Shown here piece after piece: positions 1 to 64,000 of a stretch of DNA of 64,000 nt. Below the pieces are notes generated by a model, which searched no databases, was not told where the DNA came from, and worked only from the letters and a program-made list of their open reading frames with translations. The first letter of the stretch is position 1, and every line of letters starts with the position of its first letter. The stretch comes from an uncultured Acidobacteriota bacterium (lineage in GTDB: Bacteria > Acidobacteriota > JAQAZP01): contig CAWIIB010000001.1 of the NCBI GenBank assembly GCA_963836075.1, forward strand, positions 1,760,001-1,824,000, given 5' to 3'. Both the position numbers and the translations under genes were made by a program.

Positions 1-1
1 G

Positions 2-289
2 CAGCTGCGCAGCGCGAGGACCGAAGCCATACGACGCTACCTGGATGGCGACATGACCTCGACCGAGGCCATGGACTGGCTGCAGCGCTACGCCCTGCTG
101 GCCCGGGACCGGGCCGAACGGTACCTGCAGTTCGCCGACAAGTACCGCAGCTATGTCGCGACCTACGACGTGGGCCTGACGCTGGTCAGGGGCTACATCG
201 AGCGCGAGGCCGGCGACGACGTGGAGCGTCGCTGGCAGCTGATGCGCGACCTGTACGCTGTCCCCCACCTGCCGGAGGATCTGGAATAA
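2..289 (+). CDS. 3' end of a conserved hypothetical protein (5' truncated by window edge)
   Basis: The frame of ORF 53..289 is open back to position 2. The tail (EAIRRYLDG...DKYRSYVATYDVG) resembles the C-terminus of a conserved hypothetical family (from memory). Confidence 0.6.
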   Translation, partial: QLRSARTEAIRRYLDGDMTSTEAMDWLQRYALLARDRAERYLQFADKYRSYVATYDVGLTLVRGYIEREAGDDVERRWQLMRDLYAVPHLPEDLE

Positions 290-524
290 GCCTTGAATCC
301 CCTCCCCGGTCCGATCGACTGCTGCTGAACATCATTCCCTATCACGCCGATCAGATGATTCCGAACTCATTCCCTGAACCTTTAATCAATCCCTAAATAA
401 ATCTCTCGAAAATCTCCACCTGGTTCGTTACTACCAGCATCAACCCGGAGACTCTTCCGGGCTGCAGACAACACAAACATAGATTCACAACTGAATTGAT
501 CGAACATCTTGAGAGGAGATCCCC

Positions 525-2981
525 ATGTCCATTCGACTGTCGATCATTTACGCAGCCATCATCATGACACTGATCTGTGCCCTGCCGGCAACAGCCCAGT
601 GGTCCGATGACCCCACCGTAAACACCCCGGTCTGCACGGCCTCAGGAGAGCAGGGATATCCTCGGTCAGTGAGTGACGGCGCCGGAGGAACCATAGTCGT
701 CTGGATCGATTATCGCTCCGGGCTACAAGTCTATGCCCAGCGGTTGGACCATATGGGTAAACCGCTCTGGGCTCCCGATGGGATTGCGATCAACACCGAT
801 GGATCACTGGCAACCATTGCCAGTCCGTTGAGCGATGGAAACGGCGGAATGATCGTCACCTGGTGCAGCAACTACAACCCTTCCCATGGCTATGACCTGA
901 GAGTCCAGCGGGTGGACGGCTCGGGGTACAAACTCTGGACCGCCAGCGGTGTGGGGATCTGTGGAAGCTGTGGAGGACAAATCGACATTGTGGGTGACGG
1001 CCTGGGCGGCGCCATCCTCGCCTGGTCGGACCAACGCGATGACGGCACCAGCGGGCACGATATCTACACCCAGCGGCTGGATGCTTCGGGCAACACCCTC
1101 TGGACCACCGACGGCCTTAGCATCTGCACCGAAAACGGCGACCAGCTCCGCCCGAAGCTTGTCAACGACGGAACGGGAGGAGCGATCTTCACCTGGATAG
1201 ACGGTCGGTCTGCTGAATACGATATATATGCCCAGCGGGTCGATGCATCGGCCACCGTTCGATGGACCTTGAACGGAGTGGAAATCAGCGGTGATCCGGA
1301 TGTCCAGGTTTCCCCCATGATCGTCAGTGACGACAACAATGGCGCGATCATCAGCTGGGCCGACGGCAGCGCCGGCGGTTTCTATGGCTATTTTTTCGTT
1401 GCCCAACGGGTAAACAGTTCGGGCAGCCTGCTCTGGGGCACAGGAGGCGTTACCTTCAGCGATGTTATCGAGTCCTACTCTTACCCCTTTGACTCCCTGT
1501 TCGAAATGGTGCCTGACGGAGTGGGCGGTGCCTTGATCGCCTGGCACCAGCAAACACCCACATCGGATTTCTACGACGTCTATGCCCAAAGGCTTAACGG
1601 TTCCGGAAGCGAACTGTGGGCCAGTGGCGGACAGGTCATTTGTGCCAAACCAAACTTCCAGATTCATCCCAGGATTGTCTCCGACGGTGCTGGTGGGGCT
1701 ATCGTCTCCTGGCACGATAGCCGCACCTACTCTTATGACATCTACGCCCAGCACATAGACGCGACCGGCAGCATGCTCTGGACGACGGATGGCGAGGCCA
1801 TCTGTTCGGCTCCCCAGGGCCAACAGTACCCTGATATGGTCAGCGACTCATCGGGAGGTGCGATCATCGTCTGGCACGATAGCCGCGCAGGCGTGATCGA
1901 CGAACACGATCTCTACGCACAGCGCATTACCGCCGAAGGATGCCTGGGCCGTCAGGGTCCCTTCATCACCATGGCGGATGATGTTCCCGGCGACCAGGGC
2001 GGCATGGTGGATCTGAGCTGGACCCCCAGTTGCCTGGACGTATCACCCCGGCTCGATGTGACCCACTACTCGGTCTGGAGGCGGATTCCCGATGAGGCGA
2101 CCAGCCCTCGGAGCGATGAAGAGCGGTCCGGCTGGTCCTGGGTGACCGAAGTGACCGCCGGCTACCTTGATGACTATTCCGTTACCGTTCCGGCCTATGG
2201 GATCTACATCGGTACCGGGGACATCCCCTGGACCGACTACATGGTGGTGGCCCACACCGACGACCAGTGGGTCTACTGGGAATCGGCCGTGATCAGCGGA
2301 TACTCGATCGATAACCTGGCACCCGGAGCGCCGCTCGCTCTGACCGGCACAGCATGCGGAACGGATATCCGGCTGACCTGGTCCGCCTCCGGACAACACG
2401 ATGAGGATTTGGCCTGCTACCTGGTCTACCGCAACGACACGCCGGGCTTCGAACCCGACGAATCGATGCTGATCGGAACGGCTGACATCACATCCTACAC
2501 CGATTCACCTCCCGGCGCCGGCACCTGGCATTACCGGGTGACCGGGCGAGACGTCAACGGTAACGAGGGGCCGCCATCGGAGGAGGTCTCGACCGTTACA
2601 TCCCCGTTGTCAAAGGTTTCCGCCACGCTGACCTGTACGCCGACTTCGGGCATTGTTCCGTTCAGCAGCACCATGTCGGCACGCCTGGACAACCTCGACC
2701 AGCAACGTCCAGCCACCAGGATCGCCGGCCGGGTCGACGTTCAGTTGGCCAATGGCAGCAGCTGCAGTGGTTGGCGACAGGGGTGGACAAACGTGATTCG
2801 CGGCAGCCACCACAGCGTGACCTGGCTGATATCGTTCCCCCTCAGCAGTGCTGTGGTCGGGGAAAACGTCTTCATCCTCTCCGCCGCCGATACCACACCG
2901 GCACCATACAACCAGCCGCCGTTTTCCCCATCGGGCGGCACGGCAGCCGACAGCTGCACGGTGATCGCCGATGCGCCATGA
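525..2981 (+). CDS. Secreted protein: 8 'DGxGGAIxxW...DIYAQR' repeats (probable beta-propeller) + DVPGDQGG domain + FN3-like domain + PYNQPP C-terminal domain
   Basis: AGGAG RBS, Sec-type signal peptide (..ALPATA|QW), eight ~55-aa repeats, FN3-like segment (LTWSAS...YLVYR...WHYRVTGRDVNGNEG), C-terminal domain at 2613..2981. Confidence 0.9.
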   Translation: MSIRLSIIYAAIIMTLICALPATAQWSDDPTVNTPVCTASGEQGYPRSVSDGAGGTIVVWIDYRSGLQVYAQRLDHMGKPLWAPDGIAINTDGSLATIASPLSDGNGGMIVTWCSNYNPSHGYDLRVQRVDGSGYKLWTASGVGICGSCGGQIDIVGDGLGGAILAWSDQRDDGTSGHDIYTQRLDASGNTLWTTDGLSICTENGDQLRPKLVNDGTGGAIFTWIDGRSAEYDIYAQRVDASATVRWTLNGVEISGDPDVQVSPMIVSDDNNGAIISWADGSAGGFYGYFFVAQRVNSSGSLLWGTGGVTFSDVIESYSYPFDSLFEMVPDGVGGALIAWHQQTPTSDFYDVYAQRLNGSGSELWASGGQVICAKPNFQIHPRIVSDGAGGAIVSWHDSRTYSYDIYAQHIDATGSMLWTTDGEAICSAPQGQQYPDMVSDSSGGAIIVWHDSRAGVIDEHDLYAQRITAEGCLGRQGPFITMADDVPGDQGGMVDLSWTPSCLDVSPRLDVTHYSVWRRIPDEATSPRSDEERSGWSWVTEVTAGYLDDYSVTVPAYGIYIGTGDIPWTDYMVVAHTDDQWVYWESAVISGYSIDNLAPGAPLALTGTACGTDIRLTWSASGQHDEDLACYLVYRNDTPGFEPDESMLIGTADITSYTDSPPGAGTWHYRVTGRDVNGNEGPPSEEVSTVTSPLSKVSATLTCTPTSGIVPFSSTMSARLDNLDQQRPATRIAGRVDVQLANGSSCSGWRQGWTNVIRGSHHSVTWLISFPLSSAVVGENVFILSAADTTPAPYNQPPFSPSGGTAADSCTVIADAP

Positions 2982-3060
2982 ACAAATCGGGCCATCAGCC
3001 CCACCAGGCATACGGAGGCACCAGGTGAAAACGCAACGGATCAGGAAGAGAGGCCGAGCG

Positions 3061-6000
3061 ATGAAATCACAAAGGTTGATCTTACTCTCCCTCGTGACGA
3101 TGGGCATGCTGTGGGGCCTGCCCGCAACGGCGGACTGGTCGGTGGACACCACCGAGAACAATCCGGTCTGCACGGCGATGGGCTATCAGGATGATCCCGA
3201 GCTGGTGAGTGACGGGGCCGGCGGGGCGATCATTGTCTGGATTGATCAACGCACATATTCGACAACGGAATATGACATTTATGTCCAACGACTGGATGCC
3301 TCGGGCATTCCGCTCTGGACTGCTCAAGGAGCAGCTGTTTGCACATTTGCCGCCAGGCAAGCTGATCCCGCTCTGGTGGAAGACGGCTCCGGCGGGGCAA
3401 TCATCGTCTGGAGAGATTCCCGGTCGGGGTCGTACGACATCTACGCTCAGCGGGTGGACGCCGCGGGGAACATGCTCTGGACCACGGACGGCGTGGCATT
3501 GTGCTCGGCGGCCAACAACCAGCAATACCCGGAACTCACGAGCGACGGCGCCGGCGGGGCGATCGTCGTCTGGCACGATTACAGTTCGGGCGCCGACTAC
3601 GAAGTCTACGCCCAGCGGGTGGATGCCTCGGGCTCCATCCTCTGGGGTGCTGACGGCACCCTTGTCTGTACGGCGGCCAACTCCCAGTGGCGGCCCCGTC
3701 TGGCCAGCGACGGCGCGGGCGGGGCGATCATCGCCTGGTATGACTGGCGTAACGGTGTCGCCGCAAATGACATCTACGCCCAACGGATGGACGCATCGGG
3801 AAATCCACTCTGGACCACAGGCGGCGTGGCGATCTGCACCGCAAGCAGCACCCAGGACTACCCGTGGGTCGTGAGCGACGGTTTTGGCGGGGCGATCATC
3901 ACCTGGGAAGACCACCGCTTCGGTACCGAGGACATCTATGCCCAGCGGGTGGACGCCTCGGGCACTGTACTATGGACCACGAACGGATCTTCACTGTGCT
4001 CCGCGGCAGGTGACCAGAAACTCGCAAAACTGGTGGCTGACGGCAGCGGAGGGGCGATCATCACCTGGGAGGACGAACGCACGGGAGAAAAGGACATATA
4101 TGCCCGGAGGATCAATTCCACCGGCATCCTGCTTTGGGGGACCGACGGGATAGCCGTTTGTGCCGCCACGGGTGATCAATCCGCCCCCCGTCTGGTCAAC
4201 GACGGTTCGGGCGGGGTCATAATTACCTGGCAGGATTCACGGCCCGACAACGCCAGTCACATCTATGCCCAGCGGCTGAACGGATCGGGCAACGCTCGCT
4301 GGGCCATCGATGGCGTGGCGGTCTGCTCGGCGCCATCATACCGCTGGGTCCCGTATCCGATCAGCAATGGTTTGGGCGGCGCGATCATCGCCTGGGCAGA
4401 TGGACGGAACATTCCCCTGACAAAAGATGACATCTATGCCCAGCGAATCGGCCCGCACGGCTATCCGGGCGGAGACCACAGCCCGACGGTCACCGAAGTG
4501 ATCGACTACCCCGACGACCAGGGCGGGACGGTGGTGCTCAGTTGGTCGCCATGCGACCTGGACCAGGCGCCCCAGCAAGTGGTGACCCATTACGCGGTCT
4601 CCCGGCGGCAATCTCCGTCCTCGGCCTGGGAACAGGTGGAGGAGGTCACCGCCCTGTACCTGGGATGAGTACGCCAGCAATCCCCCGACCTATGAGATCT
4701 ACGGCGGCGGTGGAGAGATCCCCTGGACCGAATACAAGGTGGTGGCCCACACCATCGACCCGCTGGTCTTCTGGGAGTCGGCAGTGGTCAGCGGTTACTC
4801 GGTGGACAACCTCTTCCCCGGCGCCCCGCTGAACCTGGCGGCAACGACCTCGGGCACTGACGTCCTGCTCACCTGGTCGGCCTCCGGCCATCACGACGAA
4901 GACCTGGCGTTCTACCGGGTCTACCGCAGCGATGTCCAGGGCTCTGCGCCCAGCCTGGCCAACCAGATCGGGACGTCAGCCTCCACCGGCTACACCGACC
5001 CGGCTCCCGGCAACGGCACCTGGTACTACCTGGTGACCGGCGAGGACATCAACGGGAACGAGGGCCTGCCGTCCAATGAGGCATCCGCCACCACGGGATC
5101 CTCCGGCATGTTCACCAGTCCGGTGGACTACCCCGCAGGCAACGGCTCCCGTTGCGTGGCCATCGGCGACCTTGATGACGACGGGGTCAACGACCTGGCC
5201 GTGGCGAACTATTCCAGCAATGAATTATCCGTGCTTCTTGGCCTTGGAGACGGCACATTTTCCGCAGCAACCGGAGCCTCCGTGGGTTCCTCCCCGGTGA
5301 CGGTGGCGATCAGCGACCTGGACACCGATGGGGTGCTCGACCTGGTATCGGCAAACCTGGGGGATGATTCGGTGGCGGTGCTGCTGGGCAATGGCGACGG
5401 TTCGTTTGCCGCGGCCCAGTTCTTCCCCACAGCGGTTGCACCCTATTCCGTGGCGATCACCGACCTGAACGGCGACACTTTCCCGGATGTCTCGGTGGCG
5501 AACTCCGGCAGCAACAGCGTCTCGGTGCTCCTGGGGACCGGCGACGGGACACTGGCCTCCGCTGTTTCCTACCCCGTGGGCACGGAACCATTGGATATGG
5601 CCGCCGACGATCTTGATGGCGACACGGTTCCCGACCTGGCCGTGACGAACAAAATGAACAACAGCGTGTCGGTCCTGCTGGGCCTCGGCGACGGAACCTT
5701 TGCGGCCGCGGTGGACTACGCCGCCGGGACCAGACCTCATGGTCTGGCGATCGGCGACATGGACGGTGACACAATCCCCGACCTGGTAACGGCGAACAGC
5801 GGCTCGGACACCGTTTCAGGTACTGCCCGGTCTCGGTGACGGGACCTTTGCCGCCGCGGATCACTATGCGGTCGGCGCGTTTCCCACTTCGGTCAGAATC
5901 GTTGATCTGAACGGGGACGCGCTGCCCGACTTGGCCGTGACCAACTTCAATGCCGACACCATTACCATACTGACGGGAACCGGTAATGGCAGCCTGGCTG

Positions 6001-6518
6001 ACGATGCCCACTACGCCGTCGGTGATGAACCCGCCTGGGTGGCGAGCGGCGCTCTGGACGACAATGACTCGCCTGACCTGGCCGTGGCGAACAACGGTGA
6101 CGGGGATATCTCGGTGCTGCTCAACCTGAACATTTTCCCGCCACCATCAACCATCTCCGCGTCATTCACCTGCACCCCCTCCGCGGGCACGGTGCCCTTC
6201 AGCACCGCCATGTCGGCGCAGATGGCCAACCTTGAACCGACCCGACCGGCCACGCGGGTAGCCGCACGGATCGATGTCCAGCTGGCCAACGGCACCAGCT
6301 ACGGCAACTGGCGGCGGGGCTGGACCAATGTGAGTCAGGGCAGCCAGTACAACATAAACTGGGTTCAGCCGATCCCGGCGGTGGGCACGGTAATCGGAGA
6401 CAACATCTTCACGCTGACCGCGGAGGACATCACGCCCTCACCATACAACCAGCCGCCCTATCCCCCGGCCGGGGGTACGGCGACGGACGGTTGTATCGTG
6501 AGTGCCAGTGCGCCGTGA
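3061..6518 (+). CDS. Secreted paralog of 525..2981 with an added 7-repeat FG-GAP region and a PYNQPP C-terminal domain; interrupted by two +1 frameshifts (about 1151 aa corrected)
   Basis: ORFs 2971..4668, 4739..5839 and 5931..6518 join after removing one G at 4662-4664 (restores YLDEYASNPPTYEIY, colinear with the paralog) and one G at 5819-5820 (restores DTVSVLPGLGDGTF). Signal peptide starts at ATG 3061. Confidence 0.85.
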
Positions 6519-6576
6519 GGACTCCGGCGGCATGAAGCTTTTATTCTGACGACCCGAGGGCCCAGGGCGGGGGGCG

Positions 6577-6768
6577 CTACACCGATTGTTCTTTATCCGG
6601 AAGCCTGTAGGAACCGTCCAGGCGCCGGCACATCCGGTGGTAGCGCTCCTCCAGGTCCTGTAGCGCGTCGCGGTGCTCCTGCCGGTCGATCTCCCCGTCA
6701 TGCAGTTTCTTATCCAGCAATGCCTGGTGGTTCTCCAGCCAGCGGTCCGGGTCAAAATTGTAGGTAAT
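6577..6768 (-). CDS. Small hypothetical protein (63 aa, xTYNFDPDRW...), apparent ATT start
   Basis: Coding-like, helical 3' part of ORF 6577..6927. AGGA lies 8 nt upstream of the ATT at 6768-6766. Confidence 0.5.
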   Translation of the reverse strand: MTYNFDPDRWLENHQALLDKKLHDGEIDRQEHRDALQDLEERYHRMCRRLDGSYRLPDKEQSV

Positions 6769-7064
6769 CGGCCTGATCCTCGAGTCGTAGCGCCACCTGC
6801 GGGGGATTACAATTGTCACGACGTGGATACGAAATCGGTACTGAGTCTCGCGATGCCTCCCGATATCCCGAAATGATCTCCTCTGGCCATCATCATTATG
6901 ACATCGGGAGAGACACAATAAAAACAACGGTCTTGCCTTAGGCTAACTCCATATCTATCAACAAATTGGACGATGGCATCCTGTTTGCACTTCCTCAAGA
7001 TCGACACGGACAGCATGCAAAATCCAGAACGGTTTCATGGATGTCGTGTGAGGAGGTGCCCGAG

Positions 7065-8303
7065 ATGAAACGTATCGTCTTCCTGTCAATTGCCGTAATG
7101 ATGTTTTCGGGAATGATGGCCATTGCTGAACCGCAATATGAAATGGATATTTTCGCCCGCCTCGGCAGCGGGACATCGGAAATGTCCGTGACCAGGGGCG
7201 ACCCGGTGCAGATCGACGCCACCTTCACCAACCTCGGTGATCCGGTAACCGCCCGTCTGTTCCTGGAGATCTTCGATCCCGATGGGACCCGGGTCAGATC
7301 AAAACGGGTGGTGCGGCCTTTCACGGTGGACCGGCCCGTGCTGGCCATGCCGCAGCTGTCGCTGGGAACCGGCGGCGCCAGGATCGGTGTCTATTCCATC
7401 GTTTTTCATGCCGAGGCGGTGGACCAGCCGGGAGTCCCCATCTCCAATACCAGCACGCTGCTCATCGATGTGCGGGAAGCCGGTTCAGCCTTCATCGGGT
7501 TCATGGGATATGCCAGTATGGAAAACCTGTCTGTGGTGCAGAACCTCGGAGCGGATGCCGTCGCCTGGGGCACGTCGATCCACGCCTCCCAGATCGAGTC
7601 GCTGGTCGAAGACGTCCTGGCCTATGACCTGGGTATGGCGACGCGGGCACCGGGGCGGGTATCCATGCAGGACAGCGTAACTCACCAGCTCGATTTCGTG
7701 GCGATCCAGAACCAGCTCGAAAACACTTTCGCGGGCAACGATGTGGCTGGTGACACAATGTTCCACTACATGATCGACGAGTTCTGCCATCCGGAGAAAT
7801 GGGACATTCCAGCCCAGGACCTCGCCGACCTGCACTCCCTGGCCAAATCGATCGATCCGAGAATCAACATCTTCCACAACTCCGGGCACCTGGGCTGCTT
7901 CAAGGCAAAGATGGATGAGGCCGCTCCGGACTACCCGGTCCTGATGGACTACGTGGGCTTTACCGTGACGCCGCACAAACTCAGCGATCCCGGCTACCTG
8001 CCGCTGATCGATTCCATCGCCGGGGAGATCAAGGCGATCTACGGCGATCAAACCCAGGTCATCGCCCTCTATGCTGTCTGCGACAGTCCGGACCGCTGGA
8101 CCATGCCCACACCTGAAGAGCTGATCGAGGGCGTCAACCAGGTGCTGGCCATGGAGAACATCCAGGGTATCGGCTTCTACCCCTGGGGCGCACCCTCCTG
8201 GGCCACGGCGGCGGTTGGCGATGTCTGTGAAGACCCGGCCTACATCGATGCGTTCAACCTGATGTTCGACCTGGCCCGGGACCGGTTCGGCGCTGGTGAA
8301 TAA
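7065..8303 (+). CDS. Secreted protein with an N-terminal Ig-like domain and a putative TIM-barrel/glycoside-hydrolase-like domain
   Basis: AGGAGG at 7051-7056, ATG 7065, signal peptide MKRIVFLSIAVMMFSGMMAIA. Alternating beta/alpha pattern with HYMIDE and GIGFYPW motifs. Confidence 0.7.
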   Translation: MKRIVFLSIAVMMFSGMMAIAEPQYEMDIFARLGSGTSEMSVTRGDPVQIDATFTNLGDPVTARLFLEIFDPDGTRVRSKRVVRPFTVDRPVLAMPQLSLGTGGARIGVYSIVFHAEAVDQPGVPISNTSTLLIDVREAGSAFIGFMGYASMENLSVVQNLGADAVAWGTSIHASQIESLVEDVLAYDLGMATRAPGRVSMQDSVTHQLDFVAIQNQLENTFAGNDVAGDTMFHYMIDEFCHPEKWDIPAQDLADLHSLAKSIDPRINIFHNSGHLGCFKAKMDEAAPDYPVLMDYVGFTVTPHKLSDPGYLPLIDSIAGEIKAIYGDQTQVIALYAVCDSPDRWTMPTPEELIEGVNQVLAMENIQGIGFYPWGAPSWATAAVGDVCEDPAYIDAFNLMFDLARDRFGAGE

Positions 8304-8317
8304 CGGGGAGAGACTTC

Positions 8318-8355
8318 AGCAGGGGCCGGGCGGGCATACTCGCCCGGGCCCTGTT
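8318..8355. terminator. GC-rich hairpin between convergent genes
   Basis: AGCAGGGGCCGGGCGGG-CATA-CTCGCCCGGGCCCTGTT between the stop codons at 8303 and 8355. Confidence 0.55.
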
Positions 8356-9374
8356 CACGTCCCCACCCGCAAGACGATCTTGCCCCGGCTTTTTCGTGAC
8401 TCCATCAGGCGGTGCGCCTCGGCGATCTCCTCGAAGGGCATGACGTGGCCCACCACCGGCCGGATGTTCTGCTCGATGACAAAGCCGGTGAGTTCCGTCC
8501 AGGCCGCCCGCACCAGTTCCGGGTCCTTGAGCAGGTAGCCGAGGTGCGAGGCCATGATGCCAAAGGACCGTTCCGACATCTGGACGATGCCGGCTTTGGG
8601 CACGTCGCGCCAGGTGCGATACCAGCTGAGGGGGTTCCACTTCTGCAGATCATAGCCGGCAAAGCCCACCACCAGTACCCGGCCGAATGGGGCGAGCAGG
8701 CGGACGCTCTTGCGGAACACCTCGCCACCCACCACCTCCACAACCACATCCACGCCACGGCCGCCGGTCAAACGGCGGATCTCCTCCTCGAAGTCGGTGC
8801 TGCGGTAGTTCACGGCCCCGGTGATGCCCAGTTCCTCGAGCATGGCCACCTTGTCATCGGCGCCGGCTGTGCCGTAGACCGCACAGCCGAAGCGGCCGGC
8901 CAGCTGCACCGCGGCGGTACCCACCCCGCCGGCGGCGGCCTGGACCAGCACCGAGTCGTCGGGGCGGAGACGGGCCATCCTGTGCAGGGCGACCCAGGCG
9001 GTCATGTAGTTCACGGCAAAGGCGGCGTTCTCCTCGGCGGACCAACCCTGCATCGCCGGCAGGGCCTGGGCCTGGTCCACCACCATCATTTCGGCGTAGG
9101 CGCCGTACTGGGCACCGACGATCACCGGCTGACCCACGCTGCGCCCGGCCCCGGGGCCTGCCGCGACAATCTCGCCAAAAGCTTCCATGCCCGGGATGTA
9201 TGGCAGTTTCGGGGCCCAGCCATAGAGCCCCTTGCGGGAAAGCACTTCGGCGAAGTTGAGGCCGATGGTCTTCACCCGCACTACCACCTGACCCGGCCCC
9301 GGTTCCGGGTCGGGCCGGCTGGAGAGCCTCAGCACCTCCGGACCGCCATGCCGTTTGAGCACCACTGCCCGCAT
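8355..9374 (-). CDS. MDR-family NADPH:quinone oxidoreductase (zeta-crystallin/VAT-1-like)
   Basis: MRAVVLKRHGGPEVL start, GLNFAE, PYIPGME, nucleotide-binding AAAGGVG, C-terminal GKIVL. Confidence 0.9.
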   Translation of the reverse strand: MRAVVLKRHGGPEVLRLSSRPDPEPGPGQVVVRVKTIGLNFAEVLSRKGLYGWAPKLPYIPGMEAFGEIVAAGPGAGRSVGQPVIVGAQYGAYAEMMVVDQAQALPAMQGWSAEENAAFAVNYMTAWVALHRMARLRPDDSVLVQAAAGGVGTAAVQLAGRFGCAVYGTAGADDKVAMLEELGITGAVNYRSTDFEEEIRRLTGGRGVDVVVEVVGGEVFRKSVRLLAPFGRVLVVGFAGYDLQKWNPLSWYRTWRDVPKAGIVQMSERSFGIMASHLGYLLKDPELVRAAWTELTGFVIEQNIRPVVGHVMPFEEIAEAHRLMESRKSRGKIVLRVGT

Positions 9375-9601
9375 CCCTCTGTCTCCTCTCCACATAACAT
9401 TCACAATTCCAATCGGTTAAACGTATCACCGGCAAAAGGACGGCGCAACCTTCCGCTGGTACAGCGCCATGAAAAAACTGATGGATTCGAGGTGGAACTT
9501 ATCCGGAAAGCCAACGTTAATTAGGGTAGGGAACAACAATAAAGGCGGCCGGAACGCCACCGGCACTGAAATCAAAAACATATATACAAGGAGTAATAAA
9601 A

Positions 9602-10264
9602 ATGAAGATAGAAGAAAACGGGCGGCGCAAACGATGGGCCGGCGTGGTGTTCGCCCTGGCTCTGCTGCTGGTGTCAGTTGCGATTCCGGGTTCGGCCCTG
9701 GCAGCCGAACGGGTGGAAGAGATCGTCCTGGAGCGGGGGGCGTCCCCGCTGCAGCTGGAAGTGAAAAACCTCGCCGGCAGCATGCAAGTGCGGGGGTGGG
9801 ACGGCAACACCAGGATCCTGGTCACCTTCCACGCCGAGGACAGCGGCGGCCTCACCGCCGAAGAGATCCTGCAGCTGGTGGGAGCGGAAGCGAAGATGGT
9901 GGGCAACCGCCTGGTGGTCTCCACCACCCTGCCGCTGGAATCGTTCCAGCGCTTCGCCTACCCGGTGCCCATTACGGACAGCGATGCCGGACCGGGGTAC
10001 TTCAACCTGGCCCGGACCAGCGGGTTCAGCGAAGCCCGTTTCGACGGTGAGAAGGTGCAGATCTACGGCGCCCCGCAGTTTGACGCACTCACCGTCTGGG
10101 CCGACTACAAGATCATCGTCCCCGAAGGATCCCAGGTCTCGCTGAAGAACATGGCCGGGGCCCTGCGGGCGGAGAACATGCAGGGCAACATCCTCCTCGA
10201 CGGCTCCCGCGGCCTGGGACAGCCGGACGAGGCCTTTGCCAAGGTGCTGCACGTCACTCCCTGA
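9602..10264 (+). CDS. Exported hypothetical protein, DUF4097/adhesin-like beta-strand repeats
   Basis: AGGAG RBS, signal peptide, repeated 'L.VKNLAGS..V.G' and 'I.VPEGSQVSLKNMAGAL' motifs. Confidence 0.6.
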   Translation: MKIEENGRRKRWAGVVFALALLLVSVAIPGSALAAERVEEIVLERGASPLQLEVKNLAGSMQVRGWDGNTRILVTFHAEDSGGLTAEEILQLVGAEAKMVGNRLVVSTTLPLESFQRFAYPVPITDSDAGPGYFNLARTSGFSEARFDGEKVQIYGAPQFDALTVWADYKIIVPEGSQVSLKNMAGALRAENMQGNILLDGSRGLGQPDEAFAKVLHVTP

Positions 10265-10289
10265 CAGCAAAACAGCAATGGGTAATCAG

Positions 10290-10319
10290 AAGCCCCGGTC
10301 ATTGGCCGGGGCTTTTTTT
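10290..10319 (+). terminator. Rho-independent terminator
   Basis: AAGCCCCGGTC-ATT-GGCCGGGGC followed by a T7 run, downstream of the stop at 10264. Confidence 0.85.
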
Positions 10320-10374
10320 GTGTGATATTCTCGGAGGATCGACGCTTTCCATCACTCTTCCGGGGGATTCAACC

Positions 10375-12759
10375 ATGATGCTCACCAGGGTCCTGCTCGT
10401 TCTGCTGCTTTCTCTTTCCACGTTCACCGCTGCCGCTGAAGTGCGGGTGACCACCGTGGACCTGCTGGCCGACCTGGGCCTGGCGGTCAACGGCGCCGGC
10501 CCGCTGCTGGTGATGACCGACGTGGAGCGCAACCGGGTGATCGCCCCCTGCACACTCAGTTCCTCCATCTCGATCATTGACGGCGCCACGCACAAGGTGA
10601 CCAACATCCCCCTGGAAACCCGGGCGATCCAGCATCTCAAGGCCGAGGCGATGACCCTGCGCCGTTCCACCGGGGAGATCTACCTGCTGGGCACGAAGCG
10701 CTTTCACATCGTCTCCCCCGACACGGGAAAAGCGCTGTCGGTGGACACCGGGTCGCAGTTCGAATCCATTGCGGTGGACGAGGCCACCGGCAACGTCTTC
10801 CTCGCCGGCCGCGAGTGCCGCTCGCTGGGGATCTACGAGGCGGACGGCGGCACGTTCCGCCTGCTGGACTGGACCGGCCACGAGGAACCGCTGGTCAACC
10901 TCAACCAGACCCCGCCCCCGCCGATCCGCAAGGTGGTGGCCGACCCCGTGCTGGACCGCATCATCGCGGTGGACGGGTTCGAGAGCACGTTGACCCTCTT
11001 CGACGCGAAATCAGGGGAACGTCTGCAGTCCCGGGAGCTGCCGCTGACCAGTGGCGGGCGGTGGCACCTGGCGGGGTACGACGCGGGGATGGGCCGGATC
11101 TACCTGGTCACCGAGACCGACGAGCGGAAGGTGATCGAGGCCGCGGCCATCGGTCTGGACGGCGAGGACCAGCTGGTGAAGCTGCCGGAGTTCACCGAGG
11201 GAGTGGGCATCACCTGCAACCCGGTGCGTGACGAAGTCTACATCGCCTATGACAACCACCCCTCGGTGCACGTGGTGGCCTTCGGGACCGAGCCCGCGCT
11301 GCACGAGGTCCGGCTCCCGGCCTTTGGCAACGACGCCGCGGTGGTCGACCAGGCGAAAGGCCTGCTCTACGTGGGCAGCTGGTCCCGGGGCGAAATCGAC
11401 GTGGTGGACCTGGAGACCCGCAGACTGAAGAAACGGATCACCGGCCTGGGGATCATCCCCCACATGTTCAGTATGACCTTCAACCCCAACAACGGGCTGG
11501 TCTACTTCCCCCGGGGCGCCACCGCGGTGAACGGCACCTTCGGCGCGGCGCTGGCCACGCTGGAACCGGACAAGGAAACCCTGGGCAAGGTCTACACCGG
11601 CCGGGCACCGATCGACTTGATCGAACTGCCCGGGCGGGAGAGTGTGCTGGTCTTCGATTCCGAGGATAGCTTTGCCGAACTGAAGGCCGACGGTTCGTTC
11701 CAGACGCACAAACTGCCCCATGACTTCCCGGTGCGGGCGATCCACAGCCCCGAGGGGGACGTCTACCTCTCCTACGGGCCGCACCAGTCCTACTGGCCAA
11801 CGGTCTACATCTGGGCGGCGAAGAACGGGGTACTGACCATCGACGCCGAAACCCTCGAGTTCTACGACCGGCGCATCCCCCGCCAGGCCCACGAGATGGC
11901 GCTGGACGGCAAGGGGACCCTCTACTACACCCAGAACAACTGGGGCGGCGAGGAACAGTTTGTCGGCACGCTGCGCGACCAGGTGCGGCTGATCGAGATC
12001 GACCGCCGGCTGCCGCTGGGCGACACGGTGGAACGGGAGATCACCCAGCGGATCCTGCAGTATGACCCCCGGACCGAACGGCTCTACCTGGTGCGCACCG
12101 GAGAGAAGGACGAAGACCCGAGCATCCTGCAGGTGATCGACCCCGCGGCGCCGAAGCCCGCACCGGCGGAGGAGCAGGAGGAACCGAAAGAGGACGTTCC
12201 CTCCCCGTACGTGGAGCACCGGCGCGAGCTGGGGGTAACCGCCACCAGCCTGGTTCACGACCAGGAGTTGATCTTCGTGGCCAACTTCGACTCGGACACC
12301 GTGTCGGTGGTGGCCAAGGAGGGTTTCGTGCGCCTGCCCGAACTGCCCAGCGGTGACGGACCGCTGAAACTGGCCCTCTGCGATGGCCGCACCTGGGTGC
12401 TCAACCACCTGGGCCGCAGCCTCCAGGAGGTGAAGGAGGACGGAACCAACTGGCCCTGGCCCTTTGACGGCCTGCCGGACGGCCTGTTCGCCTGGGAGGG
12501 CAAACTGGTGGTCACGGCCCACGGGCCCCGGGCGATGAACGTCGCCCTCTTCGACCCGGCCACCGGGAACTTCTCCCGCCTGCACCGGCTGGAGTATCCG
12601 TTCGGGGAAACGCGGTTCGACTCGGCCAACGTCTCCTTCTACCTCCGGGGCCAGTTCGGTGACGCCCTCTTCGACCTCTGCCGCTTCGTGGAGGACGGGG
12701 ACGGCCGGTTGTGGGTCAGCGACTTTCTCTCGGGCCGGGTCTTCATCATCGAGCAGTGA
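10375..12759 (+). CDS. Secreted YncE/YVTN-like multi-blade beta-propeller protein
   Basis: Signal peptide MMLTRVLLVLLLSLSTFTAAA. Blade motifs such as SISIIDGATHKVTNIPL, IAVDEATGNVFL and IFVANFDSDTVSVV. Confidence 0.75.
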   Translation: MMLTRVLLVLLLSLSTFTAAAEVRVTTVDLLADLGLAVNGAGPLLVMTDVERNRVIAPCTLSSSISIIDGATHKVTNIPLETRAIQHLKAEAMTLRRSTGEIYLLGTKRFHIVSPDTGKALSVDTGSQFESIAVDEATGNVFLAGRECRSLGIYEADGGTFRLLDWTGHEEPLVNLNQTPPPPIRKVVADPVLDRIIAVDGFESTLTLFDAKSGERLQSRELPLTSGGRWHLAGYDAGMGRIYLVTETDERKVIEAAAIGLDGEDQLVKLPEFTEGVGITCNPVRDEVYIAYDNHPSVHVVAFGTEPALHEVRLPAFGNDAAVVDQAKGLLYVGSWSRGEIDVVDLETRRLKKRITGLGIIPHMFSMTFNPNNGLVYFPRGATAVNGTFGAALATLEPDKETLGKVYTGRAPIDLIELPGRESVLVFDSEDSFAELKADGSFQTHKLPHDFPVRAIHSPEGDVYLSYGPHQSYWPTVYIWAAKNGVLTIDAETLEFYDRRIPRQAHEMALDGKGTLYYTQNNWGGEEQFVGTLRDQVRLIEIDRRLPLGDTVEREITQRILQYDPRTERLYLVRTGEKDEDPSILQVIDPAAPKPAPAEEQEEPKEDVPSPYVEHRRELGVTATSLVHDQELIFVANFDSDTVSVVAKEGFVRLPELPSGDGPLKLALCDGRTWVLNHLGRSLQEVKEDGTNWPWPFDGLPDGLFAWEGKLVVTAHGPRAMNVALFDPATGNFSRLHRLEYPFGETRFDSANVSFYLRGQFGDALFDLCRFVEDGDGRLWVSDFLSGRVFIIEQ

Positions 12760-12791
12760 CCAGCCCGGGTGCCGGACAGGTGAAAATCTCC

Positions 12792-13844
12792 ATGTTCCAA
12801 TGGCTGAGAAGAAGGAAGTGGCCCTGGTTTGCGGGCGGGGCGCTGTTGATCTTCGTCCTGTGGCAGCTATCGGCCAATTATTACCAGAAAGAACAGCAGG
12901 AGCTTCGGCAACAGGTCCGGGAAAAGCTGAAGGACCAGTTCCCGGAACAGGCGGAGCAATACGCCCGGACCATCGGTCTGTTCCCCTATGAAGCTGAAGC
13001 GGGCGAAAGGGATCGGGCCCGGGGACCGGTGGTCCTGATTCATGGCATGGACGACCCGGGAAAGGTCTGGCGCAGCCTGGCGCCGGAACTGGCCCGGCAG
13101 GGGCATGCGGTCTGGTTGATGCGCTACCCCGATGACCAGCCGGTGGTGGAATCGAGCCGGCTCTTCTTCGAGGAGCTGCAGCAACTTCCACGGCAGGGCG
13201 TTGACCACATCTCCATCGTGGCCCACAGCATGGGCGGACTGGTGACCCGGGAACTGCTCACCAGCCCGGACATCGCCTACCGCCTGGCGGTGGAACAGGG
13301 ACAGGTTCCGCGGGTGGACACCTTCATCATGGTGGCCCCGCCCAATCACGGCTCGCAGCTGGCCCGGTTCAGGGTCTTTGGCGAGCTGCGCGATCAATTT
13401 GTCGAGCTGACCGAAGAACAGCCGAACTGGCTGGCATTCATCTTCGACGGCGCGGGCGAGGCCAAAATCGACCTGCTGCCCGGGAGCAGGTTCCTCACCG
13501 AACTGAACGGCCGGCCCCACCCGGAGGGGGTGGAGATGCTGATCATCGCCGGCGTGACCAGCCCCTGGGACGAGAGCGACATCGAGGGCTGGGTCGACAC
13601 CATCCGTGATACATCACCAGCCGTGGACCAACAGGAAATCGATACCCTGAAAGACTACATGGTCTCAGTGACCCACGGGCTGGGGGACGGCCTGGTCACC
13701 GTCGATTCCACCCGCCTCGAGGGGATCGCTCATCTCACCGTGAAAGGCACCCACCTGACCATGATCCGCAACCTCACCGCCGAGAGCGAACATGTCCCGC
13801 CGGCCGTGCCGGTCATCGTCGAACGACTGGCTGCAGGGAGGTAG
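12792..13844 (+). CDS. Membrane-anchored alpha/beta hydrolase (lipase/esterase)
   Basis: N-terminal TM segment, VVLIHG oxyanion motif, AHSMGG nucleophile elbow, PPNHGS, GDGLV, catalytic His in GTHL. Confidence 0.85.
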   Translation: MFQWLRRRKWPWFAGGALLIFVLWQLSANYYQKEQQELRQQVREKLKDQFPEQAEQYARTIGLFPYEAEAGERDRARGPVVLIHGMDDPGKVWRSLAPELARQGHAVWLMRYPDDQPVVESSRLFFEELQQLPRQGVDHISIVAHSMGGLVTRELLTSPDIAYRLAVEQGQVPRVDTFIMVAPPNHGSQLARFRVFGELRDQFVELTEEQPNWLAFIFDGAGEAKIDLLPGSRFLTELNGRPHPEGVEMLIIAGVTSPWDESDIEGWVDTIRDTSPAVDQQEIDTLKDYMVSVTHGLGDGLVTVDSTRLEGIAHLTVKGTHLTMIRNLTAESEHVPPAVPVIVERLAAGR

Positions 13845-13846
13845 GC

Positions 13847-15511
13847 TCAGGGAGCCATACCGGTAACGGTGCACTCACTCGTGTCCAGAGCTCCCGAGGC
13901 GGGATAGGGCGGCTGGTTGTAGGGCGACGGCGTGACATCCGCGGCATACAGGGTGAACAGGTTGTCTCCCAGCACTCCCGCCACGGCGGGAATGTTCTGG
14001 TTCCAGGCGACGACCATACTGGAACCGGGAGCCACATTGGCGTACCCGGCTTTCCAGATACTGTAGTTGGTGCCACTCGCCAGGCGGACGTCGATGCGGC
14101 CGGCCAGCCGGCGCAGCTGCCCGGCATAGAGGTTCTGCAGGGTCACCGTCATGGTGGTGACGAAGGGGATGGTGCCCCAGGCCGGCTGGCAGGTCAGGCC
14201 GGCCCGCAGCGTGAGGAAATCCCCCGGATCGTAGTGGTATCCCAGATCCGCCGTGCCCTGGTCGGAGACCTGGTCGGTGCGCGTGGTGAACTGTCCGAGG
14301 CAGACGGTTCCGCTGCCTGCGGCGAAACAGACATCGTTCGCCGGGAGGTTCCCGCCATTGACGCAGGGGCTGTCCACCGGTTGCCCGGCGGCGGTCTGGC
14401 TCAGATACCAGTCCCCCCGGGGCCCGGCAATGAACAGCGGATCGGCATCCATGTTTCCCATGCCGTACCACAGGCCCTCGATGTCGGTGTAGGTGATGGA
14501 GGGAGGATCGCCGGAGACCACCCGCACCTGCTCCAGCGTGTTGCCCCAGATAATCGAGCGGAGGATGGCGGCGTCCGCCTCCTCGCAGGCCACACCCCCA
14601 CCGTTGATGTCTGCACTATTGGCCACCACGGTGCAGTTGGATATCACCGCCGAAGCCGCGCTGCAATACGCGCCGCCGCCCTGCTGGTCGGCACTGTTGC
14701 CCGCCAGCAGGCAGTTGGTCATCGTCGCCGGCGACGTGTCGAAAAAGATACCGCCGCCATGGCCGGCACTGTTCGATACAATCTCGCAGTTGGTGATGGT
14801 TGCCGGGCTCCAGCAGTAGATGCCGCCGCCGGACAGGGCCGTGTTCCCCGAAACCAGATTGCCGGTGATTGTCGGGTGAACGCCGACTCCGGCACAGGTC
14901 ACGCCGCCGCCGTACCGTCCCGCCGAGTTCGAGGTGATGCTGTTTCCGGCGATCAGCGGGGTCGAACCGGTATAGACGAAGATCCCGCCGCCGTTGTTGC
15001 TCCCCGAGGCCGTGTTCAGGGTGATGACGTTGCCGGTGATCAGCGGTGAGGCCCGCAGGCAGTAGATGCCGCCGCCGGTGGTAGCGGAATTCTGCGAGAT
15101 CAGGTTACCGTCAATGGTGGGGGCTGAATCGGCGCAGTAGATGGCGCCGCCGTAGCTGGCGGTGCCGTGCTGAATGGTAAACCCCCGGGCCACCGAAGCA
15201 GCGCCTTCACCACTCTGGAACAGGAACCCCCGGCCAACCCACTGGCAGTCGATGATGCAGGCGGCCGGCCCGTTCTCCGACTGGACGGTGATCGCCTTGC
15301 CGCCGTAGTCGAGGTTGCGGTTTCCCGGCCCGCTGTAAGAGCCGTCGGCCACCAGCACGGTGTCCCCGCTGGCGGCGGCGTCGATGCCGGCCTGGATGTC
15401 CGGCTGATCGCCGGGGACATGGACCGTTGCCGCGGGCAAAAGCCCCGGGACGGCGGCGGCCAGCAGGGCGGCGGCCAGCAGGAAGTTCAGCGGGTTCATC
15501 GATGCGCTCAT
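13847..15511 (-). CDS. Secreted right-handed beta-helix repeat protein + PYNQPP C-terminal domain
   Basis: Signal peptide, VHVPGDQPDIQAGIDAA..GDTVLVADG cap, GGGIYC/N..I..N repeats, TTRTD..GYHY linker, C-terminal domain at 13847..14212. Confidence 0.9.
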   Translation of the reverse strand: MSASMNPLNFLLAAALLAAAVPGLLPAATVHVPGDQPDIQAGIDAAASGDTVLVADGSYSGPGNRNLDYGGKAITVQSENGPAACIIDCQWVGRGFLFQSGEGAASVARGFTIQHGTASYGGAIYCADSAPTIDGNLISQNSATTGGGIYCLRASPLITGNVITLNTASGSNNGGGIFVYTGSTPLIAGNSITSNSAGRYGGGVTCAGVGVHPTITGNLVSGNTALSGGGIYCWSPATITNCEIVSNSAGHGGGIFFDTSPATMTNCLLAGNSADQQGGGAYCSAASAVISNCTVVANSADINGGGVACEEADAAILRSIIWGNTLEQVRVVSGDPPSITYTDIEGLWYGMGNMDADPLFIAGPRGDWYLSQTAAGQPVDSPCVNGGNLPANDVCFAAGSGTVCLGQFTTRTDQVSDQGTADLGYHYDPGDFLTLRAGLTCQPAWGTIPFVTTMTVTLQNLYAGQLRRLAGRIDVRLASGTNYSIWKAGYANVAPGSSMVVAWNQNIPAVAGVLGDNLFTLYAADVTPSPYNQPPYPASGALDTSECTVTGMAP

Positions 15512-15554
15512 CGGTCTCTCTCGTTTCCCGGCGGGCCGGTCCCGCGGCCGCCGG

Positions 15555-17420
15555 TCAGGGCGCCACACCGAGCACGATACAGCCGGCGGTGCCGGAACTG
15601 CCGGACGGTGCGAACGGCGGCTGGTTGTAGGGCGGCGGCGTCACGTCCACCCCGGTCAGGGTAAAGCGGTTGAGGCCCACCACACTGCTCAGTGCCGGGA
15701 TGGTCTGGTTCCACGATACATCCCGGCTCTCGCCGGGCCCCAGGTTGAGCCAGCCGGCTTTCCAGTTGTTGTAGTTCTGGCCGGCGGCCACCGCCGCATC
15801 CAGGCGGCCGGCCAGCCGCCGCGGGCCATCGACCAGCGTGCTGGCCAGCGTGACCCTGAAATTGACGGAAAAGGGAACCGTGCCCGAGGCGGGGGTGGCG
15901 GTCAGCCCCACAGCCACCGTGTCCACCGCACCACGTGCGTAGTGATAGCCGATGTCCGCCTGACCCTCGTCGCCAACCCAGTCGGTCCGGGTGGTCAGTT
16001 CGTCGAGACAGACCGTCACCATGTTGGGGGGTGGTGACTGGAACGCGATGGGGAAACAGATCGAGGCCGCCGGCACACTGCCGGCGTCGAGGCACGGGCT
16101 GTCCGCGCCGTGCCCGGTGACCACCCGGCCCAGGTAGTAGTCGCCCAGCGGCCCGGTGACGAAGAGCGGGTCGCCGTCGATCATCCCGGCCCCCCAGTTC
16201 AGGGTGCAGCCGTATTCGGCAAACACGCCGGCCAGGCCGCCCTGCACCAGCGAGTGGCTGATGTCCAGAGTCGAAGGATGGCTGCTCTCACCGATATGGA
16301 TCTCGCTGCCCAGGGGCGATGTATTGCCGGAGAGGATGGTGTCCACCACGGTGGCTGCCGACTCATAGCTGCAGGAGAGACCGCCGCCCCCGACAACCGC
16401 CGAATTGCCGGAAATCGTGTTCCCGCGAAGCAGCGGGTCGGAAAAAGCGCCGCTGCAGACGCCGCCGCCGATCCCATGGCTGTGGTTGCCGCAGATCAGG
16501 TTATTGCTGATTTCAGCGGGTGCACCGCCAAACAGAAAGATCCCACCGCCTTCTTCGTTGGCGGTGTTGCCGCTGATCACGTTGTGGGTGAACACCACCG
16601 TGTCGATATTGCTCAGTTCGACGCCGCCGCCCGTGTCGTGGGCCGTGTTTCCGGATATCTCGCAATGGGAAATGGTTGGCACCCCGAACGCACAGTACAG
16701 CCCTCCACCATGGTTTCCGCCGCTGTCCCCGTCTGCGTCGTTGGCGGAGATCAGACAGTTGGTGACCGCCGTCTCCGAGGAGTAGAGATAGAGCCCGCCT
16801 CCGCTGTTGCCGGTGTGTTCACCGGATACCGTGTTGCCGGTGACCGTACAGCCGTCGATGTCCGAAGCGTCGTAACGGCAGTAAATGCCGCCGCCCAGCG
16901 CCGCAGCGCCAAAGGTGGATGATTGGACCGAGTTGCCGGAGATGGTACAACGGGAGATCAGGGCATTTGAGGTGTCGAGAAAGATGCCGCCGCCCCGCCA
17001 GCTGGAACTGTTCTGGGTGACCAGGCAGTCGACGATGGTGGGGGACGAGTCGACGATGTGCAGGCCGCCGCCGCCCTCTCCCCCGTCGTCGCCATTGCGA
17101 ATGGTGAACCCCCGGACCACCGAATCCCGGCCTTCACCGCTGGTGATGGTGAACCCGGGTGAAAGCCCCTCGCAGTCGATGATGCAGTTTTCCGGGCCGT
17201 TGAGGGAGCGCACGGTGATCGCCTTGCCCAGCAGGTCGAGGTCGATGTTGCCGTAGAAGGTATAGGTGCCGTCGGCCACCATCACGGTATCCCCGGCAAC
17301 CGCCACATCGATGGCCGACTGGATGTAGGGATAGTCCCCGGGGACATGAATGACCGAGGCACCCCCGGCTGTGGGGATCAAGAGGAGAACCAGGATCGCG
17401 GCCATTGTGTATCGGTGCAT
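15555..17420 (-). CDS. Secreted right-handed beta-helix repeat protein + PYNQPP C-terminal domain
   Basis: Same architecture as the neighbours. ATG 17420, C-terminal domain at 15555..15920. Confidence 0.9.
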   Translation of the reverse strand: MHRYTMAAILVLLLIPTAGGASVIHVPGDYPYIQSAIDVAVAGDTVMVADGTYTFYGNIDLDLLGKAITVRSLNGPENCIIDCEGLSPGFTITSGEGRDSVVRGFTIRNGDDGGEGGGGLHIVDSSPTIVDCLVTQNSSSWRGGGIFLDTSNALISRCTISGNSVQSSTFGAAALGGGIYCRYDASDIDGCTVTGNTVSGEHTGNSGGGLYLYSSETAVTNCLISANDADGDSGGNHGGGLYCAFGVPTISHCEISGNTAHDTGGGVELSNIDTVVFTHNVISGNTANEEGGGIFLFGGAPAEISNNLICGNHSHGIGGGVCSGAFSDPLLRGNTISGNSAVVGGGGLSCSYESAATVVDTILSGNTSPLGSEIHIGESSHPSTLDISHSLVQGGLAGVFAEYGCTLNWGAGMIDGDPLFVTGPLGDYYLGRVVTGHGADSPCLDAGSVPAASICFPIAFQSPPPNMVTVCLDELTTRTDWVGDEGQADIGYHYARGAVDTVAVGLTATPASGTVPFSVNFRVTLASTLVDGPRRLAGRLDAAVAAGQNYNNWKAGWLNLGPGESRDVSWNQTIPALSSVVGLNRFTLTGVDVTPPPYNQPPFAPSGSSGTAGCIVLGVAP

Positions 17421-17455
17421 GTTCTGACTCCCCGTCGCTGCCTTTCCGGTTCCGC

Positions 17456-19255
17456 TCACGGGATGATCCCCGTCACTTCGCAGCTGTCCGTGTCCTGACC
17501 GCCAGAGGGCCAGTACGGCGGCTGGTTGTAAGGTGTGGGCGTCACGTCCTCGACGAGGAAGTGGAACCGGTCACTGCCCTCCAGCGCACCCAGCGCCGGC
17601 AGGGCCTGGTTCCAGGACACCACCAGCCCGTCCAGCGGGAGCACGTTGGCATACCCGGTCCGCCAGCCGCTGACCGTGGAACCGTCACCCAGCTCGATGT
17701 CGATGCGGCCGGCCACACGCCTCAGCTGATCGGCGTAGAGGTTGCTCAGTGTCACGGTCATCGTCGTGGCAAAAGGCAACAGGCCCAGACTCGGCTGGCA
17801 GATGATCGTCGCGCCCACGGTGCTGCAGTCGGAGGGCCGGTAGTGATAGCCGATGTCCGCGATCCCCTGGTCGCCCAGGTGATCGGTACGGGTGGACAGC
17901 TGGTTCAACCAGGCGGTTCCGTTTCCCGTGGCGATGGCGGTACCGGCGGCCTGGCCCTCACCGCTGTCGAGGCAGGGGCTGTCCGCCGGCTGGCCGGCAA
18001 CCGTCTGCCCCAGGTAATATCCGCCCAGCGGGCCCGGGGTGAACAACGGATCGCCATCGATCATGCCGTCGCCCCAGTGAAGCGTTGCGCCAGATACGAC
18101 CCAGACTCCTGACTGGCCCCCCTGCACATCGGAGTAGCGGATGGTCACCGTGGTGTCGGCGCCCACCGAAATCTCATCGCCGTAGAAACTCTGGTTGCTC
18201 CAGAGGATACAGTTGACCAGGGTGGCCGAGGTGTTGTCGCTGGTGGAGTAGAGACCGCCGCCATGTTCGACGGACGTATTGCCGAAGATCGTGGAACTGC
18301 GGATCAGCGCAGCGGAACGGGCGACATAGATCCCGCCGCCGTAATTGGCGCTGTTTCCCGAGATCTCGCAGTTGGCCAGGTCGGGATCGGAGGACCAGGA
18401 GAAGCAGCAGCCGCCCCCGAAGGACGAGGCTGCGTTGTCGCGGATGCGGTTGTTGTGGATCACCGCTGCCGAGTCGTCACAGTAGATGCCGCCGCCGTGG
18501 CTCGCTGTATTCCCCCGGATCAGGTTGTCGGTTATCGTGGGGGCCCCACTGTCACAGTTGATACCACCCCCTTCGTAGGTGGCTGAATTGTTCTCGATGG
18601 TGTTGTCGGTGATGACGGCGAACGAGTTGACACAGCCGACCCCGCCGGAGTTGTTGGTAATGGTGTTGTTTCGAACCAGTGGATGACTGTTGTTACTGCA
18701 GGAAATTCCGCGGCCGCCCGTATTCCCGTCCACCAGGTTGCCTTCGATGATCGGGCTGCTGGTCCAGCCGCAGTAAACGCCGCTGTCGCCGTTGTTCAGG
18801 ATCGAGTTGTTCCGGATCACCGCACCACCGTGACAGATGATGCCGCCGCCGCTGTTGTCCATGATGATGCAGTTCCTGATGGTTGGACTGGAATTCGATG
18901 AGCTGTAAACCACGTGGTAGGGGGATCCGTGGATCAGTGTCAGTCCGTCGATGACGGAGTCTTCACCCTCCCCGTGGCCGAACAGAAAGGCCCGCCCGTC
19001 ATTCTCACAATCGACGATGCAGAAATCCGGCCCGCTCTCGGAGGCCACCGTGATCGCCTTGCCCTGGAAGTAGTTGTTCCTGTTGCCGTCCCCGGTGTAG
19101 ATGCCGTCGGCCAGCAGCACGGTGTCACCGGCCGACGCCGCGTCGATGGCCGCTCCGATGGTGGGCTGGTCACCGGGCACATGGATCACCGCAGCCGGGA
19201 GGGAAACGGACAGAAACAGGAATAGAATCGTGATGACGACACGGCTGATGGTCAT
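17456..19255 (-). CDS. Secreted right-handed beta-helix repeat protein + PYNQPP C-terminal domain
   Basis: AGGAG RBS, ATG 19255, signal peptide, beta-helix repeats, C-terminal domain at 17456..17821. Confidence 0.9.
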   Translation of the reverse strand: MTISRVVITILFLFLSVSLPAAVIHVPGDQPTIGAAIDAASAGDTVLLADGIYTGDGNRNNYFQGKAITVASESGPDFCIVDCENDGRAFLFGHGEGEDSVIDGLTLIHGSPYHVVYSSSNSSPTIRNCIIMDNSGGGIICHGGAVIRNNSILNNGDSGVYCGWTSSPIIEGNLVDGNTGGRGISCSNNSHPLVRNNTITNNSGGVGCVNSFAVITDNTIENNSATYEGGGINCDSGAPTITDNLIRGNTASHGGGIYCDDSAAVIHNNRIRDNAASSFGGGCCFSWSSDPDLANCEISGNSANYGGGIYVARSAALIRSSTIFGNTSVEHGGGLYSTSDNTSATLVNCILWSNQSFYGDEISVGADTTVTIRYSDVQGGQSGVWVVSGATLHWGDGMIDGDPLFTPGPLGGYYLGQTVAGQPADSPCLDSGEGQAAGTAIATGNGTAWLNQLSTRTDHLGDQGIADIGYHYRPSDCSTVGATIICQPSLGLLPFATTMTVTLSNLYADQLRRVAGRIDIELGDGSTVSGWRTGYANVLPLDGLVVSWNQALPALGALEGSDRFHFLVEDVTPTPYNQPPYWPSGGQDTDSCEVTGIIP

Positions 19256-19365
19256 TCGACCTCTCCTGATCCGGTGAGACTGCTGATGGGCGTGATCAGC
19301 GTTTCGCGCGCACACGAGAGCGGCATCCGTTGCCGGATGGCGTTCACTCGCCTGCTGATGTAGTC

Positions 19366-19394
19366 AATATAGTGTTCGGGAACCCGCGGCGCAA
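19366..19394 (-). promoter_or_regulatory. Candidate sigma70 promoter for the beta-helix gene trio
   Basis: TTGCGC-17 nt-TATATT on the minus strand, about 110 nt upstream of ATG 19255. Confidence 0.45.
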
Positions 19395-19476
19395 CCGAGC
19401 CGGGGAGGGAGAGGCGGGAGAGGCCCGGGCGCCGACAGCGGACGAGGAGCCGGCCATCGGCACCCGGGAATCAGAA

Positions 19477-22191
19477 TCAGTCAGAGTCCACCGGGTCGCC
19501 GGTGACGGTCAGCTCCTCCGGCTCGGGCAGGTCCAGGTCCTTGATCTGTTCCAGGATGGTGGCCTTGTCGCCCACCAGCACCAGCAGCGCCTGGTCCAGC
19601 GGCAGGGCCGCCGGGGCCAGGCCGTTGAGGTCGGCCGCGGTGGCCGCGGCGATGGTGCCCAGGTCCTCGCCCAGAGAGCGGAAGGGCAGCCCGTTGGACT
19701 CCAGGGTCTGGGCGATGGCGATCAGCCCTCCCAGCCCCTGGAAGGACTGGATCAGCTGCATCCGGTTGGTCTCCCTCGTCTTCCGCGCTTCCTCTTCCGA
19801 AATGTCCCCGGAACGCATGGCGTTGAACTCGTTGAAGAATTCCTTGAGCGCTGCGCCGGTGACCTCGGACCCCACGTCGCTGCCGGCATAGAAGTAGCCG
19901 GCGGTGGAGGTCATGACGAACTGCGAACGAGCCCCGTAGGTGAAGCCGTTCCGTTCACGGAGGTTCTGGTTCAGGCGGCTGGTGAAGCTGCCGCCGAGGA
20001 TGGTGTTCAGCAGGTCGTAATCCAGCCGGAGGGGATCAGCATAGTTCGGCCCCGGCATGTAGAAGCGGATGACGGTCTGCACCGCCCCCGGCTTGTCCAC
20101 CAGCACCAGTTTCATCTTGTCGTTGGCCGGGGGATCCAGCACCGGCTTTTCCGCCGGCGTGAAACCCGACGGGTCCTTCCAGCTGCCAAAAGCCCGCTCC
20201 AGCGCTTCTTTCGCTTCGTCGCGGGTCAGGTCGCCGGCAACGAAGAAGGTGGCGTTGCCCGGAGCCGCCAGTTCGGCCCAGGCGGTCTTCACGTCGTCCA
20301 GGGTCAGCTTCTCCACCGTGTCCACCGTCCCCTGGGACGGACGGCCGAACGGGTGGTCGTCACCGTAAAAGGCGCGCATGCCCACCAGCGTCGCCACCGA
20401 GCCGGGCCGGTCCTGGGCCTGTTTGAGACCCTCCAGGTGCAGCGACCGGACGCGCTCCCACTCGCCCGAATCGAACCGCGGGCGGAGAACGGCATCGGCG
20501 TAAAGACCCAAGGCCTTGTCAAAGTTGCTCTTCAACACAGAGAGGTCCACGCCGGAACTGTTCCGTCCGGCATAGGCGCTGAAGTTGGCCCCCAGCAGAT
20601 CCAGGGCGTCGGAGAAGGCCAGGGCATCGAGGTCCCCCGCCCCCTCGTCGAGCATGGCGGCGGCCAGCTGGCAACGGCCGGACCGTTCGCCGTCGAGCAG
20701 CACCGAGCCGCTGGGCAGGAAGAGCGAGAGTTCCACCAGCGGCAGCTCGCTGCGCTGCCAGTGCCGCACCTCGATGCCGTTGGAGAGGGTGAAGACCTCG
20801 GGGGCCGTGGGCTCGAAGGGCTTGATGGCACTCTCCGCCGGCGCCTCGTCGCGGCCGGCCAGCACCAGCCCCTCGTCCTCGGGCAGGACGTGCATGATCA
20901 GCCGGGCCTCGGGATCCATGACCTGGGCGGCCATGGTGCGAATGCCGTCCACCGTGGCGCCGCGGTAGCGGTCCAGGTCGGCACCAAAGGAGTTGGGCTC
21001 GTCAAAAAAGTGGTTGTAGCGGTTCAGCTGGTCCGCCTTGCGCAGCACCGACTGCAGGCCGTTGAGCATCTGGTATTCATAGGCCGCCTGGTGCCGGGCC
21101 AGTTCTTCCGCAGTGGGGCCTTCGGCGACGAACTCGGCCAGCACCTCGTCCACCGCCTTTTCGATGTCCACCAGGGAGACACCCTGGCGGGCCATCACCT
21201 CGACGGTGAACAGCGAACCGAGGCTGCCCGACCGCTGGTAGGCCCGGGCGCTGGTGGCCAGCTGATCCTCGTAGACCAGCCGCTTGTAGAGCCGGCTGGT
21301 CTTGCCCGAGCTGAGCACCGCCGCGGCCAGGTCCATTTCGGCATCGCCGGGGGCGAACAGCGCCGGGCTGTGCCAGACCATGGTCAGCCGCCCGAACTGC
21401 ACCTTGTCGGTGTAGGTGACCCGCTTGACGCTGTCCAGTTTCAGCGGCTGCGCCGCGGCGTGCACCGGGTCGGCGTCCCGGGGGATGGTGCCGAAGAGGG
21501 TGGCCACCAGCGGCTTGATCTCCGCGGGGTCGAAATCGCCGGCGATGACCAGCGAGGCGTTGTTCGGCAGGTAGAAGGTGGAGAAGAAGTCCTTCACGTC
21601 CTGTACCGTGGCGGCCTTGATGTCGGCCACCGTGCCGATTATCGAAATGTGGTAGGGGTGGCCGGGGGGGTACATCAGCTCGTTGATCTTCAGGTCGGCC
21701 ATGCCGTAGGGGCGGTTCTCGCTGGTCTGGCGCCGCTCGTTGAGCACCACCTCGCGCTGTTTTTCCAGTTTCTCCGCGTCCATGTTGTCGCCGAGGGCCT
21801 CGAGGCGGTCGGCATCGAGCCACAGCAGCATGGGCAGCAGGTTGCTCGGCCCGAAGGAGAAATAGTTGGTGCGGTCAAAGCTGGTGGAAGCGTTGTTCCA
21901 GCCGCCGCCGGCCTCCATGATGTTGTCGAAGTCGCTCCCCGGGACCCGTTCGGTGCCCATGAACATCAGGTGCTCGAAGAGGTGGGCGAACCCGGAGCGG
22001 CCAACCGGTTCGTCCTTGCTGCCGACGAAGTACCAGGTGTTGATACAGGCCACGGGCAGGCTGTGGTCCTCGTGGAGGATCACGGTCAAACCGTTGTCCA
22101 GCTGGTATTTTTCGTAGGCGATCTCCTGGGCGGCCAGCGGAGCCGCCAGGCAGAGCGTGAGCAGAATCAGGATCGGGAATCGGCGCAGCAT
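19477..22191 (-). CDS. M16 (insulinase/pitrilysin) zinc peptidase, exported
   Basis: Signal peptide, GFAHLFEHLMF (HxxEH), NASTSFDRTNY, second half with SRLNQNLRERNGFTYG. Confidence 0.95.
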   Translation of the reverse strand: MLRRFPILILLTLCLAAPLAAQEIAYEKYQLDNGLTVILHEDHSLPVACINTWYFVGSKDEPVGRSGFAHLFEHLMFMGTERVPGSDFDNIMEAGGGWNNASTSFDRTNYFSFGPSNLLPMLLWLDADRLEALGDNMDAEKLEKQREVVLNERRQTSENRPYGMADLKINELMYPPGHPYHISIIGTVADIKAATVQDVKDFFSTFYLPNNASLVIAGDFDPAEIKPLVATLFGTIPRDADPVHAAAQPLKLDSVKRVTYTDKVQFGRLTMVWHSPALFAPGDAEMDLAAAVLSSGKTSRLYKRLVYEDQLATSARAYQRSGSLGSLFTVEVMARQGVSLVDIEKAVDEVLAEFVAEGPTAEELARHQAAYEYQMLNGLQSVLRKADQLNRYNHFFDEPNSFGADLDRYRGATVDGIRTMAAQVMDPEARLIMHVLPEDEGLVLAGRDEAPAESAIKPFEPTAPEVFTLSNGIEVRHWQRSELPLVELSLFLPSGSVLLDGERSGRCQLAAAMLDEGAGDLDALAFSDALDLLGANFSAYAGRNSSGVDLSVLKSNFDKALGLYADAVLRPRFDSGEWERVRSLHLEGLKQAQDRPGSVATLVGMRAFYGDDHPFGRPSQGTVDTVEKLTLDDVKTAWAELAAPGNATFFVAGDLTRDEAKEALERAFGSWKDPSGFTPAEKPVLDPPANDKMKLVLVDKPGAVQTVIRFYMPGPNYADPLRLDYDLLNTILGGSFTSRLNQNLRERNGFTYGARSQFVMTSTAGYFYAGSDVGSEVTGAALKEFFNEFNAMRSGDISEEEARKTRETNRMQLIQSFQGLGGLIAIAQTLESNGLPFRSLGEDLGTIAAATAADLNGLAPAALPLDQALLVLVGDKATILEQIKDLDLPEPEELTVTGDPVDSD

Positions 22192-22335
22192 TGTTCATCC
22201 TCCTCAAGGGCAAAAACATTTCAACCCGGACTGCTCGGCAACGAGTACGCCGGGAAATATCAGGCGTTCGGAACCGGGGGATTGTAACATGCCCCCCGCC
22301 CCGGCGGCAGCCATTCCGGGAACTCCGGCCTCGGC

Positions 22336-22364
22336 TTGACTTGAATGGCTGCAAATTCTAGAAT
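22336..22364 (+). promoter_or_regulatory. Sigma70-type promoter
   Basis: TTGACT-17 nt-TAGAAT upstream of ATG 22479. Confidence 0.65.
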
Positions 22365-22478
22365 AATAACGTTTTACAGGAACCATAGTTCATTCATCAT
22401 GGAACTTTCATATCTCTTTGCCGCTACCGGGTAAGTGACGGATGTGGGGTAGTTATTGTTTTTCCAGGGAGGTCATCG

Positions 22479-23861
22479 ATGAGCAGAAAGGCCGCGAAGA
22501 AAGAGCAGGAAAACCGGGTATCCCGCCGCCAGTTCCTCGAACTGGGCGGAGTGGCGCTGGCTGCCGGGTCGCTGACCATGTGCGCCGGTAAAACACCGGT
22601 GGCCGAGCCGGCGGACAGCGCCATGGTCGCCGGATCGCTGGTCAAGAAGCACTACCGGCTGGGGCGCACCGGGTTCGAAGTCTCCGATGTGAGTATGGGC
22701 TGCGGCCAGATCAGCGAGAGCAACGTGGTGCGCTACGCCTACGACAAGGGGATCAACTACTTCGACACTGCCGAAGGATACGGCAACGGCGATTCGGAGA
22801 AGAAGATCGGCGAAGCCATGCAGCACCTGGACCGCAAGAGGATCTTCATCACCACCAAGCTGCAGATCAAGGAGGAGGACACCGAAACCACCATCCTCGA
22901 CCGCTTCGGCAAATGCCGGGAGCGGCTGCAGACCGACTATGTCGACGCCCTGTTCATGCACTCGCTGAAATCGGCCGACTTGCTGGACACCCCGCACTTC
23001 CACTCCGCGGTGGACAAGCTGATCGCCGACGGCAAACTGCGCTACCGCGGCGTCTCCAACCATGGCCCCCGGGGCGAGGGAGACAGCATGGAGAAGGTGC
23101 TGGTGGCCGCGGCCGAGGACGGGCGCTTCGACCTGATGCTGCTCTCCTACAACTTCCTGAACAAGGAAGAGGCGGAGAACGTCCTGGCCGCCTGCAAGAA
23201 GAACGACGTGGGCACCACGGCGATGAAAACCCAGCCGGGGATGCTGGAGGTGCCGCACTTCGACCCGGACAACCCCAGCGAAGACTTCGCCAACTTCATC
23301 AACTCCCACATCGAGGGGGGCGGCACCCGGGAGGAGGCCATCGAGCGGATCAACGGCTGGATCGCCCGGCAGGCGGAGGGCATCGCGAAGGTCAAGCCCT
23401 TTGTGGACAAATACGGCATCACCACCGAAGACCAGCTGACCGCCACCGCGGTGCAGTGGGTGCTGCAGAACCCGGACATGCACACGGTGACCGTCTCCTC
23501 CCCGGACTACGAGCGGATCGACCTGGCGCTCTCCGTCTCCGGCAAGCCGCTCAGCACCGCAAACGTGGCCTTCCTGCGGGACTGTGAAAAGGTGCTCGGT
23601 GACCAGTATTGCCGCCACGGCTGCAACGCCTGTGTCAGTTCCTGTGTCCACCGGCTGCCGGTGAACACCATCATGCGTTACGCGTACTACGCCAAGTGCC
23701 AGGGCCGCGAGAAGCACGGCATGGTCAAGTATGCCGGCCTGAAGGAGCAGAGCGCCGCACTCTGCCAGACCTGCAGCGCGCCCTGCCGCGGGGCCTGCCC
23801 TCACGGTCTGGATGTGCAGGGGCAGCTGCTGCGGGCCCACTCGCTGCTCACCTTGGCCTGA
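22479..23861 (+). CDS. Aldo/keto reductase with Tat-like leader and C-terminal 4Fe-4S dicluster domain
   Basis: SRRQFL, LGRTGFEVS, GINYFDTAEGYG, CRHGCNACVSSC and CQTCSAPCRGACP. Confidence 0.9.
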   Translation: MSRKAAKKEQENRVSRRQFLELGGVALAAGSLTMCAGKTPVAEPADSAMVAGSLVKKHYRLGRTGFEVSDVSMGCGQISESNVVRYAYDKGINYFDTAEGYGNGDSEKKIGEAMQHLDRKRIFITTKLQIKEEDTETTILDRFGKCRERLQTDYVDALFMHSLKSADLLDTPHFHSAVDKLIADGKLRYRGVSNHGPRGEGDSMEKVLVAAAEDGRFDLMLLSYNFLNKEEAENVLAACKKNDVGTTAMKTQPGMLEVPHFDPDNPSEDFANFINSHIEGGGTREEAIERINGWIARQAEGIAKVKPFVDKYGITTEDQLTATAVQWVLQNPDMHTVTVSSPDYERIDLALSVSGKPLSTANVAFLRDCEKVLGDQYCRHGCNACVSSCVHRLPVNTIMRYAYYAKCQGREKHGMVKYAGLKEQSAALCQTCSAPCRGACPHGLDVQGQLLRAHSLLTLA

Positions 23862-23862
23862 G

Positions 23863-23912
23863 GAGGGGAAAATGGGGGCTGTCCCGTCCCGGGACTGTCC
23901 CCGTTTTCCCTC
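23863..23912. repeat. Intergenic palindrome (REP-like, GGGACTGTCCCC type)
   Basis: GGGAAAATGGGGGCTGTCCC-GTCCC-GGGACTGTCCCCGTTTTCCC imperfect hairpin without a U-tract, between co-oriented genes. Confidence 0.55.
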
Positions 23913-23931
23913 AAGATCCAGAGGGACGAAT

Positions 23932-24762
23932 ATGCTCAAGAAATACTACCTGTTGATTGCCATGCTCCTTTTCACCATCCCGGCCGCTGCAACGGACTTC
24001 CCGGCGGTGGAGGGATGGACCCTGGCCGGCGAGGTCACGGTCAAGTCCCCGGACAACCTCTGGGAGTACAACAACGGGGCGGCCGAAGCCTTCCTGGCTT
24101 ACGGGTTCCAGGGCCTGAGCTATGCCGACCTGAAGGCCGGCGAACTGGTGGTCACCGTGGAAATCTACGATATGGGTTCGCCGATCAACGCCTACGGCAT
24201 CTACACCACCGAGCGTTCCAGCGACGCCCAGCGGATGGACATCGGCGCCGAAGCGGCGTTGGCCCTGCCCTACCAGTGCCTGCTGCTCAAGGACCGCCAC
24301 TACGTGAAGTTGAACCTCTACCAGGGGGAACTGAACCGCGAGAAGGCCTCCGCATTGCTGGAGGCCCTGGTCGCGGCCCTGCCCGGCAAGGACGGCTGGC
24401 CGGCGGAACTGGGTCTGCTGCCCGAAAAGGGCCAGGTGCCCGGCTCGGTGGGCTACACCCGGGAAGCCTACCTCGGGATGTCCGTGCTCACCAACTCTGT
24501 TCACGCGGAGTATGAGGGCGGGGAAAAACCTTTCCAGCGGTTCACCATCCTCGCCGGATCCGCGGACCAGCGCCGGGCGGCCTGGGACAGGCTGGCCGCC
24601 AAGTGGACCGCCGCGGAGCTGAAGGGGGAACCGCTGCTCTGGAAGGAAATCCCCTACCAGGGGATCACCGGTGTCATCCTCACCGACAAGGGCATTTTCG
24701 GGGTCAGCAGCTGCGCCGATGAAAAAGAGATGATGGAGCGGCTGAAGGTCTTCCTCAACTGA
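23932..24762 (+). CDS. Exported protein, DUF6599-like
   Basis: Signal peptide, PDNLWEYNNGAAEAFLAYGF and VEIYDMGSPINAYGIY motifs. Lies downstream of the AKR/Fe-S gene (family call from memory). Confidence 0.7.
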   Translation: MLKKYYLLIAMLLFTIPAAATDFPAVEGWTLAGEVTVKSPDNLWEYNNGAAEAFLAYGFQGLSYADLKAGELVVTVEIYDMGSPINAYGIYTTERSSDAQRMDIGAEAALALPYQCLLLKDRHYVKLNLYQGELNREKASALLEALVAALPGKDGWPAELGLLPEKGQVPGSVGYTREAYLGMSVLTNSVHAEYEGGEKPFQRFTILAGSADQRRAAWDRLAAKWTAAELKGEPLLWKEIPYQGITGVILTDKGIFGVSSCADEKEMMERLKVFLN

Positions 24763-24789
24763 CCCGTGCCATTTATCGAAAAAAGTGGC

Positions 24790-24874
24790 AGTCACCGTTT
24801 CGGATGAACCTGCTCCGGTAGGGCCGCCGCCTTTCGCGGTATTACCGGAGTCGTGTTCAATCCGATTGTTAGCC
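24790..24874 (-). mobile_element. Integron attC recombination site (85 bp; R' non-canonical after the crossover G)
   Basis: Minus strand: R'' GGCTAAC, 5 nt, L'' GATTGAAC, internal stem CTCCGGTA/TACCGGAG, L' GTTCATC (one base shorter than L''), 6 nt, R' G|GTGACT. Confidence 0.75.
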
Positions 24875-24939
24875 GAAAGCTGTCAATTTCATTTCAACTA
24901 CTTGCCTTCTGTTATAAAGAATACTTATCTCGCATCGCG

Positions 24940-25761
24940 TTATTTGGTACTTTCCAGGGTTGGAAGGAGTTCGTTCCGTATCCATGCATGATGTGGCTCC
25001 AAGGAAAGACCTCTTTGGTATGCTGTCCGTGCACCCATGTCGTCACCAGTCTCCGCCAACGCCTGCCCTAACCAGACGTAAACGTCGATTCGTCCCCAGT
25101 CGGGCCAAGGTTTTAATGCGGGCTCTCTCTCAAATAGCTCTTCCGCCCGTCTTAACTTCTCCTTTGCCAACTCTAGACCACCTCCGAACAGTCTTGGTGT
25201 ATGAAATGCACTTATTGCCTGCTGTAGGATGACACGCGGATTGTTTGGTGAGATCTTCTCCGCTCGGTCCAAAGTCTCGCTAGCCTTCGGTCCTAGCCTC
25301 ATTCCTTTCCAAGCATTGTTGATCTGTCTTCCATAGACAGAACCTAGCAGTGCTAAGGCCTCAGCGTTGTCTGGGTCTTTAAGAATCAGGGCTTCAAGGA
25401 CCCCCTCGGCCTGTTTAAGTAAACGAGCGCCCTCTTTTTCATCCAACAAATCGACAAGACGCCAGATCACATAGGCAAGTGTGTAATGGCGAAGTCCTGC
25501 ATCTACTCCCCCACTCTGTGAATCACTTTCAAGCTCTTGACGAAAGTGATTCAACTTTTCAGCGTCACCCAGGACCACTGCTCGTTCGAGCTCATCGACA
25601 AAGGCAGAGAAGTCATTTGCAGCCTTGGATTCCGATGCCGACACCAGAATTGTTAAAATGAGAAATCCAATCAATAACCAAGACCTTTTGGCATTTGATA
25701 GTCTATTCTGCATTCCAGGCAGCCTCGGTCCGTTGACGCCAATAGTTATTAATGCTGACAT
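24940..25761 (-). CDS. TPR-repeat exported protein carried on a low-GC gene cassette (start may be 25713)
   Basis: DPDNAEALALLGSVYG and VYVWLGQALAETGD...ARTAYQRGLSLEP TPR motifs, hydrophobic leader, AT-richer than the flanks. Confidence 0.8.
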   Translation of the reverse strand: MSALITIGVNGPRLPGMQNRLSNAKRSWLLIGFLILTILVSASESKAANDFSAFVDELERAVVLGDAEKLNHFRQELESDSQSGGVDAGLRHYTLAYVIWRLVDLLDEKEGARLLKQAEGVLEALILKDPDNAEALALLGSVYGRQINNAWKGMRLGPKASETLDRAEKISPNNPRVILQQAISAFHTPRLFGGGLELAKEKLRRAEELFEREPALKPWPDWGRIDVYVWLGQALAETGDDMGARTAYQRGLSLEPHHAWIRNELLPTLESTK

Positions 25762-25868
25762 ATCTATCGAGTCCCTCTTTCGATCATTCTCTGTGTGCAG
25801 TTAACGCCAACCATCACCGGTGAAGACGTATGACGTTATACGTCAAGAACGTCGTTTTCTTCTGGGGC

Positions 25869-25887
25869 GTCTAACGCCTGGATATAC
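25869..25887 (-). mobile_element. attI-like simple site at the upstream cassette junction
   Basis: Minus strand GTATATC-CAGGC-G|TTAGAC (L box, 5 nt, GTTRRRY core) at the edge of the low-GC segment. Confidence 0.5.
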
Positions 25888-25914
25888 GGAAATCAGCCCC
25901 TCTGAGCGGTGACC

Positions 25915-28900
25915 TCAGTGGCAGAGCGCCTCGGCCGGCACCTGCTGCCGCGAGGTCTCCGGGCCGGACCACCAGAGTTCCAGCACCGCGTCCACGCCGT
26001 CCTGGAAGTATTCGATGGCCAGTGAGTGAAGTCCGGGGGCCAGGGCCAGCTCGGCCTTGACCTCGCGACTGCCGTGCAGGCCGTCATTGGCGATCACTTC
26101 CTCACCGTTGAGCAGCAGCCGGCTGCCGTCATCGGAGTTGAGGCCGATGGTGTAGACCCCTTCCACGGACACACGGAGATAGCCTTCGAGGGTCACACCG
26201 AAATTCACGTCCCGGGCGTCGTCGGGCAAGGACACCGTCGGCAGAACAGCAGTGCGGTCCGGTGTGATGGTGCCGAAATCGGGCAGTTTCTCCCAGTCCC
26301 CCTCGAAGTAGCGGCAGTCCAGTCCGTCACTCGTGGGCTCGGCGGTTACGCCTGGTTGCGGCTCCAGCTTGCGGAATTCCGCCCGGGCCACGAAGGAACT
26401 GTCCAGGCCGGGGGCAAAGGCTCGGGCCCGCAGTTGCGCCGGTTCGGCAACCACGATCGGTCCCTTGTACAGCATGGCGTTTTCCGCCGGGTCGCTGCCG
26501 TCCAGGGTGTAGCGGATCTCAGCGCCCCTGTTGGGGGACGAGAGGACAACTTCCAGGCTGTCGGTGAACGCCCGTGCTTCGGTCTCCACCACCACCCCGC
26601 TCCGCTCGGTCCGGTCATAGAGCGGCCAGGCCGGCACTACCTCGGCGTTGGGATTGACTGCCACGGTGACTGCCAGCAGTTTCACCGCCGGGTCGTCGGG
26701 AAGGGTCAGCATGCGAGCACCGGGAGGGAGAACTAATTCGTAGCGAAAGAGGTTGGTAAAGGTGTAAGACTGGTTCTCGCCGTCCGGTCCGTGGCGGTGC
26801 GAGCCAACCCAGGCCACCGGCGTCTCGTTGATGTATGCCGGGAGAATCTGCTCCGGGTCATGCACCAGCAGGTCGCCGTGCAACCGGCTGTCCCACTGCC
26901 CCACCGGGCTGGCCCAGTCCTCGATCCAGCGCTCCTCCACCCGGTCGTCGATACTGAACGCGGCCGTGCGCCCGCCGTCCACCGCGGCGGCCAGCAGGTA
27001 GAGACGGTTCCAGCCGCCGGCGGGCAACGGGATCTTCTGCCCCCGGCATTCCACCACGTTGCGCGCCCCGGCCCTGTCCCGGCCCATGGCAAAGGTGATC
27101 CCCTCGCGAACCACCTTGTCCGGCAGCAGGTCGCCGGAGATGCTGTTGCCCCGGCCGTCGAAATCGCCGTCGGTGCGACCGCTGTCCAGGCTCACCCCGT
27201 CGCTGTTGAACGGCAGGTCGAGGGGCCGGCTCTGCGGCGGGTCGAGGGTCACCGGCGGCTCACCCGGCTCGATGGCAAAGGTGCGCAGCTGGCAGGGTGC
27301 CAGGCGACTGACGCGCAGCATTCCCCTCCCGTCCCTCTCATCCTCAAGTGGCTCTTCGACGCCGTTCAGTTCGGCGAAAGATCGGACTGGCGCCGCCGGC
27401 ATCGCCACCTGGACGTTATCCAAACCCTGTCCGGTCTTATCCAGCAGGCGGACCACCACCCGGTCATCATCTTCGGCCAGCTTCACCGCTTGTATCGCCG
27501 CGTGCCTCGTTGAGCTGCGGAGGAGTGAGAACTCCCGGTTCAGAGGTCCGGGATGCTTTGGGACCCGAAAGGCCATCAGCGGCTGGTTGAACTTCGCAGC
27601 TTCGTAAGAGGGGACCACACCCGTAAAGAACCAGCTGTCCGGGTGGCCCACCACGGCGAATCCCAGACGGTGGGATCCCAGGTCCTGGGACTTCTGGTCG
27701 TCGATCCAGCCCCAGCGATCATTGACCCGCGGGGTGTGAAGCAGGGTCAGGCGAAGAGTGTTCTCCGCCGGTCGGTCCCAGCCATAGCGGCTGTCGGTAA
27801 GCAGGGCAACACCCCCGTCGTTGTTCGGTGCGCCAAGGTCCACCCACTGCTGAGCCGGTACCTCGTAGAGTTGCTCCTTGTTGACCCCGCGTTGGATGGT
27901 CCCCACCCCCAGGTCGTAGGTAGCGGTGGCCTGCTCCACCGCCAGGGGAAAGACTGCCTTGAGCAATGTGCCCGGCGACTTCCACTGAATCAGGTTATCC
28001 ACCTCCACCCGGCTGCCGGCACCGCCGGCGGCAAGACTCACCCGCTGGATGAACTCCGATCCGCCTGCCCGACGGACAATCTCCAGCACGACCCGGGCCG
28101 GACCGCTCTCGACCGCCCCTATTTCCATCGGCCCGGTCACCACTTCACGGGGCTCGGCCATCAGGTCAGCGTAGTCGATCTCCCAGGCAGCCCATTCCTC
28201 GGGCTCGTTGTCCAGCAGCTGAAGGGTCAGCGGGCCGGCCAGCAGTTCGCGGCCCAGTTCCTTGTCGAAAATCGAGGCGATGTCGCCGTTGTCGTCAACA
28301 CTCACCCGGTATCGGCGGTTCTCCAATCCCTGCTCGTTCACCAGCAGCCCGGTGTCCAGGGCACAGGGAGCGTCGGCAGGCCGTACGTCGAATACCGAGA
28401 AGCTGACCGGGAGGACCGGGGCGATGAACACCAACCGCACGGTGTCGCCCTCCGTTGACAATATCTGCGACGGTACTTCGTACTCGTAAGCACCGTCGTC
28501 GTCCGTACCGTAGACCCGGACAAAAGGCGGCGCGCCGCCAGGAAAACGCACCTCGGCCTCCACCACGTCTTCGCGAGAGCCGGCCAGGGGGTTGTAGACC
28601 ACCAGCGGGGTCCCCTCGACCTCGGTGTCCAGGGCGCGGCTCACCGCGGCCACCGAATCGGTGAGCACCGCGGCGAACTGGTTCAGCGAGATCAGCTGGT
28701 CATTCCAGGAGTGGACGTAGGCCTCGGGGATGCTGGTGCCGGTGAGGTCGTCGTGGAACTGGTGGGCGAGGAAGCGGGTCCAGGCCTCGCGCAGGGTCTC
28801 CCGGGGGTACTCGGCGCCGCCCAGCCAGTGGGCGGCCACCGCGGCCCGCTCGGCGGCGTCGGCCAGCAGCTCGTTCTGGCGGTTCCAGCGCTTCATCGCC

Positions 28901-29850
28901 GACTGCGAGGTGTAGCAGCCGATGCCATGGTCGGTCATCAGCAGTTCGCCCTTGTAGCGCGGCAGCCGCTCCAGCTGTTCCGGGGTCAGGTCGCGCACCA
29001 GCTGGTCCGATGCGGCGCTGATCACGGTGAGCGGGCCGTCGCTTCCCAGGCTGGCCTGGAGCCAGGCCACCGACTCGTCGGTGGGCGCCCCGCCCCGGTC
29101 GCCGGTGCCGAAGTAGCGGGCGGCGGCGTAAATCCCCGAACTCTCCCCCTGCTCCATGGCGGTGGACAACCACTTCTCGTCATGGCTCAGGTCGCTCTTG
29201 ATCTTGCTCACGTATTCGCCGGGGTTGAGCACCGCCAGCAAGGTGGAGCCGTCCACCCCCTCCCAGAGCCCGATGGGGAAGGGCGTACCCACCGACGAGC
29301 CCCAGGTCAGCTTCTGGGTGGAGAACATGTCGACACCGCAGTGGTTGGCGATGGCGGGCAGGGCATAACCGAAACCGAAACAGTCGGGGAGGAAGACATC
29401 GCGGCTGGTCTTGCCGAACTCGCGTTTGAAAAACCCGTTGCCGTAGAGCGCGTGACGGACCAGCGACTCCGGTGAGGGCACGTTGACGTCCACCGCGTCG
29501 AGCCAGCTGCCGGCCACCCGCCAGCGGCCCTGCTCGACGTAGCCGCGCAGCCGTTCGTACTCTTCGGGGTAATACTCCTTGATCAGCTGGTAGCGGAAGG
29601 CGCCCTCAAAGCTGAAAACGTAGTCGGGGTACTTCTCGAAGAGAGCGAAGTTGTCGTGCAGCGTGGCCGGGAGATACTCGTCGATGGTGGTGCGGATATC
29701 CCAGCGCCACTGAGTGTCCAGGTGGGCCGTGCCCACCACGTAGAGCTTCGGGGCCTCCACGGCATCCTGGGCCGTCACGGCCCCGGCGGCCAGGACCGGC
29801 ACACAACAGATGATGAACAGCACGCGCACGGCGTTGCCCGATCGGAACAT
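25915..29850 (-). CDS. GH38 alpha-mannosidase with FN3-associated (chitobiase C-terminal-like) and PA14 domains
   Basis: AHLDTQWRW, FLPDCFG, QFHDDLTGTS. EIRYTLDGSDP module. PA14-like YTIGLNSDDGSRLLLNG..NDGLH. Confidence 0.93.
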   Translation of the reverse strand: MFRSGNAVRVLFIICCVPVLAAGAVTAQDAVEAPKLYVVGTAHLDTQWRWDIRTTIDEYLPATLHDNFALFEKYPDYVFSFEGAFRYQLIKEYYPEEYERLRGYVEQGRWRVAGSWLDAVDVNVPSPESLVRHALYGNGFFKREFGKTSRDVFLPDCFGFGYALPAIANHCGVDMFSTQKLTWGSSVGTPFPIGLWEGVDGSTLLAVLNPGEYVSKIKSDLSHDEKWLSTAMEQGESSGIYAAARYFGTGDRGGAPTDESVAWLQASLGSDGPLTVISAASDQLVRDLTPEQLERLPRYKGELLMTDHGIGCYTSQSAMKRWNRQNELLADAAERAAVAAHWLGGAEYPRETLREAWTRFLAHQFHDDLTGTSIPEAYVHSWNDQLISLNQFAAVLTDSVAAVSRALDTEVEGTPLVVYNPLAGSREDVVEAEVRFPGGAPPFVRVYGTDDDGAYEYEVPSQILSTEGDTVRLVFIAPVLPVSFSVFDVRPADAPCALDTGLLVNEQGLENRRYRVSVDDNGDIASIFDKELGRELLAGPLTLQLLDNEPEEWAAWEIDYADLMAEPREVVTGPMEIGAVESGPARVVLEIVRRAGGSEFIQRVSLAAGGAGSRVEVDNLIQWKSPGTLLKAVFPLAVEQATATYDLGVGTIQRGVNKEQLYEVPAQQWVDLGAPNNDGGVALLTDSRYGWDRPAENTLRLTLLHTPRVNDRWGWIDDQKSQDLGSHRLGFAVVGHPDSWFFTGVVPSYEAAKFNQPLMAFRVPKHPGPLNREFSLLRSSTRHAAIQAVKLAEDDDRVVVRLLDKTGQGLDNVQVAMPAAPVRSFAELNGVEEPLEDERDGRGMLRVSRLAPCQLRTFAIEPGEPPVTLDPPQSRPLDLPFNSDGVSLDSGRTDGDFDGRGNSISGDLLPDKVVREGITFAMGRDRAGARNVVECRGQKIPLPAGGWNRLYLLAAAVDGGRTAAFSIDDRVEERWIEDWASPVGQWDSRLHGDLLVHDPEQILPAYINETPVAWVGSHRHGPDGENQSYTFTNLFRYELVLPPGARMLTLPDDPAVKLLAVTVAVNPNAEVVPAWPLYDRTERSGVVVETEARAFTDSLEVVLSSPNRGAEIRYTLDGSDPAENAMLYKGPIVVAEPAQLRARAFAPGLDSSFVARAEFRKLEPQPGVTAEPTSDGLDCRYFEGDWEKLPDFGTITPDRTAVLPTVSLPDDARDVNFGVTLEGYLRVSVEGVYTIGLNSDDGSRLLLNGEEVIANDGLHGSREVKAELALAPGLHSLAIEYFQDGVDAVLELWWSGPETSRQQVPAEALCH

Positions 29851-29985
29851 ATCCCGCTCCCCTTTCCACTGCTGACAGGCCGGCCGTTCCGGCCGGCCAG
29901 GGAAAAAACTGGCACAAATTCGACCCGGATAGCGTAGAGTATTGAGGATACCAATTTCAAACGGGTTTTCCGGAGGAGGGACAGG

Positions 29986-30558
29986 ATGGAGCAGCTGGTG
30001 GGGATCTGTATCGGCATCGGCCTCAGCGCGGCCAGTGGTTTCAGGCTTTTCGTGCCTTTTCTCGCCCTGGGCATCGCCAACCGGATGGGCTTCATACCGC
30101 TGGGAGAAAGTTTTCAGTGGATGGGCAGCCTGCCGGCGATCACCGCCTTTTCCGTAGCCCTGCTGCTGGAAGTGGGAGCCTACTACATCCCCTGGCTGGA
30201 CAACCTGCTGGATACCATTGCCACCCCTGCAGCGGTGGTGGCCGGGACCCTGCTCACCTACTCCCTGGTGGGAGACATTTCGCCGTTCTTCAAGTGGTCC
30301 ATGGCCCTGGTCGCCGGCGGCGGCGTGGCCGGCACGGTGCAGACCGGCAGCGTGGCCGCCCGGGGCACCTCCTCGGCGTCCACCGGGGGTGTGGGCAATC
30401 CGGTGCTCTCCACCGTCGAACTGGGCGGCTCGGTCTTCCTCTCCATCCTCTCGCTGCTCGTCCCGCTGGTGGCCATGATCCTGGCCCTGGTCCTCTGCTT
30501 CTTCCTCCTGCGCACCTCGCTGCGCTTCTTCCGCCGCCGGCGGGCCACCATCGCCTGA
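29986..30558 (+). CDS. DUF4126-family membrane protein
   Basis: GIGLSAASGFRLFVP, AYYIPWLDNLLD, TGGVGNPVLSTVE. Several TM helices, GGAGG RBS. Confidence 0.85.
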   Translation: MEQLVGICIGIGLSAASGFRLFVPFLALGIANRMGFIPLGESFQWMGSLPAITAFSVALLLEVGAYYIPWLDNLLDTIATPAAVVAGTLLTYSLVGDISPFFKWSMALVAGGGVAGTVQTGSVAARGTSSASTGGVGNPVLSTVELGGSVFLSILSLLVPLVAMILALVLCFFLLRTSLRFFRRRRATIA

Positions 30559-30583
30559 GTTTCGCCGGACGATCCCCGTACAG

Positions 30584-30610
30584 AAAAAGGGCCCGGGAAA
30601 ACCCGGGCCC
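30584..30610 (-). terminator. Rho-independent terminator of the C25 protease gene
   Basis: GGGCCCGGG-TTTT-CCCGGGCCC followed by TTTTT on the minus strand, 30 nt after the stop at 30641. Confidence 0.8.
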
Positions 30611-30640
30611 AGGAATGCTCGCTTCAGGTGATGCCCCGTC

Positions 30641-33569
30641 CTACTTCATCGAGCCAACCACCGTGCAGGCATCGCTGTCGGTGTCGCCGGAGGGAGCGAA
30701 GGGCGGCTGGTTGTAGGGAGCGGGTGTCACGTCAACACCGATCAGGGTGAAGACGTTGCTGCCCACCAGGGAAGCCAGGCCAGGCAGGCTCTGGTTCCAC
30801 ACGTTGCTGTATGTCTCGCCGGCGCTGAGATTGGTCCAGCCGGCACGCCAGTTGGTATAGGGGGTGCCGTTGCCGATCACCATGTCGATCCGGCCGGCGG
30901 CCCGGCGGTTCTCACTGGTCAGGTTGGCCAGCGACACCGCCATCTGGGTGGCAAAGGGCAGCACGCCACTGTCCGGGGTGCAACCGATGGTCACCTGCAC
31001 CGTGTCGGTGGGCTGGGTGCTGCCGGCGCCGAGGCCCCAGATCTCCACGTCGTCGATGTTCCAGCCGGAGTAGGCCCAGGCGCCGGTGGAGGCCACCCGG
31101 TGACCCCAGCGGAGGTAGACAGTGGCTTCGCCGTCGGCCATGGACGAAAGGTCGAACACCTGCTCGGACCACGAGCTGTCAGCCACAGTGCTGGTGCCGT
31201 TGTCCCACAGCGGGGACCAGCTGCTGCCGTCCACCGACGCTTCCAGCGTCTGGTAGACGTAGGTCTGGTAATCGGAGTTGAGCCAGCGTTGGAACTTGAG
31301 GCTCACCTGGGTGAACTCGCTGCAGTCGATTGCCCCGGTGGTCAGGTACTGGTAGCTGCCCACGACGTTGGCGTAGTCGCCGTTGAGGTTGATGCCGCAG
31401 ACGTTGGCCCCGCTGGCACCCGACGTCGGGTCGGGGTTGCCGTAGGAGGCGCCGCCGCCGCCGGTGGGCACGCCATAGGCCCATTCACCGGCCATGGTCC
31501 AGCCGGGGTTGCTGTCCATGTTCCACTCGGTACTGCACCACCGGCACGCCCACCGTCAGCTGGGAGGTGCGGGTGCAGTCGCCGTCATGGTTGGTGGTGT
31601 TGACGAAGTCCACGTCACCGAAGTAGTCGCCGTTGTCCAGCGAGCTGGCGCTGGCGTTTATCGAGACGGTCACCGTGGCGGTGCCCAGGGCGGGGATGGT
31701 GCCGCCGGTGCTGCTGATGTCGAGCCAGGAGGTGCTCTCGCTCACCGTGTAGTTCAGCGCGTAGGTCTCGTAGTTGGTCAGAGTGTAGACCAGGCTGCCC
31801 GGGGTGAAGGGGCCGCCGTTCTCGCCCTCGGCCACCAGGCCGCCGCCGGGGCTGACCTTCATCCCGGTGGGCGGGGCGGTGGTGCCCACCACCCGCAGCG
31901 ACGGGTCGCCGAAGACGTGCCAGGTGTCATACATGCTCACGCCGCCGGAACCGTATTCGTCGATCATCGAGCAGGAACCGGCAAAGCAGAGGGCGCCGTA
32001 AGTGTTGTACGTCCCGGCCAGATACGCGGCGTTGAAGTGGTCCTGGCCTTCCATGGGCGGGTCCCAGGACTGGTTGATCGAGCTCATGTAGGTCCCCACC
32101 GCGCCGGTGGGCTCGCTGCCGTTGGTCGCCCGCAGCCAGGCCTCGGCGAAGCAGGTGTAGCCGTCGAACTGGCCGTTGACACAGGCCACCGAGACGATGA
32201 AGGGCAGCAGGTTGTCGTTGGTCAGCGCATTGACGTTGCTGTTGGAGAAGCCGGTGGTGCTCCAGGAGGTGGTGGAGCCGTGGCCGCAGTAGTTGATGAT
32301 TCCGCGGCCGGCGTTGAGACCGCTGGTCACCTGGGCCGCCGTTCCGCTGGGGTCGTAGATCTGGTCCACCAGGGTGTAGTCGCCGGCCAGCATGTCGGTG
32401 CGGATGTTGTTCAGGTGCTCGTTGTCATACTCGCCGTCGTCGCCGGGACCCTGGTTGGAGGCCACGCCCATGCCCTGCCAGAACCAGCTCTCCGTGGTGT
32501 ACTGGCTTTCTTCATACTCCACGGTGCGCAGCACCTGAGTGTCCACGTCGGCCGCCGTCTCGGCGGAGAACCGGCCGACAAAGATGTCGGGGTAGTCGTC
32601 GCCGCCGGCCACCTTGGCGTAGCTGGGGTCGGAGGAACCGCCCGAGGCCGACGGCGTGTCCACCTGGGCCCCGTCACCCACCAGCAGCACAAAGGCCAGG
32701 TCGCTGGTGTTGTAGGCGTTCTGAATGTAGTTGGTGATGGCGGTGGCGTTGTTGCCGATGGTGGATACCGGCACCACGGTGGCCGGGATGCCGATGGAGG
32801 TCTTGTGGTCGGCCAGCACCTGGGCATTTGAGGTCCAGGCATCGTGGCAGATGATCAGCATGTCGCCGGCCTCGTCCAGCGGATCGTAGCGGCCGTCGAG
32901 GTTGTAGTTGATGAAGTGGCCGCCATAGATGTCGTGGAACGAACCGTTGAGCTTTCTCTGGTAGGACCGCTCCAGCACGTTCACCTGGCCCGGGCCGTCA
33001 GCGACCACTTCCACGGTCATCGAGGTGTAGACGCGGAGTACGTGAAGCACCGGGTTGTACTGGAAGGGGTTCACCGTCACCACCACGCCGCGGTGGTCGC
33101 GCATGATATAGGGCTCGCGCAGCTGCGCCAGGTCGGCGGGCCAGAAGGCGTTCTCCTGGTAGGCCTTGCCAAAGGTGTAGGGCACGCTGTCCTTGTCCAC
33201 GGTGCGGGGAACGAATCCCTTGGAGGGCGCCACGTCCACGTCACTGATCTCGTAGTAGCGGCTGTCCAGCACGCGCAGGGCCATCTTCGCGTTGTCAGGG
33301 ATGATCACGCTGCGCGACACGTCGGGCAGCGCCGGCAGGCCGGCCTCGTGCTTCAGGCTCTCCCGGCCCAGCTCGAGGACCATCCAGGGCTCTCCGTCGA
33401 TGCGGACGGCGCTGCGGGTGAACTGGTCGAAACTGTATTCCACCACCACGCGGTCAGCGCTGTTCTCCAGGACGGTGACGTCAACCGACTCGCCGGCCCA
33501 GGCGCCGGCAGTGATCAACGCCGCCAGCAGCAGACAGAACGAAAAGAGTGCGGGATACCTTCTACTCAT
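30641..33569 (-). CDS. Gingipain-like C25 cysteine protease: propeptide + catalytic domain + Ig-like + jelly-roll domain + PYNQPP C-terminal domain; one +1 frameshift (about 975 aa corrected)
   Basis: Signal peptide, propeptide (LPDVSRSVIIP, APSKG, PYIMRDHRG, PFQYNPV), FVLLVGD, catalytic NYCGHGS and SVACVNG, WHVFGDPSL. Removing one base at 31529-31530 joins 31485..33680 to 30641..31519 (VQYEWNMDSNPGW). Confidence 0.9.
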
Positions 33570-33747
33570 GTGGGAAGCCTCCAGAAAAATTGGAAATGAT
33601 GACCCGAAAAATCGTAACCAAACACAGATCCAGGGGCCGGGCCGGGGAAACAGAGTGGCACGGCCGGACAACGGGGACATCCGGATATCGGTCAGGTTGT
33701 GGCTGCCCCGCTGCGCGGAACCGGCACATCCCGTCCGGAATAGTTAC

Positions 33748-33776
33748 AAATTAAGGTCAAAATTATCATTAGTCAA
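33748..33776 (-). promoter_or_regulatory. Candidate sigma70 promoter for the C25 protease gene
   Basis: TTGACT-17 nt-TAATTT on the minus strand in an AT-rich intergenic stretch. Confidence 0.5.
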
Positions 33777-33980
33777 CAGCTTTTCATCCATTTAGCTGCC
33801 GACCATCAACAAGGTGTTGATTCGCGGGCGGTTGTCAATCCCGCCTGATTGGAGGGAATGCTAAGAATCCACAAATCCGGATCTCGGATCCCGCAACCGC
33901 TTGCTTGCAAAGACCCTGCGAAGCTGGCACCATCCCAGAAAACAAGGGACCGAAACCGACCGCCTGAGGATCCGAATTCG

Positions 33981-35534
33981 ATGAAAAAAACTCTTGTCGC
34001 CATCTTCTTTGTCGCCCTGGCCGCCGTCTTCATCGTTCTCATATTCAAGCCCGGCCTGCTGGACCGTCTCCAGCAGCCGGAACGGACTGATCAGCAGGAA
34101 GAGGCATCCCCGGTGGATCAGCCACCGGAGCAGGCCCCTCCCCCACCCGCCGCCGTGACCGCTGAAAAAAAGAGCACCGCAAGACCGCAGGAACCTGCCG
34201 CGGCCGCCGTTCTGCTGGACCAGCTCACCGGCCGATCGGTCTATGTCAACGGGACCGACCAGGCGGGCCGCGAGCGCTGCCAGGTTCCCCCGGGGCGGAC
34301 GGTGGTGGTCACCTGGGACAGGGCGGGCCACGGCTATTCCCACGAGCTGATCGAGGCCCGGGCCGGAGAGACGGTGTCGCCCCGGGCAACTCTGGAGAGG
34401 GTCACCCCTGCCCCGGCCTGGAACGGGTTCCAGGGTGGGGCATCCAGGACCGGGCTGGCCGATGCCGAGGCCCGGGATGGATTCACGCTGCGCTGGGAGG
34501 GCCGGGTGGAGGACGAGGTTTGCTCTTCGCCGGTGATCCGGGGCGGCACGGCCTTCCTCGCCTCGGACACCTGTTTTGTCCGGGCGTTGGATCTCGCCAG
34601 CGGCGCACTGCTCTGGTCCCACGGCACCGTGGGCTCCAAGGTCAACCCGGTGGTGGCGGGGGATTTCGTGTTCGGCGGCAACGACGTGGGCCGCTTCGAA
34701 GGGTTCCGGACATCCAAGGGCAAACTGAAAGGGACAGCCAGTCTGGGCAGCGGACTGTCCGGACTGGCCAGGGTGAACGACGACCTGCTGCTGGCCGCCA
34801 CCAGCGGCGGCATGCTGCTGGCCGTGCAGACCAGGAAGAGTATGGTGGGTCGCCTGCCGCTGAAATTCAGTTGGGAGGTCACCGTTCCCGGGTTTGGCGG
34901 TTCCACGGCCACGCCGCTGGTTCTGGGAGACCGGGCCATCCTGCAGACCGCGCAGGGGCAGCTGCTGGCCCTCTCCATCTCCGATGGCAGCATGATCTGG
35001 CCCGCCGGACTGCAGACCACGGAGGGCGCGGTGGCCGGTCCGGATCCCGACTCCAACATGACCTTCCGCTTCGCCGGAAGCCAGGGGTTCCTCACCCCGA
35101 CGCCGGCGGCGGAGCAGGGGGTGATCTACGCGGCACACGGCGACCGGATCAGGGCGGTGCAGACCGACGACGGCGCGCTGCTCTGGGAGCGGGAGATCGG
35201 CAGCAGCGTGGCCTCGTCGGTTTCCCTGGCCTGGGGCACCATCTACCTCGGCTGCACCGACGGCACGGTCCGTGCCTTCAGCTGCCGGGACGGGCTGCCG
35301 CTCTTCCGGGCCAGCATGGGCCAGGGTCCGATCTTCGCCTCGCCGGTGCTCTTTGACGGGCAGTTGCTGGCGGCCACCGGGGAGGGGAAACTGGTCCTGC
35401 TGAACGCCTTCAGCGGCGCCGTGCTGGCCGAGGACAGCAGACTGGCCGGCACGCCCATCGACGCCACCCCGGCCGTCTGGCCCGGCGGCATCCTGGCCGT
35501 CAACCGCGACGGCAAAATGGCATGTTTTGAGTAG
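33981..35534 (+). CDS. Membrane-anchored PQQ-like (BamB-type) beta-propeller protein
   Basis: N-terminal TM anchor and Pro/Gln linker, WNGFQGGASRTG, repeated SSPV...ALDLASGALLW blades. Confidence 0.8.
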   Translation: MKKTLVAIFFVALAAVFIVLIFKPGLLDRLQQPERTDQQEEASPVDQPPEQAPPPPAAVTAEKKSTARPQEPAAAAVLLDQLTGRSVYVNGTDQAGRERCQVPPGRTVVVTWDRAGHGYSHELIEARAGETVSPRATLERVTPAPAWNGFQGGASRTGLADAEARDGFTLRWEGRVEDEVCSSPVIRGGTAFLASDTCFVRALDLASGALLWSHGTVGSKVNPVVAGDFVFGGNDVGRFEGFRTSKGKLKGTASLGSGLSGLARVNDDLLLAATSGGMLLAVQTRKSMVGRLPLKFSWEVTVPGFGGSTATPLVLGDRAILQTAQGQLLALSISDGSMIWPAGLQTTEGAVAGPDPDSNMTFRFAGSQGFLTPTPAAEQGVIYAAHGDRIRAVQTDDGALLWEREIGSSVASSVSLAWGTIYLGCTDGTVRAFSCRDGLPLFRASMGQGPIFASPVLFDGQLLAATGEGKLVLLNAFSGAVLAEDSRLAGTPIDATPAVWPGGILAVNRDGKMACFE

Positions 35535-35555
35535 AATGGATGGGGAGACTGAACC

Positions 35556-36314
35556 ATGAACCTGCACGGGGTATTTCAGAGCGGCGACGCCGCTCCACAG
35601 CCGGAGGATGGTGACCGCTACGACGTGATGGTCTTCGGCGCCCACCCCGATGACGCCGAGATGGCCATGGGCGGGACCATGATCCGGCTCACCGACGCGG
35701 GATACCGCATGCTCAGCGTCACTCTGACCAAAGGCCAGATGAGCACCCGGGGCAGTGTGGAAGAGCGGATGAAGGAGTTCGAGGCCGCGTCAAAGATCGT
35801 TGGCTGCGACGGCCTGGCCCTCGATTTCATGGACACCGAGGTGACCAATACCCCCGCGAAACGTAAAGAGATCGCCGCCCTGATCCGCCGCCACCGGCCG
35901 AAGATCGTCTTCGCCCCCTACCACACCAACCCCTATGGCGAGCTGTGGGGCATCGCCAACGTGGACCACTACGCCACCGGCGGGCTGGTGCGGGACGGGT
36001 CCAAGATGGCCCGGCTGGACAAGGTGGTGCCCGACCTGCCGCCGCACCAGATCGACCAGCTCTACTTCTACATGCTGCCGCGGGACGTCCACCCCATCAT
36101 GCTGGTGGACGTGAGCGACGTGATCGAGCGGACCTTCGAGGCGATCCGCTGCTACCGGTCGCAGATGGGGCTGGTGATCAGCGGCAACCGCATCGAGGCC
36201 ATCCTGCACGCCATGCGGGCCCACCCGGGCATCGCCATCGGCGCCGAGTATGCCGAGGGGTTCACCACCGAACTGCCGCTGCGTATGGACGCCGACCTCT
36301 TTTTCCAAGTTTGA
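35556..36314 (+). CDS. PIG-L family N-acetylglucosaminyl deacetylase (BshB1-like)
   Basis: FGAHPDDAE, IRRHRPKIVFAP, DH motif, YAEGF. Confidence 0.85.
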   Translation: MNLHGVFQSGDAAPQPEDGDRYDVMVFGAHPDDAEMAMGGTMIRLTDAGYRMLSVTLTKGQMSTRGSVEERMKEFEAASKIVGCDGLALDFMDTEVTNTPAKRKEIAALIRRHRPKIVFAPYHTNPYGELWGIANVDHYATGGLVRDGSKMARLDKVVPDLPPHQIDQLYFYMLPRDVHPIMLVDVSDVIERTFEAIRCYRSQMGLVISGNRIEAILHAMRAHPGIAIGAEYAEGFTTELPLRMDADLFFQV

Positions 36315-36407
36315 ACCGGGGGTCAGCCCCGAGCCCCCGGCAGGTAGCGGCAGACCGCCGCGTCGCAGGCTGCGCCCGCTCGCGTTGACAACGGGTGACG
36401 ATCCCGC

Positions 36408-39392
36408 TCAGGGATTCACCGTGGGGCTGGCGCCGAAACCGGCGCCGTAGACGATGGCGTTCATCAGCACCCGCCCGGTGCCCAGGGAGGCGCCGCGGAA
36501 GGTGGGCGACGAGGCGAAGAGGATCACCTGTCCCCGGCCGGAACGCTCACGGGTCACCCAGGCGGCATTGGCCAGGCGATACGCCGCTTCGGGCCAGAGC
36601 AGGCCGCTCATCCTCAGGCGCAGTTCCTGCCCCGGCGGCAGGGCGGCCCATCCGGTGCGCGGCACGGCCTTGACCGCTTCCTCACCTTCCTTGCCCTCGG
36701 TGTCCTGCTTGCGGCTCTTCGAGCCCTTCCCCTCCGAAGGCCCGTCATTCGCCGGCGAATAGACGCCGAAGCGGACCGGCGCGGCCACGCCGTCGGCGGC
36801 CATCAGCACCGGCAGGTTGCTCACTCCCCGGCCGGCCAGAACAGGCAGTATGTCACCACAGCCCATGGTGAGCCAGTGTTCCGGGTCAACGCGGCTGGCA
36901 AGGAAGGCGCCCCCGGGCATGAACAGCCGCTGCCACTTGTCCTGCTTTTCCAGTTCAGGCAATGGCGGGGCAGGTTTGCCGCCACGAGCGGGCCAGGGGT
37001 AGTCGATGCTCACCGGCGCCGTGTGGGACCAGACCGCGTCCTCAGCCGGCGGCGGATCGTTGCGGCCCTTCCACTCGCGGTAGATAGCCAGTTCGTAACC
37101 GTCCAGCTTCTCCAGGACGTCGGGCAGCTGCCGCACCTGGCTTACACCGGATTCCTCCTTGGCCAGAAGCGCGGCCGAGCCGCCGATGGCGATCAGCGTG
37201 CCGCCGTTCTTGACCCAGCGGGCCAGGCTTTCGGCCAGGCCCTTGGGCAGGTCGGAGTACCGGCTGGCCATCACGATCACGTTGTAACGCCGCAGGTCGC
37301 TGTATCCGGCGCTCTCCTCGTCGAGCTGGGAGTGGCGGATGCCCAGGGTGTGGTCCAGCGCGTGCCAGATGGAGCCGAAGTCGGTGCTGCCGGTGCGGCC
37401 GCGGGTGAGCAAAGCCACCGCCGGCTGGTTGAGCAGCCGGAAGTGCCGCCCGCCCATGTCGGGCAGCTCACCCTGGCCCAGACCGGTGGTCACCGGCTGC
37501 ACGGCCAGTTCAAGCCGTCCGGTGACCTCGCCGACTACCGAGACCAGGTCACCGTCAAAAACCTCGTTGTCGTTGAGGGTCACCAGCACCGACCCGCGGG
37601 TGAACTTCTGTCCGTTAAAGGAGAACGCCTTGTCGGCCACGCGCACTTGCACACCGCGCTCCATCAACCGGGCGGCAGCGGCCACCGAGCGGTCGTCGGC
37701 CCCGTCCACCACCCAGGCGACGGTCTCGTCAGTCCTGCTCACCGCCGCAAGCTCCACCGCTTCCACCCCGGCCAGCGCTTCGGCGGAACCGGGAAGCGGA
37801 CCCGGGACAGCATAGGCCTCCAGGCCGTAGAGCATGGTGATGTTCCAGGCAGTGATGTCATACATCCGGGAGCGACCTTTGAGCAGCAGCTCCTCCCGCT
37901 CGCGGCGCAGGGTCTCCGGTTTCATGCGCGGATCAAAGTCGAGCAGCGCCGCCACCAGGTGCGCCTCGGGCTGCCGCCGGGGGATGAGCAGGCTGCCCGC
38001 CGGAATGACGGCACCGTCCTTCGTCCGCCCCAGCTGGCCCACGGCCCCGTTCACGGTCAACTTCTCACTGGTCCGGTAAACATCCACACCCTGGAGGGCC
38101 ATCAGATCCTCGAAGGCCTTCATCCGGCCCCGGTTGGCGGAGGCCAGCACCGCAAAGTAGCCCTCGGCAAAGGGGCTCTGGCTGCCGGTGACCTTTCTCC
38201 GCTCCTCGAGGAATTCTTCGAGGAGCCGGGTGCCGTTGCGGTGCAGGGTGTTCATGTTGGCCATGGTGCTGGCCACCTGGTGGTGTACCGACTCGCGGTA
38301 GGTCACCAGTTCGCCCGACGGCTTGCGCACGGCGTCCTCGGCGATACGGGGCTGCTCGTAGAGGATGAAGATGGCGCCCCTGAACCCGGCCCAGGACGAG
38401 TAACCGGGGTACCACTCCTCGTTCCACTCGCCATGGTAGTACGGCCAGCCGTAAACGTCGAAGGCCCGGGCCTGGTCGCTGGCAAAGATCGAGGCCCAGT
38501 GCCAGCGCCGCTCGGGGAAGAAGGGGTTCAGCGGTTCCCGGCCCGGAGAGAAGAGGTAGGTGTCCTGGGATCCCATCTCGTGGCCGTCCACCATCAGCAT
38601 CGGCCGCCAGTTTCCCACCGCCTCCAGCCGGCCGCGGGTCTCGGGGTGCACTCCAAGGATCCAGTCGCGGTTGAGGTCGAAGAGGTAGTGGTTGCCCCGG
38701 CCCGAGGGCCAGTAGCCGCGGTGGAGCATCGACTGGCTGTCGAGATTGGGCATGGTGCCGCGGTGCTCGGCGGTCTGCTTGTAAAACCGCTCCCGGCCGT
38801 CGGGATTCTGCAGCGGATCGACGATCACCACCAGATCGTCCAGCAGTGTATCCACGTCGTCGCCGGTGGCCGCCGCCAGGTGATAGATCACGGCCAGGGC
38901 CGCATCGGCGCCGGAAGTTTCATTGCCGTGGATCGAGTAGGCGAACCAGCCCACCGCCGGCAACTCTTCCAGCAGCCGGTCGGCGTCCTCGCCGGACAGC
39001 CCCCGGGGGTCGGCCAGTTGGGCCATGCCATCCCTGATCTCATCCAGCCGGGCCATGTTCCGCTCGGAGGTGAGGATGACGTAGTGCAGCGGCCGGCCCT
39101 CGTGGCTCCGCGCGTATTCCACCAGCTTCGCCCGGGGGCTGGCCTCGGCCCAGACACGGAGACAACGCTCGATGGAGGCCGGGTCGGGGAAACGATCGCC
39201 GATGCGATGGCCCAGGACCTCTTCCGGCGTGGGGATCGCGGGATCGTACGTCGCCCCGGGAAAAAATTCGGCATCGTAGACCAGGCCGGGTACTTCGGTG
39301 GGCGGCGGAACAACGACTTCATCGCCCGGAACCGCCGGGACGGCAGACCAGCCGAAAACCAGAATGATGGTGAGCAGAAGACGGATCTTCAT
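36408..39392 (-). CDS. M14 zinc carboxypeptidase-family exported protein
   Basis: Signal peptide, YSIHGNE, QNPDGRER, DLNRDW, DGHEMG. C-terminal GATase-like domain (WVKNGGTLIAIG). Confidence 0.9.
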   Translation of the reverse strand: MKIRLLLTIILVFGWSAVPAVPGDEVVVPPPTEVPGLVYDAEFFPGATYDPAIPTPEEVLGHRIGDRFPDPASIERCLRVWAEASPRAKLVEYARSHEGRPLHYVILTSERNMARLDEIRDGMAQLADPRGLSGEDADRLLEELPAVGWFAYSIHGNETSGADAALAVIYHLAAATGDDVDTLLDDLVVIVDPLQNPDGRERFYKQTAEHRGTMPNLDSQSMLHRGYWPSGRGNHYLFDLNRDWILGVHPETRGRLEAVGNWRPMLMVDGHEMGSQDTYLFSPGREPLNPFFPERRWHWASIFASDQARAFDVYGWPYYHGEWNEEWYPGYSSWAGFRGAIFILYEQPRIAEDAVRKPSGELVTYRESVHHQVASTMANMNTLHRNGTRLLEEFLEERRKVTGSQSPFAEGYFAVLASANRGRMKAFEDLMALQGVDVYRTSEKLTVNGAVGQLGRTKDGAVIPAGSLLIPRRQPEAHLVAALLDFDPRMKPETLRREREELLLKGRSRMYDITAWNITMLYGLEAYAVPGPLPGSAEALAGVEAVELAAVSRTDETVAWVVDGADDRSVAAAARLMERGVQVRVADKAFSFNGQKFTRGSVLVTLNDNEVFDGDLVSVVGEVTGRLELAVQPVTTGLGQGELPDMGGRHFRLLNQPAVALLTRGRTGSTDFGSIWHALDHTLGIRHSQLDEESAGYSDLRRYNVIVMASRYSDLPKGLAESLARWVKNGGTLIAIGGSAALLAKEESGVSQVRQLPDVLEKLDGYELAIYREWKGRNDPPPAEDAVWSHTAPVSIDYPWPARGGKPAPPLPELEKQDKWQRLFMPGGAFLASRVDPEHWLTMGCGDILPVLAGRGVSNLPVLMAADGVAAPVRFGVYSPANDGPSEGKGSKSRKQDTEGKEGEEAVKAVPRTGWAALPPGQELRLRMSGLLWPEAAYRLANAAWVTRERSGRGQVILFASSPTFRGASLGTGRVLMNAIVYGAGFGASPTVNP

Positions 39393-39500
39393 CGGAAGCC
39401 CTCCGGGAACTTATTTGTTGTGCGATGAAAGCGCGGCCCTGTCCGGGCCGCCGCATGTACTCCTAGAATAGGCCGATGAGGCGGGAAAGTCCAATGGGGA

Positions 39501-40954
39501 TCAGATCTTCCTCGTCTTCCACGTCCCCCGGCGAAAGACCAGGATACCCACCACGGCGATGAGCGATTCGGCCGCGGTGATGGCGATGAAGACGCCGCTG
39601 GCGCCGAGGGCGGTCCAGCTGGCCAGCGCAAAGGCCAGCGGGATCTGGAACAGCCAGTAGCAGAAGAAGTTGATCACCGTGGGCGTGGTGGTGTCGCCGG
39701 CGCCGTTGAAGGCCTGCACCATCACCATGCCATAGGCGTAGAACCCGTAGCCGTAACTGATGAAGCGCAGGCAGTCGATGCCGAAGGCCACAACCTCCGG
39801 GTCGTCGCTGAACAGGCGGATCACCGGTTCGGCAAAAACGATGAAAATAACGGCCAGCCCCACCAGGAAGAGCATGTTGTAGAGCGCGGCCCGCCAGACC
39901 GATGTCTCAGCCCGCTGCGGCTGCCCCGCCCCGAGGTTCTGGCCCACCAGGGTGGCCGCGGCGTTGGCCAGGCCCCAGGCAGGCATGATGGCGAAGATGA
40001 TGACGCGGATGGCGATGGTGTAGCCGGCCACCGCACCGGAGCCGAAGCGCCCGATGATCCAGACCAGGCAGACCCAGCTGGAGGTGCCGATGAGGAACTG
40101 CAGCACGCCGCCCACCGAGATACGGATCAGTCGCAGCATCACCCGCGGCCGCAGTTTCAGCACCCGGGCGGTGAAGCGGACCCGTGTCTTGCCGCGGAAG
40201 AGGATCCAGAGCTGGAGTAGGACCCCGGTGCCCCGGCCGATGGTGGTGGCCACCGCCGCGCCGGTGACCCCCAGCTCGGGGAAGGGCCCCAGGCCAAAAA
40301 TCAGGCAGGGGTCGAGGACGATGTTGATCCCGTTGGCCAGCCAGAGCACCCGCATGGCGGTGGCCGCATCCCCGGCGCCGCGGAAAACCGCGTTGATCAG
40401 GAAGAGCAGCATGATGGTGGTGCTGCCGCCCAGCAGCACCGCGGTGTAGCCCGACCCGGCGGCCACCAGCTCCGGCGTCCCGCCCATCAGCCCCAGCAGC
40501 TGCCGGGCAAAGACGGCCCCGGGTACGGCGATGAGCAGCGAGACGAAGATCCCCAGGGCCACCGCCTGCACCGCGGCCACCGTGGCCCCGTTCTCGTCCT
40601 GCTCGCCGATGCGGCGGGCCACCATGGCGGTGGTGGCCATGCTCAACCCCACGGCCACGGCAAAGACCAGGGTGATGATCGCCTCGGTGAACCCCACCGT
40701 GGCCACGGCGTCGACTCCCAGGCGGGAGACGAAGAAGGCGTCGGTGACGGCGAAGACCGACTCCAGCACCATCTCCAGAACCATGGGGACGGCGAGGAGG
40801 AAGACGGCCCGGCCGATGGAGCCGCTGGTGAAGTTCTGCTCGGTGCCGGCCAGGGCCAGGCGCACGGTGGCCCAGACCCCGCGGCGGTGAACGATAATCG
40901 GGGGGATGGGGGAATCGTCCCCGGCCTGGTCCTGCGACGGTTCCTGGTTCATGG

Positions 40955-40958
<4 letters not shown>
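39501..40958 (-). CDS. MATE family efflux transporter
   Basis: LAVPMVLEM, FRGAGDA, NIVLDPCLIFG..ELGVTGAAVAT, AAATLVGQNLGAG. About 12 TM segments. Confidence 0.93.
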
Positions 40959-43116
<2,158 letters not shown>

Positions 43117-43205
43117 GGTGGGAGATTCTAGTTGTTTGCGGTGGGTCTGGCCAGCCCTTTCTCAAGATGCTCGCCGTCAGCCAGCCGAAGGGAGGCGTGG
43201 CACTG

Positions 43206-44267
43206 TCAGGCCGTTCCCAGCGCCCGGGACACCAGCGCCAGTCCCTCTTCCAGCCGCTGGCCGGCATCGAGCCAGCTGACCCGGAGGGTGCCCGGGGATT
43301 CGAACAGGGTGCCGGGGACCAGCAGCAGACCATGCTCGTCGCAGAGGCGTTCGGCCAGGGCCATGTCGTCCACCCCGCCGGGCAACCCGACACAGGCGAA
43401 GCCGGGGCCTTGCGAACGGTGCCAGGAGAGGTTTTTATCCGCCTCGACCCAGGACTGCACCGTGTCGATGCCGTCCCGGGCCTGCGCGCGGGCGGCGTCC
43501 CGGCGCTGGTCGGCCTGCTCCATGAAGGCCAGGCCGGCCATGGCGCAGGGCGCGGCGGCCATACCCATGTTGAGGTGGCCCCAGCGGATCCGTTCCACCA
43601 GGTCGGCGCGGGCCGAGATCCAGCCCAGGCGGGCCCAGTAGGAGCCGAACAGCTTGGAGAGGCTGGAGACCACCACCACGTTGTCCGCCAGGCCGTGGAA
43701 CGAGTCGGTATGGCCGAAGCCGCGGTAGACCTCGTTGATCACCAGCAGCGCGCCCCGGTCCGCCGCCATGGCGGCCAGGGCCAGCACGTCCTCGCGCTTG
43801 GACACCACGCCGCTGGGGTTGTGCGGCTCGGTGATCATCACCAGGCCGGTCTGTGGGGTGATCAGCGCTTCGGCGTCGCCCAGCGGCAGCTGCCAGCCGT
43901 GGTCAAAACGGCGGACCAGCCGCTGCACCGGGCCCAGACGCTCGGCCTGGCGCAGCATCGGCTCGTAGACCGGCTGTTCGATCACCAGCCGGTCGCCGGG
44001 ACCGGTGGTGCAGAGCAGGCCCAGCAGGCTGCCCGCGGTGGCCCCCGGCGAGAAGACCAGTTCCTCCGGCGGGATCCCCAGCCAGCCGGCCAGGGCGGCC
44101 TCGAAGCTGGTGGCCGCCTCGTAGGGGTTGCCGTCATAGCCGATGTCCAGCTGGGCCGGGAAGACCGCGGCCACGCCGCTGGAATGGAGGTTGATCGCCC
44201 GCTCGTGCTGCCTGAGGCGGGGAAGATACCAGGAGAGATAGTCGCTGCGGCAGAAGTGGTCGGTCAT
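43206..44267 (-). CDS. PLP-dependent aminotransferase class I/II
   Basis: EQPVYEP, PHNPSG, NEVY, SSLSK (PLP lysine), RLGW. Confidence 0.88.
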   Translation of the reverse strand: MTDHFCRSDYLSWYLPRLRQHERAINLHSSGVAAVFPAQLDIGYDGNPYEAATSFEAALAGWLGIPPEELVFSPGATAGSLLGLLCTTGPGDRLVIEQPVYEPMLRQAERLGPVQRLVRRFDHGWQLPLGDAEALITPQTGLVMITEPHNPSGVVSKREDVLALAAMAADRGALLVINEVYRGFGHTDSFHGLADNVVVVSSLSKLFGSYWARLGWISARADLVERIRWGHLNMGMAAAPCAMAGLAFMEQADQRRDAARAQARDGIDTVQSWVEADKNLSWHRSQGPGFACVGLPGGVDDMALAERLCDEHGLLLVPGTLFESPGTLRVSWLDAGQRLEEGLALVSRALGTA

Positions 44268-44365
44268 GGAACCTCTGGAATGGAATGATGTCATCGATCT
44301 GAACTCGAAGAAATAATAGCAGAGCCGGGAACCCGGGAACAGGCGAGGAATATCCGCCTCCCGGT

Positions 44366-45190
44366 TCAGGCGGGCCCGGCCAGTTTGACGGTGGCCACGA
44401 GTTTCCGCGGCTTACCGCCTGGGAGACCCACGCCGCCGCCCATACCGCTGTCCGGACCGCCACCCCTTTTGCCCGAGTTGCCGCGGGAATTTCTCAGGGC
44501 AATCATCTGCTGCCGGACCTCCGAGGTCATCTTCCCGCTTTGCAGTACCAGCCGGACCTTCTGTCCACCAACGCCCCGCTCCAGGGCCGCACCGCCGAAC
44601 AGGGCGTCCAGCGGGAGCCGGAACTCGTAGCAGTAGACATCCCCCTCGATGTCGGATCCGGCGGCCGGGCCGTCGGGGAGGCTTTCGGACATGGTGCGCA
44701 CGCGGCCGCCCTGTTCCACCACGATCCTCCCCGGCACCGGGAGGCCCGAGCCCTCGCCGGTCTCGAAGGGCAGCGGCATGCGACCGCCCCCGGGGCCCCC
44801 GCCGGCCCGCGTCAGATTGTCGGAGAGGGCCACGCTGCCGTGGTAGCGGATCTCCAGGTCCGAACCGCCCGCGCCGGCAGCCTGAACCACCAGCCCCAGC
44901 ACCCGCAGCCGCCGGGCCAGCTGCAGGTCACTGCTGCGGGCAATCAGGTAGAGATAGCCCTCGTCGTTGGCCACCCCCACCACCAGGCCGTCCATCTCAT
45001 CCACCTGGTGAACGGGGATCTTTTCCCAGTCGCTCCAGGCGCCGTCGATGACCATGGCGGCGGGCGGGCGGCGGGACTGCAGTTCGTCCTTGCCGCAGGA
45101 CGTGAGCACCAGCAGCTCCGCGCCCAGGCTGAGCAGGAGAAGAGTGGTGAGCAGCAGGGCTGCCGGCCGGCGGAATCGGTCCTTCTTCAC
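44366..45190 (-). CDS. Putative lipoprotein of unknown function with Gly-rich segments
   Basis: AGGAGG RBS and GTG start, hydrophobic leader ending LTSC, IDGAWSDW and VGVANDEGYLYL motifs. Confidence 0.65.
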   Translation of the reverse strand: MKKDRFRRPAALLLTTLLLLSLGAELLVLTSCGKDELQSRRPPAAMVIDGAWSDWEKIPVHQVDEMDGLVVGVANDEGYLYLIARSSDLQLARRLRVLGLVVQAAGAGGSDLEIRYHGSVALSDNLTRAGGGPGGGRMPLPFETGEGSGLPVPGRIVVEQGGRVRTMSESLPDGPAAGSDIEGDVYCYEFRLPLDALFGGAALERGVGGQKVRLVLQSGKMTSEVRQQMIALRNSRGNSGKRGGGPDSGMGGGVGLPGGKPRKLVATVKLAGPA

Positions 45191-45381
45191 CTCGTACCTC
45201 CTTTTGGCACGCCCCGGCGGGGCAGGACGTCCACCCCCACCTCTCCTTCCGATGACACGCAGCCATTACCCTGACAGACACCGCTGTTCAGATCAAGTTG
45301 TTGGGTGGGATGTCTACCCGGCCGGCGGCAGCCCCTCCTGGCGCCAGCCGGCCGGGATCTGGAATCCGGTGGGGGAGAAGG

Positions 45382-46260
45382 TCAGTTCCGGTGAAGCTGC
45401 TCCAGCTTTTCCCGTTGCTCGGGCGTCAGCAACTCTTCGATCTGGCTCCGGGTCTGCTTCTGCTGCTGCTCGTCGATCTCGGTCATCAGCTCGCGGACCG
45501 CGGTGCGCTGCTCCGCGGTGAGGTTCAGCTGCCGCGCCAGCTGTGGGCCCAGGCCCGGATCATCACCGGCCGGCCCGCGGCCGTGGGGGCTCCGCCCCTG
45601 GCGGCCCTGGTTCATCCCCCGTCCCTGGTCAGGCGTGGTGCCCTGGCGCCGCAACTGCTGCTGGTCCATCTTCTGCTGCTGCTCGGGGGTCAGCACCTCC
45701 CGGATGCGGTCCCGGATTTCGGACCGCTGGGGCGGCGCGGACTCCTCGAGGATCAGGCGGATCTGCTCCTGCTGTTCGGGGGTCAGGTCGAGGTTTTCGG
45801 TCATCTGCTCCAGGCGGCGGGCAGCCATATCGCCCCGGTCACCGCCCTTCTGGCTCTGGCCGCCCTTGCGCCCCTTGCGCCCGGCCCGGTCCGGCCGCTC
45901 CATGTCGCCGGGGGCGCCCTCACGGGCCTTGATCTCCTCCAACCGGGCCAACTGCTCGGGGGTCAGGATGTCGGCCAGCGCGGCCTCCTTCCGCAAGCGG
46001 GTGGCCTCCCGTGCGGCGTCCATGATCTCACGCATGGCGTCACGCTGCTGGTCGGTGAGGTCGAGGGCCTCGGCCATGCGGTCCGGCCGGTGGTGCGGGC
46101 CTGCCATACCGCGGGGGCCGTGGGGGCCATCGGCCGTGCAGCTCGCCGGATCGCCGGTGCGCGGGCAGACCGGTTGTTCATCGCCGGCGGTCCAGGCCAT
46201 ACCGGTGAGCGCCACCAGCGTCACCAGCAGGATAAGTATCAGTGTTCCATTCAGTTTCAT
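45382..46260 (-). CDS. Spy/CpxP-family (LTxxQ) periplasmic protein with three tandem units
   Basis: Signal peptide, six LT[DPA][EQ]Q motifs, divergent from the cpxRA-like genes. Confidence 0.8.
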   Translation of the reverse strand: MKLNGTLILILLVTLVALTGMAWTAGDEQPVCPRTGDPASCTADGPHGPRGMAGPHHRPDRMAEALDLTDQQRDAMREIMDAAREATRLRKEAALADILTPEQLARLEEIKAREGAPGDMERPDRAGRKGRKGGQSQKGGDRGDMAARRLEQMTENLDLTPEQQEQIRLILEESAPPQRSEIRDRIREVLTPEQQQKMDQQQLRRQGTTPDQGRGMNQGRQGRSPHGRGPAGDDPGLGPQLARQLNLTAEQRTAVRELMTEIDEQQQKQTRSQIEELLTPEQREKLEQLHRN

Positions 46261-46369
46261 CTGCGATCCCCTCCTCTTGCTGAACATCATGTTTTGCAGG
46301 TCAGTTCCGGTTATGTTTTCTGCTTCACCCATTGGACAATCGGCGGTCCAAAAGTATTAACTGCCGCTG

Positions 46370-46427
46370 ATAAAGTACATCAAAAAAGCATTAAGAAATA
46401 TCAAGCGGCGGTAAAGTTCTATTAACG
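46370..46427 (+). promoter_or_regulatory. Phased direct repeats, candidate CpxR/OmpR-family binding boxes
   Basis: ATAAAG, TCAAAA, TTAAGA, TCAAGC, GTAAAG and TTAACG starting at 46370, 46380, 46391, 46401, 46411 and 46422 (10-11 bp period). Confidence 0.5.
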
Positions 46428-46523
46428 CTTGAAAATAAAGAACTTTCATGCGATATACTGGGGAACATCATCCCGCCCGGTTTCGTTTCAGGGGGTGGGG
46501 CAGGCAAAGGGAAGGAGCGCGGA

Positions 46524-47234
46524 ATGTCCAGGATCTTGATCATCGATGACGACATCGAACTGTGCGGCCTGGTGAGCGAATACCTGGAGCGGGAGGGTTT
46601 TTCCGTGGAAGCGGTCCAGGACGGCGTCAGCGGTGTCCAGCGGGCCGTCTCCGGCGAGTTTGCCCTGGCCGTGCTCGACGTGATGATGCCCGGGCTGAAC
46701 GGGTTCGAAACCCTGAAGCAGATCCGGGCCCGGACATCATTGCCGGTTATCATGCTCACCGCCCGGGGGGAGGAGATCGACCGGATCGTGGGACTGGAGA
46801 TCGGCGCCGACGACTACATGCCCAAACCGTTCAACCCCCGGGAGCTCGCCGCCCGGCTGCGGGCCGTGCTGCGCCGGACCGGGGACGTGGTCACCGAAGG
46901 CGCGGGCCAGGCCCAGACCCTCCGCGTGGGAGACATCGAACTGGATCCGGGCGCCCGGGCCGTGCGGCGCTCGGGCAGCGAGATCACCCTCACCGGCGTG
47001 GAGTTCAGCCTGCTGGAGATGCTGCTGCGGAACCACGGGCAGGTGGCCGGCCGGGACGAGCTGTCCCGTGAGGTGCTGAAGAAGCGGCCCAGTCCCTTTG
47101 ACCGCAGCCTCGACGTCCACGTGAGCAACCTGCGAAAGAAGCTGGGTCCGATGCCCGACGGGAGCGAGCGGATCAAAACCGTGCGCGGCCAGGGATACCT
47201 TTACGTCAACCCGACCGTGGCCAACGGACAGTGA
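46524..47234 (+). CDS. cpxR: OmpR-family response regulator, CpxR-like
   Basis: ILIIDDD, LDVMMP, GADDYMPKPFNPREL, FDRSLDVHVSNLRKKL, IKTVRGQGYLY. Confidence 0.88.
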   Translation: MSRILIIDDDIELCGLVSEYLEREGFSVEAVQDGVSGVQRAVSGEFALAVLDVMMPGLNGFETLKQIRARTSLPVIMLTARGEEIDRIVGLEIGADDYMPKPFNPRELAARLRAVLRRTGDVVTEGAGQAQTLRVGDIELDPGARAVRRSGSEITLTGVEFSLLEMLLRNHGQVAGRDELSREVLKKRPSPFDRSLDVHVSNLRKKLGPMPDGSERIKTVRGQGYLYVNPTVANGQ

Positions 47235-47264
47235 CACCCGCCGCTGGCGGGTGGGGATCTGCGG

Positions 47265-48653
47265 ATGCGAACACTCTTTTTACGGATCTTTGTCTGGTTC
47301 TGGGTGGCCAGCGCCGTACTGGTGGCCCTCACCGTCACCACCTCGCCCTACTGGACCCGCCCGCGGGCCGACGCCCCGCGCCAGCGGTCGCTGGAGGAGA
47401 GCATGCTGCTCCACAGCGAAGCGGTGGAGGCGATCCTGCGCCGCGACGGGCTGCAGGGGCTGGGCAAACGCCTGGACAACCTGGGCCGCCGCAACCGGCT
47501 GCGCATCCTGCTCTTTGACCAGCAGGGGCGGGAGATCAACGGCCGGCGCCATCCCCCGGGGCTGGACCCGCTGATCCGGCAGACACTGGAGGGACGGGAA
47601 CCGGGTATCCTGCGTGAACGGGAAGCCATGATCCACGCCCGGCTGGTGACCGACAACGAGGGGAACCGCTACGCCGCCCTGGTGATGTTCCGCCGGCCCG
47701 ACTTCGGCCACACCCCGCTGGAGCCGGGCACGCTGATCCCGCGCCTGCTGCTGATGCTGGTGGTGGTGGGCGGAGTCTGCTACCTGCTGGCCCGCCAGCT
47801 CACCTCACCGGTGAGCCGGCTGCGCACCGCCGCCCGGAAACTGACCCGGGGCGACCTCACGGCACGGGTGGGCGGAACGGTGAGCCGGCGACGCGACGAG
47901 CTCGGCGACCTGGCCCGCGACTTCGATTCCATGGCCGAACGGATCGAGGCGCTGATCGGCTCCCAGCAGCGGCTGCTGCGGGATATCTCCCACGAACTCC
48001 GCACGCCGCTGACCCGTCTGGGGGTGGCGCTGGAGCTGGCCCGCCAGGGCTCCGACGGGGAGGCCGGCACCCAGCTGGACCGCATCGAGCGGGAGAGCGA
48101 GCGGCTGAACCAGCTGATCAGCCAGCTGCTCACGGTGAGCCGTCTGGAAACCTGGTCTGAAACCCTCGAGCGCCGGGAGCTGGACATGAACGCGTTGCTG
48201 CAGGGTATCGTCGCCGACGCCTCCTTCGAGGCCGAGGCCCGGGGGTGCCGGGTGCTGCTGGAGGCCGAAGGCGGCTGCCTGATTGCAGGTGACGCCGACA
48301 TGCTGCGCAGCGCGGTGGAAAACGTGGTGCGTAATGCACTGCTCCACTCGGCGGACGGGAGCACGGTGGAAGTGGCCATGGAGAGAACATCGGGGGATGA
48401 CCCCGGGCTGCGGGTCACTGTTCGCGACCACGGCCCGGGCGTGGAGGAGGAGCAACTGGAGAGCCTGTTCCGCCCCTTCTTCCGCACCACCGAAGCCCGT
48501 GACCGGCTCAGCGGGGGCAGCGGCCTCGGCCTGGCCATCAGTTCCAGCGCCATCAGGGCCCACGGGGGCGATATCCGTGCCGAAAACGCCCCGGGCGGCG
48601 GCCTGCTGGTGAAGATCCACCTGCCGCTGCAGAAGACCATTCAATCCGAATAA
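47265..48653 (+). CDS. cpxA: Sensor histidine kinase, CpxA-like
   Basis: Two TM segments, HAMP domain, DISHELRTPL H-box, ENVVRNA, DHGPG, GGSGLGLAI. Confidence 0.9.
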   Translation: MRTLFLRIFVWFWVASAVLVALTVTTSPYWTRPRADAPRQRSLEESMLLHSEAVEAILRRDGLQGLGKRLDNLGRRNRLRILLFDQQGREINGRRHPPGLDPLIRQTLEGREPGILREREAMIHARLVTDNEGNRYAALVMFRRPDFGHTPLEPGTLIPRLLLMLVVVGGVCYLLARQLTSPVSRLRTAARKLTRGDLTARVGGTVSRRRDELGDLARDFDSMAERIEALIGSQQRLLRDISHELRTPLTRLGVALELARQGSDGEAGTQLDRIERESERLNQLISQLLTVSRLETWSETLERRELDMNALLQGIVADASFEAEARGCRVLLEAEGGCLIAGDADMLRSAVENVVRNALLHSADGSTVEVAMERTSGDDPGLRVTVRDHGPGVEEEQLESLFRPFFRTTEARDRLSGGSGLGLAISSSAIRAHGGDIRAENAPGGGLLVKIHLPLQKTIQSE

Positions 48654-48654
48654 T

Positions 48655-49218
48655 TCAGAGAAGGTCGCCGATGCGGCGCTCCAGCTCCGTGCGGTAGGTG
48701 CGGCTCAGCTTGAGCGTCTGGCCGTTCTCCAGCACCACCTCGTATTCCCCCCGGCAGGCCGGCTTCATCTCCACGATCCGGTCGAGGTTGACGATGGTGG
48801 AGCGGTGGATCCGGACAAAACGGGTCGGGTCCAGCTGTCCTTCCACTCCGGTCATGGTCTCGCGCATCAGGTGGGTCGCTTCACCGACGTGAAGACAGAC
48901 GTAGTTGCCCTCGGCCCCGATCCAGTCGATGCTTTCCACCACCACCAGCAGGATCCGGCCGGGGGACCGGACCAGCAACCGCGTCTGGACCTGCCCGGAA
49001 GGGGTACGGTCGGCCAGGGCGGAACGCAGGAACTCAGGGTCGATGCTCCCGCCGGCCTCGCCCCTGGAGCGGGCCTCGGTGAGCGCGCCGATCAACTGGT
49101 CCCGCTGGTCGGGGCCGGCGAGGGAATCGAACAGGCGGGTGTCGAGAGCAAATACCTCGTATCCGCCATCGGTGCTGATGTAAATGACCGGGGGTTGACT
49201 GTCAGGGCTGGTGGTCAT
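48655..49218 (-). CDS. LytTR DNA-binding protein with a truncated, degenerate receiver remnant
   Basis: IDWIGAEGNYVCLH, FVRIHRSTIVNL, LKLSRTYR. The N-terminus matches only the last part of a REC domain. Confidence 0.8.
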   Translation of the reverse strand: MTTSPDSQPPVIYISTDGGYEVFALDTRLFDSLAGPDQRDQLIGALTEARSRGEAGGSIDPEFLRSALADRTPSGQVQTRLLVRSPGRILLVVVESIDWIGAEGNYVCLHVGEATHLMRETMTGVEGQLDPTRFVRIHRSTIVNLDRIVEMKPACRGEYEVVLENGQTLKLSRTYRTELERRIGDLL

Positions 49219-49608
49219 GGGGACGGCAGACCTCCGGGCTTCGTATGAACAGCACAGGTGCGCCAACCGGACAGATACAGCGCGGCACTCTTGTTCCACA
49301 CCCCCAACCGCCCCGCGGATGGTTCCTGTCTGAAAGATACCACAGGAACATACGGCCCGCCGGCGCATCCACCATTGTTAACGCAAAACGTCAACTAAAG
49401 TTCCTTTCCCGGGTCCCGGAAATATTTTTGAACAAAAACGTCTGCGTGATGAAATATTTTGGCGTGTCAAACGTTATACAAGTGTAAAATTGATGGAAAC
49501 ACTCTCGGAACAACTAACGTAAAAAAGGGTGCGGGTGGTCAGTCCTGACACTCCGAGTTGGATTTCGGAAGACCCGCTCGAAATACCCCGATCAGATGGA
49601 GCAGACAC

Positions 49609-50382
49609 GTGCAATCGCCGGCACATGAAATCAACAACCCAGCCCCGCTGCCGATGATGCAGGTTCGTCGACTGGTCAAGACCTACGACAACCGTCCGGC
49701 CGTGGACCACCTCGACCTGGCGCTCCAGCCCGGCGAGGTGCTGGGACTGGTGGGCCCGGAGGGTGCGGGCAAGAGCACCACGCTGAGCTGCCTGGCCGGG
49801 GTGACCCCGGCCACCGCCGGCAGCATCTCGGTGGGCGGTTTCGACCTCGCCCTCTACCCGGCGGAGGCGCGCCGGCAACTGATCTTTGTCCCCGAGGAAC
49901 CGCGGCTCTTCGAGCACCTGACCGTCTGGGACCACATGATCATCCTGGCGCGATCCAGAACGGACACCCAGTGGCTGGACCGGGCCCGGGCGCTGCTGGA
50001 GGAATTCGACCTGGGGGAACGGCTGGACGCCCTGCCCCACCACCTGGACCGTCAGCAGAAGCAGGTGCTGATGCTCGCCGCCGCCCTGCTCCACCGGCCC
50101 CGGGTGCTGATCCTCGACGAGCCGTTCAGCGGTCTCGAGCCGGAGGCGGGCCAGCGGACCAGGAAGACCATCCTGCGCATCGCCGGCGAAGGCACCGCGG
50201 TGATCTTCTCCTCCAGAGAGCTGTGCCCCCTGGAAGGGTTCTGCCAGCGGGTGGTGATCATCCACGATGGCAAAACGGTCTTTGACGGCACGCTGGACGA
50301 GATCCGCCGCGCCGCGCCGCAGTTGCGCACCCTCACCGGCCTGGACGCCATTTTCACCCACCCCCCCTCCGGCCACGCCTGA
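49609..50382 (+). CDS. ABC transporter ATP-binding protein with degenerate motifs
   Basis: GGAG RBS and GTG 49609, Walker A GPEGAGKST, Walker B LILDEP. Signature reads LDRQQKQ and the H-loop reads SSRE. Confidence 0.8.
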   Translation: MQSPAHEINNPAPLPMMQVRRLVKTYDNRPAVDHLDLALQPGEVLGLVGPEGAGKSTTLSCLAGVTPATAGSISVGGFDLALYPAEARRQLIFVPEEPRLFEHLTVWDHMIILARSRTDTQWLDRARALLEEFDLGERLDALPHHLDRQQKQVLMLAAALLHRPRVLILDEPFSGLEPEAGQRTRKTILRIAGEGTAVIFSSRELCPLEGFCQRVVIIHDGKTVFDGTLDEIRRAAPQLRTLTGLDAIFTHPPSGHA

Positions 50383-50454
50383 TTTCTTCGTGGAAAGTGC
50401 CCGAGATCGCTGCATATCCGACGTCGCAGTAGAATCCCCGTGAAACCAGCGGGC

Positions 50455-50494
50455 AAAAAAAGGGGGAAGCCGCCGCCATCAAGCGACTTCCCCT
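50455..50494 (-). terminator. Rho-independent terminator of the TonB receptor gene
   Basis: Minus strand GGGGAAGTCGC...GCGGCTTCCCC followed by a T-run. Confidence 0.75.
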
Positions 50495-50520
50495 GGAGTA
50501 TGGCGCTTACCCTCTGGAGG

Positions 50521-53188
50521 TCAGAAGGAGTATTTCAGGCCGACAACAAAGTTGCCTGCCGCTTGCCAAGCGTTTGGTGTGCCGAACGCGTCGTTGTCAT
50601 CTTCCCGGCGGGAGCCGATGAACTGATTGTTGGTCACGTTGAAGGCGTCAAGGATCACGCTCAGTTCCGTGTCGCCGATGTTGAAGTCCTTGGCCAGCCG
50701 CAGGTCGATCCACCAGAGGTGGCCCAGACGATAGGAACCGCGCGGATCCACATAGTAATCCCAGCCGTCAAAAGCGTTGGTGTTGGTGCCCGGCAGCAGG
50801 TAGTCGCCCACCTGGCCGATGCGCGAGTAAGGCCGGCCGCTGCGCCAGCCGACGCCGGCCCCGGCGATGATGCCCCAGGGCAGGTGGTAGGAGCCGTTGA
50901 GCTTGATGTAGTGCCGGTCGTCCCACGGCGCATAACCGTAACGGTTGTACCCTGCCTCGGTCATGTCGAAGGCCTCGGTTGTTCCTTCCGACTGGTTGCC
51001 GTTGGCGATGGAGCCCGTGGCCTCGGAAAGGGTGTAGACCAGCAGGAACTGGTAGTTGTTGGAGAGCCGCTTCTTCAGCTGCAGCTCGAGGCCCTTGTAG
51101 TATCTCCTCGCTCTTTCCACGTTGGTCACGTAGTACCAGACGTCGTTGGTCTCACCGGCGCGGACCTCGTCCTCGTTGCCGATGACGTCCTCGATCATGT
51201 TTTTCTGCCAGTTGTAGATGAACTTGGCCCCGGCCGAGAAATCGTTGGCGAACTCGAACTCGTAGCCGACGATGATCTCGTCCTTGAGGTTCGGGTCAAG
51301 ATTGGGATCGGCGACGTTGGTGTTCTCGTCGCCGCCGGTGATCGAGACCACCTCCCAGTTGTCGGGGTTGGTGGGGTCGTTGGGATCGTAGGTGCCGTCG
51401 TAGCGGGTGGTGACGTTGGTTCCCCGGTTGATGAACTGGCCGAGGTAGGTGCCCACCGCGTCGTAGTAACGGCCGTAGTTGGCGTATACCTTTGACCGGC
51501 CATCACCGTTGATGTCCCAGGCGACGCCCAAACGCGGGGCGATCAGGTTATTGAAGTTATATACCTGTTCGCCCACATCGTTGTCCTGGGTCTGCTTCTC
51601 GTAACGGACGCCAAGGTTGAACGACCAGTTGTCCTGCCAGGTCCAGCTGTCCTGGGCAAAGAGGGTCAGGATGTCTCCGGAATTGGTGGTGGAGAGATTG
51701 GTCTGGTTCAGCCACTGGTCGGGGAGCGGCTCCCCGGTCTGGTTGTTGATCCGGTTGATGGTGAAGGTGTTGGGGTAGATCGCCGTCCTCGGCGAACTCG
51801 AAGTTCTGGTATTCGGCCCCGAACTTGAAGTTGTGCTCTCCGGCCCAGTCGCCGCGGTAGTAGTTGAGCACCGCGGAGTACTGCTGGCGGGGACGGTTGA
51901 TGTCGGTGGTGGAATCGGTGTTGCCGTAATAAATCCGGCCCCCACCGTTCTGGTCGTCGATAATCCGGTCGTCCATCGGCGAGGCGTTGGCCGGACCGAT
52001 GGTCAGGTTCACCTCGTGGGACGCCACCCGGGTCTCGAGGAACAGGTTGGGGGTGAAGATGCTGGTCCACTGCAGTTTGTAGAGAAAGCCGCCCTGCTCC
52101 TGGATGTCGTAAGCGCTGGCCATGATGTCCGGGTCGAGGGAGTCGCGGCCGTCGATAGAAGCCGGATCGACTGAAGCCTGGCCGATGATCTTGTTGTCCG
52201 GATTGATCTGCCAGGTCAGCTTGCCCATGATCTCCTCGAAGATCTCGCTCCGCTTGACCACCTCGTCGAAATCGTTGATTCCATCGATGCGGCGGGTGAG
52301 GTTGTTGTACGAGGCGAAGAACCAGAGTTTGTCACGCAGGATCGGACCGCCGATGGACAGGCTGGGCTCGACCTGGTATTGGTCCTCCTGCTCCACCGCA
52401 ACGCGATCCGACGCCTGGTGCATGGTCATGTCGAGATTGGTGTAGTAGATGGGGACGGCGCCGTGAAACTCGTTGCCGCCCGACTTGGTCACCACGTTGG
52501 CGATGGCGCCGGTGGCCCGGCCATACTCGGCTTCGAACCCGCCGGTCTTCATTTCCACTTCCTGGATCGCCTCGTAGCTGAAGTTGAGGCCGAAGGTCCC
52601 GGTGGCATTGTCGGTGGTGTCCACGCCGTCCACCAGGTAGATGTTGTCCGAGTCGTCGGCGCCGTGGGCGTTGACATTGCCCGCACCGGCCACGCCGGCG
52701 GCCATCTGCATTGCGTCGAAGTACGTCCGCCCGGTGGGGATGTCCTCCATGAACTCGTAGGTGATGGTTTCGCTGATCCCCGACTTCCTGGCGTCGAGCA
52801 ACGGGGCTTCGGCGGTCACCGTTATCTCACCCAGGTCGCCGCTGCCCTCGGTGAGGGTGAAGTCGACACGGGTGTTGGCGCCGATGTTGACCTTGATGTC
52901 GGTCTGGATCACCGCCTGGAAGCCGTCGAGCGCAGCAGAGACCTGGTATCCGGGACCAACCGGCACCAGGGGGATACGCCAGCGGCCCTCGCCGTCGGTG
53001 ATCGCCATGCGGTCACCCTGGAGGACCGGGCCGGTTACGATTACGGTCACCCCGGGAAGGGGGACGCCGCCAGCATCGATCACCTGCCCGGACATGGTGC
53101 CGTCCTGGGTGTCGGCCAGCGCACCGGGCGCGGCCAGACTGGTGATGAACACTGCAGCAATGAGGAATCGAAGGATTTTTCTACACAT
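50521..53188 (-). CDS. TonB-dependent receptor (Oar-like, N-terminal carboxypeptidase-regulatory-like domain); one +1 frameshift near 51783
   Basis: GQVIDAGGVPLPGVTV, NIYLVDGVD, TGGFEAEYGRATG..NVVTKSGGNEFHG, APRLGVAWD, C-terminal KYSF. Removing one base joins 51557..53194 to 50521..51945 (FAEDAIYPNTF). Confidence 0.9.
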
Positions 53189-53270
53189 TGTCACCGACCT
53201 CCCAATGAAACCAAAACATGTTTGGTGAATTCTTTAAAGCTTCAGGGGCCACCTTTCTCGATGCACTGTC

Positions 53271-53293
53271 GTGCGGACCGAATCACCTCCTTT
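53271..53293 (-). promoter_or_regulatory. Extended Shine-Dalgarno-like element complementary to the 16S 3' end, in the TonB receptor leader
   Basis: Minus strand AAAGGAGGTGATTCGGTCCGCAC with no properly spaced start codon. Confidence 0.5.
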
Positions 53294-53589
53294 GCAAAGG
53301 CTCCCGGCACGTCCTACCCCCTCCTCTTCCGTTTTCACCAAACCTTCTGATCAATGACACGTGTTTGTTATTGGTATCGTGTTCTTCATTTTTCACGGCG
53401 GACCGCCGGGCTGAACGGCCCGCCGTTTTTGTGGCTATCCGGTTTGTTCTTTGCCCTTCCGATTACCAAACTTCTTCTTACTGTTTCCTATAACGTGATA
53501 GAAGCTGCGGCGATCGATCTATGTGACGACTCGGATCAAACCGGTGACGAAAGGGAAATCTGGCGGGACGGAAAGCGCGGGGCAGCGCA

Positions 53590-53619
53590 TTGACAAAGGT
53601 CTGCAACTTTACCTACTCT
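53590..53619 (+). promoter_or_regulatory. Sigma70-type promoter, probably giving a leaderless mRNA
   Basis: TTGACA-18 nt-TACTCT ending 7 nt before ATG 53627. No SD present. Confidence 0.5.
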
Positions 53620-53626
53620 CTTGGGC

Positions 53627-54862
53627 ATGGATTTCTTCACCGTCATCGCCGTGCTGATCACCCTGACCACCGTGATCAGCTTCACCAACGAGCGCTACTT
53701 CGGTCTGCCCACCCACATCGGGGTGACCATCGGCGGGCTGTTCACCTCGCTGGTGCTCATCGGTCTGGGCAGCGCCGGCTTCATCGACATGGACTGGCTG
53801 CGTTCGCTGATCGAGCCGGTGGATTTCAACAAGCTGCTGATGCACGGCATCCTCGGCGCGATGCTCTTTGCCGGGGCGCTGGAGATCAACCTCTCCGATC
53901 TCGCCGAACGGAAATGGGCCATCTCGCTGCTGGCCACTGTTGGAATTCTGATCTCCACGGTGGTGGTGGGCACGCTCACCTGGTATGCCATGCCCCTGCT
54001 GGGTCTGCAACTGCCCTACATCTACGCCCTGCTCTTCGGCGCGCTGATCTCACCCACCGACCCCATCGCCGTACTGGCCCTGCTCAAACGGGTGGGGGTG
54101 CCGAAAAACCTGGAGGTGATGATCTCCGGGGAGGCGCTGTTCAACGACGGGGTGGGGGTGGTGGTCTTCACCCTGATCTTCGGGGTGATCCAGAGCGGGC
54201 AGGAGTTCACCCTCGGGCACAGCGGGCTGCTTTTTCTCGAGGAGGCGGTGGGTGGTGCGGTCTACGGTTTCATTCTCGGCTACTTCGCCTACCTGATGCT
54301 GCGCGAGGTGGACGCCTACACGGTGGAGATCCTGGTCACCCTCTCCGTGGTCACCGGCGGCTACGCCCTGGCGGAAACGATCCATGTCTCCGGTCCCATC
54401 GCCATGGTGGTGGCCGGGCTTTTCATCGGCAACCACGGCCGGCTGCTGGCCATGTCGGAGAAGACCCGCGAACACCTGGACAATTTCTGGGTGGTGGTGG
54501 ACGAAATTCTGAACGCCCTGCTCTTCCTGCTCATCGGCCTGGAAGTGTTGATTCTCCGCTTCTCCGGCACGATCTTCCTCGCCGGTCTGGCGGCCATCGT
54601 CATCGTGCTCTTCGGCCGCTTTGTCGCGGTGAGCGGCCCGATCATCCTGCTGCGCAAGAAACGCGGCTTTCCGCCGTCCACCATCCGCATCCTCACCTGG
54701 GCCGGGATCAGGGGCGGCATCGCCATTGCCCTGGCCCTTTCCATCCCCCCCTCCCCCCACCGCAACCTGATCGTGGACATCACCTACGTGGTGGTGGTCT
54801 TCTCCCTCCTGGTCCAGGGCCTGACTGTGGAAAAGCTGGTCCGCCGCACCCTCAGGCAATAA
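53627..54862 (+). CDS. nhaP: CPA1-family Na+/H+ antiporter (NhaP-like)
   Basis: LFGALISPTDPIAV, GEALFNDG, SGPIAMVVAGL, GIRGGIAIALAL, VQGLT. Confidence 0.92.
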   Translation: MDFFTVIAVLITLTTVISFTNERYFGLPTHIGVTIGGLFTSLVLIGLGSAGFIDMDWLRSLIEPVDFNKLLMHGILGAMLFAGALEINLSDLAERKWAISLLATVGILISTVVVGTLTWYAMPLLGLQLPYIYALLFGALISPTDPIAVLALLKRVGVPKNLEVMISGEALFNDGVGVVVFTLIFGVIQSGQEFTLGHSGLLFLEEAVGGAVYGFILGYFAYLMLREVDAYTVEILVTLSVVTGGYALAETIHVSGPIAMVVAGLFIGNHGRLLAMSEKTREHLDNFWVVVDEILNALLFLLIGLEVLILRFSGTIFLAGLAAIVIVLFGRFVAVSGPIILLRKKRGFPPSTIRILTWAGIRGGIAIALALSIPPSPHRNLIVDITYVVVVFSLLVQGLTVEKLVRRTLRQ

Positions 54863-54875
54863 CTGTTTCGTTTAA

Positions 54876-57077
54876 TTACTGCAGATAGCCGAGGGCCTTG
54901 AGGTTGGCGATCTCGTCGTCGGAGAGCACCACCGGGTCGGGGTCCACCCGGGACTGGCGGGCCGCCTCGGCTTCGCGGCGGTAGGCGTCCACCCTTTGGG
55001 CCAGCGGTTCGGCAATGCCGGGGAGTGAACCGATGAGGTTGTCCCGCTCCAGGGGATCGGCTTCGATATCGAAGAGCGCTTCGCCGTGCCACGGGTCCAG
55101 ACGCAGGATGTACTTGTAGCGGCCCTCGATCAGGCTGTACAGCACATGGCCGTCCAGATTCTCTTCGGCCAGCACCTCCCCCGTGGACGGCCGGCGTCCC
55201 GCATCCAGGTCGGCGGCAAAGTTGACCCCCGCGGTGGGCGGCGCCGGCAGGCCGAGCCAGTGCAGCAGCGAGGGCATCAAATCGACCTGGCGCACCCGCT
55301 CGTCCACCACCTGGCCGGAGAGCCGGCCCCCGGGCAGGCGGATGATCAGCGGCAGTTCGATCTGTTCGCCGTAGAGTGTCCGGCCGTGACCCCAGTCCTG
55401 ATGGTCGCTGAACTCCTCACCGTGGTCCGAGGTGACCACCAGGACTGAACGGTCGTAAAACCCGCTGGCCCGCAGCCGCTCCACAAACTGACCGAACACC
55501 GCATCGTTGAAAGCGATTTCACCGTCGTAGAGATCTACCGCCTGCCGCCGGTGGCGATGGAAGTCCGGCTCGGCCAGGGTTTCCCGCTCACGCAGTGTGG
55601 GCACGTCCGCATACTGCTGGTACGGTCCGCTGTAGTCCCCGGTGAACTGCGTGTCATAAGGCGGGGGGGGCGAGTAGGGATCGTGCGGATCGATGGTGTG
55701 GACAAAGAGAAAGACCCGCTCGCCGGCATTCCGCTCCAGCCAGGCAAAGAGGTCCTCCACCAGCTCCGCGGTCATCATCCCCCGGTCCTGGTCGCTCCGC
55801 TCCACCCAGTAGCCCCACACCTCGTCGAACCCGCGGATCAGGCCCCAGTCATCGGCGTAGAAGTTGCCGTTGGACGAGAAGGCCACGGTGGTGTAGCCGT
55901 GGCTCTTCAGGTGCTGGGCCAGGGTGGCCACGTCGGGCAGCAGCCGGTCCTCGCGGCCCACCGCGCCGTGGGATGAGGGGTAGAGGCCGGTGAGCAGGGA
56001 GGCGATGGACGACTTGGTCCACGAGCTCTGGCCCGACACATGTTCGAAGCGCAGACCCTCCCCGGCCAGGGCGTCCATGTTCGGCGAGGTGTCCCGCGGA
56101 TACCCGTAACAGGAGAGATGGTCCGCGCGCATGGTGTCCACCAGCCAGATGATCAGCGGCGGTTGCGGGTCATCACCCCGGGCCGGCAGCATCCGCGGCT
56201 GGCCCCAGCCGATCTCGCCGGCGATGGGCCAGTGGGTTTCGCCCTCGAAGCGGGTGATGAAGATCAGCTCCACGTCGCTGCCGGCAAAAAGCGTCAGGTC
56301 CACCTCCGCCGACTCCATCATCACATCTTCCTGATCCTCGCCCACCCTGACCGAGCGGTGGAACACCTTCTCCTTCAGCGGCGGGCAGACGGCCATGATG
56401 TCGAAGTGCAGCACACCCTCGGGCGGCCGGGCCGGCGGCCGGCGGTAGAAGGTCTCGAAGACGAGGCGCGACCCGTCCCCGGGACGGACCTGGTAGCTGA
56501 TTCGCGTGGGCGGCATGGCCGGCAGCAAGGGGACCCGCCGCCGGCCATCCACCACCGACATTTCAGACAGCGGCAGGACCAGGCGGTTGAGCCGGACCAC
56601 CGAGGTCCGGGGCACTTCAATGGCCAGCAGGTTGTTCCGCGGCTGGAGATCGTCCCCGCCCACGGTCCAGGCATGGCTGGTGGGCCCCCGCCGCAGTTCC
56701 GGCCGGCCCAGTGTCCGGCCGTTCAGCGTCACCAGCACCTCGCAGGGCGGGTCGGCACGGAGGGTCAACTCCAGTTCGAACGGCCCGGTGCCCCAGGGGC
56801 GGTCGAAGCGCAGTACGCCCCGGCCCTGGACCGGCGTGCCGGGTCCGCCGTCCTCCAGGTCGAACCCGCTGTCCAGGTAGCGGCAGTGGCGCCAGCCAAA
56901 GTCGGTCCGCCGCCCCAGCTTCGCCCTTGCGGGGTCGAAACCGGCGATGAAATCGAAGTAGGCGCCGGCAGTGGGATCCGCATCACGGTTGACCACCGGC
57001 TCCGGACTGCAGGAGAGAAGGGCCAGGAGCAGGGATAAGATCAGAGGGATTCCGGCTGTCCGTGAGAGCGTATTCAT
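54876..57077 (-). CDS. Sulfatase-like (alkaline phosphatase superfamily) lipoprotein
   Basis: Lipobox LLSC, LVDTMRADHL, SWTKSSIASLLTGLYP, HTIDPHDPY, YDGEIAFND, TSDHGEEF, WGHG. Confidence 0.88.
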   Translation of the reverse strand: MNTLSRTAGIPLILSLLLALLSCSPEPVVNRDADPTAGAYFDFIAGFDPARAKLGRRTDFGWRHCRYLDSGFDLEDGGPGTPVQGRGVLRFDRPWGTGPFELELTLRADPPCEVLVTLNGRTLGRPELRRGPTSHAWTVGGDDLQPRNNLLAIEVPRTSVVRLNRLVLPLSEMSVVDGRRRVPLLPAMPPTRISYQVRPGDGSRLVFETFYRRPPARPPEGVLHFDIMAVCPPLKEKVFHRSVRVGEDQEDVMMESAEVDLTLFAGSDVELIFITRFEGETHWPIAGEIGWGQPRMLPARGDDPQPPLIIWLVDTMRADHLSCYGYPRDTSPNMDALAGEGLRFEHVSGQSSWTKSSIASLLTGLYPSSHGAVGREDRLLPDVATLAQHLKSHGYTTVAFSSNGNFYADDWGLIRGFDEVWGYWVERSDQDRGMMTAELVEDLFAWLERNAGERVFLFVHTIDPHDPYSPPPPYDTQFTGDYSGPYQQYADVPTLRERETLAEPDFHRHRRQAVDLYDGEIAFNDAVFGQFVERLRASGFYDRSVLVVTSDHGEEFSDHQDWGHGRTLYGEQIELPLIIRLPGGRLSGQVVDERVRQVDLMPSLLHWLGLPAPPTAGVNFAADLDAGRRPSTGEVLAEENLDGHVLYSLIEGRYKYILRLDPWHGEALFDIEADPLERDNLIGSLPGIAEPLAQRVDAYRREAEAARQSRVDPDPVVLSDDEIANLKALGYLQ

Positions 57078-57231
57078 CGACCCTGCTGTTTGAGACGGAT
57101 GGGAAGCGCTAATCGGCGCCGCGACAACTACCGCGCCAGTATAGGTGAGGCGTCAGGATGGTTCAAGACGGATGGGCGCACCAAACCCGCCATCGGCCGG
57201 CATCAGACACCGGTTCCCGAAAAATAACGGC

Positions 57232-57801
57232 TCACAGGGGCCGCTCCGGCGGTTTCGGCCCCCCGGGGAACGTATCGGGATGCGGGGGATAGCCGTGGTC
57301 CATCTCCGCCACCCGGTGTTCGCGGACCGCCACCGGCTCGGTGGTTCCGGCCCGGGGCGTGCGGATGGTGAGCACCGCCGGGCCGGCCAGGCGGACAACC
57401 CGCTCGGCCACCGAACCGTAGACCACGTGCCGCCATCCGGTGCGGCCGTGGGTGGCGATGACGATGAGGTCCACCTCCTCGTCGGCCGCCACCCGCACGA
57501 TCTGGTTGGCCGGGTCCCCCTCGGCGATCAGCGTCTTCACCGGCACCTCCTTGGGCAACCGCTCCCGTACCACCTGCCGGATCGAGCCCTCGGCATTCTC
57601 CTTGAGCACCCTCTGGTGAACGGCGACATTGAACCCGGAATGATCGCCGATCGATACCGCTGCAGTGGGGATGGGTTCCACGACGTGCACGAGGATCAGT
57701 TGGCCGGAATAGCTCCGGGCCAGGTCACAGGCTGCATCAAGGCCGGCATACGACGGTTCGCTGAAGTCGGTGGAGCAGAGTATCTTTTTGAAACTCAACA
57801 T
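57232..57801 (-). CDS. Universal stress protein
   Basis: AGGAGG RBS, KKILCSTDFSEPS, DLIVIATHGRTG..GSVAERVVR. Confidence 0.92.
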   Translation of the reverse strand: MLSFKKILCSTDFSEPSYAGLDAACDLARSYSGQLILVHVVEPIPTAAVSIGDHSGFNVAVHQRVLKENAEGSIRQVVRERLPKEVPVKTLIAEGDPANQIVRVAADEEVDLIVIATHGRTGWRHVVYGSVAERVVRLAGPAVLTIRTPRAGTTEPVAVREHRVAEMDHGYPPHPDTFPGGPKPPERPL

Positions 57802-57905
57802 CGTCCTCCTCCTTTCCAGTTCGCGAACGCCACACGGCGCCGCCCTCTCCACAGCTAAATATAGGCGCCGCAAAGGAGGGGGACAAGGAAAATAATTTTC
57901 CCGGC

Positions 57906-60002
<2,097 letters not shown>

Positions 60003-60209
60003 GCGAAACCTCCATCCTGATTCTTGTCAGCGGGTCGGCCCCTGATTCGAGGCCCCCATCGCCACCAGTTCTCCAGATTATCACATCGTTGCGCGCCTGC
60101 GCAGCACGGCCGGCGCTCCAGGCTGTTTCCGTTTCCCGGCCGCTATGCTAGACTGGTTTCCGGATTTTAAAAAACCGGAATTTCATCCGGAAAACGGAGC
60201 AAGAGATAG

Positions 60210-62276
60210 GTGTACAAAGTTGCCCTCCTGGAATCACAGGTCCTGCGTGAACTCCCGCATCTCGGTATGGCGCTGCTCCATTCCGATCTGAAGAACCGCG
60301 GGGATGTGGAGGTGCGTGCCGCCTGCGTGGGGCGGGACAATACCGCAGCCGCTCTCGACTTTCTCGAAAAAGGGCAGTTCGACATGGTGGCCATGGACTG
60401 CCGTTTCCCACTGGTCTTCCCGTCACAGATCAAGCAGCGCCTGCCCGGGTCCGCGATCGTGGTGGGGGGACTGGGCTATTACAACATGCTGACCAAGGGC
60501 CGGGCCGATTTCGCGGTCACCGGCCCGGGCCGACTGGCGCTCCGCCGTCTGATCGACACGCTCACCGGCAGGGACGGCACCCTCCTGTCCGATGTGCCCA
60601 ACCTCTTCCACTGGGTCAACCGCCCCACCAGCGGAGTGGGACCGGGAGGAGGTCCCATCGACTATTCCGGTATCGACGCCGGTTACGATCTGGAGAGCGA
60701 GCTCACGCCATTTACTCCCGATTTCGGTTTCACGCCGCTGGGCATGGAAACACAGCAGCAGCTGGCCCGGTCAATGGACACCGCCCCACCGGCGGTGGTG
60801 GCCGAATTCGGCTGCCCGCACAAGGGGTTCGCCATGGCCGATATCCTTCCTGCACCGGACCTGGAACCGGCCGAAGCGACCTTCACCAGCCGGGGCCGGG
60901 ACAAGATCATGAGCATCATGGACCAGCGCTGGAAGGGCGGTTGCTCCTTCTGCGTCTACCAGAACGCACCGATCCAGCCGGTGGCAAAAACAGTGGACCT
61001 GCTGATCTCGCAGATCGAATACCTGCAACAACACCAGGGGTTCACTTCCTTTTCCGTCCAGAGCGAGGCGCCGTTCCGCTTCCTGATTCCCCTCCTGGAA
61101 CGTCTATGCGATTCGAATCTGGAGGTACGGCACCTGCTGATCCGCGGCCGGGCCTCCTCGTTCCACCGGCAGCGGGGCACGCTGGAGAAGGCCGTGGCCC
61201 TCGCGCAGGCCGGAGACCTCACCCTGGTCAGTTGGCAGATCGGCTACGAGAGTTTCTGCCAGCCTCAGCTGGACCTCTACAACAAGGGCACCAGCGCCGA
61301 GGAAAACCTTTCGGCGCTAAAGTTCAACCGCGCGTTGGCCCGCCGGAACCCGAAACACTTCCTCGATCTGAACATCACCCACGGGATGATTCTCTGGAAC
61401 CCCTGGACCACCTTCGAGATGCTGAAAACCGATTTCAACATCATCTGTCGCCACATGCCCGAACGCCTGGTTCTCTCACCGGTGATCGGATCCACCCTCG
61501 AGTTGTTCGACCCCTTCCTCCCCCTCTATCAGAAAGCCCGTCTCGAGGGCCTGCTGCGAAAAAAGAAGTGGGAAATTGACGAATTCCGGATGGCCGACCC
61601 TTCGATGGAAGTGGTGCGCCGGGTGATCGTCAAGACGCTGGCCCGTATCGACAAGGCCCTGCCCCACGAGTTGCGGACCGACGTCGCTCTTTTCGCACCG
61701 ATCATCGCCGGTCTTTTCTCCGCCATCCTCCTCCGGCTGGAGGAGCAGTATTTCAAAACAGGCGCCCCGGACAGCGGCTGGCATGAGCTCCTGGAGCCGG
61801 AAATGATCGACGGTGAAGCCGACCGGCGGGCGGTTTCCTTCATCGCCCTGGAGGAGAAGGCAATTCGGAGCCAGTTGAACGGGCGGGTGGCTTTTGTGCA
61901 GGCCGTACGCGAAATCCACTTCTTTGCCGACCGTCTCCAGGCAAAGGGCGAAACCGAAAAGATCCCGTCCCGGTCAGGCCCCCAGGAGACCATTGAAAAA
62001 CTGGATGCACTGAAAATCAGGTTCGCCCAGCTCGCCGGTCCATGGAACTTCGAGATCAAAAATTTTGCCGAGCAGGCAATGGTCATTGACCGCAGCACGA
62101 ATAAAATGACCCCGATGGACCGGGTCATGTTCGCGTTGGTCCAGATCAAGATCCAGGGGATGGAGATGGGAGAAATCCTGGACGAGGTTCTGCGGCGCGA
62201 CAATTCCCTGGTCTGGCTCATCCTCCACCGGGCCGGACAGGCATTCGATTTCCTCGAGGCCTCCCGCGCCGCCTGA
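60210..62276 (+). CDS. Putative cobalamin-binding radical SAM protein with a split cysteine motif
   Basis: PHLGMALL..L and IVVGG (B12-domain-like), EFGCPH...GGCSFC, IGYESF...LDLYNKG, GMILWNPWTT. Confidence 0.7.
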   Translation: MYKVALLESQVLRELPHLGMALLHSDLKNRGDVEVRAACVGRDNTAAALDFLEKGQFDMVAMDCRFPLVFPSQIKQRLPGSAIVVGGLGYYNMLTKGRADFAVTGPGRLALRRLIDTLTGRDGTLLSDVPNLFHWVNRPTSGVGPGGGPIDYSGIDAGYDLESELTPFTPDFGFTPLGMETQQQLARSMDTAPPAVVAEFGCPHKGFAMADILPAPDLEPAEATFTSRGRDKIMSIMDQRWKGGCSFCVYQNAPIQPVAKTVDLLISQIEYLQQHQGFTSFSVQSEAPFRFLIPLLERLCDSNLEVRHLLIRGRASSFHRQRGTLEKAVALAQAGDLTLVSWQIGYESFCQPQLDLYNKGTSAEENLSALKFNRALARRNPKHFLDLNITHGMILWNPWTTFEMLKTDFNIICRHMPERLVLSPVIGSTLELFDPFLPLYQKARLEGLLRKKKWEIDEFRMADPSMEVVRRVIVKTLARIDKALPHELRTDVALFAPIIAGLFSAILLRLEEQYFKTGAPDSGWHELLEPEMIDGEADRRAVSFIALEEKAIRSQLNGRVAFVQAVREIHFFADRLQAKGETEKIPSRSGPQETIEKLDALKIRFAQLAGPWNFEIKNFAEQAMVIDRSTNKMTPMDRVMFALVQIKIQGMEMGEILDEVLRRDNSLVWLILHRAGQAFDFLEASRAA

Positions 62277-62431
62277 TGGGCGAAAATTTCCTGTAACTTT
62301 TCCGCCGCCTCGACACTCTTAGTTACAGGCGAAGGTTTTCAGGGGAGATCGGTCTCTCCAGCCAGGGCACTCCGCGACCCCGCCGGGCGCGGTAATAATA
62401 CTATTCCCTCTATTGTTTCGGAGAGTGAGCA

Positions 62432-62725
62432 ATGAGACTGGTCAAGCACAAGAACCGCACGCCCAACCGGGAGTGGGGATGCCCCAGAACAAAAAGCCGC
62501 ACCAACTGGTGCTACGCCCTCTGCACACCGGAGAACGGCATCGGCGAATGCGGCCGCCCGGCCTTCCACGCCTACCGCGGCCGGCTTCAAAAGGCGATCC
62601 TGGCCCAGCGCCAGCGGCAAAAGGAACTGGAAAAGAAGGGGATCACCCCGCTGCGCCGTGAAGTGCGCCTCAAGATGACCCCCGCCCCGGTGTCCAGGGT
62701 CAGAAAGATCCGGCAGCCACGGTAG
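62432..62725 (+). CDS. Small basic Cys-rich hypothetical protein (Cx9Cx3Cx8C)
   Basis: GGAG RBS, ATG 62432, GC-rich third codon positions. The 3' end overlaps the convergent gene by 26 nt. Confidence 0.6.
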   Translation: MRLVKHKNRTPNREWGCPRTKSRTNWCYALCTPENGIGECGRPAFHAYRGRLQKAILAQRQRQKELEKKGITPLRREVRLKMTPAPVSRVRKIRQPR

Positions 62726-64000
62726 TCCCGCACACCACCTCGGAAGAATACGCGTCCAGCGTGAACCAGCTGCTGGCGCTGCCGCCGCTGTAGCGGTAGA
62801 CCAGCACCGGTGTCTGCATCTCGGGGTCCGGCCCGGCGCCCACCAGCAGCTCGTCCCGGCCGTCGTCGTCCAGGTCGGCGCCGGAAAAGACCGTGGCGCC
62901 GTACTGCGCCGTCTCCGCCGGCCAGGCAAAGAAGTTGATCCCGTCCATGGGGGCCAGCGTGGCGCCGTCATAGTTCCAGCCGCGGATGTGGGCTCCGAAC
63001 ACCGGCGAGGGGCCGGGCGCGGTGACGATCTCGTCCATCCCGTCCCCGTCCAGGTCACCGCAGGTCACCCGCACACCGTAGTGGTTGCTGCCGTAAGCGA
63101 AGTAGCTCAGCCCGGGGATCGACGCCGCCGCGGCGCCGTCCACGTTCCAGCCGCGCACGTGGGGACCGAACACCGATCCGGGACCGGCGCCGGTGACGAT
63201 CTCGTCATAGCCGTCGCCGTCCACGTCGCCGCAGCTGACATTCACGCCCCACTTCAGCGTGCCGTAAGCGAAGTAGCTCACTCCGGGCACCGCCGACACC
63301 GACGATCCGCCGTCGTGGTCAAAGGCGCGCACGTGGGGGCCGAACACCGCGCCGGGCCCGGCGCCGGTGATGATCTCGTCCTTGCCGTCGCCGTCGATGT
63401 CCCCGGCGGCCACGTTGACCCCGAACTTCAGGGTGCCGTAGGCCATGAAGTTCAGCCCGTCCACCGGTGTCCCGTTGGGCGAGAAGCCGCGCACGTGGGG
63501 GCCGAATATCGTCCCCGGCCCGGGGCCGGTGAGGATCACGTCCACCCCGTCGCCGTCGGTGTCGCCGCAGGTGACGTTGGCCCCCCACTGCGAGGCGCCG
63601 TAGGCCGGGAATTCATGGATGTGCGCCGCGTCCTGGCTGCAGGGGAAGACCCGCACCAGCGGCGGGTTGCCCGGGTCCGCCCCGGGGCCGGTGACCAGTT
63701 TGGCCGGGGACTCCACGGCACTCCGCGTGGTGACGTTGATGCTGGCCAGGTCGTTGGTCACGTTGAACCCCGCGGCCAGCAGGTAGTTCATCGAGTTGTC
63801 GAGATACGTGCGGAAGCTGCTGTTCGGGTCGTCCGGGTCGGCGCTGGGATAGGGCCAGGGCGGCGAGTAGCCGTTTTCGATGAAGGCCGGGATGAGGATG
63901 TTCTTCACCGCCCAGATGTCGATGGCCACCGGGTCGAGGCCGGCCACCAGCATGTCCCTGCGGGTGGCGCCGCTGTAACTGGTGGATGGCCCGCTGTTGG
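62700..64000 (-). CDS. 3' part of a protein with a probable DUF362-like domain and C-terminal FG-GAP-like 'GPGP..GPHVR' repeats (5' end outside the window)
   Basis: The frame is open to the window edge (NSGPSTSYSGATRRDMLVAGLDPVAID). Six repeat units with five DxDxDGxD loops. Confidence 0.75.
   Translation of the reverse strand, partial: NSGPSTSYSGATRRDMLVAGLDPVAIDIWAVKNILIPAFIENGYSPPWPYPSADPDDPNSSFRTYLDNSMNYLLAAGFNVTNDLASINVTTRSAVESPAKLVTGPGADPGNPPLVRVFPCSQDAAHIHEFPAYGASQWGANVTCGDTDGDGVDVILTGPGPGTIFGPHVRGFSPNGTPVDGLNFMAYGTLKFGVNVAAGDIDGDGKDEIITGAGPGAVFGPHVRAFDHDGGSSVSAVPGVSYFAYGTLKWGVNVSCGDVDGDGYDEIVTGAGPGSVFGPHVRGWNVDGAAAASIPGLSYFAYGSNHYGVRVTCGDLDGDGMDEIVTAPGPSPVFGAHIRGWNYDGATLAPMDGINFFAWPAETAQYGATVFSGADLDDDGRDELLVGAGPDPEMQTPVLVYRYSGGSASSWFTLDAYSSEVVCGTTVAAGSF

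Follow-up and report, generated by a model that had tools for sequence, protein, structure and literature searches.

C-terminal sorting domains define secretion and display systems, as known from type IX secretion (T9SS), exosortase, sortase and the cellulosomes. The closest described counterparts of the domain reported here are the type A C-terminal domain (CTD) of T9SS (TIGR04183/PF18962), the type I dockerin (PF00404) and the PEP-CTERM/IPTL-CTERM signals. The dockerin is a duplicated, Ca-binding helical module of about 60 aa, and the PEP-CTERM/IPTL-CTERM signals combine a short motif with a transmembrane helix and a basic tail. The T9SS CTD is a folded Ig-like β-sandwich, restricted in lineage and forming the very C-terminal end of proteins that are exported through Sec; that of Porphyromonas gingivalis RgpB is reported to be Ig-like and seven-stranded, with about 65 ordered residues, and to be cleaved by PorU (PMC4804311), and about 30 CTD proteins are reported for P. 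gingivalis (PMC5562754).

Here we describe a C-terminal domain of about 120 aa, the tail, which occurs six times in a 64,000-nucleotide stretch of DNA (the window, here always meant at its full length) from an uncultured Acidobacteriota bacterium. An earlier note on this DNA had placed six homologous tails at the ends of six secreted proteins, and both the translations and the alignment bear out all six positions:

525 to 2981, forward strand: carrier 1, 818 aa, with a signal peptide by eye and a repeat-rich cargo; tail at 2613-2981.
2971 to 6518, forward strand: carrier 2, in three frames (2971-4668, 4739-5839 and 5931-6518); tail at 6150-6518.
13847 to 15568, reverse strand: carrier 3, a secreted right-handed β-helix protein with a NosD match; tail at 13847-14212.
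15555 to 17459, reverse strand: carrier 4, a secreted β-helix paralogue (Beta_helix, 2.3e-24); tail at 15555-15920.
17456 to 19315, reverse strand: carrier 5, a secreted β-helix paralogue (Beta_helix, 1.2e-27); tail at 17456-17821.
30641 to 33680, reverse strand: carrier 6, a gingipain-like C25 peptidase in two frames (31485-33680 and 30641-31519); tail at 30641-31003.

By eye, the N-termini of all six carriers look like Sec-type signal peptides, and their cargo domains are, as had been claimed, unrelated: Beta_helix/NosD, FG-GAP, Propeptide_C25 with Peptidase_C25 and, in carrier 1, no Pfam family but a weak match to the TIGR04275 β-propeller repeat of NCBIfam. Carrier 2 runs from its signal peptide through propeller-type TIGR04275 repeats into FG-GAP repeats (FG-GAP_3, 1.2e-34, in frame 4739-5839), and carrier 6 from the two C25 domains in frame 31485-33680 through a MAM-like domain to the tail. 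These two of the six are not single open frames in the assembly. Because the orthologues of carrier 6 in two sister genomes (L037 and L041) are contiguous across its frame break, and because the Tex gene in the window is likewise split, the breaks are probably assembly indels, or else mark pseudogenes. A profile search of the own genome, in which the carrier 1 tail corresponds to the match at C1:1762586-1762978, returns only these six tails in the range of the window, and the M16, M14 and GH38 proteins encoded there thus lack the tail, as had been noticed before.

The tails of the other carriers are 40-53% identical to the first in the alignment, with a mean column identity over all six of 63% and 28 invariant columns. 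The motifs reported for them, P..G..PF, R.A.R.D, W..G..N, W....P, G...F, D.TP.PYNQPP and C.V, are present in every one, and in 6/6 the stop lies exactly 7 residues past the last Cys. This end is kept throughout the genome: 134 copies retain the last Cys and 125 of them end exactly 7 residues after it, while "AP" is the last dipeptide in 110/184 copies and P[YF]NQPP is found in 155/184. With a mean pairwise identity of 48% between copies, the expansion of the tail is old rather than a recent repeat. Both cysteines of the pair are present in 127 of the 184 copies and neither in 27, with the first alone in 23 and the second alone in 7; carrier 4 has Ala in place of the first. This covariation (Fisher p = 1e-12) fits a putative extracytoplasmic disulfide. 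The near-invariant residues are W65, R66, N71, W82, Y110, N111 and Q112. Upstream of the tail we looked for a distinctive linker, a Pro/Thr-rich linker and a cleavage motif and found none, the 30 preceding residues having the same composition as the cargo. The sequence closes with ...C.V....P and holds neither a hydrophobic helix nor a basic tail, in agreement with the view that it is not of the PEP-CTERM/IPTL-CTERM kind, and a genome search for exosortase (PF09721) found none.

The earlier note had predicted that such a signal would occur in dozens of copies per genome, always C-terminally, on proteins with signal peptides and within a restricted lineage, and each of these predictions held. 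The own genome contains 221 domains at iE<1e-5 in 220 ORFs (219 with the model of the six window tails). Of the 221 copies, 205 reach the end of the model and 199 of these finish at most 5 aa from the stop; truly internal copies number at most 2. Signal-peptide-like N-termini were scored with a home-made heuristic, against a control set that includes spurious ORFs, in 130/184 carriers versus 933/3560 control ORFs of the own genome, and in 52/59 complete carriers of sister genomes. The tail is present in all 3 species genomes sampled from the GTDB class (at least 150, 139 and 112 matches) and was not found in any of 198 further Acidobacteriota genomes sampled; when 185,579 species genomes were scanned for the motif, no more than two further MAGs came up, and only 497 of 1.84e9 representative proteins match. 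The tail is thus confined to one class-level lineage. Nor did we encounter any of the findings named beforehand as contrary to a sorting signal, namely a strong match to a characterised CBM or other known domain, frequent internal or N-terminal copies, carriers without signal peptides or a low copy number.

Searches against Pfam, NCBIfam and PDB sequences gave no family match for the tail, which agrees with the earlier statement that no named family was recognised. Run with 76 tails at E up to 10, Pfam returned 8 families with 1 member each and no CBM or lectin family among them; PF18962 and PF13860 have no match at this level, nor does PF07705 (CARDB) or a related model, and PF00404 matches 0/76 tails. 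NCBIfam at E up to 1 returned nothing, and the best PDB sequence profile match has an E of 0.16. The best ESM Atlas score, 0.81, is within the chance range, and a lead from the same source, to a cluster with a CARDB share of 22%, reached 0.79, which is less than chance matches attain. AlphaFold2, run on the alignment of the 76 tails with the carrier 3 tail first, predicts an all-β Ig-like sandwich with 8 DSSP strand elements (pLDDT 93.2) and an invariant Pro-rich loop of 16 residues. Fold searches with this model yielded generic Ig-like sandwiches only, with TM values of up to 0.65 in Foldseek and Z values of 9-12 across some 100-113 residues in VIA-align, and neither a T9SS CTD nor a cohesin or CBM was prominent among the matches listed. 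RbmA, a biofilm scaffold protein of Vibrio, ranks first in VIA-align (4be5, Z 12.0), CARDB 3idu reaches Z 10.1, and transglutaminase C-terminal barrels and macroglobulin MG domains share the fold as well. These Ig/FnIII/CARDB-like domains are 5-17% identical to the tail and have no family model match to it, so that the likeness to CARDB and FnIII is one of fold only, and none of them is known to serve as a tag that is spread over many proteins and always placed C-terminally. Prediction of a two-copy complex (score 0.00; mark 0.42) speaks neither for nor against self-binding.

Such a fold could also belong to a binding module that works on its own, in the manner of a lectin, CBM or matrix adhesin, in which case no dedicated reader would exist: the cargo would exit by a general route, for instance type II secretion, and the tail would attach it without a covalent bond, either to LPS or exopolysaccharide of the cell itself or to a polymer in the environment. 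The likeness to FnIII, CARDB and CBM-like sandwiches, with RbmA and 3idu among the matches, and the conservation of aromatic and amide residues are in favour of this explanation, which we nevertheless hold to be unlikely. Binding modules are usually tolerated internally or N-terminally, whereas here 199/205 copies are terminal with the end fixed to the residue, and even at the permissive E-value used no CBM or lectin family was matched.

The cargo was surveyed in 102 collected stretches, of which 85 were scanned and 56/85 match a Pfam family. Among these are C25 (5), S8 (6), M14 (3) and M28 (3) peptidases, FG-GAP (10), Beta_helix (3) and BNR/sortilin (6) repeats, CotH with LTD (2), arylsulfotransferase (3) and LVIVD (2); M23, trypsin, PAD_porph, cytochrome c and M14 with CarboxypepD_reg were also found. 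Peptidases and repeat proteins, not glycoside hydrolases, dominate, which also speaks against the binding-module explanation. The C25 cargo permits a direct comparison with known modules. Its homologues are 54-66% identical (best local alignment) and end at the same ...GWN[VIL]DD..I[WVF][GA] junction, where another module can take the place of the tail: Dockerin_1 in P0191 (28.6 bits) and, below the cut-off, in P0176 and P0186, FlgD_ig in P0254 and IPTL-CTERM (PF18203) in P0248. A PF00404 assignment was precomputed for 12 of the 120 C25 homologues listed and confirmed for P0191, and several of the dockerin-bearing homologues come from MAGs that the source records assign to Planctomycetota or Phycisphaerae. 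In these alignments, the tail holds the position that known sorting modules hold on orthologous C25 peptidases. These replacements are sorting and docking modules, not CBMs, which further weighs against the binding-module explanation.

The same swap raises the question of whether the tail docks as dockerins do on cohesins, so that many enzymes would plug into the receptor repeats of a surface scaffold protein and form multi-enzyme surface complexes. Dockerin and tail are both C-terminal modular units on many proteins, both follow the MAM-like domain of the C25 cargo at one shared junction, and with some 200 carriers per genome the tail is on the scale of the dockerin families in cellulosome producers. 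The tail, however, is all-β, twice as long as a dockerin at about 120 aa, and shows neither a Dockerin_1 match nor dockerin Ca-binding repeats, and in an unsystematic look we did not come across a scaffold or receptor repeat; we regard this explanation as very improbable. PEP-CTERM/IPTL-CTERM signals resemble the tail in their lineage-specific, C-terminal occurrence on many exported proteins and, through P0248, in sharing a junction in homologous cargo, yet differ from it in their transmembrane helix and in the exosortase, which was not detected here.

The cargo likewise recalls T9SS. Gingipain-type C25 peptidases, peptidyl-arginine deiminase (PAD_porph), M14 with CarboxypepD_reg, S8 and LVIVD mirror the classical T9SS set, and the tail, too, is a β-sandwich at the extreme C-terminus of unrelated, predicted Sec-exported proteins. 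It could accordingly be a highly divergent T9SS CTD, read by a reduced or unrecognisable T9SS with a PorU-like C25 sortase. We consider this improbable on several grounds. Matches to TIGR04183, PF18962, PF13860 and NCBIfam are lacking, TIGR04183 having no match in the six-frame translated genome, with the control genomes silent too; hhalign of the tail with an FlgD_ig-bearing homologue gives a probability of 0.2; and no T9SS CTD is among the fold matches listed, an absence that does not exclude the fold. PorV, SprA, GldM and PorP (NF033710, TIGR04189, TIGR03517 and TIGR03519) have 0 matches in the 94.7%-complete genome, a result of unproven sensitivity, as the control genomes gave a match for PorV only and were silent for the other three families. 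In build, the tail is about 120 aa long and has a covarying Cys pair, the 16-residue Pro-rich loop and, as predicted, 8 strand elements, against roughly 65 ordered residues and 7 strands in the RgpB CTD (PMC4804311), and in number some 220 tails in the own genome stand against the roughly 30 CTD proteins of P. gingivalis (PMC5562754).

One PorU-like C25 peptidase, P0161 (G000:C1:1027244-1030054, minus strand), was found in the own genome. It has a signal peptide, carries its C25 domain at the very end and bears no tail; against NF033707 it scores 201.8 bits, below the 420-bit cut-off, and its counterpart in the sister genome G026 scores 218.4 bits. While this pair is what a divergent T9SS would call for, G007, which is among the three genomes with the tail, has no P0161 counterpart above 75 bits. 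Homologues of P0161 occur in 80/201 genomes of the phylum (a count that takes in the unpublished G151), and P0161 lies next to genes for a radical-SAM/SPASM protein, an HprK-related kinase and PFOR, none of which is an envelope gene. Given this wide distribution, the lack of a counterpart in G007 and the non-envelope neighbourhood, P0161 was rejected as a specific reader of the tail. The genome also has three Secretin-family matches above the Pfam cut-off, two of them strong, so that a route for folded proteins exists; this and the lack of detected dedicated machinery would suit the binding-module explanation. A full-text literature search found no mention of PYNQPP, and the titles and abstract openings returned contain no relevant work on C-terminal sorting or type IX secretion in Acidobacteriota.

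Taken together, we somewhat favour the explanation that the tail is an uncatalogued C-terminal address module which sorts or anchors proteins exported through Sec in a single lineage, of class rank, within the uncultured Acidobacteriota, and the reading of the earlier note, a lineage-specific signal for outer-membrane export or surface or scaffold attachment, is supported. Sec would take the carrier across the inner membrane, after which the tail would fold in the periplasm with the disulfide stapling the first to the last strand. A lineage-specific partner may then read the invariant Pro-rich loop, D-x-T-P-x-P-[YF]-N-Q-P-P, together with the fixed last strand, C-x-V-x-x-x-P-COOH, and either carry the cargo over the outer membrane or fix it on the cell surface. 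The role of the tail would in this way resemble that of T9SS C-terminal domains, dockerins and PEP-CTERM-type signals, while the tail lies outside all those families. Against the address-module reading we count that searches of the own genome with T9SS core and exosortase models found no reader or partner, and that the predicted sandwich is a generic Ig/FnIII/CARDB-like one with no specific fold match. The missing linker upstream of the tail and, for the one PorU-like candidate, its spread over the phylum and its lack in G007 count against it as well. W65, R66, N71, W82, Y110, N111 and Q112 would suit a glycan-binding face too. The evidence for an address module is all computational.

More speculatively, the tail may be the export and attachment signal of an undescribed, non-T9SS outer-membrane secretion or surface-display pathway that would serve about 4% of the genes of the lineage, a reading to which we give limited credence. 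Were it true, the PorU-like C25 peptidases found in 80/201 genomes of the phylum would point to a phylum-wide family of systems, each class with its own C-terminal domain. What stands out is that, in a deep acidobacterial lineage, about 220 exported proteins per genome, many of them peptidases, bear one and the same uncatalogued domain, and that no T9SS core family save the sub-threshold PorU-like peptidase, and no exosortase, is detected in the same lineage. Should some machinery read the tail, its carriers amount to a list of the cargo, and the tail itself could serve as bait in the search for a new outer-membrane pathway; should it anchor proteins unaided, it offers a new handle for surface display. 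In both cases the annotation of hundreds of "hypothetical" proteins improves, and Pfam or NCBIfam could take up the family model.

Translation and alignment of the six tails in the window gave 40–53% identity to the first tail, a mean column identity of 63% and 28 invariant columns, including the D-x-T-P-x-P-Y-N-Q-P-P loop, and in all six exactly seven residues separate a Cys from the stop. The homologous tails are thus present as described in the earlier note; the cargoes, claimed there to be unrelated, do differ (beta-helix, FG-GAP/propeller, repeat protein and C25 peptidase), and the Sec-type signal peptides it ascribed to all carriers are matched by signal-peptide-like N-termini, judged by eye, on all six.

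Tail-bearing proteins of the window
525–2981: repeat-protein carrier, no Pfam family
2971–6518, plus strand: FG-GAP/propeller carrier, with FG-GAP and propeller-type repeat matches
13847–19315, minus strand: three tandem right-handed beta-helix carriers (Beta_helix/NosD, Pfam)
30641–33680, minus strand: gingipain-like C25 peptidase carrier (Peptidase_C25, Pfam)

The beta-helix genes are three paralogues arranged head to tail, with stop/start overlaps at 15555–15568 and 17456–17459 and a G-Y-H-Y motif immediately N-terminal of each tail, and are probably a single operon of tandem duplicates. A 1310-aa GH38 alpha-mannosidase (25915–29850, minus strand) has C-terminal Fn3_assoc/CHB_HEX_C and PA14 domains and no tail, so the tag is not used by every large exported enzyme of this genome. 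Two of the six carriers are split into frames in the present assembly, that at 2971–6518 in three and the C25 carrier in two, the latter breaking at ~31520–31530. Because C25 carrier orthologues in the sister genomes are contiguous across this point, and because a Tex-like gene in the window is likewise divided into two ORFs, we take the breaks as probable indel errors of a long-read assembly, and not as biology or pseudogenes. Split or truncated genes in the window lie at 2971–6518 (plus) and at 30641–33680, 40955–43113 and 51557–53191 (all minus), and a TonB-dependent receptor ORF measures just 544 aa.

The census was made on the window's own genome, a 6.23-Mb assembly of 10 contigs that is 94.7% complete and contains frame errors. 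Searching stop-to-stop ORFs with a profile of the six tails gave 219 domains (iE<1e-5), 199 of them ending at most 5 residues from the stop. Rebuilt from 184 full C-terminal copies, it found 221 domains in 220 ORFs, where dozens of copies per genome had been predicted, and about 4% of genes bear the tail. The model end is reached by 205 of the 221, and the predicted strictly C-terminal position holds for 199 of these 205 complete copies, which finish within 5 residues of the stop. Among the six exceptions, four of which were examined individually, two have only 7–8 extra residues, two are fragmentary short ORFs, one belongs to a protein in which a second copy follows, and one precedes a long Cys-rich region. 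This last, a 1029-aa ORF (G000:C9:2819390-2822476, minus strand) with a copy at residues 480–609 without the last Cys and then a Cys-rich region of ~420 aa, is the sole clear internal tail with no second tail after it, and may be a gene fusion or have lost a stop. Two-tail proteins exist (P0013–P0017 from the large protein search and, on G000:C1, ORF C1|-1|766760|769934), in one case with a MAM-like domain between the copies; a copy away from the terminus is thus tolerated if a terminal one comes after it.

Across the 184 full copies, P[YF]NQPP is found in 155, the final dipeptide is AP in 110, and the last Cys is kept in 134, of which 125 end exactly 7 residues past it. Their mean pairwise identity of 48% (121 core columns) indicates that the family is old and has spread through domain shuffling, rather than being a recent repeat. 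By a home-made signal-peptide heuristic, 130 of 184 carriers scored positive, many of the negative ones being short or frame-broken, versus 933 of 3560 control ORFs of at least 400 aa, spurious ORFs included; in the sister genomes 52 of 59 complete carriers did.

Taxonomic restriction, named beforehand as support, was found: among 201 genomes of the phylum, matches at E≤1e-5 are confined to one class, namely to three genomes of genus g1 (at least 150 matches in one, 139 and 112 in the others), which alone represent the whole order and class in the collection used. A motif-seeded scan of 185,579 species, one genome each, returned loci from just two further assemblies, one of which its submitters titled 'Acidobacteriota bacterium'. 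HMMER searching of 1.84 billion representative proteins gave just 497 matches at E≤0.001 (455 of them at E≤1e-10); among the 150 matches listed, the best stretch nearly always extends to the C-terminus, with two such stretches in a few. Word-indexed searching of 5.8 billion clusters gave 5 proteins.

In keeping with the claim that the tail belongs to no named family, searches of Pfam, NCBIfam and PDB sequences with tails and carriers found no family matching it, and a Pfam scan of 76 tails, relaxed to E≤10, yielded only 8 scattered single matches. AlphaFold2 (76-sequence alignment; pLDDT 93.2, pTM 0.83) predicts a sandwich made wholly of beta structure, with eight strand elements; the last strand is preceded by a 16-residue loop, T-P-x-P-Y-N-Q-P-P-[YF]-x-x-x-G-D. 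Fold searches with this model returned generic Ig/FnIII/CARDB-like sandwiches (RbmA, Z 12.0; AlkC Ig domain, 11.1; transglutaminase barrel, 11.0; CARDB 3idu, 10.1; Foldseek TM ≤0.65). The Cys residues of the first and last strands covary over the 184 copies (both in 127, neither in 27, first alone in 23, second alone in 7; odds ratio 21, p = 1e-12) and probably form a disulfide staple, which would imply that the tail folds outside the cytoplasm. No special linker was found upstream, the 30 preceding residues matching the cargo in composition.

For a partner recognising the tail we searched the window's own genome. Models for T9SS CTD (TIGR04183), PorV, SprA, GldM and PorP gave no match, control genomes also being silent for most T9SS models, which leaves the sensitivity of these searches unproven; the exosortase family gave none and FlgD_ig one weak match. 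Three Secretin-family matches exceed the Pfam cut-off, two strongly, and a route for folded proteins therefore exists. One candidate was a tail-less PorU-like C25 peptidase:

G000:C1:1027244-1030054 (locus L114:8244-11054), minus strand: P0161, with signal peptide; NF033707 below cut-off (201.8 bits, model positions 106–733)

Its gene adjoins a radical-SAM/SPASM/PqqD gene and an HprK-related kinase A gene. Such PorU-like homologues are widespread in the phylum (80 of 201 genomes, unpublished G151 included), though T9SS core families went undetected in the own genome. P0161 was rejected as a specific reader, since it is not lineage-specific and no counterpart was found in the tail-bearing sister genome G007. 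The T9SS CTD is described in PMC4804311 as an Ig-like seven-stranded sandwich cleaved by PorU, and resembles the tail functionally, but the tail fails membership on sequence, size and co-occurrence with the T9SS core (for which controls were mostly silent); a divergent T9SS CTD appears quite improbable. The main rival, which we hold to be rather unlikely, is a self-sufficient lectin-like anchor: it would account for the undetected machinery as well as for the conservation of aromatic and amide residues, but not for the rigid terminal constraint.

Cargo was scanned for 85 of 102 stretches from the own genome and both sisters at Pfam E≤1e-5, and 56 of the 85 matched a family.

Cargo families (Pfam)
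Peptidases: C25 (5), S8 (6), M14 (3), M28 (3), M23, trypsin
Repeat-type: FG-GAP (10), Beta_helix (3), BNR/sortilin (6)
Other: CotH+LTD (2), arylsulfotransferase (3), LVIVD (2), Porphyromonas-type peptidyl-arginine deiminase, cytochrome c, others

The cargo repertoire of the Bacteroidota T9SS is of the same kind. The most telling result concerns the C25 cargo, whose homologues from other lineages (54–66% identity, best local alignment) end at the same ...GWN[VIL]DD..I[WVF][GA] junction. Beyond it follow a dockerin over cut-off in P0191 and below cut-off in P0176 and P0186, an FlgD_ig-type C-terminal domain in P0254 and an IPTL-CTERM exosortase signal in P0248; 12 of the 120 listed homologues carry a precomputed PF00404 annotation. 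The PYNQPP tail thus occupies the exact place of known docking or sorting modules in other lineages. That it is itself part of a cohesin–dockerin-like docking system we consider quite improbable. Homologues of the whole 820-aa cargo (among P0173–P0281), several of which their sources label as Planctomycetota or Phycisphaerae MAGs, are unusually close for different phyla, which hints that the cargo may have been transferred horizontally and its C-terminal module replaced.

Literature full text contained no paper with the tail motif, and nothing relevant was found on such a C-terminal domain in Acidobacteria. Beside the count of ~220 carriers, the present analysis gives class restriction, Cys covariation, the junction swap and negative machinery searches; it is computational throughout, and only three genomes represent the lineage. 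Taken together, we lean toward the tail being a sorting or anchoring signal, the reading that best fits its presence on ~4% of genes, the residue-fixed terminus, the exported carriers, the likely disulfide, the T9SS-like cargo and its exchangeability with dockerin, FlgD_ig and IPTL-CTERM.
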